Part shown: positions 1-64,000 of the stretch, one piece after another | Position numbering within the stretch: position 1 is the stretch's first letter | How the letters are laid out: every line of letters begins with the position of its first letter | From: Lingula anatina | Lineage: Eukaryota; Animalia; Brachiopoda | DNA length: 64,000 nt | Assembly: GCA_051362555.1 (NCBI GenBank) | Contig: CM120648.1 | Coordinates: forward strand, 4,770,587 to 4,834,586 | Reading direction: 5' to 3' | Notes under the pieces: model-generated | Seen by the model: only the letters and a program-made list of their open reading frames with translations | What the model was told of the DNA's origin: nothing | Database searches by the model: none | Translations under genes and position numbers: made by a program

Positions 1-1554
1 TCTCATTTATAATAGTGTAAAGTTTAAAAACATTATTTAATGAGCACGCTCACACTCCACCTTTTTGCATCACAAGCGGCTTTAATTCGAATTTTTCTAT
101 TTAAAGTTGAAACTTGACTCATTTGTAGGAATGACTATAAAGAGTAATTCTTTTTAAGGGTTCCGCTGAAAATTGATACATGTAATTATGAATGACGCAG
201 CGACTTTGGTACTTTTATACCATTGCAATGGACTATTTTTGTGAGTCGATAAAGATCATGATTTTCCTCAATACTGTGCTGGACTAAATACAAGGTGGAG
301 TTGAGAAATCTATCTGAAAACCAGCATTCTGGTTATTTGTAAATCATCATGCAATCAGATTACTTGTAGTATCATTATTGATAGTACTAATAAATATGCA
401 TGTATATCATGTAAATGTAGTATTACATATGCAATGTACGTAAAATGGAGATATTTTCAGGATTTAGCGTATTTTATAAATGAAAAAAAAAAAAAAAACA
501 TCGATACCGGTATATCATTACAATGTTATGCTTTATAACACGATTAATATCATCTTAAACTCTATTAAAATGAGAGATTCTACTGAATATCGGAGACGAA
601 AATGTCATTGTGTTAAACTGCCTGTATTAATTGACATAATGTATAAATCTATTGTACAGCGTATATATACAAGTACGTTGACCATACAATGATTATTATA
701 TGTGGAGACCAACCATATATTTGTACTGCATTCAAACGACGCCAAAAAATAAGCATGAAAAATTAGTTATACCTCTTAGATATTATTACAACAATTACGT
801 ACTTTTCAGCAAATTATTCTTAAGCATGTTTAGTGATCAACCATTTGCCCTTATATATAAATGAGTGTTCTTACAGGTATTTTTTTTAATTGATTACTGG
901 ACAAGAATTAATAAAATCGAGAAAGTACAACATATTTTATGCAGTTATCAATTTATGTGAAGCTCATACTGTTGTTTGCGACCTTACATTATCATGTAAC
1001 ACAAGAAAAGTGATACCTTTAAAATCGGAAGCGTAGTTTTCTGGAGGCATGCATAGAACTTGAACATTACCTTTTAATACCCTCTTCTTACACAAGACGT
1101 CGATTTGAAAACTACTTTTCGCCTCATTAGATGAAAAATTAAGTAAGACATAAACAATAATATTATCATAATTCTCAACTTATATTCGACTATTGGCGTA
1201 AGATGTTGACAAAATTTAAACATTTTTTGAACCGCTCAGGATAACAGTGCAAATTGTGATATAGCGTGAGGGAAGTGCGTTTGTTTATATAAGCTATAAA
1301 CTTTCTGCCAATTTCCCGTTCACCTCAAATGAACTGCTAGTAAAGTTATGCACCAGCTGACATCGAACGACTCTGAAACGCGACACTATCGCACAACTGC
1401 GCATGCGCAATGAAATGCGGTTTCCATGCCAACTTTAGGTGACAGTCTGATGTAATTGTCTACGGTATGTGCAGGTAGATGTATAAATGATAAGGTTAAA
1501 GTTTGTAGGTTTTGGGTTAAAGTTACGCATGTAATGTAAACTTACTGGTGCACT

Positions 1555-1950
1555 GCAGTCGCAAGTGGTGACTTCCAGTACATTTACAGCGATATGTTTT
1601 TTTTTTTTCTCATCTGTTGCAAATACTTTTTCATTCTTATTCAATATTTTGAATCCTGCTTAATTTTTGTATTTCTCTTATAAAACGTACATCTTTGTAC
1701 TTTAGAATAGACATCTCAATACCATTTAATACGCCCTGAAGATATGTAAAACGCAGTCACAAGTGGTGACTTCCAGTACATTTACAGCGATATGGGTTTT
1801 TTTCTCATCTATTGCAAATACTTTTTCATTCTTATTCAATATTTTGAATCCTGCTTAATTTTTGTATTTCTCTTATAAAACGTACATCTTTGTACTTTAG
1901 AATAGACATCTCAATACCATTTAATACGCCCTGAAGATATGTAAAACGCA
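1555..1950. repeat. Direct tandem duplication, 2 x ~197 bp
   Basis: gcagtc[g/a]caagtggtgacttccag...gatatgtaaaac at 1555-1752 and 1753-1947, near-identical, with gca microhomology at the junctions. Confidence 0.93.
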
Positions 1951-4900
1951 TTGATATGATAAAAGTTCTTCAAATGAGTTAAACCTTGTTTTGCGGCAAA
2001 ATATGTACTTACATATTATATTTAGCGAGCTCTGGTTAATGCTTGTCTTTAAACATTCCATACTATGACTTGTATGGGGCTTTTTTCTAGTGATGAGATA
2101 ATTAATATTTAACATCACGACCGATGTATTGAAGATCTATTATTACTGCTATATAGACAAATTAGTGTCAGACAATGTCAGTTGTCGCAAAATTCTCACC
2201 AAAACAATACTTAATTAAGTTCAATTTACGACTTACTTTGAGAAAAAATAAACGTAAACGGAGAGCATATACTAGCACAATCATTAAACTTTAACAAGTG
2301 AACATCAAAACAATAAATGCCGCAAATTGCACTTAAAAGAACCATAGTATAAAACTCACCGGCGATCTTTTATCCAAAGCGAGCCAAATGACCAGTAGAC
2401 AGTGCACTGGGTCAGTACGCCAAAAAGTGCCCCTTATGCCCTGTGGTCATCTTAAGAACAACGGGGTCATTTTGTGGTTAAAGGTACTGGTCACCTCGGA
2501 AATAAATGTTTGCGTGTTGACGCCGCAGCCTCCGGGCAAAATTGGCCACAAAAAAGCCGATGTTTTATGTGCTTTACCTTAAACGTTCAGTTTTGCAGAA
2601 TGAACGTGAAGTTGACTCAATCATTTACACCAAACTTAAGTCTTAGTCCAGTTGAACCAACTACCGTGACTGTTTTATTAGATTTGGAAATGGGCAGATT
2701 TAGAGTGAAATATAGTTAGCCGACAAATTTTGTCTTGTCCGAAAATAAACAAATAAAAATTGTCCAAGCGCTTTGGATAATCTCCTTGCTTCAAACCGTT
2801 TTAACTACAAGTATATCAAGTCTAAAAAAAGAATACGAAAAAGGAAAAAAAATAACTTATTTAGGAGACAGTAATTTCATAACCTGGTTCAGGACAAGTG
2901 AACGATAAAATAAAGCAAAACGTTTTCATAATCATAAAGGTTCACTGTATAACTTAAATTCATATAAATTCAGGACAACAAAAATTCTTACCATTAATTT
3001 TAATATCTCGGTAGCACCGTTGCGCTCCAAGGGCCGATGTAACATAGAGTTAAAACTGGAGTTTTCAAACGCCATGTTAAACCAGTTTATTATCTGTTTT
3101 AATTAAGCCCCTAACTTAAGATACAATACCTACAACCGGGTAAACTCAGGCCAAAACTGCAGCAAACGTGAGACGCTTCATAATATTAATAATCGTTTTA
3201 TGTTTTTTTTCTACATGTGATACCGGACATATCAGATTTGTTTTCTACGGTTTAACTATACCTATACTTTTGTAAATTTACTTATTTATTTAGTTAAGGA
3301 TATTTGACATACAGTGTACTAAAATTAATTGTATAACCAACTGATAACAGGACTATTTATACGGAAAGGATAAAGTGAAAACCGTTAGATAATTCTATAA
3401 ACTATGCACAGCTGCTCCTACGTGATTCCCTAAATCATCTTTTTTTAACTTATTCCTAAAGTAGTTAGTTACGTGTTAATTAATTTATCTATTTGTTTTA
3501 TTTTTCATCAATCCATTGTTTGGTTTAATAATTTCGTATATCTATTGCTTTGTCAATCATTTTAAAAGCCCTTGCACACGTGGTGAGAATTTTTTTTTCT
3601 ATTTTTCGAAAGTTGAATTGGCCCGTCACGAACATTATCTCATTTCTTAGCGTTGCCAGAGACTTATTCTTAGCTCGGACTCGATCTGACGCTATTCCTG
3701 TCAGTCTCCCCCCCACCCCCATGGGGTGTACGCAATGTTAATTTGAAGTCAGTAACCGCACCATTACCAAGACATGGGCTGTAATTTGGTGACCCCTGTG
3801 ACGGCTAGGAACGACCCTCATACGTCTCAATTTGTGAAACTGATGGCTGATAGCAGGAACACCCAGCTTGTCACCTGGGACATGTGTGAACCCGTGATTT
3901 GATTAAAGGGATAACAACTGTTCGTAAGATATCCATATTTCACGATAAATATACTGTAAATAATTCATAGAAATATGGTAAATTCGTTTTTACCACCAAA
4001 ACGCAGTTGTTTTGGAATTTGTGCTTGACATCACATTACATGATTTCCATAGATGGCTACACTCTGTAATGATCTCTTGAGTGAATATTACAAAAAAAAA
4101 ACTTTTTAGTAAAAAACAGGGACTTACTTTGATACTTGCACAATATTCAGTGAAATGTTATTTAAAAATGACATTGTTTTGTCGGACTTTGGGGGACTAC
4201 ATAGATCGATAAATAAGTACACAGAACGCTCCTTTCTGCCATTTTGGAATGTATTAATATCAACAAATTATGATAAAACAGTTCTTCTTTATGGGTTTTA
4301 GACACGGTTCATATAGTTCAATTAAAGGTGAACAGAAACGTCGTGATTGGCTCATGATTATTTAGTATCTGAGCAAATTGAATATCTGTTTTATCATCTT
4401 CCACAGTGTAACACACATATATTTAAAGATATGCGTTCATTCATTAATCCTATCCTTTAATTATTTACAGTTTTATTTATTTATTTGTTTACCTAATAAT
4501 TTATTCTATTGTATTTAAGTGTATATTTATATTTAGAATAATAGCATGTTTCCTGACGGTTTTGTTATTATATTTCATCTGCGGCAAATCAACTTCAATG
4601 CAAAATTATTTAGAGACCTAGACCTAGAGCGGGAAATTTGAAATAACTTGCATCTACTGTAGTAATTTTTTCTCTGTAAATCGACTTTTTTCTATTTGAC
4701 TACGAGTTGAGAGGCAATATTATTTCCTATCAGAAAGGAAACGGCTGCAGTTTAAACGAATCGGCTACTTAATATCACAGCTTTCAGAAACTCTAGCGAT
4801 ATACGAATAAACACTTGTCTTTTATTATCAATTTTTTAAAAGATGTTAGTATTGTAAATGATAACATATGCATGTAGTAATTTATTAAGGAAATCTCTAT

Positions 4901-7900
4901 TTGTAGGATGATTATACAGTAAAATGAGCATTTGTATTCATTAATATCTATTTGTTTGTTGTTTGTTTGTTTGTTTGTTTGTTTGATCTTTATAAATTTT
5001 ATTTCATCTTTTGGAGGTGTTACTATTTGTAAAGTATTCCATTATTTTAATATTTTTTTTAAATTTCTGCATTTATATAATTCACAGTATTTTTGACTGT
5101 GCATCTCATATAATTTTCAGCACGTAATTTATTAAGTTCAATAAAACAGATTGCATCCTTACCAAATCACTAGTTCTTAATTAATAAGATTTGTTCAATT
5201 ATTTTAGTGTATCGCATTTCCTTTTATCTACATGTACATGTAGATCGCTTAATATCTCCGTATGTTTCATCCTCTCCTTCCGTCCTACCAAAAATTTGAA
5301 ATAACTCTATGTTTTTTTTTTCATTTTCCTGTCTAGAAAGTCTTTGTTCAGCGAAAAATATTGTAATATGAGCATATATTTTATACTCATAATTTCAATA
5401 GTCTTTTTGTATGATCGTGGTCGGCAATGATCCGAAATCCTGTTGCATATGCTTAGATATTTGTTGACGATTTGGTTTTGGTAGTTGTTCTTAGTCCTCC
5501 TCCAACTGTATAGTAGTACATGACTGATGTTAATTTTTGAAAATGATTATTCTTAAAGTGAACACTCTGAATTAAACCAAACCCATGCGTAAATATTTGT
5601 AATTTTTCCGGTATTAGTTTCAATGACTTTATTCTTCTTAATCGTTATTTATATTACATTTTCAACAACAACAACATCGATCGTAATAATTGTAATAATA
5701 ATTATAAAGGTTAATTTTCTTGTCAATATTATTTCTACTTTAATCATTGAAACACGTTTCGTTTCTTTTCAAGATAAAAGTACCATAACAAAATACAAAA
5801 TGTCGAACCCCAATACTCTCCAGCTGAAATTACTGAGTATGTGGCCGTACATTAGGGCGGATCACTGTCCAAGTGCTCACAGACTGTTACCAGTAACAGG
5901 ATGTAAAAACACCGTTATCTGTCCGAGGTAGAGTGTTTGTAATAGCTCCGTGGCGACATTAGTATGGTTAAGGACACGCATGTGGAGTTTGCTGACCTCC
6001 GCGTCGCGTTGAACATGCGCCTCGTGTGGTAAAGTACAGGGAACATATTAAAATATTAAACGCACATCTTGTAAAATCATTTACTGTCGACGGTCTCATT
6101 AAATATACATATTGCATGGGGGAAGTTGGAATAAAAGGATGGAAACTAAATAATGAAAATATCAAAAGCAAAGAAATAATCTATAAAATTAATCACATTA
6201 TTAACAAATAAAAAGGAGGGCAATTGAGAATTAACTATAAATAAATCAATAAAGACTCGAAAAAAATAAGAAATAAAATACAGTTTTATAAAGGTTAATG
6301 GAAACAAATAAAAGGAAAGAGGAAAATAAGAAGAAAATGCAGCACAGAAAAAAACAAATTTTGACACATCTTTTATGGATGTCATTGAAGGATATTTTTT
6401 CCGGGGTAAAAACATACCACCTGTGACGAAACATGAGGCTATTCAACAGATAGGTCAACGTAATAATGTTTGACAAACTTCATGGGACTACGTGAACAAC
6501 TTTTTTTCGCCGACAAAGTGTTCCCTTGGCCGTTGAATTACACGAGGAACAACTCCGAAAGGCATCACCTCGGCGCCAGCAGATATCTCGACCAATCTCT
6601 TCGTCGTCAGGGGCTGTACCGGTCCCTGTAGCCTCGGGGGAAAACTCTTTCTACTCTTTTAGCCGGCCATTAGAAGTTTGTTATAGAGAGCCGGTGACAT
6701 TAGTGATTTTCCCTTTGACGTTGTAGCTTAACTTATGCGGACAGAATGGCGCCGAAGACGTTGTCACACACAAACCGGGGAGCAGTGCTCACTCTCAGCT
6801 GGAGAAAGGAGGCGTTTTCTCTTAGAAAATTGTGGTAATTGTCGTTTAATTTTTACTTCCGAACGATGCCCTCTGTCTTCATCAATTATCATTAACGGAC
6901 CTGGGAAACCGTTGGTGTTCTTTGGGGATCCTTCAATTACGGCAGCCAGAGTGCGGAAAATTAAACTACTATATCATCCTGACAAAACAACTTGTTACGC
7001 CACCCGCATTTGCTTTTTAGAAAATTACCCCACTTAATCATAGCTCGCTCCAGTTCTGTCTTTGTTCTGTTTGAGAACTGTTTTGTTTAGACCTATATTT
7101 TCCCGTTTTTAGTGTAACAGTCGGGACGGTCCCTCTGACATGAGTGAGCAAAGGGGGACATTTCGCAAGCAATGACTCAGTTGTGGTTTCGGGGGGGGGG
7201 GGAGAGGGGGGTTCTAGGGAGGGGAGAGGGGGAGGAGAGAGGGTGTCTTCTTCGACACCCACCCCCCTTTTTTGCAAACAATTTATATTTTATATTTTTA
7301 TATTATATATTTTGTAAAAATTCAAAAAGGTAATGCACTGTTCTTTAACTTCCAGTTGTAAATAAATAGTTAAATAAGTACATGTGTGTTTATTTATCGA
7401 ATGTTTTTTAACCTTTAGTTCAAACAGGCGACTTCTACTTCGTTGGTTTGCTTTAAGAAATTAAACTGCTTTTAAGAAAATATAAAAAGCGGAAAAATAT
7501 TGATCAATTTTACTGTTTAAAACAGATATATGGGTTAATAAATCAATGAATTAGGATGCAAAATTGCAAATTATTCTTGCGACATACGCCCCCAAACAAC
7601 GGTTGCAATGATCGGCAACATCGACGCCAATGCCCAATTTCCATTCCTTTGCAGGCCATATTTCAAAACCTGCATTGTGATTTAAGATTCGATTTTTTAG
7701 CTTTTTGCCAAACATTTATAAATTTTACTGTATTTAAAACTGCGGATAACTATCCTAATAAATTGATTGAAATGCTCCAAAGTCTCAAAAAATGACAGCT
7801 TTCTTTTACTTTGTTTTCTGACAGCACTTTCTATTACATCAACCAGCAAACGGAAGCTCGTTACAGTAATGAAATTAATTGAAATTGTAATTACATATTT

Positions 7901-8288
7901 TCTCTAGTAACTGAATACGCAGAGCGTTATTTTTGCTTGCAAAAATCTAAATTCAAAATCTGTAAAAATGCACATGAATGGAAATATAAATATGTGGGAA
8001 CTAATATATATACCCGGAAAAAATCTCGCCAGAAATTTCCAGAGAGAAATATGTTGCCGTTTTCGTCAAATGTGACCGGCTGTTTTACATTGCAGAAGCT
8101 CGTAACTGCTTAACTGTTACTCAGCACGACGACATGGGAGGGCGAAGAGTGTCGCCTCGGGGGACAGGGAAAAGGCTCATAATAAACCTTGATTACCAAG
8201 GAGAAAGGACAGGGGGGTCTATTTGATTTAGGTCAGAGTCGCAGAGAGAGAGAAGAAGAGAGAAGTAGAAGAGTGAGAGAGGCCGTAT

Positions 8289-8290
<2 letters not shown>

Positions 8291-8335
<45 letters not shown>
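8291..8335. repeat. (AG)n microsatellite
   Basis: Perfect dinucleotide run in a purine-rich tract. Confidence 0.95.
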
Positions 8336-8338
<3 letters not shown>

Positions 8339-9868
8339 GGTGGTGACAAAGAAGAGGATAAATTAAGAAGGACACTATCGGTTCTTTAATTTCTAAAAGA
8401 CAATTCCAACTAGAATTTTAATTGATAAAGCCTCCCTAAAAGTCGAAAATAAAAGGGTCTGTGTGTGAAAAAAAAGTCCTGTGTGAAGAGACGCCTTTAT
8501 GCTCTTTATACTTGTATCGGGTATTTTTAAAGGTCTACGTGTATAAGATATTGGCAAAGTTTTCGTGAAAGTTCGTGATCTAGCAGTATAGTAATACAGA
8601 TATGTGCAGTGACAGAGCAGAAATATGTTAAAGTGATCTGCTTATAAAAAATCAGAAACAATAGCTTTATTCATCAGAATTTTATTTTTATATAGCCTGC
8701 TTCATTATCTTTTTGCTAAGAAAAATAGTTGGGATTTTGGAAAGCGTATCTCGTTGAAAGCCACCTCAGTGAGTTTGAAAGGCCGCTAATCGCTCCTCTA
8801 CCACCCACCTCCCGTTAGTTCTACCTGTGTGGTCCGCTATAGGAGATCAAGTCTCGAGCGCTGCTCCTCGTGGGTTTCGCCTGCCGGGACGGACTCACCT
8901 GACTTAGAATGGTTATCTGCGTCTTAAACGTCACTCCGGGTCGTTCTAACGTCGCGGTAGGTACAGTAGAACAGCATGTCGACAGACAAGCTCATTTTTT
9001 TTCTTTGGCCTTATTTCTTTTTTTATTTCTTTTCCTTTTTTTAACTTTTTATATTGTGCAGTTTACGAAAAAAGGGATTTTTGTTGATTATCATCTGAGT
9101 GAAATTATTTTGTTACAATTTCTCTTTTTTATTATTGAATGTAAGAGTTTAGCGATGCAATAATAATAAAAAGTGGCTTGCGTGGGTTAGAAAATGTTGG
9201 TGCTGGCCAACCAAGAGCAGAAAATTAACGTGAATTTTAAAAGAAAAAAAAAACAGATTTTCCAAGAGTAGATTCTATTGAAAAATGTAGAAACAAAATT
9301 CAGTGGTTATATAATAACACCTGTTATTTTCCATACTATCGAATACTTAGTTCTTCTGCAGTTTAAATTCGTTGGTCTTCACGATTATTTGATAAAAGTG
9401 TCTTAATCTGAATTATCACCTGGGCGTTTATTCCCTAGCGCAGTCTTTTATTAAAATGGCATGAACGTAACAAGCTTATAACGTTTGCATCATTAATGAA
9501 TTCATATGCTAATGTACTTATGCTCTAAACTAGGACACATCATGGATGAAACCTGTTATATTTTACATATTTTTTAACAACGTTTATTCGAAAGAAATGG
9601 AGGCAAAGCGCTAAAATTTTACATATGTTGTGCATCAGTCGGAAAAAACTAGGACAAAATTCAATTACGTTAAATTTAAACTCTCATTAGTCGACCAAAG
9701 AGAATCCGTCCGTTTGTCCTACTGAATACACGTTAGCATGTCACCGGTACCGCATGAGTTCATCGTATTACCTTGTGCGGATATTCAAGGTTATATATAT
9801 TCGTCATACAGTGAAATATTGTGAAGCTGGTCATACTGTCGTCTTTCCAGATGATACACAAACGCGCG

Positions 9869-9896
9869 CACACACACACACACACACGCACACGCA

Positions 9897-9955
<59 letters not shown>

Positions 9956-9969
9956 TGTGAGAGAGAGAG
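9869..9969. repeat. Compound (CA)n(GA)n microsatellite
   Basis: Visible directly. Confidence 0.95.
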
Positions 9970-10605
9970 GTTTATTTTAATCTGGTTTATTTTAATGTGG
10001 TTCTGACCCGAGAATGTTTGCACGCCGCGTTGTCCTGTTCGACATCTGTCGTTAAAAACATCTACTCATTAAAAATAGTGGTGCGTCGTCACACCGAATA
10101 AATTAACAGATATGAAGGTGATATCAGTGATTAACATGTAGAAACATATTCCTTCAGGATAGGTGGCATTCCCTCTAGCATGCTTCTACAATAAATGCAT
10201 GGGTTGCTGCTGCGTGTATGTGGTTTCCATGTTGACTACTACTAGTAGACTTTGACTTAAAACAATGTAAGCTTTACAAATACATTGTATTTCAGCGTGT
10301 GCAAAGAAAAAAAAATAATTTGATATGCATTGTTCACTTTTGCGATATTCTAATGTACTATCGGTCACAATAATTTCCGTTTTTGCGTGATTAACTGCAG
10401 GGTTTTGAATTCTCTTCAATTCCATTATCATTGGATGTATTTATCAAAATAAATCAAAATACTACCAAAATGATGTAAACCACAAATAAAGCCTATACTA
10501 CATTAGCCAATTAATTCTTTTACGCTCTACAGAAACTAAAACGGATAAATTGTTAAATTGATTAATCAGATAGAAAGCAACAAAGTATGTTGTCACGTTA
10601 GTTAA

Positions 10606-11707
10606 GGCCACACTTTTTTATTTTTATGGATGACATCCTCTGGGGACCCCAAAGTCGGTGCGAGCGGGCGAAAAAAAAAAAAACAGTCCAAAAAAAAAAA
10701 AAAAAACTGCTTAAGAAAAGTTATGTTTTCAGTACACAGCTGGAAACACTAATTTACCACAGAAACACGTATCAAACTAACAACATGTCTTTATCCATGC
10801 TCTCAAAATATTAAAGCATTGTGAATAGGGCCTACTTCGTAGAAAGGTAAAAAGTCATGAATATATATGCTGCATATTACCAAATCTATTTAAGGTTATT
10901 TCATGCATTCTGTTGGTATAGAAACCAATAAAACAAATATCAAATAAATAGCGTGTCTTTATTTGTACTCTCAGAAAATTAAAGCATTGTAAACACTTCA
11001 CAGAATTGTTAAAAAAATTAAGCAAAGATAGGCCTATGCTCCCTACTACTAAGGTAATTTCGGTCGATGCCATTTTGTCTACTTCGACTCACACGCTAGC
11101 AGCCAACTATCGGGTGGCCTGTCCGACCTTCAGTCCACCAAATACCGCGACGCTCTTGTCGACCCTTTTTTCGCTCCAAAAAGAAACTGGTATGTGCTGC
11201 TTTGGACAGAATGTCACTGAAATTTTCCGGGCGATGATTGCTGGCCGCGGCCAGCCTTTCGTAAAATTGTAAAAGGGTGATATCTCCATGTCCAATATCA
11301 ATGGCAAACCAATCCAAAACGACGGCCCCCGTTCTCTTTATGACTTTAATTGTCGTGTATTTAGAAATTAATGCTAGAGATGAAGTTGACGGCAAAACGG
11401 CCATATTTCCATGTGGTGATAATACGCATGCGCAGAAAGCTCATTTTCCACACTCGGAACTACTCGGATGTCTCCGCAGTCGACAATGACAGTATGGAGC
11501 TTGCGGAATTAGCAGAGAATTGCCGATTGCATTTTCCGGCAAATTCAATAACGATGTTTGCGACAACCGACTTCCTTTGGGGGGGGGGGGGGGGGGGGGG
11601 GGGGCGGTTTGGGGGGGGGGGGGGATTTTTTTTTTTTTTTTTTTGGAGAACGGACGAAAATCGGTGCTCGCGCAGGATGTCATCCATAAAATTAAGAAAG
11701 TGTGGCC
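10606..11707. mobile_element. Non-autonomous DNA transposon, PIF/Harbinger-like (1,102 bp)
   Basis: ~35-bp TIRs GGCCACACTTTTTTATTTTTTATGGATGACATCCT / AGGATGTCATCCATAAAATTAAGAAAGTGTGGCC, flanked by TAA (10603-10605) and TAA (11708-11710). No transposase ORF inside. Confidence 0.85.
11579..11644. repeat. Poly-G / poly-T homopolymer tract inside the 1.1-kb TIR element
   Basis: Two long G runs followed by a T run. Confidence 0.9.
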
Positions 11708-11842
11708 TAATAATAAATAAGGGCAAAAACTAATACATAATTACAAAGAACACTCGTTTTAGACACTTGAATCTAATCAATCTTTTCAATAGTCACACTA
11801 TCGGTTCATACACTACCATATAGAGTACTTTCTATGGCAGTT

Positions 11843-11848
11843 TTTATT
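11843..11848 (-). terminator. Candidate polyadenylation signal AATAAA of the precursor gene
   Basis: First AATAAA I could find on the minus strand downstream of the stop codon, implying a ~1.4-kb 3'UTR. Scanned by eye. Confidence 0.3.
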
Positions 11849-12472
11849 TGCCTATTTCATTTTTCCATTTGACATACTGTATATTGAATTAATTTCGAAA
11901 ACAGAACAATAGTGTGATTAAAAAATGAAAACCCCGAGACAGCCAAGGACGCTGCGTAACGTCATACATGTAGATGTGCGAGAATTCGCGTTGGATAAAG
12001 TCTATGCGCAGGTGGTCTTTCTGTGGTCTTAGAAAGAAATGTCTTCTTAGAAAGAAATATGGAAAATTCGTACGTGAGACCTTGGGCTATCTCGGATTAT
12101 TTCCATTAGATGTGGTGTGATCGCAATTGTGCTAGATGTGATCACCAGAAACAACTACAGCAATGGACAGTGGGTAAGCAGTTCCATAAAAGCATCGCAA
12201 ACCGACCATTTGACGTTACGTACGATGTCTTTGTAACAGAAATGGCAGTCTTCTAGGGACCGTAGTCCATTTTCCATTATTTTGTATAAGTGCAGGTGGC
12301 ATTCGTAGCATGTTCTGACCCTGATACCACCTGTACCAGCTTACCCCAACCTGACAGTGTGTTAACCATAAAGCATTTCCATTCCTTGGATCACCATCTC
12401 AATCACACCGTTCTCTACGTCAACTTTCGTTAGAAATGTGTCCTTAGAGCAAATAAACAGTGTATAGGTTTT

Positions 12473-12478
<6 letters not shown>

Positions 12479-12515
<37 letters not shown>
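12479..12515. repeat. (GT)n microsatellite
   Basis: Visible directly. Confidence 0.95.
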
Positions 12516-12518
<3 letters not shown>

Positions 12519-12930
12519 ATTTTCTATTTTGCTGCACGGGATTGCTTTCCCACTTAGAAGTGGTCTAAATCTGTGGCCTTCAAAAATGTGCACTTAAACA
12601 TGTAAACATGTGTCTGTTAGCTCTTTTAAATCAAATCCTCCACATACTTACCACCAGTAGTGTTCAACGTAATACTAGTAAAGCACTGGTCTACGACGGT
12701 TGAAAAATATTCCTTAAGCGGATAATTCAGTACATGAACACTTATACACCATTATAATGAGTTAGATTCAGATTAAAAATATACTTTAGATTCAATAATA
12801 TACTTCAGATCTAATATTCAGTTTTTGTGTTTTTCGTGGATACACATTGATATTAAGTGTGTCGAGAAAAATATGTAAATCAAAAAAAATAAGCGACCCG
12901 CTGTATTGCTGTCATAGCGACATCAAGGTT

Positions 12931-13010
12931 GCCTCGAGTTCAATATGGTAGCCTCGAGTACAGTGTGATGGCCTCGAGTTCAGTGTGTTGAATCCGAGTT
13001 CAGTAGTGAA
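12931..13010. repeat. 20-bp minisatellite x4 (gcctcgagttcagtgtgatg-like) in the putative 3'UTR
   Basis: Units start at 12931, 12951, 12971 and 12991, degenerating toward the right. Confidence 0.8.
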
Positions 13011-13210
13011 CTGATGCACAGAAATCCCCATTAAAATGTTTGTTCATGTTTCTCCGTCGCAGTAGTTAATGTAGAGTTATGTGTTTCGAGTAGGTTTTAT
13101 AAAATACAAAGTTACCGATATCATTTCACTTCCAGCGTGATTTTCTACGGGTGAAAAAAAATGAACTGTTTGCACACTGCCTTGTGGAAGTCACAGCGTT
13201 GAACCACACT

Positions 13211-14489
13211 TTAGTATTTGTAGGTCTTATACGGGTGATATGTATAATAACCTGTCGTATAGTACCGGTAATATGGTCTTCGCCACAGTTGCCATTTGTT
13301 AATCAAATAACCTATGTTTCTTCGCCGATGATCGAGAGTCTCACCATCGCTCAAATCTGGCTCTTCGTCTGGGATGTCATCTTCGTCGATTCGGTCGTCT
13401 TCAAATGTATTCGACTCTGCTCGCGTTAGACGGTTGAAGTACCTCGGATGTTGGTGAAGTTGGTTTAGTAGCGAGCCAATACCTCGTTTCTGAGCAGGGA
13501 ATCCATCATAATATGGCACAATAACTCTTGAGGGAAAATAAAAATCTTGGTACTGGTAGTAGTCCTCCAAGTCGCGTTTCCGTCTCGTTTTCGCAGCTTT
13601 CATTTGCTGGGCTTTATCGCTTGTTTCATTTTGATCGTCTATTGTTCTCTTGCCAGAGCTGTACCCTTTCCACCTGTTTATAAGCCGACCGATGTTCTTT
13701 TTATCAACGCCCGCCGTGTTCTGGTAGGCAACTGCAGGTACATATTCTGGGTATCCTCGCCAGTGGTTAATCACATGGCCGATGCTTTTCTTGTCTCCGT
13801 AAACGTCATCCTCACGTTTGTGACCGCCTCTCCACCGGTTGATTAACCTGCCGATGTTCTTCTTTTCTACAGACCCGTCAACCGCGTCGGTGTAGACTGC
13901 GTCATTTTCGTCGCGCTTGCCCCCTCCCCTCCACCTGTTAATCAGGCGACCTATATTTTTCTTATCTACTGACGCGCCAATGACATCAGCGTCGTCTGCT
14001 TCATCTTCGTCGCGTTTTCCGCTTCCCCTCCATCGATTTATCAACCGGCCAATATTCTTCTTTTCCACATCATCGCCATTTTCATGCGCACTGTCAGCTT
14101 CATCCTCGCGCTTGTGACCACGCCATCTATTGATAAGTCTACCGATGTTTTTCTTGTTCATGGAATCAGCCAGTTCTCCAGCATCGTCATAGTCGCGTTT
14201 ACCTCCGCCCCTCCATCTGTTTATCAGCCTTCCTATGTTCTTCTTGTCCATTTCTTCGTACAGGGACTGGTCGTTTTCCCCATCAAGTGAAATAGGAACG
14301 TTCGCATCAGCATAGTCTTCCTTTTTGGAGTTTGTTCCGCGCCATTTTTGTAGAAGCGCTCCAATATGGCGCTTGTCGTCCACGAGATCGTCTGCATGGT
14401 CGCTTTTCTTTCCTCTCCACTTGTTAAGAAGGGCGCCTATTGCGTGCTTTTTATGTGCCGGTGGTAGTTCGTGGTGCGTCTGATACCAT
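13211..14489 (-). CDS. Exon 3 (terminal) of multi-copy peptide precursor, ending ...YHPYKTYKY*
   Basis: Acceptor cttttacatgtatatcag|A completes the AG|A Arg codon and gives NIGALINR-W, restoring the motif across the junction. 1279 nt open to TAA at 13213-13211, with 11 further KK/KR/RRR-flanked motif copies. Total CDS 81+416+1279 = 1776 nt = 591 aa. Confidence 0.95.
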
Positions 14490-14825
14490 CTGATATACAT
14501 GTAAAAGAAGAGATAATATTTTAATCAAAGTAGTATTTGAGAAAGTTATAAACTATAAGGAAAATCCACATTATAGAGAGAACAAAAAATAAATGATATT
14601 CAGTTTCTCTTTACTGCCATGTATCAGCCTTCTGGGAACGCTAGTGACAGAAAAATCAGCTTCTAATGCTATACCGACAATTTTTTTATATTGCTAATGA
14701 GCACAAATGAGATGATAACGTGATCATTTACATGTAATTGTAGTCTTAGTGGCTTCTCACAAATATTGTAACACATTTAAATAATCTAGATATTTTCATG
14801 AATGGACGTTGGCCATTACAATTAC
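14490..14825 (-). other. Intron 2 (336 bp, phase 2) of the precursor gene
   Basis: GTAAT...tatcAG, AT-rich; splicing keeps the frame and the peptide motif. Confidence 0.92.
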
Positions 14826-15241
14826 CTGTTGATCAGAGCTCCAATATTTCTTTTTTGTTCGATAGCGTCTTCTCCGCTATCGTGGGCGTGTTCGCTTCTC
14901 TTTCCACCCCCTCTCCATTTATTCATCAGTGCTCCTATTCCGCGTTTTTCACCAACCTCCTCCTCTTCCGTGTTTCTGTCAGCGTCATCTCTTTTGTACC
15001 CCTTCCACCTGTTCAACAATCTACCAACGTTTCGTTTGTCGTCTTCTTGTTCGGATTCCCTGTGATCCTCTCTATGGAGTTCCATATCCCTGTGATCATT
15101 GCCTTCATCTTCTCGTTTCTTCCCGCGCCATTTGTTCAATAAGCGCCCAATGTTGCGTTTTTCTACGTCAGCTTTATTGATTTCGGTTGCGTCCTTTTCG
15201 TCAGGTGCTTGGACATTTTCTTCTTTGCTTGGTTCAGATAT
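14826..15241 (-). CDS. Exon 2 of multi-copy peptide precursor (ISEPSKEE...KRNIGALINR)
   Basis: Acceptor tctttacag|ATA, donor AACAG|gtaat (phase 2). Encodes KR-flanked NIGRLLNKWRG, NVGRLLNRWKGY, GIGALMNKWRGGG and the start of NIGALINR, with D/E-rich spacers. Confidence 0.93.
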
Positions 15242-18200
15242 CTGTAAAGATATGAATGACTGTTTTGAATACATGTTAATATGTTTCTTGGGAATGTAGT
15301 AAAATATAAATTTATGTTGTATTTGGATGTTAGAGACGTTGGTATCGTGTAACAGGGTCGTAGTCCGAGAAATATGCTTGGGGTATATAGCAGGACTTTA
15401 TAAAGTTGAAAAGAAAAAAACTTAACCAACTCCACCCTTCCCCGGCCGCAGCCTACGGGCTTAGGATGTGAGGGATAATCGATGTTTAAGGGAATAGCAT
15501 AAAAAGTCTTATATGATTAATATGAATTTTGGTATTGCAGCTTTAATATGGAATGCTCTCCAGATTCACACAACACAAGTGGTGATAAATCGGAAGCTTC
15601 ATTATTTCCCATTCTGTTTGGCAGTGAAGCGCCAACCAAAGAGTCAAATGATCAAAAGCTGAAAACGCAAACTCGTACATGAAACAGAGAGAACGGAATA
15701 TAAACGAACTTGCCTCACTTGCCGTCGCGTTCAGAAAAGATTTAAGACAACATCTTAATACGCATCTCTTCAAAATCATTTTCTTAGCCCTTTTTGCCAG
15801 CTTCACCATTATGAGCCTTCTTGATCTAGTTTTCCAAATCTTACACCTAATTTACGTCAAGTGTTTTTGACATCAATTTGGCGCTCTGCTAAGGGGCATT
15901 GTTTTGACTTATCAAAGTCACTCATTTTACTTTAATTTAAACTTCTTAGAGATGTTGTCTCGATATATACGTGACCTGATAAGGATTTGGATTATTCCCC
16001 CTCGTCACGTCGTTACTTAGTCGATTATTCTCTCCCATAACAGAAAGCAATTACCCCCTCCATGACAGTGACAGACTGGCAGCCATGTCCCTCAGTCGTT
16101 TTCAGTTAATTTAACGAAACTGAGAGTCTTTGTTAATGTAAAACGCCAATCAATTTTGAACGATTGATCTATTAACTATGACAAAGTTAGACGTCTGATG
16201 TACCTATGTCACAGTAAGACGTCTGATATTTCAGTAGGAATGGCCTCTTTATGTTCAGATTATCCATGGGAAACCAGAGCTAAAGGGTAAACAATGAATT
16301 GGTTAAAATTGATCAAAAATATTAGGCGCGACGAAAAATCTTTTATTCGTTTATTCATTTGCATTCCATTCCTTTTCAAAGTACTTACTCTCTTGAAAAC
16401 ATTTTAATCTGACATTGCCTTTTTGGCTTTCAGGTGAGATTAACCTTATTTGTACAGAAAGAAATGACGCTTCGCCTTATTTGTCCTCATCTGACCATGG
16501 TAATTAGCCACTTAATGGTTTCTAGATAATCTACTGGTACAAAATATCTTCAGGTTGCACAGTATTTTTCCTGTCGCGGCGCTTAAAATGCTGTGTTTCA
16601 GCCAGTGGTGATTGATAACGCCTAGTAGTAAGCTTAAGCGCTTTTATATTTAATTTCCCTGAAATGAATCGGTTATTAGGCCTATTTCTATCAGAAATCG
16701 CATTAGGTGCAGCTGACCATCAATAAATGTCGATGAAAGGTAATCAATTTTATACACTAGGTGGCACTACCGGATGGCTATAAGGGCAGTTACCGTTCAA
16801 GAGGAGACCAAACATAATGTTAACAGTATCTATTAACAGCCAAGTGGTTACGAAAAAACAAAAGGAATTATCAAATACAGATAGTTGAAATAAAGCAAAT
16901 TGGGTAGTGCATTGTAGTGACACTTTCCAACAGTAATGTATAACCGATACTACCCAAATACGAGTTTTATATTTCATTACGCTCATGTAAAGTTATAGCA
17001 CAGTGCTAAAAACTAAGCGGTGTTGAACAATATCAGAAGCAAAATTTCTTCAATCAAAATACCAAACAACTTCCATATTAGACCTAGCAAACAGAAAATC
17101 GTTCGATTGCTACATACTTATATTTTTTTTTTTGTTTCTATGGCATTTCTAAATTTTTGGACGTTAATCCCTTTTTTCTCAAAGTAACCTTCCATAATAA
17201 ACGATGATACTAGACGGTTTTAATTTCTGTTGAAGCCCACAGAATATCTAAATAACGGAGAGTATATCCGTAATTTATTGTTAAAAGGCGTCACTACTTG
17301 TCACCAAGACAATACCCGATGTATACACTTGCTATTCATGTTACCCGAATATTTAAACACTGGGAACAATACACGTCTTTTATTGTTACATGGAGTATCA
17401 ATTACCCGGAGATTTGTATCGTTGAAATAATACCAAGAATAATGCTTCCGCCACGGGAAAGCAATTTGTTGGCCGTGATATAAAATACAGATCTGGGCCC
17501 GTTCACATTTGGCGTGTTAAGATCGGTTCTGCGGCGCAGAGTTTCTTTTTGCCTTGACAAAATGCTATACGTTAATGGCGTTGAAAGTTTGTTTTTTCGA
17601 CAGCATGATTGCAATAAGCACTTCACCCAAAACGTATTTTTCACCTTAGATTGATTTCCAGTGGAACTGCTTTGCCATAAAGTGAATTCGACCCTAAAGT
17701 GCACAATGGCACAAGATCGATCTACGAAAACAGAGAAGCGCTTTCACGTCCACTTCACAGAAAACAGCAGAACTGAATGCGAAAACGATCGAAATACAAT
17801 AGCCTTGATTTCTATTATTAAGGCACACTACAGGTGTAATGTTTTCACCCGTGTCGCCTATCTTTTCTGATTACGCGGAAATTATGCAGCAATTTCTGAG
17901 TTACTTTGATGTCAAATTATTTGATGCTGCGTGGTCTATTCATACTTGCATGGATTTCCAATTTTGTTTCACAATATCTAGCCTGTGCGGCAATATCGTT
18001 TCTGCAAAAAAAAGTTTTATTTGATCGAATATGTTGTAGTTCCATTAATCTACACAAAAAAACTTCAGGACTTGCATATACATATATATATAGACGTAAT
18101 GGCTCTAATTCGTGCTGCCCCCCTCCCCTTGCATCAAGCCACATAAACATGGGGTGAGATTGACAGCATATCAGTGGTTACAGTGGTTTTATGAGATACT

Positions 18201-19347
18201 AGTGCCCAAGCAGCATTCTATTGTGTTTTTAAGGTTGTCAATATAGAAAAGGGTGGAAATACAGAAATAAGTTATTGATCCGTGTAAACGATGCTTGTAG
18301 TGTTGTACATAAAGTAGTAAGAAAAATGAGAAAAATCATTTCGACAGGAATAAAAGTTTTTCATGGGCACTGCAATAAAAGTAGCAAAAACGAGTAAAAT
18401 GATTGACACGTTGTAAGGAATAAACACCAGCGCAAAGCGGAAACAATATACCATTGGGGTTATGACTTTGGAAGATAATTAAACTATTGACATTCTCAAA
18501 CCACGCTGCGCTTGGTGCTAATTAGATAATACCCATTATATCTCTCTGTTGGATAGTACTTTCCTAGTACTGCCATGAAGGAACGTTTTCAAATCACTCT
18601 GAGCTTTAAAATGATAAAGTATGTTGACTCAAATACTGTGCGTCCGCCAATCTACTAGTATGTAAGACCTATAGGTTTTATAATATGATCAGTGTAATCA
18701 TTTATTTCTCAAACCACGCTGGATTTAAAACTAATTAGCTAATAATAGAGTTGTCGAAGGTTGGTAAGACGAAAGGCATGTAGTGTTAGCGATTGACTCT
18801 ACATGGAAATGGACAAAGCCCAAGAGATAATCGTTTCACGTTTAGTTCTAGTAGTTTCTTAATATAGTTTTACGGGGTCGGATATGATTGAACACGAGAT
18901 AAGAACGGGGCCAAATGTAAGACATGAAATGTAAAAGTTCGATGGAAGGTCCTGCCAGAATGCTGCCAAGGTTTGCAGAGCTGAGCGTCTAACAAGGGAA
19001 TCGATCTTTGTAAAAGACGAAATTTGCACGGGGCGATGGGTTTCACGAGAACGTAATTCAAGAGGTGAATATCGAACATCGTTTATGTTTGAGCTTCCAG
19101 GAAATGATCACTTTAGGATTGACTAAATATTATTTGTTTTCTCATTCTATACGCTGTACCCCGAGTTCCGTTCCAACTGAAAGTATTCTAATCTTGTTTC
19201 TCTACGGTGGATGGTGGGGCACGAAACGAAGAGTACTAGTAGGCCTAGCTGTACCCAGTAGTTGGTTTTAAAGTTTAGGACAACTGGAACCCAGCGCAAT
19301 GTTTATCTGGCATCTACAGTGCAGTGTCTGGAGAAGGCTTATTAAAC

Positions 19348-19504
19348 TACTTACGCGAAATGAAAATAAGAACCGTGTCTGGTTTTTGTCAACTAATGTT
19401 TTCATACCTTATTACATTACTGGAATGGGCTTAAAGTACTTACACGAAATGAAAATAAGAACCATGTCTAGTTTTTGTCAACTTATGTTGTCACACCTTA
19501 TTAC
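19348..19504. repeat. Diverged tandem duplication, period 89 bp
   Basis: tacttac[g/a]cgaaatgaaaataagaacc[g/a]tgtct[g/a]gtttttgtcaact at 19348 and 19437. Confidence 0.8.
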
Positions 19505-22500
19505 TGTCGGGGAGTGGATCAAGCGTCTAGTATATTTGACTTGATTTATATTTGAGCATAATTATCCATCAGCAAATGTACAATGTATGTTTAAGTGTGC
19601 TGCAAGAACTGCTGCCAGAGCTGCTTTTGCTCTCAATTGCTGTGTCAATTTTATTCTTTGAGCAGTGATGGCCTCAAAATGATTACATGTGCATGTATAA
19701 CGATGTTAACATATATATCCACATGCCTAGTATAGTAAATTCTATACTCCTTCCACATTATTTTTGCATACAATATGCCCTGTAAACGTAAAAGGAACTC
19801 AGTATGGCCTAGACAATCAGCCGTACACATGTACATCCTGATTATGCTGTGCCCTTCGTGAATTCACCATCACGCTCTCTTGACAATCTAGGCTTGTCTC
19901 TTTCTCGGATTGTAATTTTCCAGGATGAAATGCCAAAAAGGCACCTAACTCGATCGTCTGGATGAGAAAACGTCGCCCTACATGTTGAACCTATTCAAAT
20001 GAGGAAGGAATTACATGTAACATAGACGTATTTATCGTGTTATATTTTGATGACGGGTATACATCATGATGTACCTGTAATAAAAGCTGTTACTAGTGTT
20101 AGGGTGCTTAATTGAAAATAAAGAGGAGCTGTTCTCAGAAGGTTACATGAACTTCAGTTGCTTCCACTGGCATTTATGTAGATATTGTTGTATCTTAATT
20201 CTTTATATACGCCAGTAAATTGTATATACATTGTAACTGCGAAATCCCGGGTTACATTATAACATATTACATGCAATTTACTTACATTGCGTTTAGAGTT
20301 ATTTGACAGAGCAACCTGAATGGAAAATGTGTTTACTTTGAGGAGTTTAATGACCTACATACATGTGTTTCTGTGCTTTACTGTGACAGCTGAGAATCAC
20401 TGTGTTTCTATCTTTTATGAATGTTGTATACAATTGGCCGTGTCACCATGAAAATGGCCGCAACCCAAGATGTTCGGTGATTGGTCTTGTATCTATATCT
20501 GCAGGACTAAATCACAATTTCATTTCTGGGATATTTATCTTGATCAATTACTGTTTTAAACGGACAATGAATTGAAAGAGTTGAATTGCACAACGCTTGT
20601 CCACCTTGCGGCTTAAAGTGATTCTCGCGCTGTTCCGCTACATTGATCGTTTATCCAATTAAACAATATGAGAATGTGCGTACTTTTAGCAGTTTCTGGT
20701 AAAGATGAATATCAAATTCTAAAATGCCATTTTCAGAACTATTACTCGTAAATGTCAAACCTAAATGCAACCCTTACCCTCATGAAAGGCAGCATTGGGT
20801 ATGTCAAAATGCTAACCGTCAAAGACTAAAGACCTCTTTTGAATTTTATACTTGTATGACAATTAACCTACGTTCACCGCGTAAAATTGAACTCCATTTT
20901 TATTTTTTAGAATTCTTATTTACTTCCTGAATGTCAGGTTTTTCCTAGAATTGTCATTAACTTTTTTTTGAATAATTGATGTGTACACCCTTTTTCATCA
21001 TACATGAACTTAAAGAGTATTTGATATTAGATATTGCAACAACAATGCCTTCTCCGATCTTTGAAACTGTTGTAAAACACGGAAAAGAACTAACTATAAA
21101 TACAGTTTCCTTTAGACAAATTTTAAATAAAATATTTCCGATTAAGAAACAAGTTATTTGGCGATTAAAGACATACATTAGTGACTGAAACATCTGAAGA
21201 CTTATTTAGTATTTCAGGCATGTTCATGTAGCATGCAAAGGAGTTGGTCCTGTATTAATTGAAGGATAAATTTATTCTCTTACTTAACCCAACTTGCGAA
21301 ATGGCATAGAACCTTGGTTAAAGAAACAAAAGAGACAGAAAAAAACTATTTCACCGTTTTTTCCTTATTATATGTTTAATAATTGTGGATTCCTGTTTTC
21401 ACTGATGCTATTCTGCAGATTTGCAAGTTACATCGAACGTTTTTCGCCTATCGAAAGTTCGTAACTACCCCATGGTTGGAACCAAATGTATGTTTAATAG
21501 ATCAAAACGATGTCACTCGCAGCGTTATTTGTTCGTAGGAGTAGTTAATCACAGCGGTTTCATTTCTTTGAACTTAATCAGCAAAGTAAATTCTACCGTG
21601 CAACATGCTCTTTAGTCATGTTTCCGCGAAAATCATTACGCTTTCTAAAAGAGAACAATAACTGCAGTCCAGATTAAATACTTTTATCTCGACCTCTGGT
21701 CATATGGCCCGCAGAGAACATTTTAATAAAAAGCGAATCATCTGTTGCCAGGAAAACAGCAATTGGTTTCATCACGATTTATCAGTGATTTTTGAGAACT
21801 GAGTCAGGTTAGTTTTTATCACGAGGAGTGTCCGTGTTTGAAAACAGCAAGTAGAGTTAGAGTTGCTTGCTTTCTCCACATGAGAAACTAAAATACGCCG
21901 CGGATGAATGTTATCGCAAAATATGGCCATCGAGTTTTGCCCCTCTATTCATTTTTTGCACTTGTGGATGTACGTGCTATATATGCTATGGCATAAAATA
22001 CGAGACCACATGCTATCTCTTTATATACAATCGAGCAAATGATTTAAAAAGGTAGCCATCTGCTCCCATTGGTGAAGTAATCGTTATCAAAGATTCAAAC
22101 GGCCTAGTGAGATGTGCTAGCGCAGCCATACTTCACTGAAAACGCCCTGTGCGTGACAGATGTTTATAAGTAGAACCTGTTACTTAATCCGTTCGTCTTT
22201 TTTCCGTGCTCTCAGACGTTGCGTCTTATTACTTCAAGATAAATAAGGAAATAGCAACGGCACGCTGATTGGTTTTGGGTGACATTTTAAAAGTTGATTA
22301 AGCTTTGATTACACGAAAACAGTGTTTGCCAAACACAATTTATCTGCTTCGTTCGTGATTCACATAAGGAAATACACAGGTGCACACGCTGATTGGATTC
22401 ATTTGAATGGCAGGAATCAGTAGTGGTACGAATTACTGATCTTTATTCACGTAATGAAAGCATTGTCTAGACGCAAAATCGTAGTCGGTCGCTTTTGATC

Positions 22501-24739
22501 AGTTTGGCTTGCGTGGTTGCGTGAGAAGCAATAAGAAACACTAGAGCGTGGAATTACTGGTAATTCTGCACAACAACTTGTCCAATAATGACACGTTTTT
22601 TCAAATGTCAGCTTATTCAATACCTTGGATATCAACAGGAGACGTAGTTCTTATTGACTGTAAATCCACTTAACATTAGTCTGGGCGTCGTATGTGCCTA
22701 AGAACTTTTTTCTCCTCATTATTTGTATAGAAATGACGCAGAATGCTGGCCCCCAAACCGGAGGTGGTCTTGTGATTATAAAGAGAACCACTGGCGTCAT
22801 CTTCTTTAGTTTTTCTTATGCAATTAAAAGAATTTATTTAAAAATATCTCCATTCCATTTTCCATTAAAACAGAATATACTTTTTGACATTTTCTAAAAT
22901 ATACCGTGTTGTTGAATATGTTGGGATGTGTGTTAATCCATAGCCATAGTTCGGTTGAGGCTGACGAGATATTTGCTTCAAATGAAATTTCGGCCAGCAA
23001 TGTTTATTTCAGATATAATAAATTAAGAAATAAGATGGGTTCATGTCTCATTTCCTTCTCACTAAGATACTTTGATTTTAATTCTGCTCAATTTTTTGCC
23101 ATTTTGACGTTTTTAATATGACCTTCCAGTGAAACAATGAATCTACCATGTATGCGCTGTTACTGCATGCATATACCAGTTGCAAATGCCACGAACCACT
23201 CACCAAAGTTCATGGCATTTTATTACTATTACTACGAAATGAGATATGTGAAAAAGCAGACTAAGTGTCACTAATATCAAAATTGTCCACATTTTGCAAA
23301 TCGATTGTTACTAAAAACTCAAGATTGATGCTGTTTATTGCTTAAAACGATGAATAATCGATACAATAGGGGCATTTTTCTACCAGTTTTGACGGGTAAA
23401 ATCAGAGTTCACGAGAGGTCGTTTTGGCTATAAATTCCGTATAAAATAGTCGGTTTTGAAGTGTATGTAGAAACACTGAGTGCGCCTTAATCTCGTCCAG
23501 AATGGAAAATTAATTGCATTCATTTTATTTGTATATATAGTAAAATATAAGAACGCAAATAATGATATTTTGGTAAATGATCCTTTAGCCGCCATCTTTG
23601 GGAATCACCTTTTGCGTTTCATCAAAATATCCACTTATGTAGGCATGGGATTTCGTGTAAGTTAACTACAAGTTTATGGATAAAGGGGTAGAATGCCATA
23701 AGATACGTACTATCTTGGTACATTTGCACAATAAACGAAGTGTTGTCGCACCTTTCGGTAAAACCCGGTTTGGGCGAAGTACATGTACGATTCAAAATAA
23801 ATTGGGGTTGTCTGTGTATCAATATAGATTAAAAACTTAAACAAAACTAACTCGACAGTCCCACTTTGTCAAATTTAAATTTAATTAAATTGTCAAAACT
23901 GTTAATAATAAGGTTTTTATTTTCACGAACACTAAATGTTCTTAAAAGCGGCATACATGTACATGTACAACAGGGTTGAAGAAAATAGTTTGTTCCCAAC
24001 TGATATGGTTGTATTGAGGAATTCATTTAACGTGTGACTGGCCTTCACTCACACATGCACGGTCTTCACAGGTTAACACGAATCAATGCTGCTGTCAGTT
24101 TTCATCAGGTTTGAAATATTACAAAGGAGAGCATAACATTGTTATGATCGACAATAAGTTCTAGTGTCTCTAATTTGTACGGAACCATAGTCGTTTTCGA
24201 CAATGTTGAATGGCCAATCGTTTTCTTTTTGACAGATAGGCAAACCTTGGGCAATAAATGATGTTGACGCACTTTGCGCTAACAATTACGCTCCCGTGCC
24301 ATTAACCTCGCCTGAACTTGTCTTCGTCGCGAATCATGGTGAATAAATTATATTTCTGATTTGACAATGATTAATTAAAATGAATAGCTCGAACACGTCC
24401 CACACCGCACCTTGCTTACTTGATTTATCTAGACTGCTGTGTTTTATGCTAGTATGAGGTAGAACACACATTTTGGTATCAGAGTCACGCTCAAGGTAAA
24501 CTGTTTTGTGAACCAGACAGCGTTGTGAGTTCTGCAAAGTGTTAATCATTGTTGTTCGTTGGACGAGGTAATCATACGTGAATATTTCACTTGATAGAGT
24601 GAGAGCACTCAGATTACATCTCTTGTAAAGGTCATCTTCCTCATGAGAATGACCAGTAAACCAAATTGTGCGTGTGCAGGGTTTTTTTTACGCTCGCGGT
24701 TTTTATTTTGATAACCTATTGATCTGTCTCATATAGCCT

Positions 24740-24741
<2 letters not shown>

Positions 24742-24787
<46 letters not shown>
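24742..24787. repeat. (TC)n microsatellite
   Basis: Visible directly. Confidence 0.95.
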
Positions 24788-24793
<6 letters not shown>

Positions 24794-26134
24794 AAACCAC
24801 TGTAGTGAAACATATGAAGGGTTCAATCCCTGTCCTTAGCTTAGTTCAAACCAAGTGAAATTTTAATATCATTTGGAAAGAAAGCAATTTAGTTATAATT
24901 CTGAAAAGTTAAGTCTAAGATGCATGCTGTTACTTTACAAACTTTTGAAACTTCAGTCGAGCTAGGTTATGTGCAATGAAAATGATGCCAAAATGAAATC
25001 AAGGTGCTTAATCGTGCAAACTGGTCTTTGAATGCTGAATTTGTAATAATGCATCACACAATGGCTAAACGGTACCCCAAGGATGGACCAGAAGTGTGTG
25101 CTTTTCTCAGAAAATGGCAACTTTTAGATGGCGTGCAGGGAGAGAGAGGCGCATTAATTCTCAATAAAGGAAACAATTGACACTGACTTCTTTAATTGCC
25201 GTCTGGAGATTGCAGTTATGCATGATATCATCTGTTTGCGTGGCATCCTACAGACAAATCAAGAAACCTTACAGATTGTAGACAGTCAAAAGCAAATTGA
25301 AAAATTCCCTGAGACGTCGCTAATTGAAATCCGCACTTCCTGTAACGCGCGACTTAATAACTCCATCGCACGCAAACATCGAGTTTGCGCGCGCGTTTTA
25401 ATTACCGCCTTTTCTCCGTATCCGTTGTGTGGGCATCCGCGTTGTTCGGCAACCACTGCAGGAGATATTCTTCTGCGAGGTTTAAGACACATTGCAAGAT
25501 TGCTTTGGGGAAGACAGTGCCATAAAACACGTTTATTTGAAATATTTCTATATCCCTGCAGAGGAAACAAAATTATTAAATGAAAACAGGATATTCAAGT
25601 GTATACTATAACGTACGTTTGTTGCCTCCAAACCATTTTCTCAGTCACTGGGGATATTATAAAGACAATTAACTGACACTTGTGATTTCCTGAACTTACG
25701 GGTTTTGCTGCAGACGAGGCAAAATGACGGTTTAGCAATAGAAACTCATTTGTGACCAATCTTTTAATCATGGCTATTTCCCTTTGTAATTACCTGTTCC
25801 AGGTCATTGTCTATCTCTCACTCTTCCAAACACCTGTTATATTTGGTCCAATAAACTGACAACGTCGCCCCCACAGCCACCCACTAAAACTAAAACACTA
25901 CAACTAAAAGTTAGATATCCATTTGGACAAACATCCCAAAGCAGGTCAATTGACATACTGGTACCTCGGGGTCCTTTTGTCTGAGGATCTTTTGTAATAG
26001 AGCTAAGACGTTCCTAATCTTGATTTCTGATGATGTATCTTTTCCATGGTACGAATGTTATTAAAAAAACTAAACCAGAATAGGTGGAACGGCCCACCAT
26101 AAAGAAAATTTGGATTGACTTTATCACACAAGTT

Positions 26135-26137
<3 letters not shown>

Positions 26138-26196
<59 letters not shown>
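26138..26196. repeat. (AT)n microsatellite
   Basis: Visible directly. Confidence 0.95.
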
Positions 26197-26199
<3 letters not shown>

Positions 26200-26560
26200 C
26201 TTTAGTACTTAGCGCTTTACATGATGTAATGCAGACCCGCAGCCTTTTTGGCTGGGAAAAGGTCGGCTCTGGGTTATCTTTGATCTAGTTTCATGGTAGA
26301 AGATCCACTTTTTCAGAAAAAGATCACCCCCTGTGAAATTGCTGGCTACGGGCCATACCGTACTATGTGACACTGAATGCAGGGGGGGGGGTACGTGTTC
26401 TGATACTAACCTACCGATTGGGTCGGAACTAATCACGCAGTTTGCACTCCCAAGGGGCTATGGAACCTTTTTATGGAAACTTTTTAGGTCAAACTATCCT
26501 CCGTTTAATTAACAAAGCTTCGATTAACTTTGTCGCACAAATTTAAAAATAATGCACTTA

Positions 26561-26817
26561 GGCTTCGTTCACATGCAATGTCTATTTTCTAAATTCTATT
26601 TTCTATTCGCGCTATCTTATGATCACGGTCTGTGCACTGAATGTCCCGCCGCGTAATTACTGGCAGCGCGAGCCAGTTACTTATAGTAACTTATAGTAAC
26701 TGGCTCGCGCTGCCAGTAATTACGCCGCGGGATATTCAGTGCACAGACCGTGATCATAAGACATGCCGCAAATAGAAAATAGAATTTAGAAAATAGACAT
26801 TGCATGTGAACGAAGCC
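26561..26817. mobile_element. Palindromic Tourist/Harbinger-like MITE, copy 1 (in intron 1)
   Basis: Almost fully self-complementary (GGCTTCGTTCACATGCAATG...CATTGCATGTGAACGAAGCC), TTA target-site duplication on both sides, near-identical second copy at 60640. Confidence 0.92.
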
Positions 26818-29800
26818 TTAGTAATTGCCCTTTACCAGGGTTGGGAAAGGTTAGTTTTCACTAGATATTCACATCTTTTACTTTGTAAATTGCCCATCAA
26901 GATTATTTTCCAAAAAAAGAAAAATAAAATAAGGGTAAAATTCCTGTCACCCAGCTGGCTTTTGGTAGAGAGAACTCGGTGATTGGCGCCTTTCAACCCG
27001 TAACAAGTTATTTGTGGCACGTGCTGCATGTGAGCGAACTGATATTGAACGTCTCCGATCAGCTTCAAACCGTTGACGCACGCCCAAACAACAATGGACC
27101 TTCATCTCTGTTTTATTGTGTGCGTTTTTGACTATGACGCGGCTTATCTGATAATCAGTTCAACTAATTCCTTAGCGCTCTGTGGGAAATCTCACATCAA
27201 TCGTTTTCTTGTATCAGATAAAGCGTGAGAGACACTGTTACTTGGTGTTTCTTTCATTTAATTGCCAGGAAAAAAGCAACCTATACGTATAATTTCCTCT
27301 GTGGTTTGGACCAAATGTTATCTAATAAATGACTTGGTATTTCCTTGTGTCTGGTTTGTGCCTACAAGACGTGCAGAGCTATCTCACCACGCAGGACTCT
27401 TTGAATTACTACGACAAACGAATTGTCTTTTCCAGTTAAGATAAAAGGCACAAGACTCCTACCCTCTACCAAGACCACGCTGCATGTGTACAGATATATT
27501 TATCATTCCATGAGCCTATCACTTGCTGTGCACATATCTTTTCTGTCCGGCTGGGGCTTTAGAGCAATGACTATATGTACATGTATAGCATCGCTGAACA
27601 GAATTCTGGAAGAAAGTTCAAATGTCCATGCCTGTGACCCTTTTGCTTGATTTTTTACATGGATCATGTTTATTGAAATATATGGAATGCAACTGCCTGT
27701 ATCCCGTTAGCTTTGTAACTATTTGGGAACTGGTTCTTGTAGCTTCTTTTCAATGCAATTTCAGTCATATACCTATATGACCTGGGGACATTATGCCTTT
27801 GTGGCCCTTCTGGCCCATTTTGGCGCACTAGTTTTCTTGTCGCACTGTCGTGTAAGTACTATTTGATATCTTGAGCAGCCCCGAGAAGAACTACCAATGG
27901 TAGCTAATGCAATTTTTAACAAATGAGATCGAATATGTTTCTGATGTTGCAGTTTATGTGAATTGGGTCGCCTTGTTTCAGTTCCTTTTGTTCTCTATTT
28001 TCATAATCATTATCATTTTATTACATGTTAAGAGGAGTTTGTAAATGGGAAAAAGTTAATATCATAAAAGAAAGATTGAGGTCCCACTGTTCACTTAGGA
28101 CCCGGATGTGCTTACATCTATCAATTGTTTGTGTCCTTACTTCAAAATGTTTGCAATTAATTAAGATTGACCAGTAAGAAATTTCGGCGAAGGGAAACAT
28201 TATCTAACATTATCCAAGCAATATATAAATTTTGCATCAGAGAAAGAGTGCTACACGGCAATTTTGATTAACCTGTCAACGTAATGAAAAGCACTGAAGT
28301 TGCTTGTTTAAGATTAACATTGTTTCGGTAGATGACGGTTTCTTCGTAGTTGAATGTACCCTCAGTACCTAACATCTTCTTGTAATCCGACTCTGGAATT
28401 ATTTGCAAAAAAAAAAAAAAAAAAAAAAAAAAACACGTAGAATCTCTGTGAGGGTTTGTAGTCATAGATAATCCGATACTGGTAAATGCCAGAACTATAG
28501 CATGACAGATATTACCAATTAGAATACATTGTACTTACGATCGCGTGTAATCAATTCTTTAGAACAGATGTGTGCAATCAATGCTAAGACCAAGGGAAAA
28601 AACGGCTGTAATTGGATTATCATGTTTTAGTCTGTAGAATATAGACAGGAGCATATAATTATAAATATACAAATAGCTGAAATAGGTAACATGGCTGACT
28701 GCATTCATGCCCTAATAAGAAGGGTTTAATAATGTAATTGGCAGACAGCAAAAAAAAAAAAAAAAAAAAACATGTGGCATTACCAGTTGCTCACTAAAAC
28801 TTTTTTTGTATTTTCGTCTGCCTTATTTCATCGAAAGTGTACCCTGTATTACAAAGAACTTACATGTGGTGAACACGTGCTGCCACATTCCTACAGTACA
28901 TGTAGCAAAGTAAACATTAATGTTGTATTTTGAAAGTCAGGGGGTCTTGGATTCATTCCTGAATTCGATTTCTTGTTTCATTTTTTATGCCTCAATCACT
29001 GAGCGTCTTTGTTACAATTGGTTTTCATTTCTCATTTAAGCAAAGCAAATCATATCCTTTTATTTGATATTAAAGCTATCAGTTACGGTCAATATTGCTT
29101 ACAAAAGATTCCATACCGAGTTGAGATCTCATATCATATATTCTTTATCTCCACTGAATACTCACATTAACAATATCTATTAACGCCTCCCTCATGACTT
29201 TTTCACACCGAATTACGAGTTTGTTGGAACAAAAGATGTTTAGAAGATTCTTGCATAGTCTATTTCCAGTTCCATCAATTTGGATTTTCCTTTTCAGGCG
29301 GTCGTGGCATGCAAAGTCGCTCAGGATATGGTATATTTGCCATGTTCCTTAAATCAACTCATTAATAAGGCGGCTTTGAGATGACAGTTTATTATCGCAA
29401 AAAGATTAGTGATGAGGAAATTTGTTTTTAAAAAGGAGACGGAAGTCGGTTGGACACGAACCAAAGCTCGGGTAATTGTGTTTAGTTAACGTTGACATTT
29501 TTCGTCCGTAACTTTATGACGTTTTGTCATTTATGAAATGTTATTTAACTACCGTTGGATCCCTGCGGTATGCAGTAAATTTCTGAATCCCCCGCTGTCC
29601 GCAAGCTTGTGTATAACTTTATTGATTGTTACATATGTTAGATCATTTACAACAACAAAAGGAATAATACATTGAACTGTATTTGATAAACACAATCCAT
29701 TATAAATTATATAGCTCCATAATATTGATAAAAACAAGTTATTATCTAAATTAATGTTACAATGGACTATATTACTAACTTTCCAAATAATTTTGCATCG

Positions 29801-30425
29801 TACTCAAATATCCGAAGAGTTTGGGCTCTGTAAATATTGCCACAAATAAACAACCCCGCGGACAAGGAAATGTGGTGTTACAAAATGAGACCTAGAACCA
29901 AGAATTTCATTTCTTTTTCTCATTTTCCGTTTGCGCACGGCCTATCAATCTTGTACAACAAGAACATAATATGGCATAAGTCAAATGTTATATACACATT
30001 ACACAACAGAAAAGCAAAAGCACTTAACCTAATTTTTAAATCACATAAGGCAAGCATTGCCAATTTCGTTTCCAATAAAAGTGGCCATTACGTTTGTAAA
30101 GCAGGTGATAATTCGTTCACTGCCCAATAACTGGCTTACACTGCCTTTCACGTATGTTCAATGATTTCCCTATATTCCTATATTCCCCTTGTTATTGCCA
30201 TTAATGTAATATGCCACTTCTCTTATGTTCATAAAATGGAAGAGTAATAAGGATGTTAGTCTATAGAATTTAATGCCAAAATGGAAACGGATGTTCTTTA
30301 GACAATGCGTAAAAAGGCAATTTACATGTAGCATGTCTTTCAAGTGGTTTCATTACCAGGGGAAATTTCGGTGTTAAGTTTTCATTTGAGGACGAAAACA
30401 GGCTTAGACCCATTCCCACAGACAG

Positions 30426-30657
30426 CATCAATCTACGTAAATCTATATATCCACCTTTGCAGGGATTTTGGCTGATTGCAATCGGCTCAACTGAATGGCA
30501 CGCTTCCTTTTGTTTATAATCAATAGCTTTTCTCTTTGTATAATCACCAGTTTTTCTGTATTCTACTCAACGCCCAGGAGGAGGCGTGCCATTCAGTCAA
30601 GCAGACTGCACTCAGCGAGAGTCCCCGCAGAGCTGAATCGATCTAAGTAGACCGATG
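30426..30657. mobile_element. Decayed fold-back element (old MITE) with ~80-bp imperfect inverted arms
   Basis: Left ...ggctgattgcaatcggctcaactgaatggcacgcttcc pairs with right ggaggcgtgccattcagtcaagcagactgcactcagc...; no clear TSD. Confidence 0.55.
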
Positions 30658-30825
30658 GTTTTTATATGAATGGGCCCTTACAAGTGGCCAGGCATAGTCT
30701 TAAAACAGCTGCAACGTACGCACGTCTCAAGAAAAGTGAATGAAAATATTTTAATTTTATTTGAATATTATACAAAAGTACATGTACATGTAGGGAGCAC
30801 GGAGAAGACGAGCCCACCAGCGAAG

Positions 30826-30860
<35 letters not shown>

Positions 30861-33800
30861 ACCGTTACAATATCCTGGTTCACCAGTGCAAGTAATAGCC
30901 TTTTATCGTGCAATATTCGATGCCAAAGGATCACATCCCTTGGGACACGACTTCCAGCATGACCGTGAACATTCCAGCCGCCGTGTGAACCTAAAATAGT
31001 TTAACTTGCCACTACTTGCCACCTTTTTTCATGGAGCACAAACGTTAATAAAAGCTCGATTCCCTGAAGTAATAAAGGCACATTATTGACCTGTGTTTTC
31101 GAAATAATCATACAAATGAACCCAACAATGCAGCAGTTAATCATTTGTCAGTGTTCAATGGGATTTAACTGCTTAACGTGAAAGATGACAGAGTGGTTTA
31201 AGTGAAAGTTCAAAACAAGGAAACTTAAAACTTCTTCTGAAATGGACTTAATTTGAACTGGTGACAGTCTCACTGACGTCTGCAGAAGACCAGATTGCAT
31301 GGTATTAGATAAGCCTATGGAAATGAAAGCCTACTGTATATTTGAGATATTTGGTATTTAGTAATTTCGTTTTTGACATTTTGCGGGGCTGAAGGGGCCA
31401 AGATTGTAAGCTTTTGTTTAAACCGGGTTAGATTTGGTTTATTAGTGAGTCCACGAGTTAACCACATGATATAAAGGGATACAGTATACTCAATATTGAC
31501 CATCATTCATAATAAAAAAAGTTGGTAAAATAAAATATATTCACAAGTTGAATGGAAAGCCATGACGACATTAACAGGGAAGAATTAAATTTTTCACTTC
31601 AACTACATCTCGCTGCGTTGATTGCAATAACCTGTTGTTGATACACATCCATCATTCATGTTCAGCGTTCTGTAGATTTTTATCTCATCGATACATAAGA
31701 TAAATTGGTGTGGCAACATTTTTATTGTTGTGACTTCTATTATAGATATCAATAGTAACGAAGTATGCTTAGAAGATAAATAACCTACACATTCCGAGTT
31801 AGATGTTTTATCGTAATTTCGAATAGTATAAACGTTCGAATAGTATAAATATGCATTTTGGTCTTTTTAGTAAGTATAAATTTGCATTAATAGCATTCAC
31901 AGACAACAGTAGTGTACATCTAATGGCCGACATCTGCCAAAAATTCTCCCAGGGGTAAATATCAAGTCATCAAAAAAAACCATTCTAGAATACATGTATG
32001 AAAATCATTGAAACGCACGTTTTGTGTGCCCATTTCGTTAACACCCATTAATTTGTGCCTGCTTAAAATCATAAAATTAATCAACATTAGTGTTCTGTAT
32101 GTTGAATCCAAGGCCATTAGGTAATAGAAGCATGCTGCAAATAGCATGCCCATGGCTGGTTCTGAATATATGCCAATATTCGACATTAAGGAAAGTCTCT
32201 AGGCATCTTTGCCATCCATCATACGCTATTGCCTCCGGGGAGAGTAAGGCTAGGGACACAGTAATCGCGAGACTCGTTGCTGCTACTACCCCCCAAAAAA
32301 CCCTTAATGTAGATATATGCTACAAAATGTAATTATACCAGAAAACTCGAAAAAGACATTTCAATGACGGTGGCGGCGGTTAGAATCTGAACACCCTACC
32401 CTCACGTCATTTCGTGATTTCCAAGGGCATTATCACCAATGCTGAAAATCGGTTTTTATTTTTTGCTCATGACGACCAGGAAACATTGCATGAAGCCATA
32501 AAAGATTCCATCTGAAGGTTTCAGTCCAATTTGGTCTGGTTTGAACCAGCCACTTCAGCTAAAAATGTGGTAATCGGTTATATCTAAGCTTTCGCCAATT
32601 TTGAACCGATTACAAACTCAAATGTACTTGTAGCAAAGGCCACTTTTCAGAACTGAGTGGTGACCTAATTGGCATATGCCGAATTTCAAGGAACAATGAG
32701 CTTCTCATAGTGGCCAACGGAACTGTTATCACTGTCTTTAAGTTAGTCTTTCAAAATCCATTTACGGCGGTTCCCAAGAGTAAAGCCCTTTCCTTGCACC
32801 AGAGGTGCGGTGCCAGAGGCGCTTCTCTAAAATCTAATTAGCCATCTTAAAAGAGTTTCTAATGACATTATAGTAGAAAGTCAATGGTAAAACAACAGTT
32901 CTCTGCAATACAAATGTGATGCACGTGTTTTTTTTTTTTTTTTTTTTGGGGGGGGGGTACATTTTTAAGGAAATAAAGTCAAAGTCTTATAAACGCTGTT
33001 AATTGTTATTTTGAATTCTCCCTATGATATTTGAATATGGATAAACGGGATTCCTTGAAAATATGGCCATCACTTGTCAAAATGGAAAACAGTGTACAAA
33101 TTAAATGTTACTGATACTTGTATAGCCTGAGTCATTATTGACAAGCGTACGCGTAGACATTGAAGCAGTGGATAATGTACGAAAACACTGTATTCGTGTT
33201 CTAAAACAACAGAAAATTATTTTAATACCAAGAGGTTCTATATTAGTGGGAAGGAAAACAGACAATTATCAATGAATACGAAATCAGTCGAATACCTATC
33301 TCAAACAAATGCCACCATGCCGCCGATCCCGTTTTTTCAATTCCCAAGCTTTGATAAATGCCAAATTGACAATTATGTTCAAAGATAAGTCTGAGCACGT
33401 TCTGATGTAACGGCACCGTGGCGTGATTCCAAAGACAGACTGCGAATTACAAGTAATGATTATATACTTAAACAGTCAACAAGTGCGTGCCTTTCTATCT
33501 AGAAGGTACTTACATTAATGCATTGATCCCTTTATGGGTTTACAATTAACGATGGCAATTGTCTTGTTTTGAACGCGTGATATTAACCAAAGGGAAGACA
33601 TAAATTTTTAGTGGAGTAGTTGTGTTTACACGAGAACTATCCGTTTTGTACTCAGAAAAATGACCTAAAAAGCGTTTTAAACTCATACTCACAAATTGTT
33701 TGATACATTATGTGTGGTTACCGCAGTCAAACATAGTCCTTTTGTTTTTATATTTCTGGTTTGTTGTTTTCTTCTTTCTCTCTTTTCATTTCTTACTTCT

Positions 33801-34842
33801 CTTAAGATATGAACTGTTATGAATGCCGAGTATCAGTGAGAGGCGTGATGGACCCGAAATACGTAATAAAACATATATATATCGGTTAATATTCTCAAAA
33901 TCTAATTTCCTTTCCTTTAGTTGTGTGGTGTTTATGAAATAACCAGACCACGTTTCTCATTTCGAACATTTGTATGTTATCAAATCATCACAGCAACGTG
34001 TCTTATTTTTCTGTAAATCATTTTGATATCGCCAGCCTCCGCATCTTTTTTCATCAGAGTTTTTTCATCAACAATTAATAAGATTTGCCAGGGTACCACG
34101 CTCCTGACACTCCCACACGGCCTTTACCGTGAGCTGTTCAAGACACTTCATTAGCGGAGCTTTGTAACTTCATTAATTCACGGCTCACATTTTCTCGTTC
34201 AAGTGATTACCTAAAATCATTTCTTTTCATTTCCCCTCAAAGGGCACGCAGCTCCCAATAAAGACAACTGAGTTGATCTGTCCAACTCAATCACGTTGTT
34301 GTGAGCGACAGGAAGACAGGACAAAGTTGAATGAAAGTTGGACCTTTGTGTTTTTTTTTTTGTTTGTTTTTGTTTTTGTTTTTGTTTTTTGTTTTTTTTT
34401 TTTTTGAAAATTAATACGGCTTGAAGACGGCCAAATGACGGCTAGGACATCGTATTCTTAAGAAGCTGTCTGTTAATTTCTTGATGCAATTGTTATCCAC
34501 TTGTGATATTTCTGTCAATATTCGGTGTTTGTCTTCAATTACCAGAGTTGAATGCAGTGACATGGCGGATCCAGCAGAGGGGAGGGGGGCGAGGATGAAA
34601 TAATTTTGCCGCCAAAAACGATGTAAATACTCACAAGTAGTTTGCAACCGACGTGCTTGTCACAGGCGAGCCCTGTCTCCACTGAAAAATAGCGTATTTT
34701 TCACCAAGCAATATTTATCACATAACATAGCAAAAGCGTGTATCTTACGCTTATTATTACACTTGTTTTGAAGGGGAATAAATACATGTATGAAACAGCA
34801 CAGTAAACGCTCACATATTAACTGTATGCAGTGTATGTAGGA

Positions 34843-34949
34843 CACAGAAAACACATAACGTTATTATAACGTTACCATAACGTTAATTTTACCAAAAAAC
34901 GTTATCACCACGTTATGGTAACGTTATAAAACGTTCTGTGTTTGCTGGG
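34843..34949. mobile_element. Short AACGTT-repeat fold-back remnant ending TGTTTGCTGGG (MITE-like)
   Basis: Repeated AACGTT palindromes arranged symmetrically (ataacgttaccataacg / cgttatggtaacgttat). The right end reads CCCAGCAAACAC on the minus strand; the left end is degenerate. Confidence 0.5.
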
Positions 34950-37900
34950 CTGTTATTTTTGAGGGAGAACGTAGGATAGGAGAGCACGTACCCGCTATGC
35001 CTGCTGTGACTGTCCTTGGATCTGTAAATGCAGACCCCACTTGCTCTATACTTGCTCTGTACATGTCCCAGAGGTCATCTGGGTGATGACGTCATTCTTA
35101 TTCAAAATTACTCGCTCACATTACAGAAAGATGCAGAGAAATATCTGTGAATATCTAGTGAAAATAATATCGCTGTGGCCCCTGGTAGAGGATAGCCTTA
35201 TGCAGGGTTTTACAACATGATGAGGGCACGAAAACAATTTTGCTTTCTTCAATCTGACATTTAATTTTGACTGTTGATTTTCTGATCGATAATAATTGAA
35301 ATATGCACGAGATATCGCGCAGAAATATAATCACAGCGCAGATTCCTATGAGCTTTCTGTCAATCTCTTTTAAGTGGCGTTTCCAGTCCACGGCTGACCG
35401 CTTAATATTAGAACGTTTTAGCGCAACTTAAAGTATGTGTGATAACGTTGTTCGTAGGAAGTCAGTTTTATGACATCGGATTGTGGGTATTAGATGTACT
35501 CATATGGTAAGAAATCGTGGTCTGTCTGCCGGCGTTAGGAAACTGAGAGTCTGTGAAACAGAAAGTCCGCCCTCCATTTAGTAACAATGGTTAGGGTTAG
35601 CTTAACATAAATCAAAATCTAGGGCAAGGCTTACCTGTACAAAGGAATGGGAAGCGGACTCTCTTTTTGGGGCATTCTCTGTAACGTTACATGGGAATAG
35701 TAGGTGCTAGATTCTGTTGTCAAAAATTATTCGCATTAAGTAATGGACTCTAAGAATTGAATCAGCCCAGGAGAGTTTACATTTTTAAGTCTCTCTTACA
35801 ACGTAGACTGCACTGGAATCTGGGTCCTTTCATTCTGTACGCCATTAGTCGTATAAACTGACCAGCGGTCGGCGTATACTGGTGACCAATTCCCAACATA
35901 TACTTATGGTGGATTGCTGCTTGGCTTGCTATCATCTGATCATCGCATTCGTCGGAGAACGTTAGCAACTGAACGCGTGAAAAGTGCACTCCTCTTACCT
36001 GACGAGGTTATGAATTTATTGGCGTGACCGAAGGCAACCAACACAAGGGAACAAAACACTATGAATTATTAAAGTACATTGCCACTTTTCAGCAAAGAAT
36101 CCGCCAGGATGAGACATGTTTATATTTGTGATTTTTGACACGGTTCGATTATTTGCGTGCGATAAATACAATAAATAACGCAGTGACACGCTATCGGTCA
36201 ATATTGACATCGTTCCCTAGACTTTGGTATGGCGACCCTTGACCAAACAAGATTGCTCTGCCCGCCAGGTAACTGGACTGTAGGCTGAGGCAGTGCTTGG
36301 GGAGGAGGGGGGCACTTGGCTGCAAGCCTACAATGCATGTAAGCAGGTTATTTGTACCGCCTGTGGCACCCAGCAAGACGCTGAAGGAAAAATGAGCGTC
36401 TTCTTATGGACTAGGGGAAAGCAAAACTTTAAAAAGATAACAAAAATATTTTCAATAAGAATAGTATCTGGGGAGGAAGCGAACAGCCTTGTCTGCCAAA
36501 CCCGGAAATAGCTTTCACGATTTTCGTCAAAGTTTTAATACTTTGAAAGAAATATGTGAAAGTTATTTGAAAAACCTGAATCGCGCTTTACAACTTAATA
36601 CCTTTTAGAATTTGCCGTTAAGTGCATGTTTACACCACTGCTCTAATTTTTTACGTCAAGGTCTGGCAGGTTATATTGTGGGTCATGTTTTATTCAGTAG
36701 ACCATAAATGTTACCTTACTAGGTTATGAACTGCTTGCTTTGTGATCCAATAATCGCTGAAAACATTCAATCACTCCCAGGCATCACGCTTCTCGTTCAT
36801 ATCTTCTGGTGCTTTCACAACGATCTAAACAAATTGATGAGACCCTTTCATCAAGGAAACATCAATATGGGGATAAAGAGCTCCTTGTCAACAGAAAGAT
36901 GTGCAATTTATGCCACTTGTGGTGGATATAAATCCTTTTCAGTGCTGCCTCGGGCGCGCTTTGATGATAAATGTGAGTTCAAACGGCGCAAAGAGGGTGT
37001 CTGCATTGATGAGACGCAATTTCAGTTTTCGAAACCGGTTTCTTTGCAATAGAAGGCATAAAGAGCTGATATTTTGACAACACAAAGATGAGTTAACAGG
37101 TTTCAGTGCTACTTTTAGCAACTTTCAGAATGATGAAATGATTTATCGAATCCCCATTAATGCCCTTTATCTGACAGTTACGTCAGAGTAATTGTTCGGT
37201 CTCAAGAATAATTCGCGATTAAGCTGTGCAGAAGATGGCGTAACGTCTTGACTCTGATATCCAATTTCCTTTTGAATTTTTCTAAGAACCAACCAAAATG
37301 TTGTCCAGTAATGTTCAAGTACAGAACGAGTTTGCACCCTGGATAATTATGACTTTAACCGACACCGGTCAAACAAAACAAACCTAATACAAATCACAAC
37401 ATTTAAGATAACGCTAACGTTCCTGACAGTGTTATCAACACATACATATATAGTTTTAGCATTGGTTCATGTGGAATCAGACTGACAAAAATTAGTATCA
37501 AGCTAAGCATTTCTCTGTCAGTAAGTCGTACATGAATCAATGTAGTATCAGACGACATAAACTCTAAACCTCGTTGTTCTTGGTTTCCCCAGTCTAAGTA
37601 CTTATCTGTAGGATGGAAGTGGCATATATCGACCGAAAGATAACGACAGATTAAGGGAATAGCGATAGACGGATTTCTTCGCCAATCAAAACGACCTTGG
37701 AGCAACGTTAGATTATTTTGGATTAAATGAAATCCACTTTGTTCCTGGCACGTAATAGATTCTGGATATTCATTTGTACTGCTCACTGCATGCTTGTGTG
37801 TTACTGTGATGTTTTCCAAGTAAATCGGCTGAATTTTTGTCACAATAATAAGTTGACTTTTGATGCTGGTGTGCAAATTATTGTTTTATGATCAGCTTCT

Positions 37901-39618
37901 TCAAATAATTGCTATCGAACTGACATGCAGAGGTCTAAATTTGCAAGAAAAGGTACTTGTAAGTTGAGTTCACTGTTAACCCTGACATTTTATCTCTTGT
38001 ACACATAGTACGCTTAAAAATAATATGTGAACCGGGTAACTACGTATTTTGGTCTTCTTCCCAAATGTGCCCATGAAATATACATGTAGCATAGGTGCTG
38101 AGCGTACTTTTGCCCCAATTCCGCGTATTTAAGTGTGCGCCAATGAACTCAAAGCACTTCAGACTTGGGAGTTCAACATGTACACCATCTGAGGAGATTT
38201 CGGTGGGCTAGATGACCAAGATCGATCTCATTCGACCAAAATGTGTATTTTTGGTAAAGAGTTAGGATATGTTATATTGACATTGGGCAGGAAGAGATAG
38301 AAATTAAAAAAAAAACAAAAACAAAAAAAAGAAGGCAGGATTTAAAACCTCTGCCTTCTTGAATTTAAATACAACCGTTATCTTATCCCAGTCTCCCTGT
38401 TGTTAGATTTAATTTAACGGGAAGAAATAGTAAAACGTTATTGATTTAGATTTATTATTATATAAGGTATGGTTTTGAATTGAGGATGATGCATGAATTT
38501 CTTTATTGCTGTCGAAGTTACTGATGGTAATTCAATAATTCCATCTTTGTAACACAACACAAGCTGCGCGATCTTAAATTCTACGGAGATTTGAAGCGAT
38601 TTGAGGTAATTTATTGTCGCACTCCTTCATTTCCTGCAATTGCGTACAGCTAGTACATGTACAAGATAGCGCTTTAATTGCAGTGTAGTAAAGAACGGAA
38701 CAGCTTTCACTGGGACATCTTGGAAATTTAATTGATTTCGCCTTGTTGTTATCAAGAAAAGATTCTGCGAAATATCTGTAAGGCTATCAGCTTGATGGAC
38801 GGCTCATGCCTCATCACACTGCCCGTGTATTATCTGATAACAAGGAAATATGACTTAATTTACTGCATCGATGCGGGAAGGACATTGTCAAAACACTACC
38901 ATCCGTCTTTTCTTGTGCAAGGCATGCTAAATCATATTCATAATCTAATGCGATTTTTCCACAAGGGAAAGAACTTTTTCACCAGAAATTATTGCTTAAT
39001 TACTGTGTCGATACACTGACGACGGTCAATTTTTTAATTCTGTATGTATATTCCAAGACGCTAGGCATACTAAAGTATATTCCATTATTCTTCAAAACAA
39101 ATATTCAGCGATGGAAGAAATGGGAGGGAAATTAATACAAAAATTGCCTAATTACGGCGATGGTATAAATAGTCCGCTGTCTCTTTGTTAATATGAGCTA
39201 ATTCTAGTCCAATGCATACAAAATTATATAAATATTTTGTAATTTAAGACCAATTTTCCCAAAAGTGTGTCTAAATAGTCCACTGGTTCGTAGTTCGGAT
39301 ACCCTTTATATGCTTTTTAGGGGCATTTTGTTATATCTTTACTATGTGCTATGTTTTCCTGCACTGTTTTCAAACGGTTTGGATATATTTAAACATAACA
39401 GTTCCTTTGCGTGCTGATTGAGATATGCCTTTTAATGGACGCGTGTGTCAGTTTTAATACAGTTCACCTTATATTGAAAGCATTTTTATTTTCATTATTA
39501 TTTCAGGCTAAGAGGGTGAAAGATTCTAAGTTATAAGTGCAATCCCATGAAGTGTCTCTTTGAATGTCTAAATAAAATTCATTTCAACAAAATTAAAATG
39601 AAGACACCAATCTCTCAC

Positions 39619-39699
39619 CTTTTCATTGGCAGTGCTCTCTTGACAGGCGACAGTGACCGCCATTAGAAGCAGGACCATTCCCGCTTGATGTAGTTTCAT
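39619..39699 (-). CDS. Exon 1 of secreted multi-copy peptide precursor: signal peptide MKLHQAGMVLLLMAVTVACQESTA-NEK
   Basis: ATG at 39699-39697 has A at -3 (acaagATG) and an in-frame TAG 13 codons upstream. Basic n-region, hydrophobic core VLLLMAVTVA, small residues S-T-A before the likely cleavage site. Ends at canonical donor AAG|GTGAGA in phase 0, matching the phase-0 acceptor at 15241. The link across 24 kb is inferred. Confidence 0.8.
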
Positions 39700-40210
39700 C
39701 TTGTAGTCGATCGTTGTCGCAGTTTTCGATGAAGTCTATTTTTCGACTCTCACTTCGGTACAATATTAAGTCGAGAATTCGGTTTGTCTTGTTGTTGCTT
39801 CAAATCTGAATTCAGTACCGTTTCTGTTTGCAATGGTCTTTCTTTGTTTCGTCGGCGTTTTTCTATAGAATGGCGGCAGTGGTTTTCCTTTGCCTTCGAT
39901 GCCTTCTCGAGTACGCCTCGTCAATGGAATTGTCTTTCTTGTTCACTCGCTGTTTACAATTGACTAAATGAATTCACACATTTCAGTCGCGATTATTATT
40001 TCCAGCAGATTATGCGGCTCAACCAGAGAGAGAAAGAGAGGGAGATATACTCGGGAGGCTCGAAAGGGTGGATACCAAAAACCAGAAGAAACGAAAAGGA
40101 CGACACAGCATTTTGAGAGCTCGTAAGGGATAAACCCATTATATGATTAGGATACTATACACACGGGTGTTTCTTTGACGGTGCTCTAAAGTACCGATTG
40201 GTCGGAACAG
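39700..40210 (-). promoter_or_regulatory. Putative 5'UTR and proximal promoter of the precursor gene
   Basis: Immediately upstream of the signal-peptide ATG. Inr-like TTAGTC on the minus strand near 39962-39967 and a minus-strand CCAAT near 40197-40201. TSS is not determinable from sequence. Confidence 0.35.
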
Positions 40211-40363
40211 ATCAATAAAAGAGACGAACAATCAATCTCGAACACTATTTTATTGCCAGGATTATCAAATAATGTGGATTAAAGAGGTTTGCAAGGGAGG
40301 GCATCCAAGTAGGGGCTACTAGTAACGTAAAAGAATAAACGTTAAACTTATGACAAATAACCT

Positions 40364-40543
40364 GGCCCCAGTTTCACAAAAAAAGCTTAAGTCAGTTCCC
40401 TGGCTTAGTTGACTAGGATTTCCGTGAGAGTGCTGTAACACTGCTCCTGATAGGGTAAGATGTGCCCATGTGACCTTGTAACCTTGGTAATTAAGTTCTT
40501 TGCTAGGGAACCTGACTTAAGTTTTTTTTTTTTAACTGAGGCC
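40364..40543. mobile_element. ~180-bp MITE-like element upstream of exon 1
   Basis: Imperfect ~40-bp TIRs ggccccagtttcacaaaaaaagcttaagtcagttccct / agggaacctgacttaagtttttttttttaactgaggcc; possible CTG duplication at the ends. Confidence 0.55.
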
Positions 40544-40728
40544 TGAGCCCACAGGTTAGTCTAGGGGTCTCGGTGTGCCCACATCTTCAAAGCCCCCTTA
40601 CCCACCTCCACCCACCCAAACCCTGTTGAAAGTTATATGGTGAATCAAACTTCCATCTCTGAAGGAAAAAAGAGGAACATGTAGAATAGCGCGTATTGCC
40701 CAGCGGGGAGACGGAAAGAGAATCCTCC

Positions 40729-40729
<1 letters not shown>

Positions 40730-40768
<39 letters not shown>

Positions 40769-40786
40769 CACGCAGACACACACACA
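40730..40786. repeat. (AC)n microsatellite, interrupted
   Basis: Visible directly. Confidence 0.9.
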
Positions 40787-41904
40787 CTTTGTAGGCCTAA
40801 GATTTTGAATTGCCGTCGCACACCATCCCAAGTTCGATACATATCGAATGTTTTAAAAAGGACAGCCCTAGAAATACGTCTGGGTGACCCACTCTTAATA
40901 AATAAAACGTCGATATTCACATTAGATTTGTTTTGATGTCTTCCAATCTGGTCTAGGTTATATTTTATCGTAGTGTAATGTTAATAATTTACAGCCACGA
41001 GTGAAGTAGGAGCGGGGAATGTTTTGTAGAGTAACCAAGTTGATTGACTTAAGTGGAGAATGTAATGTAAACGGTGGAGCCCATTTGTAAGAGGTTGACG
41101 GGAGAGGAAGAAAATATAGGTAAGGTAGTTAGGAAGAGACAATAAAGAATATGAAGGAACAAGATAGCTGTTTAGTTCTTACCTCGCGTAATCAGTAAGA
41201 TAAGGTCAATACCTTCATGGCACTGGAATTCAGCTTATGAATGCTTATTGCAATTGATTCTTGGGCACATAATAAAGTATTTTCAGTAGATGTGGTAATA
41301 TCGCGTAACCAATACAAAATTGAGTATTGATCTGGTTTATACCAACTCGCTTTTCGTCATAAACGCTGCAGATTAGGACACCAAGTGCGGTAGCTGAGAC
41401 GAAGATTGCGATGACATCACATCAACCGCAATGCGATTGTGCTCATTGCTGTACTTCATGAGAATTTGGTCACCTTTCTGCCCCGTTAGAGCTGTAATGT
41501 ATGATTTCTTGAACAGAGGCTTCGCCATAAAAATATAAAGAGTGTACGGTTGTCTTGAAACTTTCAGAAATGAATGAATGTATAATTGGCGAAATCTTGA
41601 TGGCAATAAAGTGGGCCTAGGCGTTTGACTAAAGTGGCACTTTTATTATTCAGTAATATAACGAAAAAGAGAGTCCAATGCATCCCTCAGCGAGCAGAAG
41701 AAACTAGCGTGAATCCTAAGTCTGTGATACCAAATGCCACATTCATTTCCTTATGTTATATTAAAAAGATGCATGCAATAATAACAAAAAAATGACCTCA
41801 GATTTTATTTCAAATCTGCCTGTTAATTTAAAAACTGAATTATGCCATTACGTCATTATCCAGTTTAATTTCCTGTCGTTAATAAGGCATGCAACCAAAC
41901 TTGA

Positions 41905-41929
41905 ACACACACACACACTCACACACACA

Positions 41930-41970
<41 letters not shown>
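41905..41970. repeat. (AC)n microsatellite, interrupted
   Basis: Visible directly. Confidence 0.9.
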
Positions 41971-41976
<6 letters not shown>

Positions 41977-43194
41977 TTTCCGCTTTCTTGCTCCTCCCCT
42001 GTTCTATCCTAGGTTAACATGCACTGTTTTCACAACAAGCCTCTGTATGTCATCATCGTAATTTGTTGAACACGGTTTTGTTCAAGAGTGATTTCGAGTG
42101 CAAAAGTAGTACCCTGCGACACTTCAGCGATAAAAATGAGCACCAAAAAGTCATCACAGATCGATTCGGCATTGTTAACCTTTTCTTCCCCTTTTGTAGA
42201 ATCCTAAAGATTACCTCTTTATACTACATATGTTATTTCTTTCCGTTGACAAATACAAAGACTAACGACATTTTAATAATCATGGTTCAGACAATGTACC
42301 AGCACTTCCAGTGCGGGCATCGTTTTGTATAGAGCTTGTTCTCAATTCAAGAGAGTCAGGTGAAACGATCTTTATGTAATACAGGGCATATGGGCACAAA
42401 TAGGATTTTTAACTTTAAACAAAAAGGTGTAAGCTTTTCATAACAAGAGGATGTAAGGGTCATCTTAAGGGGGTATTTTTGGGGGGTGCATGGTGCATGG
42501 TGCAAATCCGGAGCACGGCGGCTAGAGAAATTGGCCACAGAATTTTCGGTAGTATTACAGTCGTTGAAGTGTTTTATCAAGCTAGGACATATGTTATGTG
42601 CTTGCTTGCCAATGAACGAGTCAACCGTCCTTTTGAATAACATCTTTAGTGACTGCATTTCATTTTTCTGACAGTTAAATTCTCTCTCTCTCTCTCTCTT
42701 CATCATTTTTCGTTGCAGATGATTTTAACCAAGCCCTGACTAACAGGGTTCCTGTCATTTTATATAAACGCAAAGTAATACATTCCAAACGTTCGTAATT
42801 TAACCGTGTTTTAAAAACACGACTATAAGACAAGTCAAAAGAGGACAGCAATAAAACGTCGAGTCATTGAAGAAGATTACCTGTTTTAAAAAGAAAATTG
42901 AATAAAACGTGCTCCAAGTCAAACACCCTTTTGTCGTCTAAAGATCTTTCAATAGATCTGTCATGAGAATTGTCAACCGACTTGGCATGCCTGGTGGGCC
43001 AACGTTCGTCCCTGGTCGTATTTTACTTCCCTTAAAGTGCAATTACACAATTCTTATTGCAGCTGGTATCCGTATTACCTACAGGGATTACAATTTAGTT
43101 TTTACGATTTTATGTTGTGACAGTTTTTCTTTTTTTTCCTCGTAAAATAGTTACACCTTTGGCGGTTGAACCAAATCTATGCAGACTACAAGAG

Positions 43195-43337
43195 GTTATA
43201 ATGATATAATATGATAGAGTAGAATACAATACGATACAATGCAATATAATACAATACAATACGATGAAATGCAGTACTGCACTCTACTTAGAGTGCAGTG
43301 CAGTGCAATGCAGTGCAGTACAGTACAATAAAATAAA
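43195..43337. repeat. Degenerate pentanucleotide array (ATACA / GTGCA)n
   Basis: 5-bp periodicity drifting from atata and ataca to gtgca and gtaca. Confidence 0.75.
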
Positions 43338-46300
43338 GAATTTCAGCCCTCCCCAAACATAATAATAATCTTAATAACATTAATAATGCTCGAAATCAAA
43401 GCAAAAGAATACCCCCAGTATTTTCTATTCCAGAATATAACTGCCATATATTCGGAGACAGTGAAACTCGGGGTGTGGATTTTTAAAAGCGTAAACCATT
43501 TTCGTCCTCGGAGCTACTTCTTAGTTTAAAGAAAACATTCTTCTTCGAAATTCGACATTATTTCAATGATGGACACATCTTTTGTTATTATACAGAATAG
43601 AAATATTTGGCATCTTTATCTTGGGGTCTAATAGTAAATAATGGCTATTCACGAAGTGCGGAACGCTTTTCCGTGACCCGTGCTCCTCTTTGCACCCGCT
43701 CTTCGCGTGTCTCGTCACCCGTTTTGTGCGTTCTCTTATATCTTTTTCATTAAATCAATATCTATATAGAAAGACGTCCCTTTATGCCTTAAAACCATCT
43801 GCACTTGACTAGTGCTGACGTACAATGGGCACACACACGTTCACATTCCAAAACCACCTTGTCAAAACATTGGTATGACATGGTATGACACGTTATACGC
43901 CTTGAACAAAAGGTTCATCCTTTAATACTGACGCAAATATTTGTTGAGTTTTGTGTTTTGTAAGAGAGGAAGATGCGCTTTATTTTTATGGAAGAAAAAG
44001 AATCGAAGGACGTTAAACTGTGGTATTAACGCGACTGATGGTTAAGATCGGGTTCTAACAGAGAACCGTCAAGTGGGTACTTCATTGCCTACTAGCATTT
44101 GGTTGCACTGCCTTCAGTTGCACTCTAAATTAAGTTCACAGCAAACGCTGAGACGGGGCTTGTCTATCAAAATGACCACTATATTCCCTAATGACCAGTA
44201 TCGAGGATGATGAAGTTCAAGTTCTTTTTAGAGAGTAAAAATTATTTTGATATCTATTCTTTCCTTATACATGTGTGTAAGCTATATGTATATTTACCAA
44301 TACAACACATTTGTCATATTTGTACAACCAAAAGATGACTATAATTGAACAGTAGCTATTGATAGGAACTTCTCCATGGAGCCTCCTGCATATTGGTAGA
44401 TTTAAAGTCATTATGCCACAAAAATTGCTAAAATATTATAGAGTGAGACATCCACAAAGGCTTAATAAACGGTTTGATCAGTTTAGATGAAAATGAATAA
44501 CAAATGAAAAAAGAGAGAAAAAAGTGATAATCTATGCTCTGAATTAGGATCCAGATTTCCCAACGTTTTATGGCCGGAACTATCCATTATATGCATTAAA
44601 CCGATGGTCACTTCAAAGTCCAGTACAATGTATAGTAATCGTAAATAAAATTAGAGCGTTTTGGGTTTCCAGATCAAGGGATCCGTTGTGATATATGAGC
44701 CTCGCGTGACACTGGTCAGTTCAACTGCCCACAAGATCTGTCCACTATAGATAAAGCCCAGCGGCTGTTAAGAATCATTTTCTGGGCTCTAGATCAAGGG
44801 TTTCGCGGCGATAAATAACCATAATGTCGCGGATCCTTTTTGAAGCTCCGGAAACGAAGATGTTAATGTTTTCGGTAATCAAAGATAAATATATGTGATT
44901 TTTTTTCTTACAAAAGGCGCTGAGGTTTTTTTTTTCTCCGCACGTGTTTCAAGAAAGTGAAGAATGTTGTTTTGTGGCGTTTTTGTGATGTTTTTAGCAA
45001 ACTTACGATTGTCGTAAATTGCCGTAAATTGTTGGTGGCTGCGTTAATCTGTGTAGTCTTTGAAAATGAGATTTCACAAACAGCAAAATGCGAAGACAAT
45101 AACCAATGAAACATTCGTAATTATTTGCCAAAGAAATTGATTCACTGTTGCACAAACTGATGTGTGCACGTGCCGAGATATTTGTCATCGTTATCTCCCA
45201 GGAATGACAACTGCTCCGCGTCCCGTGCTAAAAAGATCTTAGTGATTAGAGGAAGGGGGTGTCGTCGCCCCAGCGAGTTTGATCCACGTGCTGCGGCGCA
45301 TGACGAGCACGCGGCTCAGCTGATCTTATATTTTATTAATATTGAGACACGAGGTCTACTTTGTCCTCTGAATGTTGACATCGATGGCCCACGTGTGTCC
45401 AAGGGGGGGGGGGGAGTGAAGAAACCAGCATGATTTTTCACATGATTCGTACAGGTACGTATATCGTTAGCTAAGATATTATAAATATATCAATAAAAAG
45501 AAAACCGAAAAACAATTGGAATGTCCATTAAATTCCAATGTATGTAACATTGTCTATGTCCTGTTTTGTATTGACCAGTTTATACAGTAAGTTTTGTTGA
45601 TAGTTTTGGATGAATTTTTTAATGATGAGTGGTCCCTGCACTCTGATCTACTGTTTTAACGTAGATATTCATGAAGCCATTAGAGCTGATCACGTGACGT
45701 CCCGCGCAAGTTAACAAGCTCACCGCTGTCGACGATAACGTAGATAAATCACACTTTAACCACCAGATAACGATGAGCTTCTGCCCTTCTCGCTCAATTA
45801 ATGACAGGGGGTTTATCTTTGAGTTGGGTATTATAAATATATTAGCTGGGCCTACACCCCTTTTCCGGGGCACCTCACCGGGTCAGGATGGTAGAGGAAT
45901 TCTAATTATCTTGTTTTTGAATTGTATCTCGAATCTTGGCTTGAGGTGCACGAGTGAGTCGAATTAAAAGGAGGGTCGAGGGAGGGGTCGAACCGTAGGT
46001 CTGTTATCTATATAAAAGATAGTCATGCATGCAAAGACTTTTTTAAGAATTAACATTCTTACTGCCGGTCTGTATTTTTTCTTTTATTTATTTATTTCCT
46101 GTATCATATTTTAATTTTTATCCCCTTTCTTATTCCTTTTATTTGCTTTCTTAACAGCATACGTTAAGTGAGAGGACGACTGAGATTGATTTTTACTTGT
46201 ACATACACTCTCAAAAGAGTGATTCGCTATCTCTCTCTCTCTCTCTCTCGTGCACCCCAGTAAACACAATACAAAAACATTCCCCCGGCACACCCTCTAT

Positions 46301-48446
46301 CTCTTAGAGAATATCTTCAATTGACACGAATATTTGTTCAGTCCATTTAAGAGTATTATCTGTCACTTCGGACTACTCGAATGAATAGTGTGAATATCAT
46401 GGAATGTCTAAATATTTATATATAAGATATATGTTTGCCATAATGCAGCACCACAGTCCTTTATACCTGTAAGACGTATGTCATTGTCATCTCAACACGT
46501 ATTCCGTCTTCTTTACAGCCTGGTATTGGAGGCATTCCTCATAAGTTAAAAATTGACATGTCTCTTCACTACCAGTACTTTGATTTCCTATCATTTACCT
46601 TCACCTCGCATACAGAATAGGCAAATAGGCATGGGCATATGTATTTATGTAGATATTAGGTCCAAAGGCTGGCTTTTTGAGGGGGTGGGGCGCTTTTGTT
46701 GGGAAAATATGTCCGTTCTGAACCGCCTATCTGCGTTATACTGTACGTGTACTCAAAGTGGGCCCTTTATGTGGCATTTTAGCATCTGTTAGCATTAGGA
46801 TGTGATTCTTATTCCCTCACTAAAATCTTGACCACTAATTAAGTGTCATTATTAAGATATTTAGCTTCAACCTTAACTTGGAAATGCTGCGTACAGAAAT
46901 CAACTCTCATGCGGTCTTTAAAACCACGTTTTTGTGTGTTCTTTCTCTCTCTTTCTCTCTCTCTCTCTTTTGCCCCCATTTTGCCGAGGAGAAGACACGG
47001 TCCACATCATCTTGCATTCTGCGATAAGTCGTGTTGACCGAGCACTATTAATTAAACTGTCGTTTGTCCATGTAGTTGTCAACGCAAAAATCAGAGTACA
47101 CATGTAACAGACATTGGGTGAGTCTTTACAGGTGAACCAAAGGTTAAAATAAACAGGTGTTAGCGGTGAGAATTTCCTTAAATACATTTAAATTGCCCAC
47201 TCTTTCCCCTTACTTTTACTTCATGCTGCAGGGAAAATGTTTGACAATGTTTCTCACATTTTGGCAAATTTTACGCTATACTTACAACCCCTGACAAAAT
47301 GACAGGTTCGGCAATTCACTGCTGTCGCAGGATGGGTGCAGAGAATATCGTGGTAAAATTATTCAAAAGTATGCAATATGCCTAAACTGAAATTTCGCTT
47401 AATAGTAATGTTAAAATGATCATTTCCACATCGGTGTCCTACTAAAATGATTGATAATCTTAACAGGCCGCAACTAAAGATTCTAGGCTACATATTTCGG
47501 GACCGGGTCATATGTTTTGACTTTTATTTCATTTTTTGGCACCTCACCCTGTACATACAGCTTCTTGTACAATCACCGTACAAACCCGCATAAAAATAAA
47601 GTGCTTGATCTCGAATAAATGGAGACTTCCACGCACAAAAGCGGTGAAACTCCGAACCTGACAGGTACTTAACGTCGTGCAACGTGATACATGTTATTAG
47701 AATTCTTATGCAGCCCCTAACGATATTGGACACCAAAAGAATTTACAGAGACAGAGAATAGAGAAAGAAAGAAATCGTCTCTCTCCATCTTCAAACAAAG
47801 AAGCCATCGCAGATGCTGGTTGCGTTGCGACCGAGGCGGCATTGACGTTTCGCGTTCTTTTCTGTGATAAAGCCTAATGAGCAGAACATTAACCTCAATA
47901 TTCCGTATAATAACGGGGATCAAGTGCCGCACTTTAAGATCGAGTGTAGCGTCTGAGGGGTGATAGGATCTTGGGCCGCTTCGGCCAGTGGTCAAATGTC
48001 CACCCTAATGGTCGAATGTCCATCTCGAACCGCACTGTGACATAACGGGCTTCGGGTAAATAGAAACTAATGGTCTCTTCGTGTTTATTTGAATAGATGG
48101 CGAGTTTTGGGTGAACTTTGACTCCTCGATAAGGCACAATTAATGGAAATTAGCCAGTTAATGAGTTGAAATGCACCTTGAAATTAGACTTGATAAATGA
48201 TGTTTTTCTTTTCCAATAGAGGATATGGCGGGAGAAGCAGGTGAAACCTCTTTCCGTTCCCCCTGCATACCTTTCTGACAGACGACGAGGTGCAAAAAGA
48301 GTTGACACGTGGAATTTGGAGACTAGAGAAAATAATGAAAAGAAGTTATATTTGTCTAAATTCATTTAATTTTTAAGCGTCTGCCAGTGCATGAAGTTGG
48401 TTTGCTCATTTTTTAAAAAAATGAAGATGTTGCTACCCTCTTCCCG

Positions 48447-48448
<2 letters not shown>

Positions 48449-48488
<40 letters not shown>
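48449..48488. repeat. (TC)n microsatellite
   Basis: Visible directly. Confidence 0.95.
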
Positions 48489-48492
<4 letters not shown>

Positions 48493-51400
48493 AACCACGC
48501 AAACACACCCGCACATGGAGAAAATTGTGCTAAATTGTGTAGAGCTCCAAAAACACCAATCTGACAACTTCGAGCTTAAAAACCTTAACAAAGAGAACAC
48601 TTGTTCAGGCAAGTTACGGCGGCCTTTATCTTTGAAGAACAGGAATATTTTGCATCCCATTAAAGGTTGGTTTTAAAAGATTGATGCAGTTTAAAAAATT
48701 GGTGTAGTTGTGATAGTTACATCCATACAATTATATCATTTGATTTCATATTTTGGCTAATCTTTTTACTTTTCTTATCGTCGGTTGCATGTTTTAACTA
48801 TTTGAAGCAGAATACTATGCATTGTATCTTATATCTTTGAAAGGGAGGAGCTGTACCTTGTCACAAATTAAATTTGTCACAAATCCGCTTGGCGGTCTGT
48901 CTGACATGAAGTGCATCTTACACTTCGTCTCTTTCTTTCATTGTCACATCTTTAAGTTGACAGCGTCTGTGGTTCGCGATGTTAGATCTTTCTGGACAAG
49001 GTCTGCGTTCAGACCGTTTTGGCTCTACAACGTTCTACCAGACGAAATGTCAATTATATACTGTAATTAACCGAGATACCCGAGACCTTCACTTTCATCA
49101 TTATTTTTCACAGACCAAAATGATCAAATCAGTGGTTTATTCATTTGGTCGTCTGAGGACGCGATTAAGACCCAAATCGATGTGCGTCTCTAAGCCTGAA
49201 CGACCCGTCTAAGGGGACATCAGCGCCAGAAGTTGGAGACACGGTGACGTTGGCTGTGGTGTCACTCGTCAGGGCTCCAATTACCCCTTTCTGACTGTCG
49301 TACCGGGGTTCGTCTGTGACACTAATTGGTATTAAGAGAAATCAGCTTTTCTTTTCATTTAATCATAAGCTATCACAGCGTTTTATTCATTGGTGCAACA
49401 CTTATTCCTCTCTAAACTAAGCTGTGGTCAGTCATCATAATCTGCGCAGACGAGATTTATTGCGCATGAGCAGTAGACATTAAAATGATGCAAAGTCGTG
49501 TCCCCGTCGCGTCAGTGCAACTTAATTCATTTATCTCTTCTTCTTGAAAGTTCAAAAAGAGAAAAAGTTCTAAAAATAAATTCTTGAAAAGTTTTTCAAT
49601 AAAAAAATGACTGTAAGGGGGTGCTGTTTCGCTGAATTCAGTGAATTCTTTAATTTTTTAATACATCAAAATTTTTTACAGCTTTATACATGTATTTCAT
49701 AATGAAAAATCAATTTGGGGGTTATCTGATGGGTGACCACCATTCTGTAACAAAACAGTATTTTGGAAACAATGTGTCAGAATTTACTTTCATCGTCTCC
49801 TTGATATACCAAACAAAAATCTTAGACAGAAATGGCATTCTCTTTTGATTATGAGTCCCATTCACATCGAAACTCTAACACCCTCTCATTTTCACAACCT
49901 CCTTGAGACAAAGTATCTTTGCAAGAACTATTTTGGCAACAGTGACCGTTTTAATACAATGTACAAACACTACAGTGGCCAACAACCGCGTAATCCCTGT
50001 TCACAAAATGTCTCCAAGACATACATTAATACATCTTAGCATTGTGTCTTTAAAAGTTGTAGGTTGTCCACCTTTAGCCGGATTTTGGAAAGCCCTCTTC
50101 AGACTTTTATTGTGAATGGTCATTTCTTTGGCTCACAGGGTATGTTATTTTATTATCTTCTTTAAAACGAAGCAGCATTAAGGCGAAGAATGTGAACAAT
50201 TTGTTAGAGACACAGTCGAACTCCTCCCCCTTACTTTGCCTCGTGGGTTAGAACTACATCGTATTATACGTGGAAATAACAACATTTTAAAGTAGAGCTT
50301 AAGGGTCAATTTTACCCTGAACTAGCTTGTGAACTGTATTCAGTGCAAGTTTTCCGTTACTTTATCCTTTGTTTGAAGGGAAAAAAACAAGACAGTTGAG
50401 TGATTGAAATAGATTCAAGAAAAACGTATTGTGAATGTTGTAAAAATTTTGCAAATCAATGGCTGGCCATTATTTGATTCAATCAAATCACTTGAATTTT
50501 TTGGCCTGTCGTATCACGTTATGAACCACGCACACCCAATTATTTTAATTTTTATGTTAAAACAAAGCTGAGTGCACACACACACACACATGTAAAAACA
50601 CACACGCACACACACACACACACACACAACACTCGCGCATGCCTGCACACATACACACACACACTATAGAGAAAGACTGAGAGTCGAATTCTACCGCTAC
50701 GTGCAAGCAGTAAGGCCATATTTACACTTTACCCAAAGAGCGGGAATACCGCCGGGAATCGGCCACACTTGAGACACGTGGAAACACTAGAGGAGGACGG
50801 GTTTTACCGCCCTACACTTCTAGCCACTTCATTCCACCTCAAGTACACTTAACTCATGTCCAATTAATTTAATTGTTCCCCCAAAGTATTTGGCATGACT
50901 AAGCTTTGGTCGTAAGACTTTTGCACCCAGGTCCACACTTCGATACGATTGTCTCTTGTGCATTTTCGGAATGACTTTTTTATTTTTGAAATGTTCGGAG
51001 TGTTTCCACTCGGTATCCGGATTTGCTCTATTACCAAGACAGTCGGGGAGTATTGGTAGTCGTGTTTTACAATACTGTAAAATTGAAAAAAGGGCAAATT
51101 AAACGAAATTAAAGAAGTCACAAAAACATACACGGAAATGGACGCTTTATTTCTTTTTTTTCACCTCTACTTTTATACACACCGACAGGAAACGTGTTTG
51201 GTTAAGAATTTAAGATCAAGATAATTCTGGATTGAAGAGTAAAAGTTTTAGATCAAGCCTGTAAGAATTGTATTTTTCGATGATATTTTTACACCCTTTA
51301 CTTACTTTCCCGCCTATAAACCCTGCCTTTTGCCAGTTTCTTACACTCCAGAGCAGAAAACAAACAGAACACGATATGTAAGACCAAACCGCTACAACGA

Positions 51401-52747
51401 GCGATCTTATTCCCTCTCAGTTATTCCGACTTAAACAAAAGAGCTCTTGAGTACATCCACCCTGTCCGCCACCGGCAGGGAAATCAAATTAAGTGCAGAT
51501 TTAGTTATCTCGATTTTACCTCCGGAAGAAAACCCTTGAATCAATTTCAAGAAATCTTTTATTTCGAATCTTATGAGACGTAAAAAATATCCAAAGGGCT
51601 CAGTAAGTTTGCACAGCCTTATAGAGTGTTTCACATTAAGAGTGGTTAGCTCGGATTTAAATCTACATAAAAATGTGTTCTTTTCACTGTGGTTAAGGCG
51701 AAAATATAGATAGCAATCTCCCAGCAAAAGACCTTCGTCTCATTTCATGCTGCTTAAGATGGGCATCGTCCACAAAGCCGCGTTTTAACAAATATAAAAA
51801 TTACCATTGACAGAAACTATCTGAATACTTGTATTATGTGTCTGGGACTAGGTACCCGTTCATGTCGAAAAATGAATCTTCTCTGCACCCCCGAAGACGT
51901 GAATCAACATGGCGTTAAAGTGCCGTATTATATGGTGTCATGCGCCCATTGCAGTTACTGTCTGGTACGGACATTGGGGCGACGTAATTAATGAACGACC
52001 CCTGACAGACGCATTGTGTCGTCTGACATTTTATTGCAAAATTTGAAAGGAAGGTTTCTGCTTTTCTTTCAATTTGTAAAGAAGTTCATTGCTTTTCTTT
52101 TAAATTTTTTTCCGGTTTGATGTTATATCGACTTCTCTTGGTTGAGTGTTATTTTAACCCCTCTTCCAATGAGGTTGCTATTAATATTGCCACACGACCT
52201 GGAAATCTGCTTATTTTAGCGTGTTTGTGCACCAGCAATTCGAAAACCTTAATCAAAGCCGATTAACGTGGAAAACTGAAGCCGTTCAATCTAAACATGG
52301 CTCTCCATCTCACTCCTCACACCTGGCACGAGACCTCGCCGGGGGGAATGCAACGCGGGTTTCTGATTGGTTGAAAATAATTACCTGAAGCGTGGGAATC
52401 GTTTGCCGCATAACTTCACACACGATACCCTACGGGTGACGCAACTGAGCGTTAGGGAGATAAGATGAGATATACAAACACTTAGAAAAAGACTATTACC
52501 GATCAATAGCAAACAAATGCGTCTGTTTGCCTCTCCACATGTAACTACCTACACGGGTGCTCTCTTGGGCACTGAGACTCATTAATTACCCCAACGGGCT
52601 TTATTTTCTGCTTATTTTCATAGACTGTGTTTTTATTGCATTTTTCACGATAAAGGTCTTTTGGTACTGAGCTCTGACCCGAATTAACGCACAATTCTTG
52701 AAATTTCTTATAAATTTAAAAGTGGTGTGTTTATTTTTGCTTTTGCC

Positions 52748-52752
<5 letters not shown>

Positions 52753-52794
<42 letters not shown>
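52753..52794. repeat. (TC)n microsatellite
   Basis: Visible directly. Confidence 0.95.
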
Positions 52795-52797
<3 letters not shown>

Positions 52798-55060
52798 TTG
52801 TGTGTGTGTTGTTGTTGTTGATATATCTCGGACATTCGTGAGAATTTGATCCCAATGCAATGAAATTACACTATGAAACAGTAGCGGAAGTGTTACATCT
52901 ATGATAAATATAACAGGGTGATAAAACCTGACTTTATTTTATTAAGGAAAAACTCCTTTATTTCAAAGCAGTATGGACCTGGATACCATAACTTAACCTT
53001 TATCTCTTTATACATAGTTACCTAAAACAATAATACAAATTTTCTGCGTATTACTATAGATTCAATTTACCTTCAAAGTGGCGATATTTTCAGGATCTAA
53101 TTAACTGTTGATTATATCAGAAGCTGATGAGTACGTCTTATTTGCCCGTTTTGATATCTTTTGATAACTTTATGCGCTTTTCATAAAAGATTTTGCTTTA
53201 ACACTGAGGACCTCAAGGGCCGATCTTAATTCTTTGTTTTGGTCTTAAACCGGTTTTACGTCAAAGTATGAAATAAACACAAGGTCCTCTGTTTCAAACA
53301 GGTTTTTGATTTCATCTCAACCTGTTTTTAAAAAAAAGCAAACACACATCGACTAAATCGTCCTGCTAGTATGACAACTCGGTAAGACGGTTGGTTATTA
53401 AGACGCGCTTAGGGCGTGCCTCGATAGAATCAATCTTAGACAAGATTATTGACTCAGGTGTGGAATGGATGACAGCTCTGTTATGATTTTAATCGCAAAA
53501 ATAACATATGCATATCACCTGAGCGTTCTTTGATGTTGGTGCGAAAATGCACGAACGTGCCCAGAAAGCAATCTCAATTTTAGACTGGTTCAAGTGGTAT
53601 TATTACTGGATGTATTCAATGCCACGGTTGTATTATTGTTTACAGGTTCATTGAGACTGTTCTCAAAAATATCGCTGATAATTAAGTACTGGTCTTTGTG
53701 GATATTGCACAAAATAAATCTTATAGTAAATCTTATAGCATCTTATAGTAAATTAGGGCGAAAACGTGCTGGCCTTTGGGTTGATACCTGTGAAAGATGT
53801 TCTAAATTTTTATTCTTTTCACTACTATAATCTTTATGCCTACTGTATCTATCAAACGACTATATTTCGCCTCTCAACTTCGTTTCGTTATTTACAGGTA
53901 GATTATTTATAAATACTCAGGTCGCAGCAATCAGTTCAATTATGCTGAATGGAACACCTCTCTGGTTGTCCAACTACAGTATTTGATATTGAATCTGATT
54001 TTATAGCTTTCAGATACAACTGTCTATTTGCAACAGAAAAACACCCCGATGAGTAAAATTTTTCTTAAAACAGGCAGGCATTGTGGAGGGGAGGGGGGGC
54101 GAGTGGTTCGAAAGAAGCTCTCTTTTGGCTGGAAAAATCCACAGTGACTCAAAACGTGTTCTAGGTTCTATCTTCACTCAAATTGGTTCAACTTAACAAG
54201 TAAAGAAATTCTTTCAGAAAAAGACCCCACCCACTCTAAAATTCCTGGCTGCAGGCTTGAATATGTTCGTTAAAAAAGGGATGATTTCAAGATTGGCTTG
54301 CTGTCAAATGCACCTCCCGGCTGACTGTCAAAAGAATGTCAATATTAGCCAAATATAACTGCGGTTAACCTTTGGTACATCAAACTGTTCATAACTTCAT
54401 GATGACGAAGCTGTAATCTCGCTACCTTATAAATGTGAATAAAAGGGATAAACTCCTCTTATGACTTGATATATGACTTTATATATAATGACTTTGCATC
54501 AATGGATACGCGCGAGCATGCGTGTGCGTGCGTACGTGTATGTTTGAGTATATGTTCAATAAAAAATACTTTATAAAGACAGGTTCATACAGGGAGAAAC
54601 AAAAATGTTCTTTTGAAACATGTCTCATATAAAGAGATTTATTTCATTTGATTTGATGGCTACCTCGTCTAAGAGATGGGTGTGGATCATATAGCTATTC
54701 AGGTTAGGGTTGGAATACACATATCGATGGCAAAATCTAAAAAATGGATGAAAAAAATTATTTCATGTTTTGATCTGCATGTTTTGTTTTGCATTAACTT
54801 GCCATGTTATTGAAAAATGTGCATGTCAAGACGCAGCTTTAAGCTGCTGGTCATTGTTTGCAAAAAAAAGGACGCTGCGTCGTGTCCTCTGAAGTAGTTC
54901 TCACACGCGTCGTGGTAAAATAAACACCGGTAAAAATGCCCCCGACGTGCAACGAGTACCACTGGACATTTCATTACCAGTGTAGATTATAATGTCAACA
55001 CCCTGCGAGGTGCCAAAGCCACGTTTTGGTGTGGATCTGTTACATCGAATTAGGTCGGAG

Positions 55061-55120
55061 ACATCCGATTGTTGACCGATGATATCCGAGTGTTGACCGA
55101 TGATATCCGAATGTTTACCG
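55061..55120. repeat. 21-bp tandem repeat x~3 (atatccgagtgttgaccgatg)
   Basis: Visible directly; explains the HSDIIGQ repeat in the spurious ORF 54901-55158. Confidence 0.8.
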
Positions 55121-55940
55121 AAGAGGCAATCGGTGGCAATCGCCATCGGCTGTACCAATAATACGGTAGCGAGAGATATGTCAAGTGATCGGAATTCGGG
55201 CTTAAGATGCGGTTTGTTAGCATTGGTAATTACTGGTCGTAGATTGAGTGTTTAGATATCTCTGGGTTAGGATTTGGTCGACGTGATGACAATGCTCTAC
55301 AGTGTATGAGGATGAAGTGTGTTGCCAAGTACCCAGAAAAGCCGTAAAGAGCGAGCGAGAGAGAGAGAGAGAGAGAGAGAGATGCCTTTTCAAAGAAAAT
55401 AAAGTGTCCAAAATATTTAACTTTGTAAGAGACAAGATATTTATGTAGTCAATGAGACTGCAAGGAAATATATCCCACGATCATTATATGTCTGGCCAAC
55501 GACTTTATTTCTAGTATCATCTAAACTCCCACCAACTGGACAACCCTACCGAGTAATCAGAAACGCAAAGAACCGTCTAGGGTCTTTGGCGAATTAATAA
55601 TAGGCTGAATTAAACTACCCCTCGGACGGTTGTCATTATAGGTAAATAAAGATTAGGATAATGGCAGAAAATAAGTGCTGCTGGGAGCTCCGTGGTGTCT
55701 TAGCCCTGATTAATAAGAAAGAAAAACGCGAGAGATATCCAAGGTCATCAGCGCGTTCGGTAGGAAAAAAAGATGTTCTTTTTAATATCACGAATAAAAA
55801 CAATTTAACGTTCAGCAGTTAAAAATAACCCAGTTGCTAACATGCAAGTAGCAATGTGGGATATTCGCAGCTACATTTTCTGTTATTTATCATATTTAAC
55901 TATAAATATATGCAAAATTGCTTACAAAGTTGATACTTGG

Positions 55941-56013
<73 letters not shown>
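55941..56013. repeat. Compound (AT)n(AG)n microsatellite
   Basis: Visible directly. Confidence 0.95.
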
Positions 56014-56015
<2 letters not shown>

Positions 56016-57900
56016 TGGCACGATCGAAACATCATGCTTTAATTTTCTATCCTCTTGATTTCAAGCATATATTAACATAATAGGCCCTATCTCCTTTTGA
56101 AATGCAAGATGGTGACAATCAATCTAAAACCATTTGTTCAATATACCATGAGATGTCAATAAAAATACAGTACAGTAGACCAAGATCAGCATCGTTTGGC
56201 TCAAATATTAGACTCACTGAGGTAAACGGTATGATTTAGTGACAGATTCCTTAGCAAGGATTGAAATCAAGCGTCTACCTTCTGAAGTGACAGCTAAAAC
56301 AGTTTGTGTCAAAACAGAGCTAACCGTGGCCTTAATTGAAGTCCACGGAAAATACTTCACATCACGGACGTTTTTAATCACGAGAGCAATGATTCTGATG
56401 ACGATGAAATGATCTTCGCTTGTATAACCTCTCTCACCAAATTAACTCCCAATTGTTAAAAGTTCTAGATTGTTAGTCTATTTTACATGTACATTAAAGA
56501 AATCATGCCACCACGATTAACGTACATCTGACCACAGGCTAGCCTATGTAAACTTTATCTCTGGGAACCACCGTCATGTCCTCGGCTGATGGGGGAAGGA
56601 TGCATCCCGGAAGCCGGGTTTTATCTTTTCATTTCATGTTAACGAGTGTAGTGAATCAACACGAAACTGACGGAAAGGGGTGGGAAATGTTATACCACAA
56701 CTATTTTCCTGCAAGTGCTGTACACGCGCCAAGCGAGTAGCATGCGAGCTTCCTGCCTTCCGAGTAGACACGGTGCAGGAAGAAAAAATAACCAGTTTGT
56801 TTCTTCACGTTTGGTTAGGTTATTGGAACAATACAGCTTCCTCCTCCCTTATGGCATCAAATAGCAACGATTTCTTTACTCAACAAGGAATATACTGTAA
56901 TACCAATGTATTATAGTCGTGTTTCTCCACGTGTTGCAACTACAAAGTATCATTTTATCTGGGACTCGCCGAAACCGAAACTGTATTATTTCACATGAGA
57001 GCAAGCTACTATCTTAACAGGACATAAAAGTTTTTTCCTCCATTTTGAGAACACAGTGCTCTGCTGTATTGGTTGCGAAATACCAGGAACAAAATTCACC
57101 CACTTCCTTCTGAAATTACGTACGGATCATAATGTCTAATGTCACATAAGTTCATCCAAGCACAGTTTATAAAATTCCTGTTCTTCGAAATCAACATACC
57201 GCTGCGTTATTACTTGAGAGTAGTTTTTCTAGAATTTGGCATTTTCCAGTTTATGGGATAAATAACGATACTTCTTGCCCACAGTGTAAGTGGACCCAAA
57301 TTATAGGGTTTCATACACGTATAATATCAACACATAATCTGCCAGTACTATAGAGAAAAGCATTTGTGTCCTAAGTTTACCCAGTAGTTGGTTGAACTTT
57401 TATTAAATGTATCATTGTTACATAGTCAGGTTTCTTTGGAAAGGTTGTCTTTTAGGTCTCTTTTTTCATGACCCATCTTATTACGATAATTATACTTTCG
57501 AGAATTTATACTGTGACGCATACCGTGCGTTTTACCACGACGCGGATTTTCGTTATTTCAGGAAGAAAACACAAACTTTACTCTTGCCTTGTTTCAGGGG
57601 GAAACTCCCCAATTCCGCTGAAGTTGGTTTTTCAAATCAGAAAGCAAAGTCGTCATAAACGGTGAAAATTACTCAATTACTCCAATGCCGTGTTCAGATT
57701 TCAAGCGTAGGCCGCCCACATCGCTCTAATTAGTGAAGATAGTCGCCAGGAGATCTACGGATAAGAATGGGCGGGCATGAAAAGTAAGACGTTAACTGTT
57801 TAATTTCTTAATTGACTTCACCACACCTGTGTGGATTGCTTGACGGAGATTAAAGAAATTAAACATCCCTCTTCTCCTTAGTTTTCAACCGTTTCTACTT

Positions 57901-57925
57901 CATCATCATCATCATCCTCTCTCTC

Positions 57926-57967
<42 letters not shown>
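57901..57967. repeat. Compound (CAT)n(CT)n microsatellite
   Basis: Visible directly. Confidence 0.9.
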
Positions 57968-57971
<4 letters not shown>

Positions 57972-59501
57972 TACTTGAGGATAATGTATTTACTTTTTTA
58001 TTATTTCTTTAAAAACAAATCTCATTTTTTTTTACCAGTACCACTCCGTGCACAGTCACTTTATAAAGTTTTTGCTCAGTAAAGCCCACAAGACACATTT
58101 AATTCTTGAAAACACTTTTTTTTTCGAAAGTTTTAGGCGATTTAACCCATAAAACAGTACACACAGAAGGAAAATTAGGCCTTTTCTTTATTTTCAATCG
58201 AAAGGATAAAGAAGAGATGAGAACGAAATGTGGCGTTTCATTAATATTCTGACCCCGGGGTGTTAAGGGTCTCTTCTCCTTGTCTTCAGACGCGTAGTGT
58301 CACTTAAAGTGCCTTGAGAGAAGACGAGAGGGGAGAGGGAGAGCTCTCGCTGGCACCGGTTTGCCGGGCTCGGGGAGCAACGGTTTTCTCCACCTGGTTC
58401 ATCAACATTCAATATGGCAGTTATGATAGACACCGTGAAAAGATAATTAAACACGACAGGAACTCGGAGGGCAACGCGGACTTAACAAGTGCTGTTGTTG
58501 CAGAGCGCCAGCGGGGATCAGCCTGAATTAAATGACCGTGGTGTTTTTTTTCTTTTCTTTTTCGGTGCGTTATTTTTAATACTCTGTTGAGTGGAAAATC
58601 GCATACAGGCACGCAAGTGTCATGTAAAGATGTGTACCCTGATTGCACTTCCACTACAACACACACGTACAAGTGCCTAAAATTTCTAAATTTTACAACA
58701 AACTAAGAGACTCACTTCAAAGGACACGGCTATTTTTTTCCCTTAAACTAACCTGACTTCACAGAAAAAGAGAAGTGCTTATTTGTCCAAACGAAGCTTT
58801 ATTTGCTCAATTAAAACGTATATTTTGTTAGATTGACTTTCGCGTCTGGTAGCTTTTCATTACTTAATTAGCGGTGTTGATAAGAGAAAGATTAAATAAA
58901 CTAGCAAAGTAGCAACCGATCAACTAGACAGGAGACAAAGAGTGAGAGAAAAAGAGAGAGAGGGAGAGAGAGAGAGAGAGAGATGGAGAGAGAGAAAACC
59001 TACCACTTGGTCATTTTATTCCAAATAACAGCAATTGCGTGAGGTCCGAAAGACTATTATAACAAACAAAACAAACAAGTAGCCTCGCTGGTTGAACAAA
59101 TAGATTGAATAAAAACTCAGTATCCTAAAAAAACGGTGGGGTTTATTTTGACATCTGTCTGGGTTATCTGAAACAACGATGTTCTTTGTCTTGAGACAGA
59201 GTACGACATGTCAAACTGCGGGCAAAACTCGGTACGCAAAAATGAAGAATAACACAGAGAATAAACACGACAAGAATATAGACAGTTCGTGAAAAGGTTA
59301 CTGGATGGGGGAAAAAAGAAAGAAAGGAAAAACCGGTTTCAACTGAAGTGAAGTGCTTTCTGCGAATAAGAACGGATAATGTGGAAAATGAGTGTCATGA
59401 AACAAGCAATATTTGGGTACATTAAGATATTTTAAGGCCAAAATGTATCAAATATGCCAGTTTTATGTCCATGGACACCCTCCCCATTCTAAACAAATAT
59501 A

Positions 59502-59510
59502 ATACATACA

Positions 59511-59539
<29 letters not shown>
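59502..59539. repeat. (ATAC)n microsatellite
   Basis: Visible directly. Confidence 0.9.
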
Positions 59540-59541
<2 letters not shown>

Positions 59542-60639
59542 GCACAAACAAACACACACACAAATTTAAAAGAGTTTGTACAGTTTCCTGTTGGTCATTC
59601 CAGGTCAAGAATTAAGCTCACAGATTTCGGTTAGCAGGCAGGGAAACATATAGCCCATATTACTAATCATCTAAATAAAAATCAACTTCTTCATTTTATA
59701 ACAATTTCAGAAAATTTGATATCTATCACTTTCTTTTATAAACCTGCAAACCTATTAGACACATGAACTGACAAAACTATTATAAAAAGAAACTACAAAT
59801 CAACAATGGAATATCTTTGCTTGACGTCTCACGCACTGTCATCATGCACCTCCCAAACTCACGCCATTTCTTTCTCAGGTAGGCTTTGGCAAGCCAAAAG
59901 GCACGCAAGGGCGCAATCCTTAAATCCCAGATGGTCAGACGGCCTTCCACGCGCACGCGACACGCTTTAAAAGTACTCGGCGCACGCCGCTGCACGTGCT
60001 TCAGATGGATATCAATGAAAGCGAGCGAGCTCACGAGGCGTACCAGTAACGCCGCGCGTGTATTCCCTACCGGTCGGATGTGTTCATTATTATATATTGA
60101 CATATTCTATTAAAATGTCCATAAAAATTCACCAGAGGTGAAACAGGTATCCTTTCACGAATTCTATATACCACTGCCTGTTGTGTCTTGTACAATGTAA
60201 GTAACATTAAAATTTTCTCTGGGAGACGCTTCGTCTAGGTTGCTTTCTTGAAAACAAGCTCGAGAAAATGGCGGTTGATAAATGTACTATGTTAGTTCAC
60301 ACCCGGGACGAAAGACACTCTACCCTCTGTAATTTGGAACGATTCTTAAAATTAGATTCTCAAAATGCACCATAATCTTTCCAAGTATCCAAGCAGTCAA
60401 ATCTGGTTGAACGTCAAGTGTTTTTCTTCAATGACTTGTGGTGCGAAGCAAAAAAAAAGTTTACTCTGGAAGATTTGATACAGTCACATCTGTGCATCAT
60501 TGTTTGAATCAGTTTTCAGAAAATAAAAAAAAAAACGTTATGTTTTATTGATATTTGATAAGTGCCAGCGTATCGTAGAATCTATCAGCCCTTGTAGACG
60601 ACAGAAATCTGGTGCATTAAGATTAGAGAGAACGTATTA

Positions 60640-60898
60640 GGCTTCGTTCACATGCAATGTCTATTTTCTAAATTCTATTTTCTATTTGCGGCATGTCTTA
60701 TGATCACGGTCTGTGCACTGAATATCCCGCCGCGTAGTTACTGGCAGCGCGAGCCAGTTACTATAAGTTACTATAAGTAACTGGCTCGCGCTGCCAGTAA
60801 TTACGCCGCGGGATATTCAGTGCACAGACCGTGATCATAAGACATGCCGCAAATAGAAAATAGAATTTAGAAAATAGACATTGCATGTGAACGAAGCC
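60640..60898. mobile_element. Palindromic Tourist/Harbinger-like MITE, copy 2
   Basis: Same ends as 26561-26817, TTA TSD at 60637-60639 and 60899-60901, ~122-bp arms around a 15-bp loop. Confidence 0.92.
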
Positions 60899-63800
60899 TT
60901 AAACAGTATAATCAGTGTAAGACCACTGACGCGTGATAAAATTGTTGATATTTTCAACTGACGGATAAATATATCTAAATGTCACACGACAATCTAGTAA
61001 GGACTTCCACTGGCTGTGGTGTTCACCAGTTACATAAGTAGTTTCTTCTTTTCCTACGTTTTTTCACGACAACAGCGAAAAATCAGACTGGAGGAATGTT
61101 GGAGTGTATGTCAATCATATTTTAGCTGTTGATTTGAAGAAACATTTTAGCTTAGACGGTCAGGGTTAAAAGTCAGGCAGAAAAACACACGCAGAAGACC
61201 CTACGTTGTTTGAAAAAAAGAACAACATATTTCGACGTGGGCATCGAGCATTTGTGTTGTCAAATATTATGATTGATTTAATTTGATAAGCTTGATAGTT
61301 CTAAAGGTTAACAGGATTTCGACGTTGGAGATATGCCTCGCGATTCCTGGCTCATTCTTCTCTACGCTTGGCGTTGTTACGCTCTAGGATATAGACAAGG
61401 TATTGTTGTATAAGTAGAGCAGTTTTAAAATACATTTCCCCTTTCATTTTCAGTTTCCACAATTGACTGTCTATTCATTCTTTTACAAATGTTTATGTTA
61501 TTCAGTTCATTATGTCACTTGTTTATTTGTTTGTTCACTCATTTATTTACAAATCAATCTGTTCATACACTGTATCATATAATTATTTACCTTACTATCA
61601 ATATTTTTTTTATTCCTTTATTATTTATCGATGTATTTCTTGATTCAGTGTAAAATTTTTTTTCGTGCGAAGATTTACAGAAAAAAAAAAACATTTAGAA
61701 ATTGCACTCCAGAACATCCTGATCTTCTTGTTTATTTAAGGAAGATACTCCAGGTTTATCTTTCTTAAACTGTTGAGTGCCTATATATATCAACTACCTA
61801 CAGAAACACACACTAAAATCACGACATATAAACTGAGCTTTCGCAAACTTCTATAAATTACCCATAAAAGATTAATATGATGCAATGCATCCGCACAAAA
61901 AATATTCTATTATCTCCCTTGCCAGCGTTTGCTATTTTTGTGATGAAAAGAAGGAGAAACAAATCAAACTGGTATTTTTTCACTACTTTTTATGAATCAA
62001 AAAGGGCTACAAAAGGTGTTTGAAAATAGTGATCAGTGCTTCACGAATTCGACCGGGTGGTAAATTAACATTGTGAAATTGCGAGGCAGAACAAAAAAAA
62101 GTTTTGCGGTAATAAGTTTTAAGTGCAGAACGACCTGTATGAATAGAAAGTAAGATAGTACGCTAGCACAGTGTGAAATGCGCGTGGGATCTTCGTAGGA
62201 AAACGCCTACTATACAAAGTACACAACTATTTTCCTTCCATTTTCATCTCACCCCACCAATATTCTACGGAACAAAGTTCGATCTCATCCCCTGTGAGTC
62301 AAAATATCGCATTCTTTAATATAAAGATGCACATCCGCCCAGACAGATGAAATTATTCGTTGTGTTTGTGTAGCGATCTGTTTAGATACAGATGTCTTGT
62401 TTTATGTGGTCGATAATATTTACGTCGGACGCGCTATCACGCCACTTGTGCTTCTATTATTCAAGCTTTTTGGACGGCACGAGTCCATTTTTGCCATCTT
62501 ACCGATCTGCATCTTGCGCGGCACTTCAGAATCGGGAATTAGTTTTCTTTGTGGTTGCCCCGACTGTGTGACGAGATAGACATCTTCCTGTCCATCCTGA
62601 CTTACCGGACCGCGAGTCCACTGAATAGAGGGTGGACAATGTTTCGGACGCTGGGGTTGTCTTCTCACCGGTCTCGTGCCGAAATGGTGGTTAATCGCTT
62701 GACGGGTGGACGGGTGCCACAGTAAATTGCATATATACCGAGGCCTTCAACTCGGAATGAAAAAAAGCGGAATAGCAGAGGATATGTGTGGGAGAATTTC
62801 ATTACATTACAGTTCTCAAAGTGCACAGGTTTCATGTTTATTGTGTTTGAAGAGAGGAAAAATACGTAAAAATAAAATGAATCTGTTGGCATGCCGCGTA
62901 GAAAACGCTATGAGGCGTATGTATGAATTTTGTCACCAAATGAATCTTGTTATGCCCGTGATTAATGTAGTTCAGTGTCATTTTTACAATGCAAATCAAT
63001 ACTACATATCATCGCTGTAATTTATTTTCATTTCCATGGAGACAATCTGACAGGCATGACTTTGCATCTTGTACCTCTTGATGTCTCGTGGTCCGCGTCC
63101 TCGTAAACAAAGGGTGGGCGTACATCGGTACCATCTAACTACACAGCTACGCCGCCCATGGCTCGGCGCCTATGTAGATAGGCCCCGTCGTCCCCGCCCT
63201 AAACGTGCCTTCGCCTCTCGTTTCGTTAAGTAGTTCTTGTTAATGATTAACAGCGATACATGTGAAATGTTTTTATTTCTTGCGAGAATCCATGTCTTTG
63301 AGTTCAATTTATGTTATGTTTTATGTTTTCCTGTCCCACGCAAAAAATCACCTTGTTTCATTTTAAATTTAGTACCAATGAATGCACATCTTCTTTCTAA
63401 CATGGTGCTAAATTATACTGCTTGTATTTGTTTTCCTTTTTGCATATTCTCTTTAACCCTTCTCTGTGTATGTTCATTCCAACCAAAATAAATCTTATAA
63501 TTTGAATTATCCATGCGATATTGTTGATCAAATTATCATCTATGCAAATAATCAACGGGACATTCGTACTGCACTCTACTCTTTTTCCATTTAATTAAAA
63601 TTTCCCTATGACTACATGGGATTGTGGGTTGCTGAAATCCACATCTCAATTCAAACCATCCATGTCCGAACTGGGTAATAAGCACCCAGGCTTATAATAC
63701 CAGCAAAGATGGCGCGCTCAGCGGGACAAGACGAACCACTACCCCAATCTTAAAATTCAAATTTTCGAAAAATAAAGTTTCTAAAAAATTAGAATGCCAA

Positions 63801-64000
63801 TCACCCGCCAGGGTCATGCCATACCCATCGTGTTAATGGAGCGTGTTTGTATTATCGGTTTGACGAGAGACAAGGCTATCATCCGACCATCGAGTTATCA
63901 CGACGCGTGTCAACCTTGTGTTGACAGATATAGATGCCAGCGGATGAGGGACAGACTGCCAAATATTATCATTGTATAGGACCGATTGAAAGGTACAGGG

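Follow-up and report, generated by a model that had tools for sequence, protein, structure and literature searches.

A candidate HIGA-type neuropeptide precursor gene encoding 15 similar peptides in the brachiopod Lingula anatina

Exon structure of the locus

Within the window, the whole 64,000-nt stretch of Lingula anatina DNA analysed here, the splicing of three minus-strand exons (39699-39619, 15241-14826 and 14489-13211) produces a single open frame of 591 amino acids, reproducing exactly the length and the ends given in a preliminary description made from the sequence. The coding part of exon 1 (39619..39699; 81 nt, 27 codons) comprises the ATG and a signal-peptide-like segment and is followed by a phase-0 donor, GTGAGA. 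Exon 2 (14826..15241; 416 nt) encodes an acidic pro-region, copies 1-3 of a repeated peptide and the first 23 nt of copy 4, with a phase-2 donor, GTAATT; exon 3 (13211..14489; 1279 nt including the TAA) encodes the rest of copy 4 and copies 5-15. All predicted introns have GT-AG sites, namely intron 1 (15242..39618; 24,377 nt, GT...CAG) and intron 2 (14490..14825; 336 nt, GT...CAG, phase 2), the latter splitting copy 4. The splicing of intron 2 is supported because copy 4 thereby gains its Trp from exon 3; left unspliced, the exon 2 frame hits a stop at the donor of this intron.

The join between exons 1 and 2 spans 24.4 kb and is predicted. When first-exon candidates 5' of exon 2 were enumerated, three of the 332 ATG...GT phase-0 candidates passed our filters, two of them using the donor at 39619, and exon 1 as given above ranked best; the third, an alternative first exon at 50640, was discarded, its frame being a microsatellite. 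Scans of intron 1 found neither a phase-0/0 cassette exon with strong sites nor further motif copies. The signal-like start, as judged by hydropathy only, has an uncharged hydrophobic core at approximately residues 6-18, with a 9-residue mean hydropathy of 3.0. A purine-rich stretch 5' of the ATG (39700..39975), as read from the sequence, may represent the 5' UTR, and the first AATAAA past the stop codon (11843..11848, minus strand), 1.36 kb downstream, is a possible polyadenylation signal. An Rfam scan of the window gave 0 matches. Beyond the gene itself, the window has 549 stop-to-stop frames of 45 aa or more, and none of the 300 longest matched a Pfam family above its curated cut-off. We regard it as practically certain that the locus is a real protein-coding animal gene.

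Repeated peptides and their predicted processing

The precursor contains 15 motif copies, every one of which stands behind a basic site (KR in 6, KK in 8, RRR in 1), as had been described. On the minus strand, the cores of copies 1-4 start at 15154, 15031, 14941 and 14848 in exon 2, and those of copies 5-15 at 14443, 14368, 14239, 14149, 14056, 13957, 13858, 13786, 13696, 13483 and 13318 in exon 3. The pattern xIGxLxNxW had been ascribed to all 15; Gly at position 3 is indeed invariant, but copy 14 lacks the Trp. Ile2, Leu5, Asn7 and Trp9 each occur in 14 copies and Gly11 in 12, and when similar residues are pooled, Ile/Val at position 2, Leu/Val at position 5 and Ile/Leu/Met at position 6 are found in all 15. 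The protein gives 15 matches to the dibasic-anchored motif, which was defined post hoc; when it was shuffled 5000 times, the mean number of matches was 0.025 and the highest was 2.

Five copies (13826..14239, minus strand) form a block with an identical 11-residue core; of the 33 bases that encode it, 7-12 vary between copies, always synonymously. Because these cores differ only silently in DNA, the protein is under selection. A tandem-repeat artefact was ruled out because no tandem repeat was found in the DNA of the copies, and it is further disfavoured by the distribution of differences among codon positions, which is highest at the third (0.63 vs 0.37 and 0.24).

Separate spacers with at least 35% Asp/Glu occupy 10 of the 14 inter-copy intervals, in agreement with the earlier statement that most copies are so spaced, and the absence of Cys outside the signal peptide was likewise borne out, the sole Cys of the 591-aa protein being residue 19, in the exon 1 segment. 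A furin-type RRKR site (13574..13585, minus strand; residues 468-471, 79% along the precursor) stands directly before DL and a spacer rich in Tyr and Phe. A Tyr-rich C-terminal segment of 21 residues after RR (13214..13276, minus strand) may constitute an additional peptide, and the precursor as a whole should be disordered. The architecture previously proposed, that of precursors processed by prohormone convertases, carboxypeptidase E and PAM, agrees with the signal peptide, the basic sites and the acidic spacers, but amidation is possible for only the 7 of 15 copies that end in Gly.

By analogy with established prohormone biology, the predicted precursor would enter the secretory pathway, where PC1/3, PC2 and furin-type convertases would cleave it and carboxypeptidase E would trim the products; the seven Gly-ended copies would then be amidated, and the peptides would be released from neurons or neuroendocrine cells. 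That the product is a cleaved multi-peptide precursor seems to us very probable from its sequence, and a role in neural signalling only a little less so.

A database relative and the assignment of the gene

Database searching, which the preliminary description had proposed as a check of novelty, returned no named described precursor but did reveal an unnamed relative (E about 1e-24). This protein, P0001, was the sole match when 5.8 billion clusters were searched from word seeds (E 8.9e-25), only approximately 8000 candidates being scored in each search of this kind, and again when 1.84 billion representatives were scanned in full with phmmer (E 2.8e-25). It is a single-member, 710-aa protein from a Logan contig, with 30-36% identity to the 591-aa precursor. 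Both proteins have a signal-like start, a first copy at nearly the same residue (58 in P0001, 57 here), copies at the terminal end as well, and a late furin-type site (RKKR-DL at 565 of 710, or 80%, vs RRKR-DL at 79% here), and the approximately 20 copies of P0001 share the core x-[IV]-G-x-[AL]-[IL]-N-[RK]; unlike the Lingula copies, they carry Tyr, Trp, Met or Leu at position 9, and 8 of 20 cores begin with His. Neither a two-sequence profile search nor one in which P0001 residues 262-470 served as the query (E up to 10) returned anything other than P0001.

The earlier conclusion that the motif matches no family is not supported: the families considered there did not include HIGA and NPLP1, in which the N-terminus is conserved, and P0001 has six strict HIGA-type starts. 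In the Lingula precursor itself such a start is found once, in copy 6 (KR-HIGALL; 14336..14368, minus strand); His1 occurs in 1 of 15 cores (2 of 15 if a His-Ala-extended copy is counted), and position 4, which is Ala or Ser in HIGA, is Arg in 8 cores and Ala or Ser in 5. When a seven-position profile was built from the 10 distinct cores of the gene, six HIGA starts, chosen by ourselves, scored p 4e-6 to 3e-3 and four decapod starts p 1.5e-4 to 1.9e-2; across both families, p was 4e-6 to 2e-4 for six hand-picked starts and 1.5e-3 to 1.9e-2 for four commoner ones. The four control families, the only controls, gave p 0.06-0.75.

Sequence and profile searches returned no named HIGA or NPLP1 protein from collections that may not contain Platynereis HIGA, and the proposed homology therefore rests on a seven-residue motif together with the general layout. 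A metagenome scan gave 593 pattern matches with 0 confirmed, a PDB sequence search 0 matches, and Pfam searches with exons 2 and 3 and with P0001 sub-threshold matches only. Short repeated precursors are routinely missed by whole-protein searches, and thus empty searches are weak evidence against a link to HIGA. In the ESM Atlas, P0001 was placed first with prothoracicostatic peptide (0.86) and second and third with "neuropeptide-like 1" clusters (0.85, 0.84), four families being skipped, and exon 3 was placed with clusters of tachykinin, prothoracicostatic peptide and allatostatin (0.79-0.81), no NPLP1 cluster being among those listed; all of these values lie below the 0.9 line of the tool and serve as leads only.

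The possibility that the gene and P0001 make up a separate, undescribed neuropeptide family, with an x-I-G likeness arising by convergence or from a very remote origin, was the view of the preliminary description and gains from several of these results: protein searches give one unnamed relative, Pfam nothing above cut-off and PDB nothing at all, the commoner HIGA and NPLP1 starts reach only the weaker profile scores, the N7-x-W9-R-G tail is distinctive, and six motif strings were absent from the main texts of the literature searched. Against this, copies of P0001 unite the N-R/K-W tail of the Lingula precursor with His-Val/Ile-Gly-Ala starts, and HIGA precursors of nemerteans and Platynereis, in the available parts of their descriptions, also include Asn-started, KK-flanked and Trp-bearing copies. 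We therefore hold a separate family to be rather improbable, and a wholly new signalling family is likely to be a poorer account of these sequences than divergent membership of HIGA.

A precursor of cationic host-defence or venom peptides, masked by acidic spacers until cleavage, seems more doubtful still. Precursors of this kind, too, place acidic spacers between cationic peptides, 12 of the 15 predicted peptides are cationic (net charge +1 to +3), and Trp is present in 14 of the 15 cores; however, in only 2 copies does the 11-residue core have a helical hydrophobic moment greater than in 95% of shuffles, and the copies are conserved in protein and silently diverged, the opposite of the diversifying pattern that defence peptides usually show. 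The nearest described look-alikes, moreover, are catalogued as neuropeptides in the available sources. The Trp near the C-terminus of 14 cores might also recall a divergent MIP/allatostatin-B/Wamide (or annelid WI) precursor, as might the prothoracicostatic-peptide cluster, which heads the ranking for P0001 (0.86) and comes third in that for exon 3 (0.79), both being leads below 0.9. The family motif x-W-x6-7-W-[G/I/L], as given in the available part of PMC3890597, requires two Trp, but 14 copies have at most one and the last has two that are three apart, and the Trp is followed by Arg, Lys, Tyr or Gln rather than an amide-donor Gly. With the motif in 0 of 15 copies, we reject this identity, as the preliminary description did, and consider it to have hardly any chance of being correct.

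We therefore favour the reading that the gene encodes a divergent HIGA-type secreted neuropeptide precursor, probably related to NPLP1, which would release 15 similar peptides acting on an orphan receptor (probability about 0.7); homology to HIGA, taken by itself, appears likely. As with HIGA and NPLP1, it is the N-terminal nine residues that are conserved while the C-terminus is variable, and the free N-terminus is thus likely the receptor-binding end. Our guess as to the receptor is evenly poised on a GPCR, and a receptor guanylyl cyclase of the Gyc76C type, the sole receptor reported for an NPLP1 peptide, is a less favoured guess. VQQ, an NPLP1 peptide, was reportedly found by Overend in 2012 to raise cGMP via Gyc76C. 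In the available part of a later study (PMC12800252), Nplp1 showed no genetic interaction with Gyc76C or with any of 78 GPCR and 12 receptor guanylyl cyclase alleles; the link of NPLP1 to Gyc76C is thus weak.

Considered merely as another precursor sequence, the gene would be a modest finding. If HIGA and NPLP1 are one family, then a seemingly lineage-specific pair becomes a protostome-wide system. NPLP1 is described as arthropod-wide, is associated in Drosophila with stress and lipid phenotypes and has no secure receptor. We speculate, with the balance tipping neither way, that the gene and P0001 represent a branch with Trp or Tyr tails through which worm HIGA and arthropod NPLP1/HIGSLYRamide are joined in a single ancient orphan system with N-terminal recognition, one that already existed in the protostome ancestor and may use a receptor guanylyl cyclase. 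A precursor with five identical short peptides offers a simple ligand for screens of GPCRs and receptor guanylyl cyclases.

Comparison with HIGA and NPLP1 precursors

HIGA was first described as specific to Platynereis and later found in nemerteans (PMC3890597, PMC8557429), and the following comparison draws on the available parts of the cited publications, which give neither a function nor a receptor for HIGA. The HIGA precursor of Platynereis dumerilii (GenBank KF515947; Conzelmann et al. 2013, PMC3890597) has a signal peptide and many KR-H[ILM]GAA[ML][NR] copies, four of which were detected by mass spectrometry, and no receptor is named for it there. It resembles the Lingula precursor in its signal peptide, its many dibasic-flanked copies with a conserved N-terminus (x-[ILM]-G-A-x-[ML]-[NR]) and variable C-terminus, its acidic stretches and, in some copies, Asn-Trp-Arg. 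Compared by motif rather than by whole-protein alignment, the two differ in that nearly all Platynereis copies start with His, have Ala-Ala at positions 4-5 and carry Trp, if any, at position 8, whereas most copies in Lingula begin with Asn, with Arg-Leu or Ala-Leu at positions 4-5 and Trp at position 9, and are set apart by separate spacers. The four peptides confirmed by mass spectrometry in Platynereis also differ, being 16-19 residues long, three of them with acidic tails.

The nemertean HIGA precursors (Thiel et al. 2021, PMC8557429) contain short basic copies (8-13 residues), many of them with a terminal Gly in front of KK/KR, together with separate Asp/Glu-rich spacers and internal furin-type sites, all as in Lingula; some copies are KK-flanked or Asn-started, occasionally with Trp-Lys-Gly (e.g. 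KK-NLGSAMRWKGG-KR). They differ in their main start, HLGS, in the unconserved N7/W9 pair, Trp lying at position 8 in most Trp-bearing HIGA copies, and in an NPLP1-like peptide directly after the signal peptide, which is absent from the Lingula precursor. Published HIGA precursors also include Asn-, Tyr- and Phe-started copies, and His1 is therefore a tendency and not an invariant feature (PMC8557429). The same study lists HIGA for 9 of its 13 nemerteans and for 0 of its 10 brachiopods and phoronids. No HIGA entry was found in the available parts of PMC7737342, PMC8398477, PMC5627052, PMC11787221 and PMC13551398, and a motif search of the available supplements of a mollusc data set (PMC6425005) gave no multi-copy precursor like that of Lingula among the matches listed.

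The literature searched contained no statement on a relationship between HIGA and NPLP1. A dibasic-x-[IVL]-G-x-[AL]-[hydrophobic] start is nevertheless common to HIGA (PMC3890597, PMC8557429) and to NPLP1/decapod HIGSLYRamide, precursors described in PMC4888303, PMC4022047 and PMC12800252, and the HIGA family is, on this sequence likeness, probably related to the arthropod peptides. NPLP1 is described as conserved throughout Arthropoda (PMC12800252), and its Drosophila peptides start with NVGTL, YIGSL and NLGAL. The x-[IVLF]-[GAS]-x-L start and variable C-terminus of NPLP1/HIGSLYRamide are present in the Lingula copies. Insofar as the available descriptions allow, the NPLP1 precursor differs in lacking N7/W9 and in its more heterogeneous copies, and it resembles the Lingula precursor in its multiple copies with a conserved N-terminal x-[IVL]-[GA]-x-L and a free C-terminus, in the Asn-started copies of Drosophila and in yielding both amidated and non-amidated products.

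Gene structure and coding character

The preliminary description had proposed a 591-aa prepropeptide with 15 copies of an xIGxLxNxW-type peptide, and such a frame is indeed obtained when three minus-strand exons (39699-39619, 15241-14826 and 14489-13211) are joined at predicted GT-AG sites. A six-frame motif scan placed 14 motif copies on the minus strand at 13.2-15.4 kb, in two long frames, and none in the rest of the window; the second splice is required for a full copy 4. The predicted exon 1, located 24.4 kb upstream of exon 2, was the top choice among 332 ATG...GT candidate exons under simple filters, and neither a strong-site cassette exon nor an additional motif copy was detected in intron 1 (15242-39618). 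The first copy lies at residue 57 of the product and at residue 58 of P0001, its only database relative, which agrees with a gene model that misses no exon.

The precursor layout is likewise as described: every copy is preceded by KK (eight), KR (six) or RRR (one), the sole Cys (residue 19) falls within the predicted signal peptide, and acidic spacers occupy 10 of the 14 intervals between copies. An RRKR site at 468 is followed by a Tyr/Phe-rich spacer, the final two copies and a Tyr-rich tail. The motif, defined post hoc from the data, occurs 15 times in the real protein, whereas 5000 shuffles averaged 0.025 occurrences and never exceeded 2. Among the five copies with identical 11 residues, 7-12 of 33 bases differ in all ten pairs, every change being silent, and base differences over the full set of copies are most frequent at the third position of codons; the gene is therefore protein-coding and under purifying selection, and a DNA repeat is ruled out as the explanation.

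Database relative and surrounding sequence

Searching for an already described precursor gave no named match, only the unnamed P0001, the single protein returned both by a word-seeded search, in which 7997 candidates were scored, and by a full phmmer scan (1.84 billion representatives); two additional sequence searches yielded nothing beyond it, and no further relative was found in metagenomes, PDB or Pfam. P0001, a single-member entry of 710 aa from a 2986-nt Logan contig, has a signal-like N-terminus and 17 dibasic-anchored copies (20 under a looser pattern), and shares with the gene product the core x-[IV]-G-x-[AL]-[IL]-N-[RK]; its late RKKR-DL site has the same relative position as the RRKR site of the gene product. 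His is the first residue in eight of its 20 cores, and six follow the strict pattern of HIGA, a proneuropeptide family of Platynereis and nemerteans, versus one in the gene product.

Scans with Pfam (300 of 549 frames) and Rfam (0 matches) pointed to no second gene in the window. A 101-aa frame at 6732-7034 (plus strand) has an HPD-K string that resembles a J-domain motif; Pfam gave no J-domain match for this frame, and the string is probably due to chance. GC content is about 38% and AG and AC microsatellites are numerous, as in a large animal genome. Near-perfect palindromic elements of ~267 bp at 26556-26822, within predicted intron 1, and at 60634-60904 (arms up to 129 nt, centre 13 nt, ~96% identical to each other) resemble a young mobile element of the foldback or MITE type. 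Local tandem duplications occur at 1555-1950 (195 bp, 96% match) and 19342-19504 (89 bp, 90% match), and an imperfect short palindrome of 11-bp units at 34845-34947.

Predicted processing and candidate receptors

By prohormone biology, the signal peptide would direct the chain into secretory granules, convertases would cut at KR, KK, RRR and RRKR, carboxypeptidase E would trim the ends, and 7 of the 15 products would gain an amide. Predicted peptides have 11-15 residues for twelve copies and more for three; KK is less reliably cut than KR, so some products may remain extended. A 21-residue C-terminal segment after an RR site (13214-13276, minus strand), with nine Tyr and without a clear counterpart in P0001, could be a further peptide.

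Conservation among the copies is N-terminal, which suggests that this end is likely the one bound by the receptor. We would give a GPCR roughly even odds of being that receptor; a Gyc76C-type guanylyl cyclase is a more tentative candidate by analogy, because one peptide of NPLP1, the arthropod neuropeptide-like precursor 1, has reportedly been linked to Gyc76C (Overend 2012 is said to be the source). The available part of a Drosophila NPLP1 study reports a lack of genetic interaction between Nplp1 and Gyc76C (PMC12800252).

Probable relation to HIGA and NPLP1

The gene is real and likely encodes a divergent precursor of HIGA/NPLP1 type; the claim of a multi-copy neuropeptide precursor of a new family is supported as to layout but not as to novelty. 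In the accessible text of Conzelmann et al. (2013; PMC3890597), HIGA is placed among precursors without orthologs beyond Platynereis, with many KR-H[ILM]GAA[ML][NR] copies, some running on as Asn-Trp-Arg, and four peptides detected by mass spectrometry. The accessible text of Thiel et al. (2021; PMC8557429) places HIGA in 9 of 13 nemerteans and in none of 10 brachiopods and phoronids, and gives nemertean copies that are KK-flanked, Asn-started and Trp-bearing, e.g. KK-NLGSAMRWKGG-KR. In a small test with hand-chosen motifs (p per random 7-mer, uncorrected), a profile of the gene's 10 distinct 7-residue cores scored p 4e-6 to 2e-4 against four hand-picked HIGA starts, 1.5e-3 and 3.1e-3 against two commoner HIGA starts, 1.5e-4 to 1.9e-2 against four decapod NPLP1 starts and 0.06-0.75 against four control families.

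Membership of a separate family, apart from HIGA and NPLP1, appears unlikely, and we retain it because no sequence search returned a named HIGA or NPLP1 protein, His1 is rare and Arg4 predominant in the gene's copies, their Trp is shifted by one position towards the C-terminus relative to most HIGA copies that carry a Trp, and the first peptide of nemertean HIGA precursors is absent from the product. A precursor of defence or venom peptides is very improbable and fits weakly, amphipathicity exceeding that of shuffles in 2 of 15 cores. A MIP/Wamide precursor, already discounted in the preliminary description, is rejected, as the copies lack that family's motif.

For the preferred HIGA/NPLP1-type reading, it seems to us a toss-up whether HIGA and NPLP1 are identical. 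In the ESM Atlas, P0001 matched prothoracicostatic peptide (0.86), then two 'neuropeptide-like 1' clusters (0.85 and 0.84; four families skipped), and no NPLP1 entry was among the matches listed for exon 3; we regard these, the profile and the by-eye NPLP1 likenesses as leads. We found no HIGA-NPLP1 link in print, leaving aside PMC3061863 and PMC4829154, which carry both strings; subscription papers, figures and bioRxiv supplements, which were out of reach, may hold one. Six motif strings (gene, P0001, HIGA) had no match in the main text of the literature. Drosophila NPLP1 peptides start with NVGTL, YIGSL and NLGAL, according to the accessible part of PMC4022047. HIGSLYRamides are peptides of the neuropeptide-like precursor (Veenstra 2016, PMC4888303, accessible part), and the starts HIGSLYRG-KK and HLSSLARNN of decapod precursors closely parallel, by eye, the nemertean HIGA starts HLGSIMRG-KK and HLGSLARHN, peptide starts and flanks being near-identical in these published sequences. 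This likeness touches family evolution independently of the window, and HIGA being NPLP1, if true, would be a lead of more value than the gene itself.

Follow-up and report, generated by a model that had tools for sequence, protein, structure and literature searches.

Six NIGRLINRW copies lie in a spliced, expressed gene of Lingula anatina that likely encodes a neuropeptide precursor, probably related to NPLP1/HIGSL and HIGA

Six copies of the peptide NIGRLINRW in a 64,000-nucleotide stretch of Lingula anatina DNA (the whole stretch analysed, here called the window) are encoded by the final exon of a minus-strand gene that has three exons and a protein product of 591 residues. The gene is spliced and expressed, and it likely encodes a neuropeptide precursor that is cut into peptides probably homologous to those of the NPLP1/HIGSL and HIGA families. 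It holds 15 related cores in total, the six identical ones and nine that are not identical. The earlier note on the six copies overlooked these nine, as well as two introns and a signal-peptide exon 24 kb upstream. The six copies are likely old repeats, conserved but not frozen.

A six-frame scan showed that the cores continue, in a single frame, to either side of an A+T-rich gap. Three exons with GT..AG intron ends yield one open frame of 591 residues, with the following layout in window positions.

39619..39699, minus strand: coding exon 1, with the start codon, a predicted signal peptide, 27 codons and a phase-0 GT donor
15242..39618, minus strand: intron 1, 24.4 kb, GT..AG
14826..15241, minus strand: coding exon 2, with whole cores at 15154, 15031 and 14941 and with RNA depth in runs X18-X20
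14848, minus strand: core 4, mostly in exon 2 and finished across intron 2
14490..14825, minus strand: intron 2, 336 nt, GT..AG, phase 2, splitting an Arg codon of core 4
13211..14489, minus strand: coding exon 3 to the stop codon, with 11 whole cores, acidic spacers and RNA depth

The joint across intron 2 (14489-14826) was present in 8, 7 and 8 RNA reads of runs X18, X19 and X20. Exon 1 was sought upstream as a start codon with a hydrophobic stretch and a phase-0 donor; this gave 26 hydrophobic starts, three of them with a donor, and two of those three were the same exon, 39699-39619. Loose ends of RNA reads behind 15243 (5 reads of X18 and 7 of X20) match 39621-39650 at 29 of 30 letters, and exon 1 is thus joined to exon 2 over 24.4 kb. 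There was no RNA depth in intron 1 at 15264-15300, and none over the scanned span 15505-30000 except for one repeat and traces of at most 0.17. An additional exon within 39618-15242 was considered and rejected, as the two candidates were weak, neither was acidic, and reads link exons 1 and 2 directly. At about 26550-26830, intron 1 contains a short interspersed repeat with reads on both strands in four RNA runs, numerous loose ends and opposite-strand joints; it is not a tandem array and is likely a small mobile element.

RNA reads fell on the gene in four of five runs (X15, X18, X19 and X20), and there were none in run X12 at 95% likeness. The level in X18-X20 was about 3-4 reads per kb per million, a low bulk level that fits a neuronal transcript. 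In the 1.2 kb that follow the stop codon (window 12001-13210), the coding strand has neither AATAAA nor ATTAAA. A few RNA reads lie beyond the stop, at 12600-13180. By eye, no second gene was evident at 1-12500 or 40000-64000 of the window, where open frames resemble noise or microsatellite runs, and the window yielded neither a marker gene nor an Rfam match.

The protein is very probably a secreted neuropeptide precursor, a reading that we base on the spliced RNA, the hydrophobic N-terminus, the dibasic sites, the acidic spacers and the Gly-ended products. The signal peptide is predicted from hydrophobicity: the most hydrophobic 11-residue windows of the protein fall at residues 6-20, its predicted signal peptide core. 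Fourteen of the 15 cores are preceded by KK, KR or RR and one by KH, and KK is the site ahead of all six identical copies. Asp and Glu make up 30% of the spacers. Seven of the 15 predicted products have the C-terminal Gly required for amidation, and 10 of the 15 carry a net charge of +2 to +3. Over the 15 cores, Gly3 occurs 15 times, Ile2 14 times (Ile or Val 15 times), and Leu5, Asn7 and Trp9 14 times each, while positions 1, 4, 6 and 8 are variable; position 4 is Arg in eight cores and Ala or Ser in five, and position 1 is His in a single core (HIGAL), the other 14 beginning with N, G, A or S. The six identical copies, each of which starts at its higher coordinate (14239, 14149, 14056, 13957, 13858 and 13696), are predicted to give five distinct mature C-terminal forms, with four of the six amidated.

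14213..14239, minus strand: NIGRLINRW copy 1, predicted product ending RGG-amide
14123..14149, minus strand: NIGRLINRW copy 2, predicted product ending RGH, unamidated
14030..14056, minus strand: NIGRLINRW copy 3, predicted product ending RGS-amide
13931..13957, minus strand: NIGRLINRW copy 4, predicted product ending RGG-amide
13832..13858, minus strand: NIGRLINRW copy 5, predicted product ending RGGH, unamidated
13670..13696, minus strand: NIGRLINRW copy 6, predicted product ending KGYSS-amide

Two degenerate cores fall within the C-terminal part of the protein (13211-13590), together with an RRKR site, a segment rich in Tyr and Phe, and a Tyr-rich tail. The precursor is of low complexity. 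Pfam gave no match above the curated cut-off for P0001-P0004, and a PDB search gave three matches, the best with an E of 0.47. The first Atlas hits were tachykinin-type and other multi-copy precursors with scores under 0.9, which we took as a lead to shared architecture only. PDF-type peptides, which share LIN, were dropped on the multi-copy layout.

How old are the six identical copies? The codon strings given for them in the earlier note agree with the minus-strand sequence over the first eight codons of each copy. Pooled over the 15 pairs of copies, there were 103 silent differences and no replacements. Identical codon pairs numbered 32 of 120, compared with 39.2 ± 5.5 expected from independent draws on the gene's own codon usage (P(null ≤ observed) = 0.096) and 36.2 ± 4.8 from uniform draws (20,000 runs each). 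As identical codons are not above independent draws, the silent sites are saturated, and therefore no trace of common ancestry is left at them. The spacers were said to differ in length and sequence, and they do: consecutive copies are spaced by 90, 93, 99, 99 and 72+90 nt, and ungapped spacer identity is 16-19%, a figure that without gaps understates identity. Shuffling the bases of the window did not reproduce such repetition: in each of 20 shuffled versions, six-frame translation gave no complex 9-mer peptide more than twice; with a top count of 1 or 2 there, a sixfold 9-mer is not chance.

It is next to inconceivable that the six copies are identical through recent duplication or gene conversion. 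The gene is able to gain near-identical units, as the 81-nt in-frame duplication in a relative described below shows, but saturation of the silent sites refutes a recent origin for these six; moreover, the longest exact DNA match linking any two units of exons 2-3 is a single 12-mer, and 44-nt units are 61-77% identical to a reference copy. The earlier view of the six copies as old repeats is thus borne out, with saturated silent sites rather than a low dS between them. Such a codon pattern is ordinary for old repeats under purifying selection, and purifying selection has been reported for neuropeptide genes (PMC5996578).

The further claim that the peptide is invariant fared less well. Among paralogues, conservation is higher in the cores than in the spacers: all 15 cores have an identity of 67% (pN 0.23, pS 0.96), against 16-19% and a pN of about 0.5 for the ungapped spacers of the six copies. 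The six copies, however, were chosen after the fact out of 15 variable cores, and their predicted C-termini differ, with five forms among six copies. A diverged relative was available as an orthologue check in RNA runs X18-X20, whose divergence from the window over 13640-15300 is roughly 5%, at sites that are mostly fixed among the reads. These runs come under the same species label as the best-matching DNA, suggesting that the label covers divergent lineages. Four copies were scoreable in the relative (1, 2, 4 and 6; copy 3 had low depth and copy 5 a depth of at most 2), and three of these four showed Ile-to-Met changes. In copy 1, Ile6 is Met in X18-X20 (difference at 14222 in 4/4, 8/8 and 7/7 reads); in copy 2, Ile2 is Met in X18-X20 (14144; 2/2, 8/8 and 7/8 reads); and in copy 4, Ile2 is Met in X19 (13952; 3/3 reads). 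Copy 6 had no difference among those listed for X19, at a depth of about 7.

That the cores are invariant in the DNA, with the Met readings due to RNA editing or misplaced reads, is highly improbable. On the transcript, A-to-G accounts for two of the three Ile-to-Met changes, as editing would give, but the third (14144) is C-to-G, and changes of the kind that editing makes are not in excess (plus-strand T>C at 7-8 places versus A>G at 9-10), which together make editing unlikely. The changes are also present in nearly all reads and stand among dozens of differences of all kinds, and none of the reads fits two places.

Cores were not measurably more constrained than spacers in the relative. At least 57 differences in 54 codons were classed, and among the differences listed the cores had 6 silent and 7 replacement codons, the flanks 3 and 0, and the spacers 17 and 21 (Fisher's test for cores versus spacers, p = 1.0; with flanks, p = 0.55; both on small counts and on the differences listed). 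In the best-covered part, cores with flanks had a pN/pS of 0.022/0.082 and spacers one of 0.036/0.123. The seven core replacements, among the differences listed, were confined to positions 2, 4 and 6, and six of them were conservative. Three indels, likewise among the differences listed, lie in spacers. Third-letter changes at the 22 Ile codons gave Met in three of four cases; as neutral exchange gives this with a P of about 0.11, parallel selection for Met is not claimed. Under neutral Ile/Met exchange, the probability of 12/12 Ile is 0.03, uncorrected for choosing six of the 15 cores. From these results we conclude that selection preserves the chemistry of the motif, probably with a mild preference for Ile, and that the exact identity of the six copies is partly ascertainment, the peptide being the commonest state of a flexible motif.

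Copy number differs as well. The relative's RNA contains the following unit, 27 codons long, twice.

14896..14976, minus strand: 81-nt unit with core 3 (GIGALMNKW) and its cleavage sites, tandem and in frame, twice in the relative's RNA

Four X18 reads reveal the duplication through a back-joint of 69 nt plus 12 letters, and five X19 reads have matching loose ends. This is a recent-looking copy-number difference, and copy number is thus still changing. Run X11 (organism B) had no contigs aligned at 82% likeness, which is no proof of absence.

Database searches found two relatives of the precursor. A word search with exon 3 gave one relative among 7,997 scored, P0003, an unnamed 710-residue protein (Logan), and exon 3 against 1.84 billion representatives gave P0003 alone (matches with E values of 9e-25 and 3e-25). 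Like the Lingula precursor, P0003 starts with a hydrophobic stretch, carries about 17 xI/VGxxINR cores between acidic spacers, and has a late polybasic site followed by DL. The two proteins are 36% identical over aligned columns; in P0003, Tyr is commoner than Trp at core position 9, and of 19 matched sites 13 have Ala at core position 5. Its cores include GIGSLINRY, HVGAAINRW and HIGAVLNKW, and six start with His. Used as a query, P0003 retrieved only itself among 7,993 scored, and its Atlas feature hits, among the matches listed, were all neuropeptide precursors with scores under 0.9. Metagenome contigs gave 593 pattern matches and no confirmed ones.

The second relative was found with a unit profile, A3, built from 14 of the 15 units (the intron-split unit was left out). 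Among 7,993 scored longer proteins it had one match (E 1.6e-8), P0004, which is XP_076065870.1 of the mantis shrimp Oratosquilla oratoria, annotated as uncharacterized. P0004 carries many HIGSL peptides as well as terminal SLAR peptides, and its likeness to a Scylla precursor suggests that it is an NPLP1-type precursor. A3 scored 51.9 bits against P0004, while the best of 300 core-shuffled versions scored 10.7; the reciprocal profile scored 29.8 bits on exon 3 (at most 13.3 when shuffled), 19.1 on exon 2 (15.1 shuffled) and 21.2 on P0003 (16.1 shuffled). As the match collapses on core shuffling, it depends on core order. These controls exclude spacer composition; the short motif itself may nevertheless be convergent. 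A BLASTP comparison of P0003 with P0004 was weak (E 0.028).

How might such a precursor work? From general prohormone biology, a neuron or endocrine cell would make the precursor, whose signal peptide would take it into the secretory path, where convertases would cut it at KK/KR dibasic sites and the basic ends would be trimmed. The predicted Gly-ended products, about half of the total (7/15), would be amidated. Release would then yield a mixture of peptides, mostly of 10-14 residues, that have the N-terminal core in common and differ in their tails, for which the receptor would most likely be a cell-surface GPCR or a receptor guanylyl cyclase. Selection would hold core positions 3, 5, 7 and 9 (Gly, Leu, Asn and Trp) together with a basic residue at 8, the held positions being the likely receptor-contacting face, and positions 2, 4 and 6 would accept conservative swaps. 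Unequal crossing-over may have produced the repeat units, at a time remote enough for their silent sites to have become saturated since, and many copies would raise the peptide dose per precursor.

Two other readings of the protein have to be weighed. It could, like P0003, belong to a neuropeptide family that is separate and lineage-restricted, with an xIGxL start that is convergent with NPLP1 and HIGA. Core positions 6-9 (L/I-N-R-W) are indeed not common to P0004, the LAR-type peptide is absent, the pairwise P0003-P0004 score is weak, and none of the main texts searched contains the exact motifs. Nevertheless, we consider this unlikely, given that the two-way profile match is lost when the core order is shuffled, that P0003 cores grade into HIGA-like HVGAA and HIGAV starts, and that the RWKGGKR ends of nemertean HIGA units resemble RWRGGGKR ends here. 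Far less plausible is a defence polyprotein (antimicrobial or venom-type), in which acidic spacers would neutralise cationic, helical, membrane-attacking peptides. Such a polyprotein would suit the net charge of +2 to +3 on most predicted products, the Trp and Arg content, the tolerance of aliphatic swaps, the copy gain in the relative, and a GIGAL start reminiscent of amphibian skin peptides. However, the hydrophobic moment of the core (0.77) is reached by 12% of its shuffles, the sole named database relative is an NPLP1-type precursor, replacements are not in excess (pN/pS about 0.2-0.3 throughout), and the RNA level was low in the runs examined. The earlier note had also favoured a receptor ligand over a defence peptide on the ground of invariance; the ligand is probably right, on precursor anatomy and relatives, and the argument from invariance does not hold.

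A receptor-ligand precursor related to NPLP1 and HIGA would have several consequences. If the precursor and P0003 bridge HIGA and NPLP1, the six near-identical copies and the natural Ile/Met variants would make a tight ligand series for receptor finding. A 2012 study is said to have proposed Gyc76C as the NPLP1 receptor. NPLP1-VQQ did not activate this proposed receptor in one recent study (PMC13267572), and no NPLP1 partner emerged when 78 GPCR and 12 guanylyl cyclase alleles were screened genetically (PMC12800252). A wider family would narrow the receptor candidates through shared presence across phyla, and if HIGA and NPLP1 are one family, NPLP1 would move from arthropods to at least the protostome ancestor. 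The data also carry a caution, in that identical cores with saturated codons overstate constraint if the copies are singled out in hindsight; three of the four scoreable copies had changed in a close relative.

The gene appears to be undescribed. Six exact motifs were in no main text searched, and no motif was found in the supplements of PMC5627052 and PMC6188537; they were also not found in the searched parts of echinoderm, xenacoelomorph and mollusc papers (PMC5996578, PMC6425005, PMC8398477, PMC6586643 and PMC4772807), whose supplements may hold a relative. Multi-copy 'cocktail' precursors, as described in an ophiuroid survey (10.1101/129783), resemble the present one in copy number and in similar copies kept long, and copy gain in multi-copy precursors is suggested there to stem from unequal crossing-over. 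In the same survey, TRH copies were often identical even in DNA, whereas silent sites are saturated here.

HIGA was compared by eye with published peptides; no HIGA sequence was among the protein search results with exon 3, P0003 or the unit profile. HIGA was first given as Platynereis-only, with peptides of Platynereis dumerilii, the HIGAAMN peptides, confirmed by mass spectrometry (PMC3890597), and was later found in nemerteans, where the units include KKNLGSAMRWKGGKR as well as NIGAA and NLGSA starts (PMC8557429). On these sources, HIGA is like the present precursor in being a long signal-peptide precursor of many peptides with xIG or xLG starts after KR or KK (PMC3890597, PMC8557429), and in its acidic spacers and varied tails, some of them amidated. 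Nemertean HIGA units end in RWKGGKR, with several W-K/R-G(G)-KR ends, similar to the RWRGGGKR ends here (PMC8557429). It differs in that here His is at position 1 in one core of 15, Arg is at position 4 in eight of 15, and N-R/K-W is fixed at positions 7-9. The HLGSLAR..NWLP-type first peptide of nemertean HIGA is absent from the 591-residue translation.

For NPLP1, the Scylla precursor is filed as neuropeptide-like precursor 1 (PMC4888303, PMC4655400), HIGSLYRamides are treated as NPLP products (PMC4888303), Drosophila NPLP1-VQQ begins with NLGAL (PMC13267572), and NPLP1 is reported as arthropod-wide (PMC12800252). In the sequence file of PMC8557429, KKNIG occurs at 0 places and KRNIG at nine, and the hymenopteran precursors with KRNIG, the labelled ones being from ants, hold KRNIGAL and KRNIGSL. 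One nemertean HIGA, listed three times, accounts for three of the nine KRNIG places; three more are the hymenopteran precursors, which have the look of NPLP1, and the others are two prohormone-4 and one receptor. Like NPLP1 and the HIGSLYRamides, the Lingula precursor is multi-copy, its dibasic sites, commonly KK, lead into x[IVL]G[SA]L, its C-termini are variable, and it shares the two-way profile match with P0004. The NPLP1-type start, x[IVL][GA][SA]L after a dibasic site, is present (Ile or Val at position 2 in 15, Gly at 3 in 15 and Leu at 5 in 14 of the 15 cores). The LAR(N/D/Q)...(L)P continuation of P0004 terminal peptides and of ants is missing, with Ala6 or Arg7 in 0 of the 15 cores, and Asn7 and Trp9 do not belong to the NPLP1 features of P0004.

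In the sequences compared, HIGA and NPLP1 both combine a conserved N-terminus with varied tails, and the Lingula precursor looks intermediate between the two. Homology with them is fairly probable; counting against it, the motif in common spans about five residues behind a dibasic site and may be convergent. The precursor probably functions like HIGA and NPLP1 and is probably homologous; as the LAR-type peptide of both is missing, we do not file it as either proper. By eye, the first peptide of several nemertean HIGA precursors (HLGSLARHNWLP, PMC8557429) closely resembles a terminal peptide of P0004 (SIASLARNNWLP), a likeness that may give independent support for joining HIGA with NPLP1. Among the matches listed, no paper joining the two was found (subscription journals lay mostly outside the search), although one listed locust paper matches the word starts of both names. 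We put at about even the chance that the Lingula precursor and P0003 bridge HIGA and NPLP1/HIGSLYRamide as one ancient, N-terminally conserved family of orphan neuropeptides.

What the first reader, a model, noticed from the sequence alone, without database searches (positions are those of the whole stretch)
39619..39699. Hidden 81-nt signal-peptide exon 24.4 kb upstream of the peptide array
The two ORF-track proteins lack a signal peptide and start at intronic Mets. This mini-exon (MKLHQAGMVLLLMAVTVACQESTANEK) has an upstream in-frame stop, A at -3, a consensus AAG|GTGAGA donor and the phase required by the 15241 acceptor. Automatic annotation could split or truncate the gene and miss that it is secreted. 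The join is inferred.
Basis: partly seen in the sequence, partly recalled or inferred. Interest (0 to 1): 0.7.

Follow-up and report, generated by a model that had tools for sequence, protein, structure and literature searches.

The report
Signal-peptide exon of HIGA-like neuropeptide gene
A short expressed exon with a predicted secretion signal lies 24 kb upstream of an array of 15 similar peptides and likely splices onto it to make an animal neuropeptide precursor; the gene layout is ordinary, and only the peptide sequences appear to be undescribed.

Summary
The exon is real. In 3 of 4 poly(A) RNA runs laid on it, reads cover 39619 to about 40019, and depth is zero in all 17 bins on the intron side, so the donor is used. 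It is the only signal-peptide-like ATG-to-phase-0-donor exon in 48.8 kb; 1 of 40 simulated sequences gave one. Two corrections: 81 nt is only the coding part of an exon of at least 400 nt, and the join to 15241 was not seen directly (it exceeds the 20 kb a lay can hold, and the loose-end list was crowded out by a transposon). The downstream intron 14825-14490 is shown by 5 spliced reads. The inferred product is a 591-residue precursor with 15 dibasic-flanked peptides (core NIGRLINRW), 7 ending in glycine. Its motif resembles annelid and nemertean HIGA peptides, but database searches found only one unnamed relative (P0001). A remote signal-peptide exon missed by gene predictors has a direct precedent: the starfish SALMFamide gene, 18,144-base intron (PMC3594158). 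Verdict: correct, useful annotation; ordinary architecture; a new, divergent member of a known kind.

The parts
39619..39699 (-). Coding part of exon 1: start codon, predicted signal peptide (likely cut after Ala18 or Cys19) and 8-9 further residues; phase-0 donor follows at 39618
   Evidence: Sequence; only hydrophobic stretch of the precursor, 10-residue mean 2.89 against 0.87 elsewhere; RNA depth 3.8-9.5x in 3 of 4 runs, zero beyond the donor
39700..40019 (-). 5' UTR part of the same exon (minimum extent); holds the in-frame stop 39738-39736 and one 5-codon upstream ORF starting at 39981
   Evidence: Continuous read depth in X7, X8, X9 up to about 40019; the tool masks 40020-40050 as a repeat, and no depth lies beyond it until 40339; uORF
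15242..39618 (-). Intron 1, 24,377 nt, GT..AG, phase 0 (join inferred)
   Evidence: Both ends read as splice sites; no RNA depth in the parts tested, 15244-19300 and 38259-39618; 19301-38258 not tested
14826..15241 (-). Exon 2, 416 nt: acidic spacer and the first four peptide copies
   Evidence: low read depth in X7
14490..14825 (-). Intron 2, 336 nt, GT..AG, phase 2
   Evidence: 5 spliced reads from 3 start places in X7, ends CT..AC on the + strand
13211..14489 (-). Coding part of exon 3: eleven further peptide copies, a furin-type RRKR site, Tyr-rich tail and stop; 3' UTR follows (candidate AATAAA at 11848)
   Evidence: reads in X4, X5, X7, those of X4 and X5 all in the one orientation expected for a minus-strand RNA in a usual stranded library

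Best explanation
The stretch 39699-39619 is the coding end of an expressed first coding exon that is likely spliced across a 24,377-nt intron to 15241, giving a predicted 591-residue secreted neuropeptide precursor of HIGA-like type. Shown: the exon is in poly(A) RNA, its donor is used, and exon 2 is spliced to exon 3. Inferred: the 39619-15241 join; entry into the ER by the signal peptide; cutting at the KR/KK/RR pairs by prohormone convertases and trimming by carboxypeptidase E; amidation of the 7 of 15 copies that end in Gly; release from neurons and action on a receptor that is not identified.
For: Sharp RNA boundary: 23 of 23 reads listed at 39635 (10 X7, 3 X8, 10 X9), 16 nt from the donor, and no depth in 39539-39618. 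X7 covers both exon 1 (about 8x at 88% likeness) and exons 2-3 (up to about 6x at 95%); the two runs of study P1 tested show neither (X1: 0 reads on exons 2-3; X2: 0 on exon 1). Phase 0 fits and gives one open frame of 591 aa. Only signal-peptide-like candidate in 48.8 kb. Of 62 YAG acceptors in intron 1 scoring at least as well as 15241, none opens 100 or more codons in phase 0, while 15241 opens 139. The diverged allele in X7-X9 has 8 listed substitutions in the 81 nt, no stop, no listed indel in the coding part, and keeps the hydrophobic core (10-residue mean 3.47). The one relative, P0001 (E 2.8e-25), is a single 710-aa chain with a hydrophobic N-terminus, related repeats and a similar late basic site followed by DL. 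Platynereis HIGA has a signal peptide and MS-confirmed peptides cut at KR (PMC3890597 supplements).
Against: No read or contig showing 39619 joined to 15241 was displayed: one search listed no loose ends at 15241 (depth 0.58x in that bin) and hid 172 loose-end rows behind a transposon. 19 kb of the intron (19301-38258) was never laid, so a small internal exon is not excluded; 5 of the 62 good acceptors open 50-89 codons. A weaker in-frame acceptor at 15259 would add six residues. Exon 1 variants show no clear excess of silent changes (3 of 7 changed codons silent). The X7-X9 reads differ from the window by roughly 5-10%, so they come from another population or a sister species under the same label. 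The signal peptide was scored by a hydropathy rule, not SignalP. No peptide, tissue or receptor data exist here.
Confidence: 0.88

Rival explanations
1. Same gene and same signal peptide, but with one or more small exons inside the 24 kb intron, or use of the in-frame acceptor at 15259, so the direct 39619-15241 join is not the main form.
For: 19301-38258 not covered by RNA lays; 5 well-scoring phase-0 acceptors with 50-89 open codons, and a YAG at 15259.
Against: No peptide-motif copy lies anywhere outside exons 2-3 in six frames; P0001 reaches its first peptide at residue 58 and the direct join gives residue 57, so no length is missing; 15259 has the weaker pyrimidine tract (score 12 against 17).
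Confidence: 0.08
2. The exon belongs to a different secreted-protein gene, and the peptide array takes its signal peptide from an exon beyond the window or starts at the Met at 15274.
For: The join was not observed; runs were shared between the two lays only for X7.
Against: No other coding exon is evident between 39618 and 15242 (longest phase-0 frames after a YAG, 141 and 113 codons near 37800, look non-coding); no depth in 15244-15470 where the Met-15274 start would need it, though depth there is too low to prove much; co-expression in X7.
Confidence: 0.04
3. On family only: the precursor is not a HIGA orthologue but a separate multi-copy family that converged on, or is more distantly related through, an x-I-G-x-x-x-N start (as insect NPLP1 also has a conserved N-terminal consensus).
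For: HMMER over 1.84 billion representatives returned only P0001, no named HIGA; a profile of P0001 plus exon 3 returned only P0001. Only 2 of 15 copies start with His; HIGA precursors seen place their Tyr/Pro-rich atypical part near the N-terminus, this one at the C-terminus.
Against: Position-by-position motif match with HIGA copies seen in the supplements (HIGAAMNW in Platynereis; NIGAARNWG, NLGSAMRWKGG, HLGRARNW in nemerteans), and P0001 bridges the two (HVGAAINRW, HIGAVLNKW).
Confidence: 0.35

Closest known systems
HIGA proneuropeptide of Platynereis dumerilii (GenBank KF515947 as given in PMC3890597 supplement) and nemertean HIGA precursors (PMC8557429 supplement)
   Same: Signal peptide, many copies of a peptide that starts right after a dibasic site with x-[IL]-G-small-hydrophobic-hydrophobic-[NR], variable C-termini, acidic spacers, some copies with C-terminal Gly.
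   Different: Here the first residue is mostly Asn, position 4 is often Arg and the core ends in N-[RK]-W-[RK]-G; no significant sequence match to a named HIGA was obtained; the atypical Tyr-rich region is C-terminal.
P0001 (unnamed 710-aa protein from a Logan contig)
   Same: Only significant relative: E 1.8e-24 to 2.8e-25, 29-36% identity, hydrophobic N-terminus, about 19 motif copies, first copy at residue 58, late basic site followed by DL.
   Different: Cores are G[IV]GS[AL]INRY and HVGAA[IL]NR; organism and gene structure unknown.
Patiria miniata L-type SALMFamide gene (PMC3594158), as an architectural precedent only
   Same: Short signal-peptide exon far upstream (18,144-base intron) of the peptide-coding exon; GenScan and Augustus missed it.
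   Different: Unrelated peptides; two coding exons rather than three.
Insect neuropeptide-like precursor 1 (NPLP1); crustacean HIGSLYRamide (the latter name and the motif likeness are recalled, not tested)
   Same: Multi-copy precursor whose paracopies share an N-terminal consensus and vary at the C-terminus (PMC4237046 passage).

Membership tests
Multi-copy neuropeptide precursor (general kind) | N-terminal signal peptide | tested here: met
   Hydropathy rule and -1/-3 sites met; exon expressed; depends on the inferred join; SignalP not available
Multi-copy neuropeptide precursor (general kind) | Repeated similar peptides flanked by dibasic cleavage sites, with acidic spacers | tested here: met
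   15 copies, each directly after a basic pair
Multi-copy neuropeptide precursor (general kind) | Spliced, polyadenylated transcript | tested here: met
   Reads on exons only; intron 2 shown by 5 reads; donor 1 shown by sharp boundary
Multi-copy neuropeptide precursor (general kind) | Peptides actually processed and released from neurons | not testable with these tools
   Needs mass spectrometry and in situ hybridisation; tissues of the runs are not given
HIGA proneuropeptides | Repeated N-terminal motif H-[IL]-G-[AS]-[AL]-[ML] after KR | tested here: inconclusive
   Positions 2, 3, 5, 6 fit in all 15 copies by eye; His start in only 2 of 15; one copy begins HIGALL
HIGA proneuropeptides | Significant sequence similarity or clustering with named HIGA precursors | tested here: inconclusive
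   Searches returned no named HIGA; whether such proteins are among the representatives searched is not known, and repeats with diverged spacers score poorly
HIGA proneuropeptides | Shared intron positions or synteny with annelid and nemertean HIGA genes | not testable with these tools
   No animal genomes held
HIGA proneuropeptides | Host is a spiralian in which HIGA is known (annelid, nemertean) | not testable with these tools
   Organism name is coded; no other gene was identified in the window
NPLP1 / HIGSLYRamide | NPLP1 N-terminal consensus and orthology | not tested
   Only a text passage was seen; the alignment figure is not held

The most novel reading that the evidence does not exclude
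This gene and P0001 define an undescribed N/G-I-G-x-L-I-N-R-W branch of the orphan HIGA family, possibly from an animal group where HIGA has not been reported, and form a sequence bridge between spiralian HIGA and arthropod NPLP1/HIGSLYRamide, making these one old peptide family whose receptor could then be sought among receptor guanylyl cyclases.
Probability: 0.15. Interest if true: 0.55.

Novelty: new member of a known kind. Interest (0 to 1): 0.25.

Why it matters
Practically, the exon turns two apparently signal-less ORFs into one likely secreted prohormone, so the gene model should include it. Biologically, HIGA-type peptides are known from few species, and I found no receptor or function for them in the passages read; a divergent, uniform, strongly basic copy set (7 of 15 copies share the core NIGRLINRW) gives a clean synthetic ligand for receptor screens. 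The remote signal-peptide exon itself is a known layout and changes no general view.

Tried and rejected
No genome was held for this window, so paralogues and annotation could not be checked. No RNA holder was listed by the word index; the 9 runs came by species label only, and 7 of 9 were laid (X3, X6 not). The junction could not be put in one lay (24.4 kb against a 20 kb limit), and loose ends at 39619 were not among the 24 rows shown of 196. Exon 2 alone found no relative among 17 candidates. Pfam gave no family above its cut-off for 4 of 4 proteins. The ESM Atlas gave only generic multi-copy neuropeptide clusters below 0.9 (tachykinin, allatostatin and others): a sign of precursor-like character, not of family. 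Rfam: 0 matches in 64 kb. A six-frame Pfam scan for neighbouring genes was not obtained, so the organism's group stays open. Full-text search for six peptide cores found 0 papers; motif searches in supplements of mollusc (two files cut when stored), ophiuroid, sea cucumber and xenacoelomorph papers showed no such precursor among the passages returned; supplements not held or not searched (files 2 and 4-7 of PMC3890597, all bioRxiv supplements) may hold one. Earlier scan notes: none by place or sequence, one unrelated springtail precursor by words. Rejected: chance ORF; starts at Met 14500 (intronic); RNA editing for the read differences (they are near-fixed across reads and of all kinds, so a diverged population is the simpler reading).

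Full report
Observation. The minus strand from 39699 to 39619 reads an ATG and 26 further codons, then GTGAGA; A sits at -3. An in-frame stop lies 13 codons upstream, at 39738-39736. The acceptor ends at 15242 and the next base, 15241, starts a codon, so the phases fit. The two long ORFs of the region (15397-14822 and 14524-13211) have first Mets at 15274 and 14500 and no hydrophobic N-terminus.

Is it more than chance? I listed every ATG that runs 15-70 open codons into a phase-0 GT with a fair donor score in the 48.8 kb upstream of 15241. There are 6 such pairs on 4 donors. Only the 39619 donor has a hydrophobic core (10-residue Kyte-Doolittle mean 2.89; next best 1.25). Of 40 simulated sequences of the same length and 4-mer make-up, 1 passed my strict filter and 0 reached the observed scores. 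The filter and donor matrix are my own and were set with the exon in view, so this is supporting, not independent, evidence.

RNA evidence. Nine raw-read RNA runs came by species label; 7 were laid. On 12520-19300, X1 gave 0 reads, X4 10, X7 20 and X5 2. All depth lay at or below 15243, none in 15244-19300, and 5 X7 reads from 3 start places skip 14490-14825 with GT..AG ends on the minus strand. On 38259-40658, X7, X8 and X9 show 7.9x, 3.8x and 9.5x in the bin 39619-39698 and continuous depth up to about 40019; X2 shows none; all 17 bins from 38259 to 39618 are zero in all 4 runs. 23 reads are listed at 39635, 16 nt from the donor, and none continues past it. So the exon is transcribed and the donor is used. 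The exon is at least 400 nt, not 81: it carries a 5' UTR with one 5-codon upstream ORF at 39981. Its 5' end is open, because the tool masks the CT tract at 40020-40050; a start in that tract or a further non-coding exon are both possible.

What was not shown. The partner of the 39619 donor. The intron is longer than one lay can hold; no loose ends were listed at 15241, where depth was 0.58x at 95% likeness; and the loose-end table showed 24 rows, all from a transposon-like element near 40362-40533, with 172 hidden. The join therefore rests on phase, on co-expression in X7, on the lack of a rival signal exon, and on the lack of a rival downstream exon: of 62 acceptors in the intron that score as well as 15241, none opens 100 codons in phase 0, against 139 for 15241, though 5 open 50-89. 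A weaker in-frame acceptor at 15259 would add six residues. The first peptide falls at residue 57 with the direct join and at residue 58 in the relative P0001, which argues against a missing exon.

Allelic data. X7-X9 differ from the window by roughly 5-10%. In the 81 coding bases 8 substitutions are listed (7 codons: 3 silent, V9G, A14V, T16I, S22N), with no stop and no listed indel; the one indel listed in the exon is in the UTR at 39846 (156 substitution rows and 5 indel rows were not shown). The hydrophobic core is kept (mean 3.47). In exons 2-3, 6 of 13 listed changes are silent against 20% of all possible single changes. This fits a coding gene, but for exon 1 alone it is no clear signal of selection.

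The product and how it likely works. The three exons give one open frame of 591 residues. Residues 8-19 are the only hydrophobic stretch (best elsewhere 0.87), with -1/-3 sites after Ala18 or Cys19; a second in-frame ATG at 39678 would keep the core. There follow 15 copies of a peptide that starts directly after a basic pair, consensus [NHGS]-[IV]-G-x-[LV]-[ILM]-N-[RK]-W, 7 of them with the identical core NIGRLINRW and 7 ending in Gly, separated by acidic spacers. By established prohormone biology, the signal peptide would send the chain into the ER, convertases would cut at the basic pairs, carboxypeptidase E would trim, and PAM would amidate the Gly-ended copies. These steps, neuronal expression and the receptor are inferred, not shown.

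Relatives. Searches of the 5.8-billion collection (only the roughly 8000 best candidates were scored in 6 and 40) and of 1.84 billion representatives returned one protein, the unnamed P0001, a 710-aa chain with a hydrophobic N-terminus and related repeats. Pfam gave nothing above cut-off; the ESM Atlas gave only generic neuropeptide precursor clusters under 0.9. By eye the motif matches HIGA: Platynereis copies begin HIGAAM or HLGAAM, some continuing NW, and four were found by mass spectrometry (PMC3890597, passages and supplements); nemertean copies include NIGAARNWG and NLGSAMRWKGG (PMC8557429, passages and part of the supplement). P0001 has HVGAAINRW and HIGAVLNKW and so bridges the two. 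It is built like HIGA; membership is about 60-65% likely and not proven, since no named HIGA scored and only 2 of 15 copies start with His. A likeness to insect NPLP1 and crustacean HIGSLYRamide is recalled; only a passage on an NPLP1 N-terminal consensus was read (PMC4237046).

Novelty. The layout is known: in Patiria miniata the L-type SALMFamide signal-peptide exon lies 18,144 bases upstream of the peptide exon and was missed by GenScan and Augustus (PMC3594158, passages). The peptide cores were not found in the full text of the library (6 terms, 0 papers) nor in the supplement passages returned; papers and supplements outside this library may describe them. The organism is coded and no neighbouring gene was identified, so whether this extends the range of HIGA is open.

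Verdict. Observation confirmed, interpretation supported, join still inferred (about 0.88). New member of a known kind; interest 0.25.

Noticed in passing
window 40364-40543: Short element with 37-nt imperfect terminal inverted repeats, about 350 nt upstream of the mapped exon 1. Hundreds of diverged poly(A) reads pile on it in all 4 runs, so it is likely a high-copy MITE carried in many transcripts; single copy in this window.
   Followed up: partly
window 26556-26822 and 60634-60904: Two copies, 96-98% alike, of a roughly 270-nt near-perfect palindrome (129-nt arms, 13-nt loop in the second copy), probably a young foldback or MITE element; the first lies inside intron 1.
   Followed up: no
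window 14964-14896: Two X7 reads go back from 14964 to 14896 with 12 other letters between (table 5c), which may be an allele with a short duplication inside exon 2, that is, peptide or spacer copy variation.
   Followed up: no
runs X7-X9 on 39619-39910 and 13498-14855: Near-fixed differences of roughly 5-10% from the window under the same species label, while X4 and X5 reads are mostly 99% alike: a very polymorphic species or a cryptic sister species.
   Followed up: partly
window 39964-39981 (-): One 5-codon upstream ORF in the 5' UTR, in frame with the main ATG but closed by a stop.
   Followed up: no
window 13211-13300 (-): The precursor ends in an unusual Tyr-rich tail of about 20 residues after an RR pair; role unknown.
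   Followed up: no
window 12520-12746 and 11848 (-): X4 reads reach and run over 12520, and the nearest AATAAA is at 11848, suggesting a 3' UTR of about 1.4 kb.
   Followed up: partly
window 1555-1950: Tandem duplication of a 195-nt unit, 96% alike.
   Followed up: no
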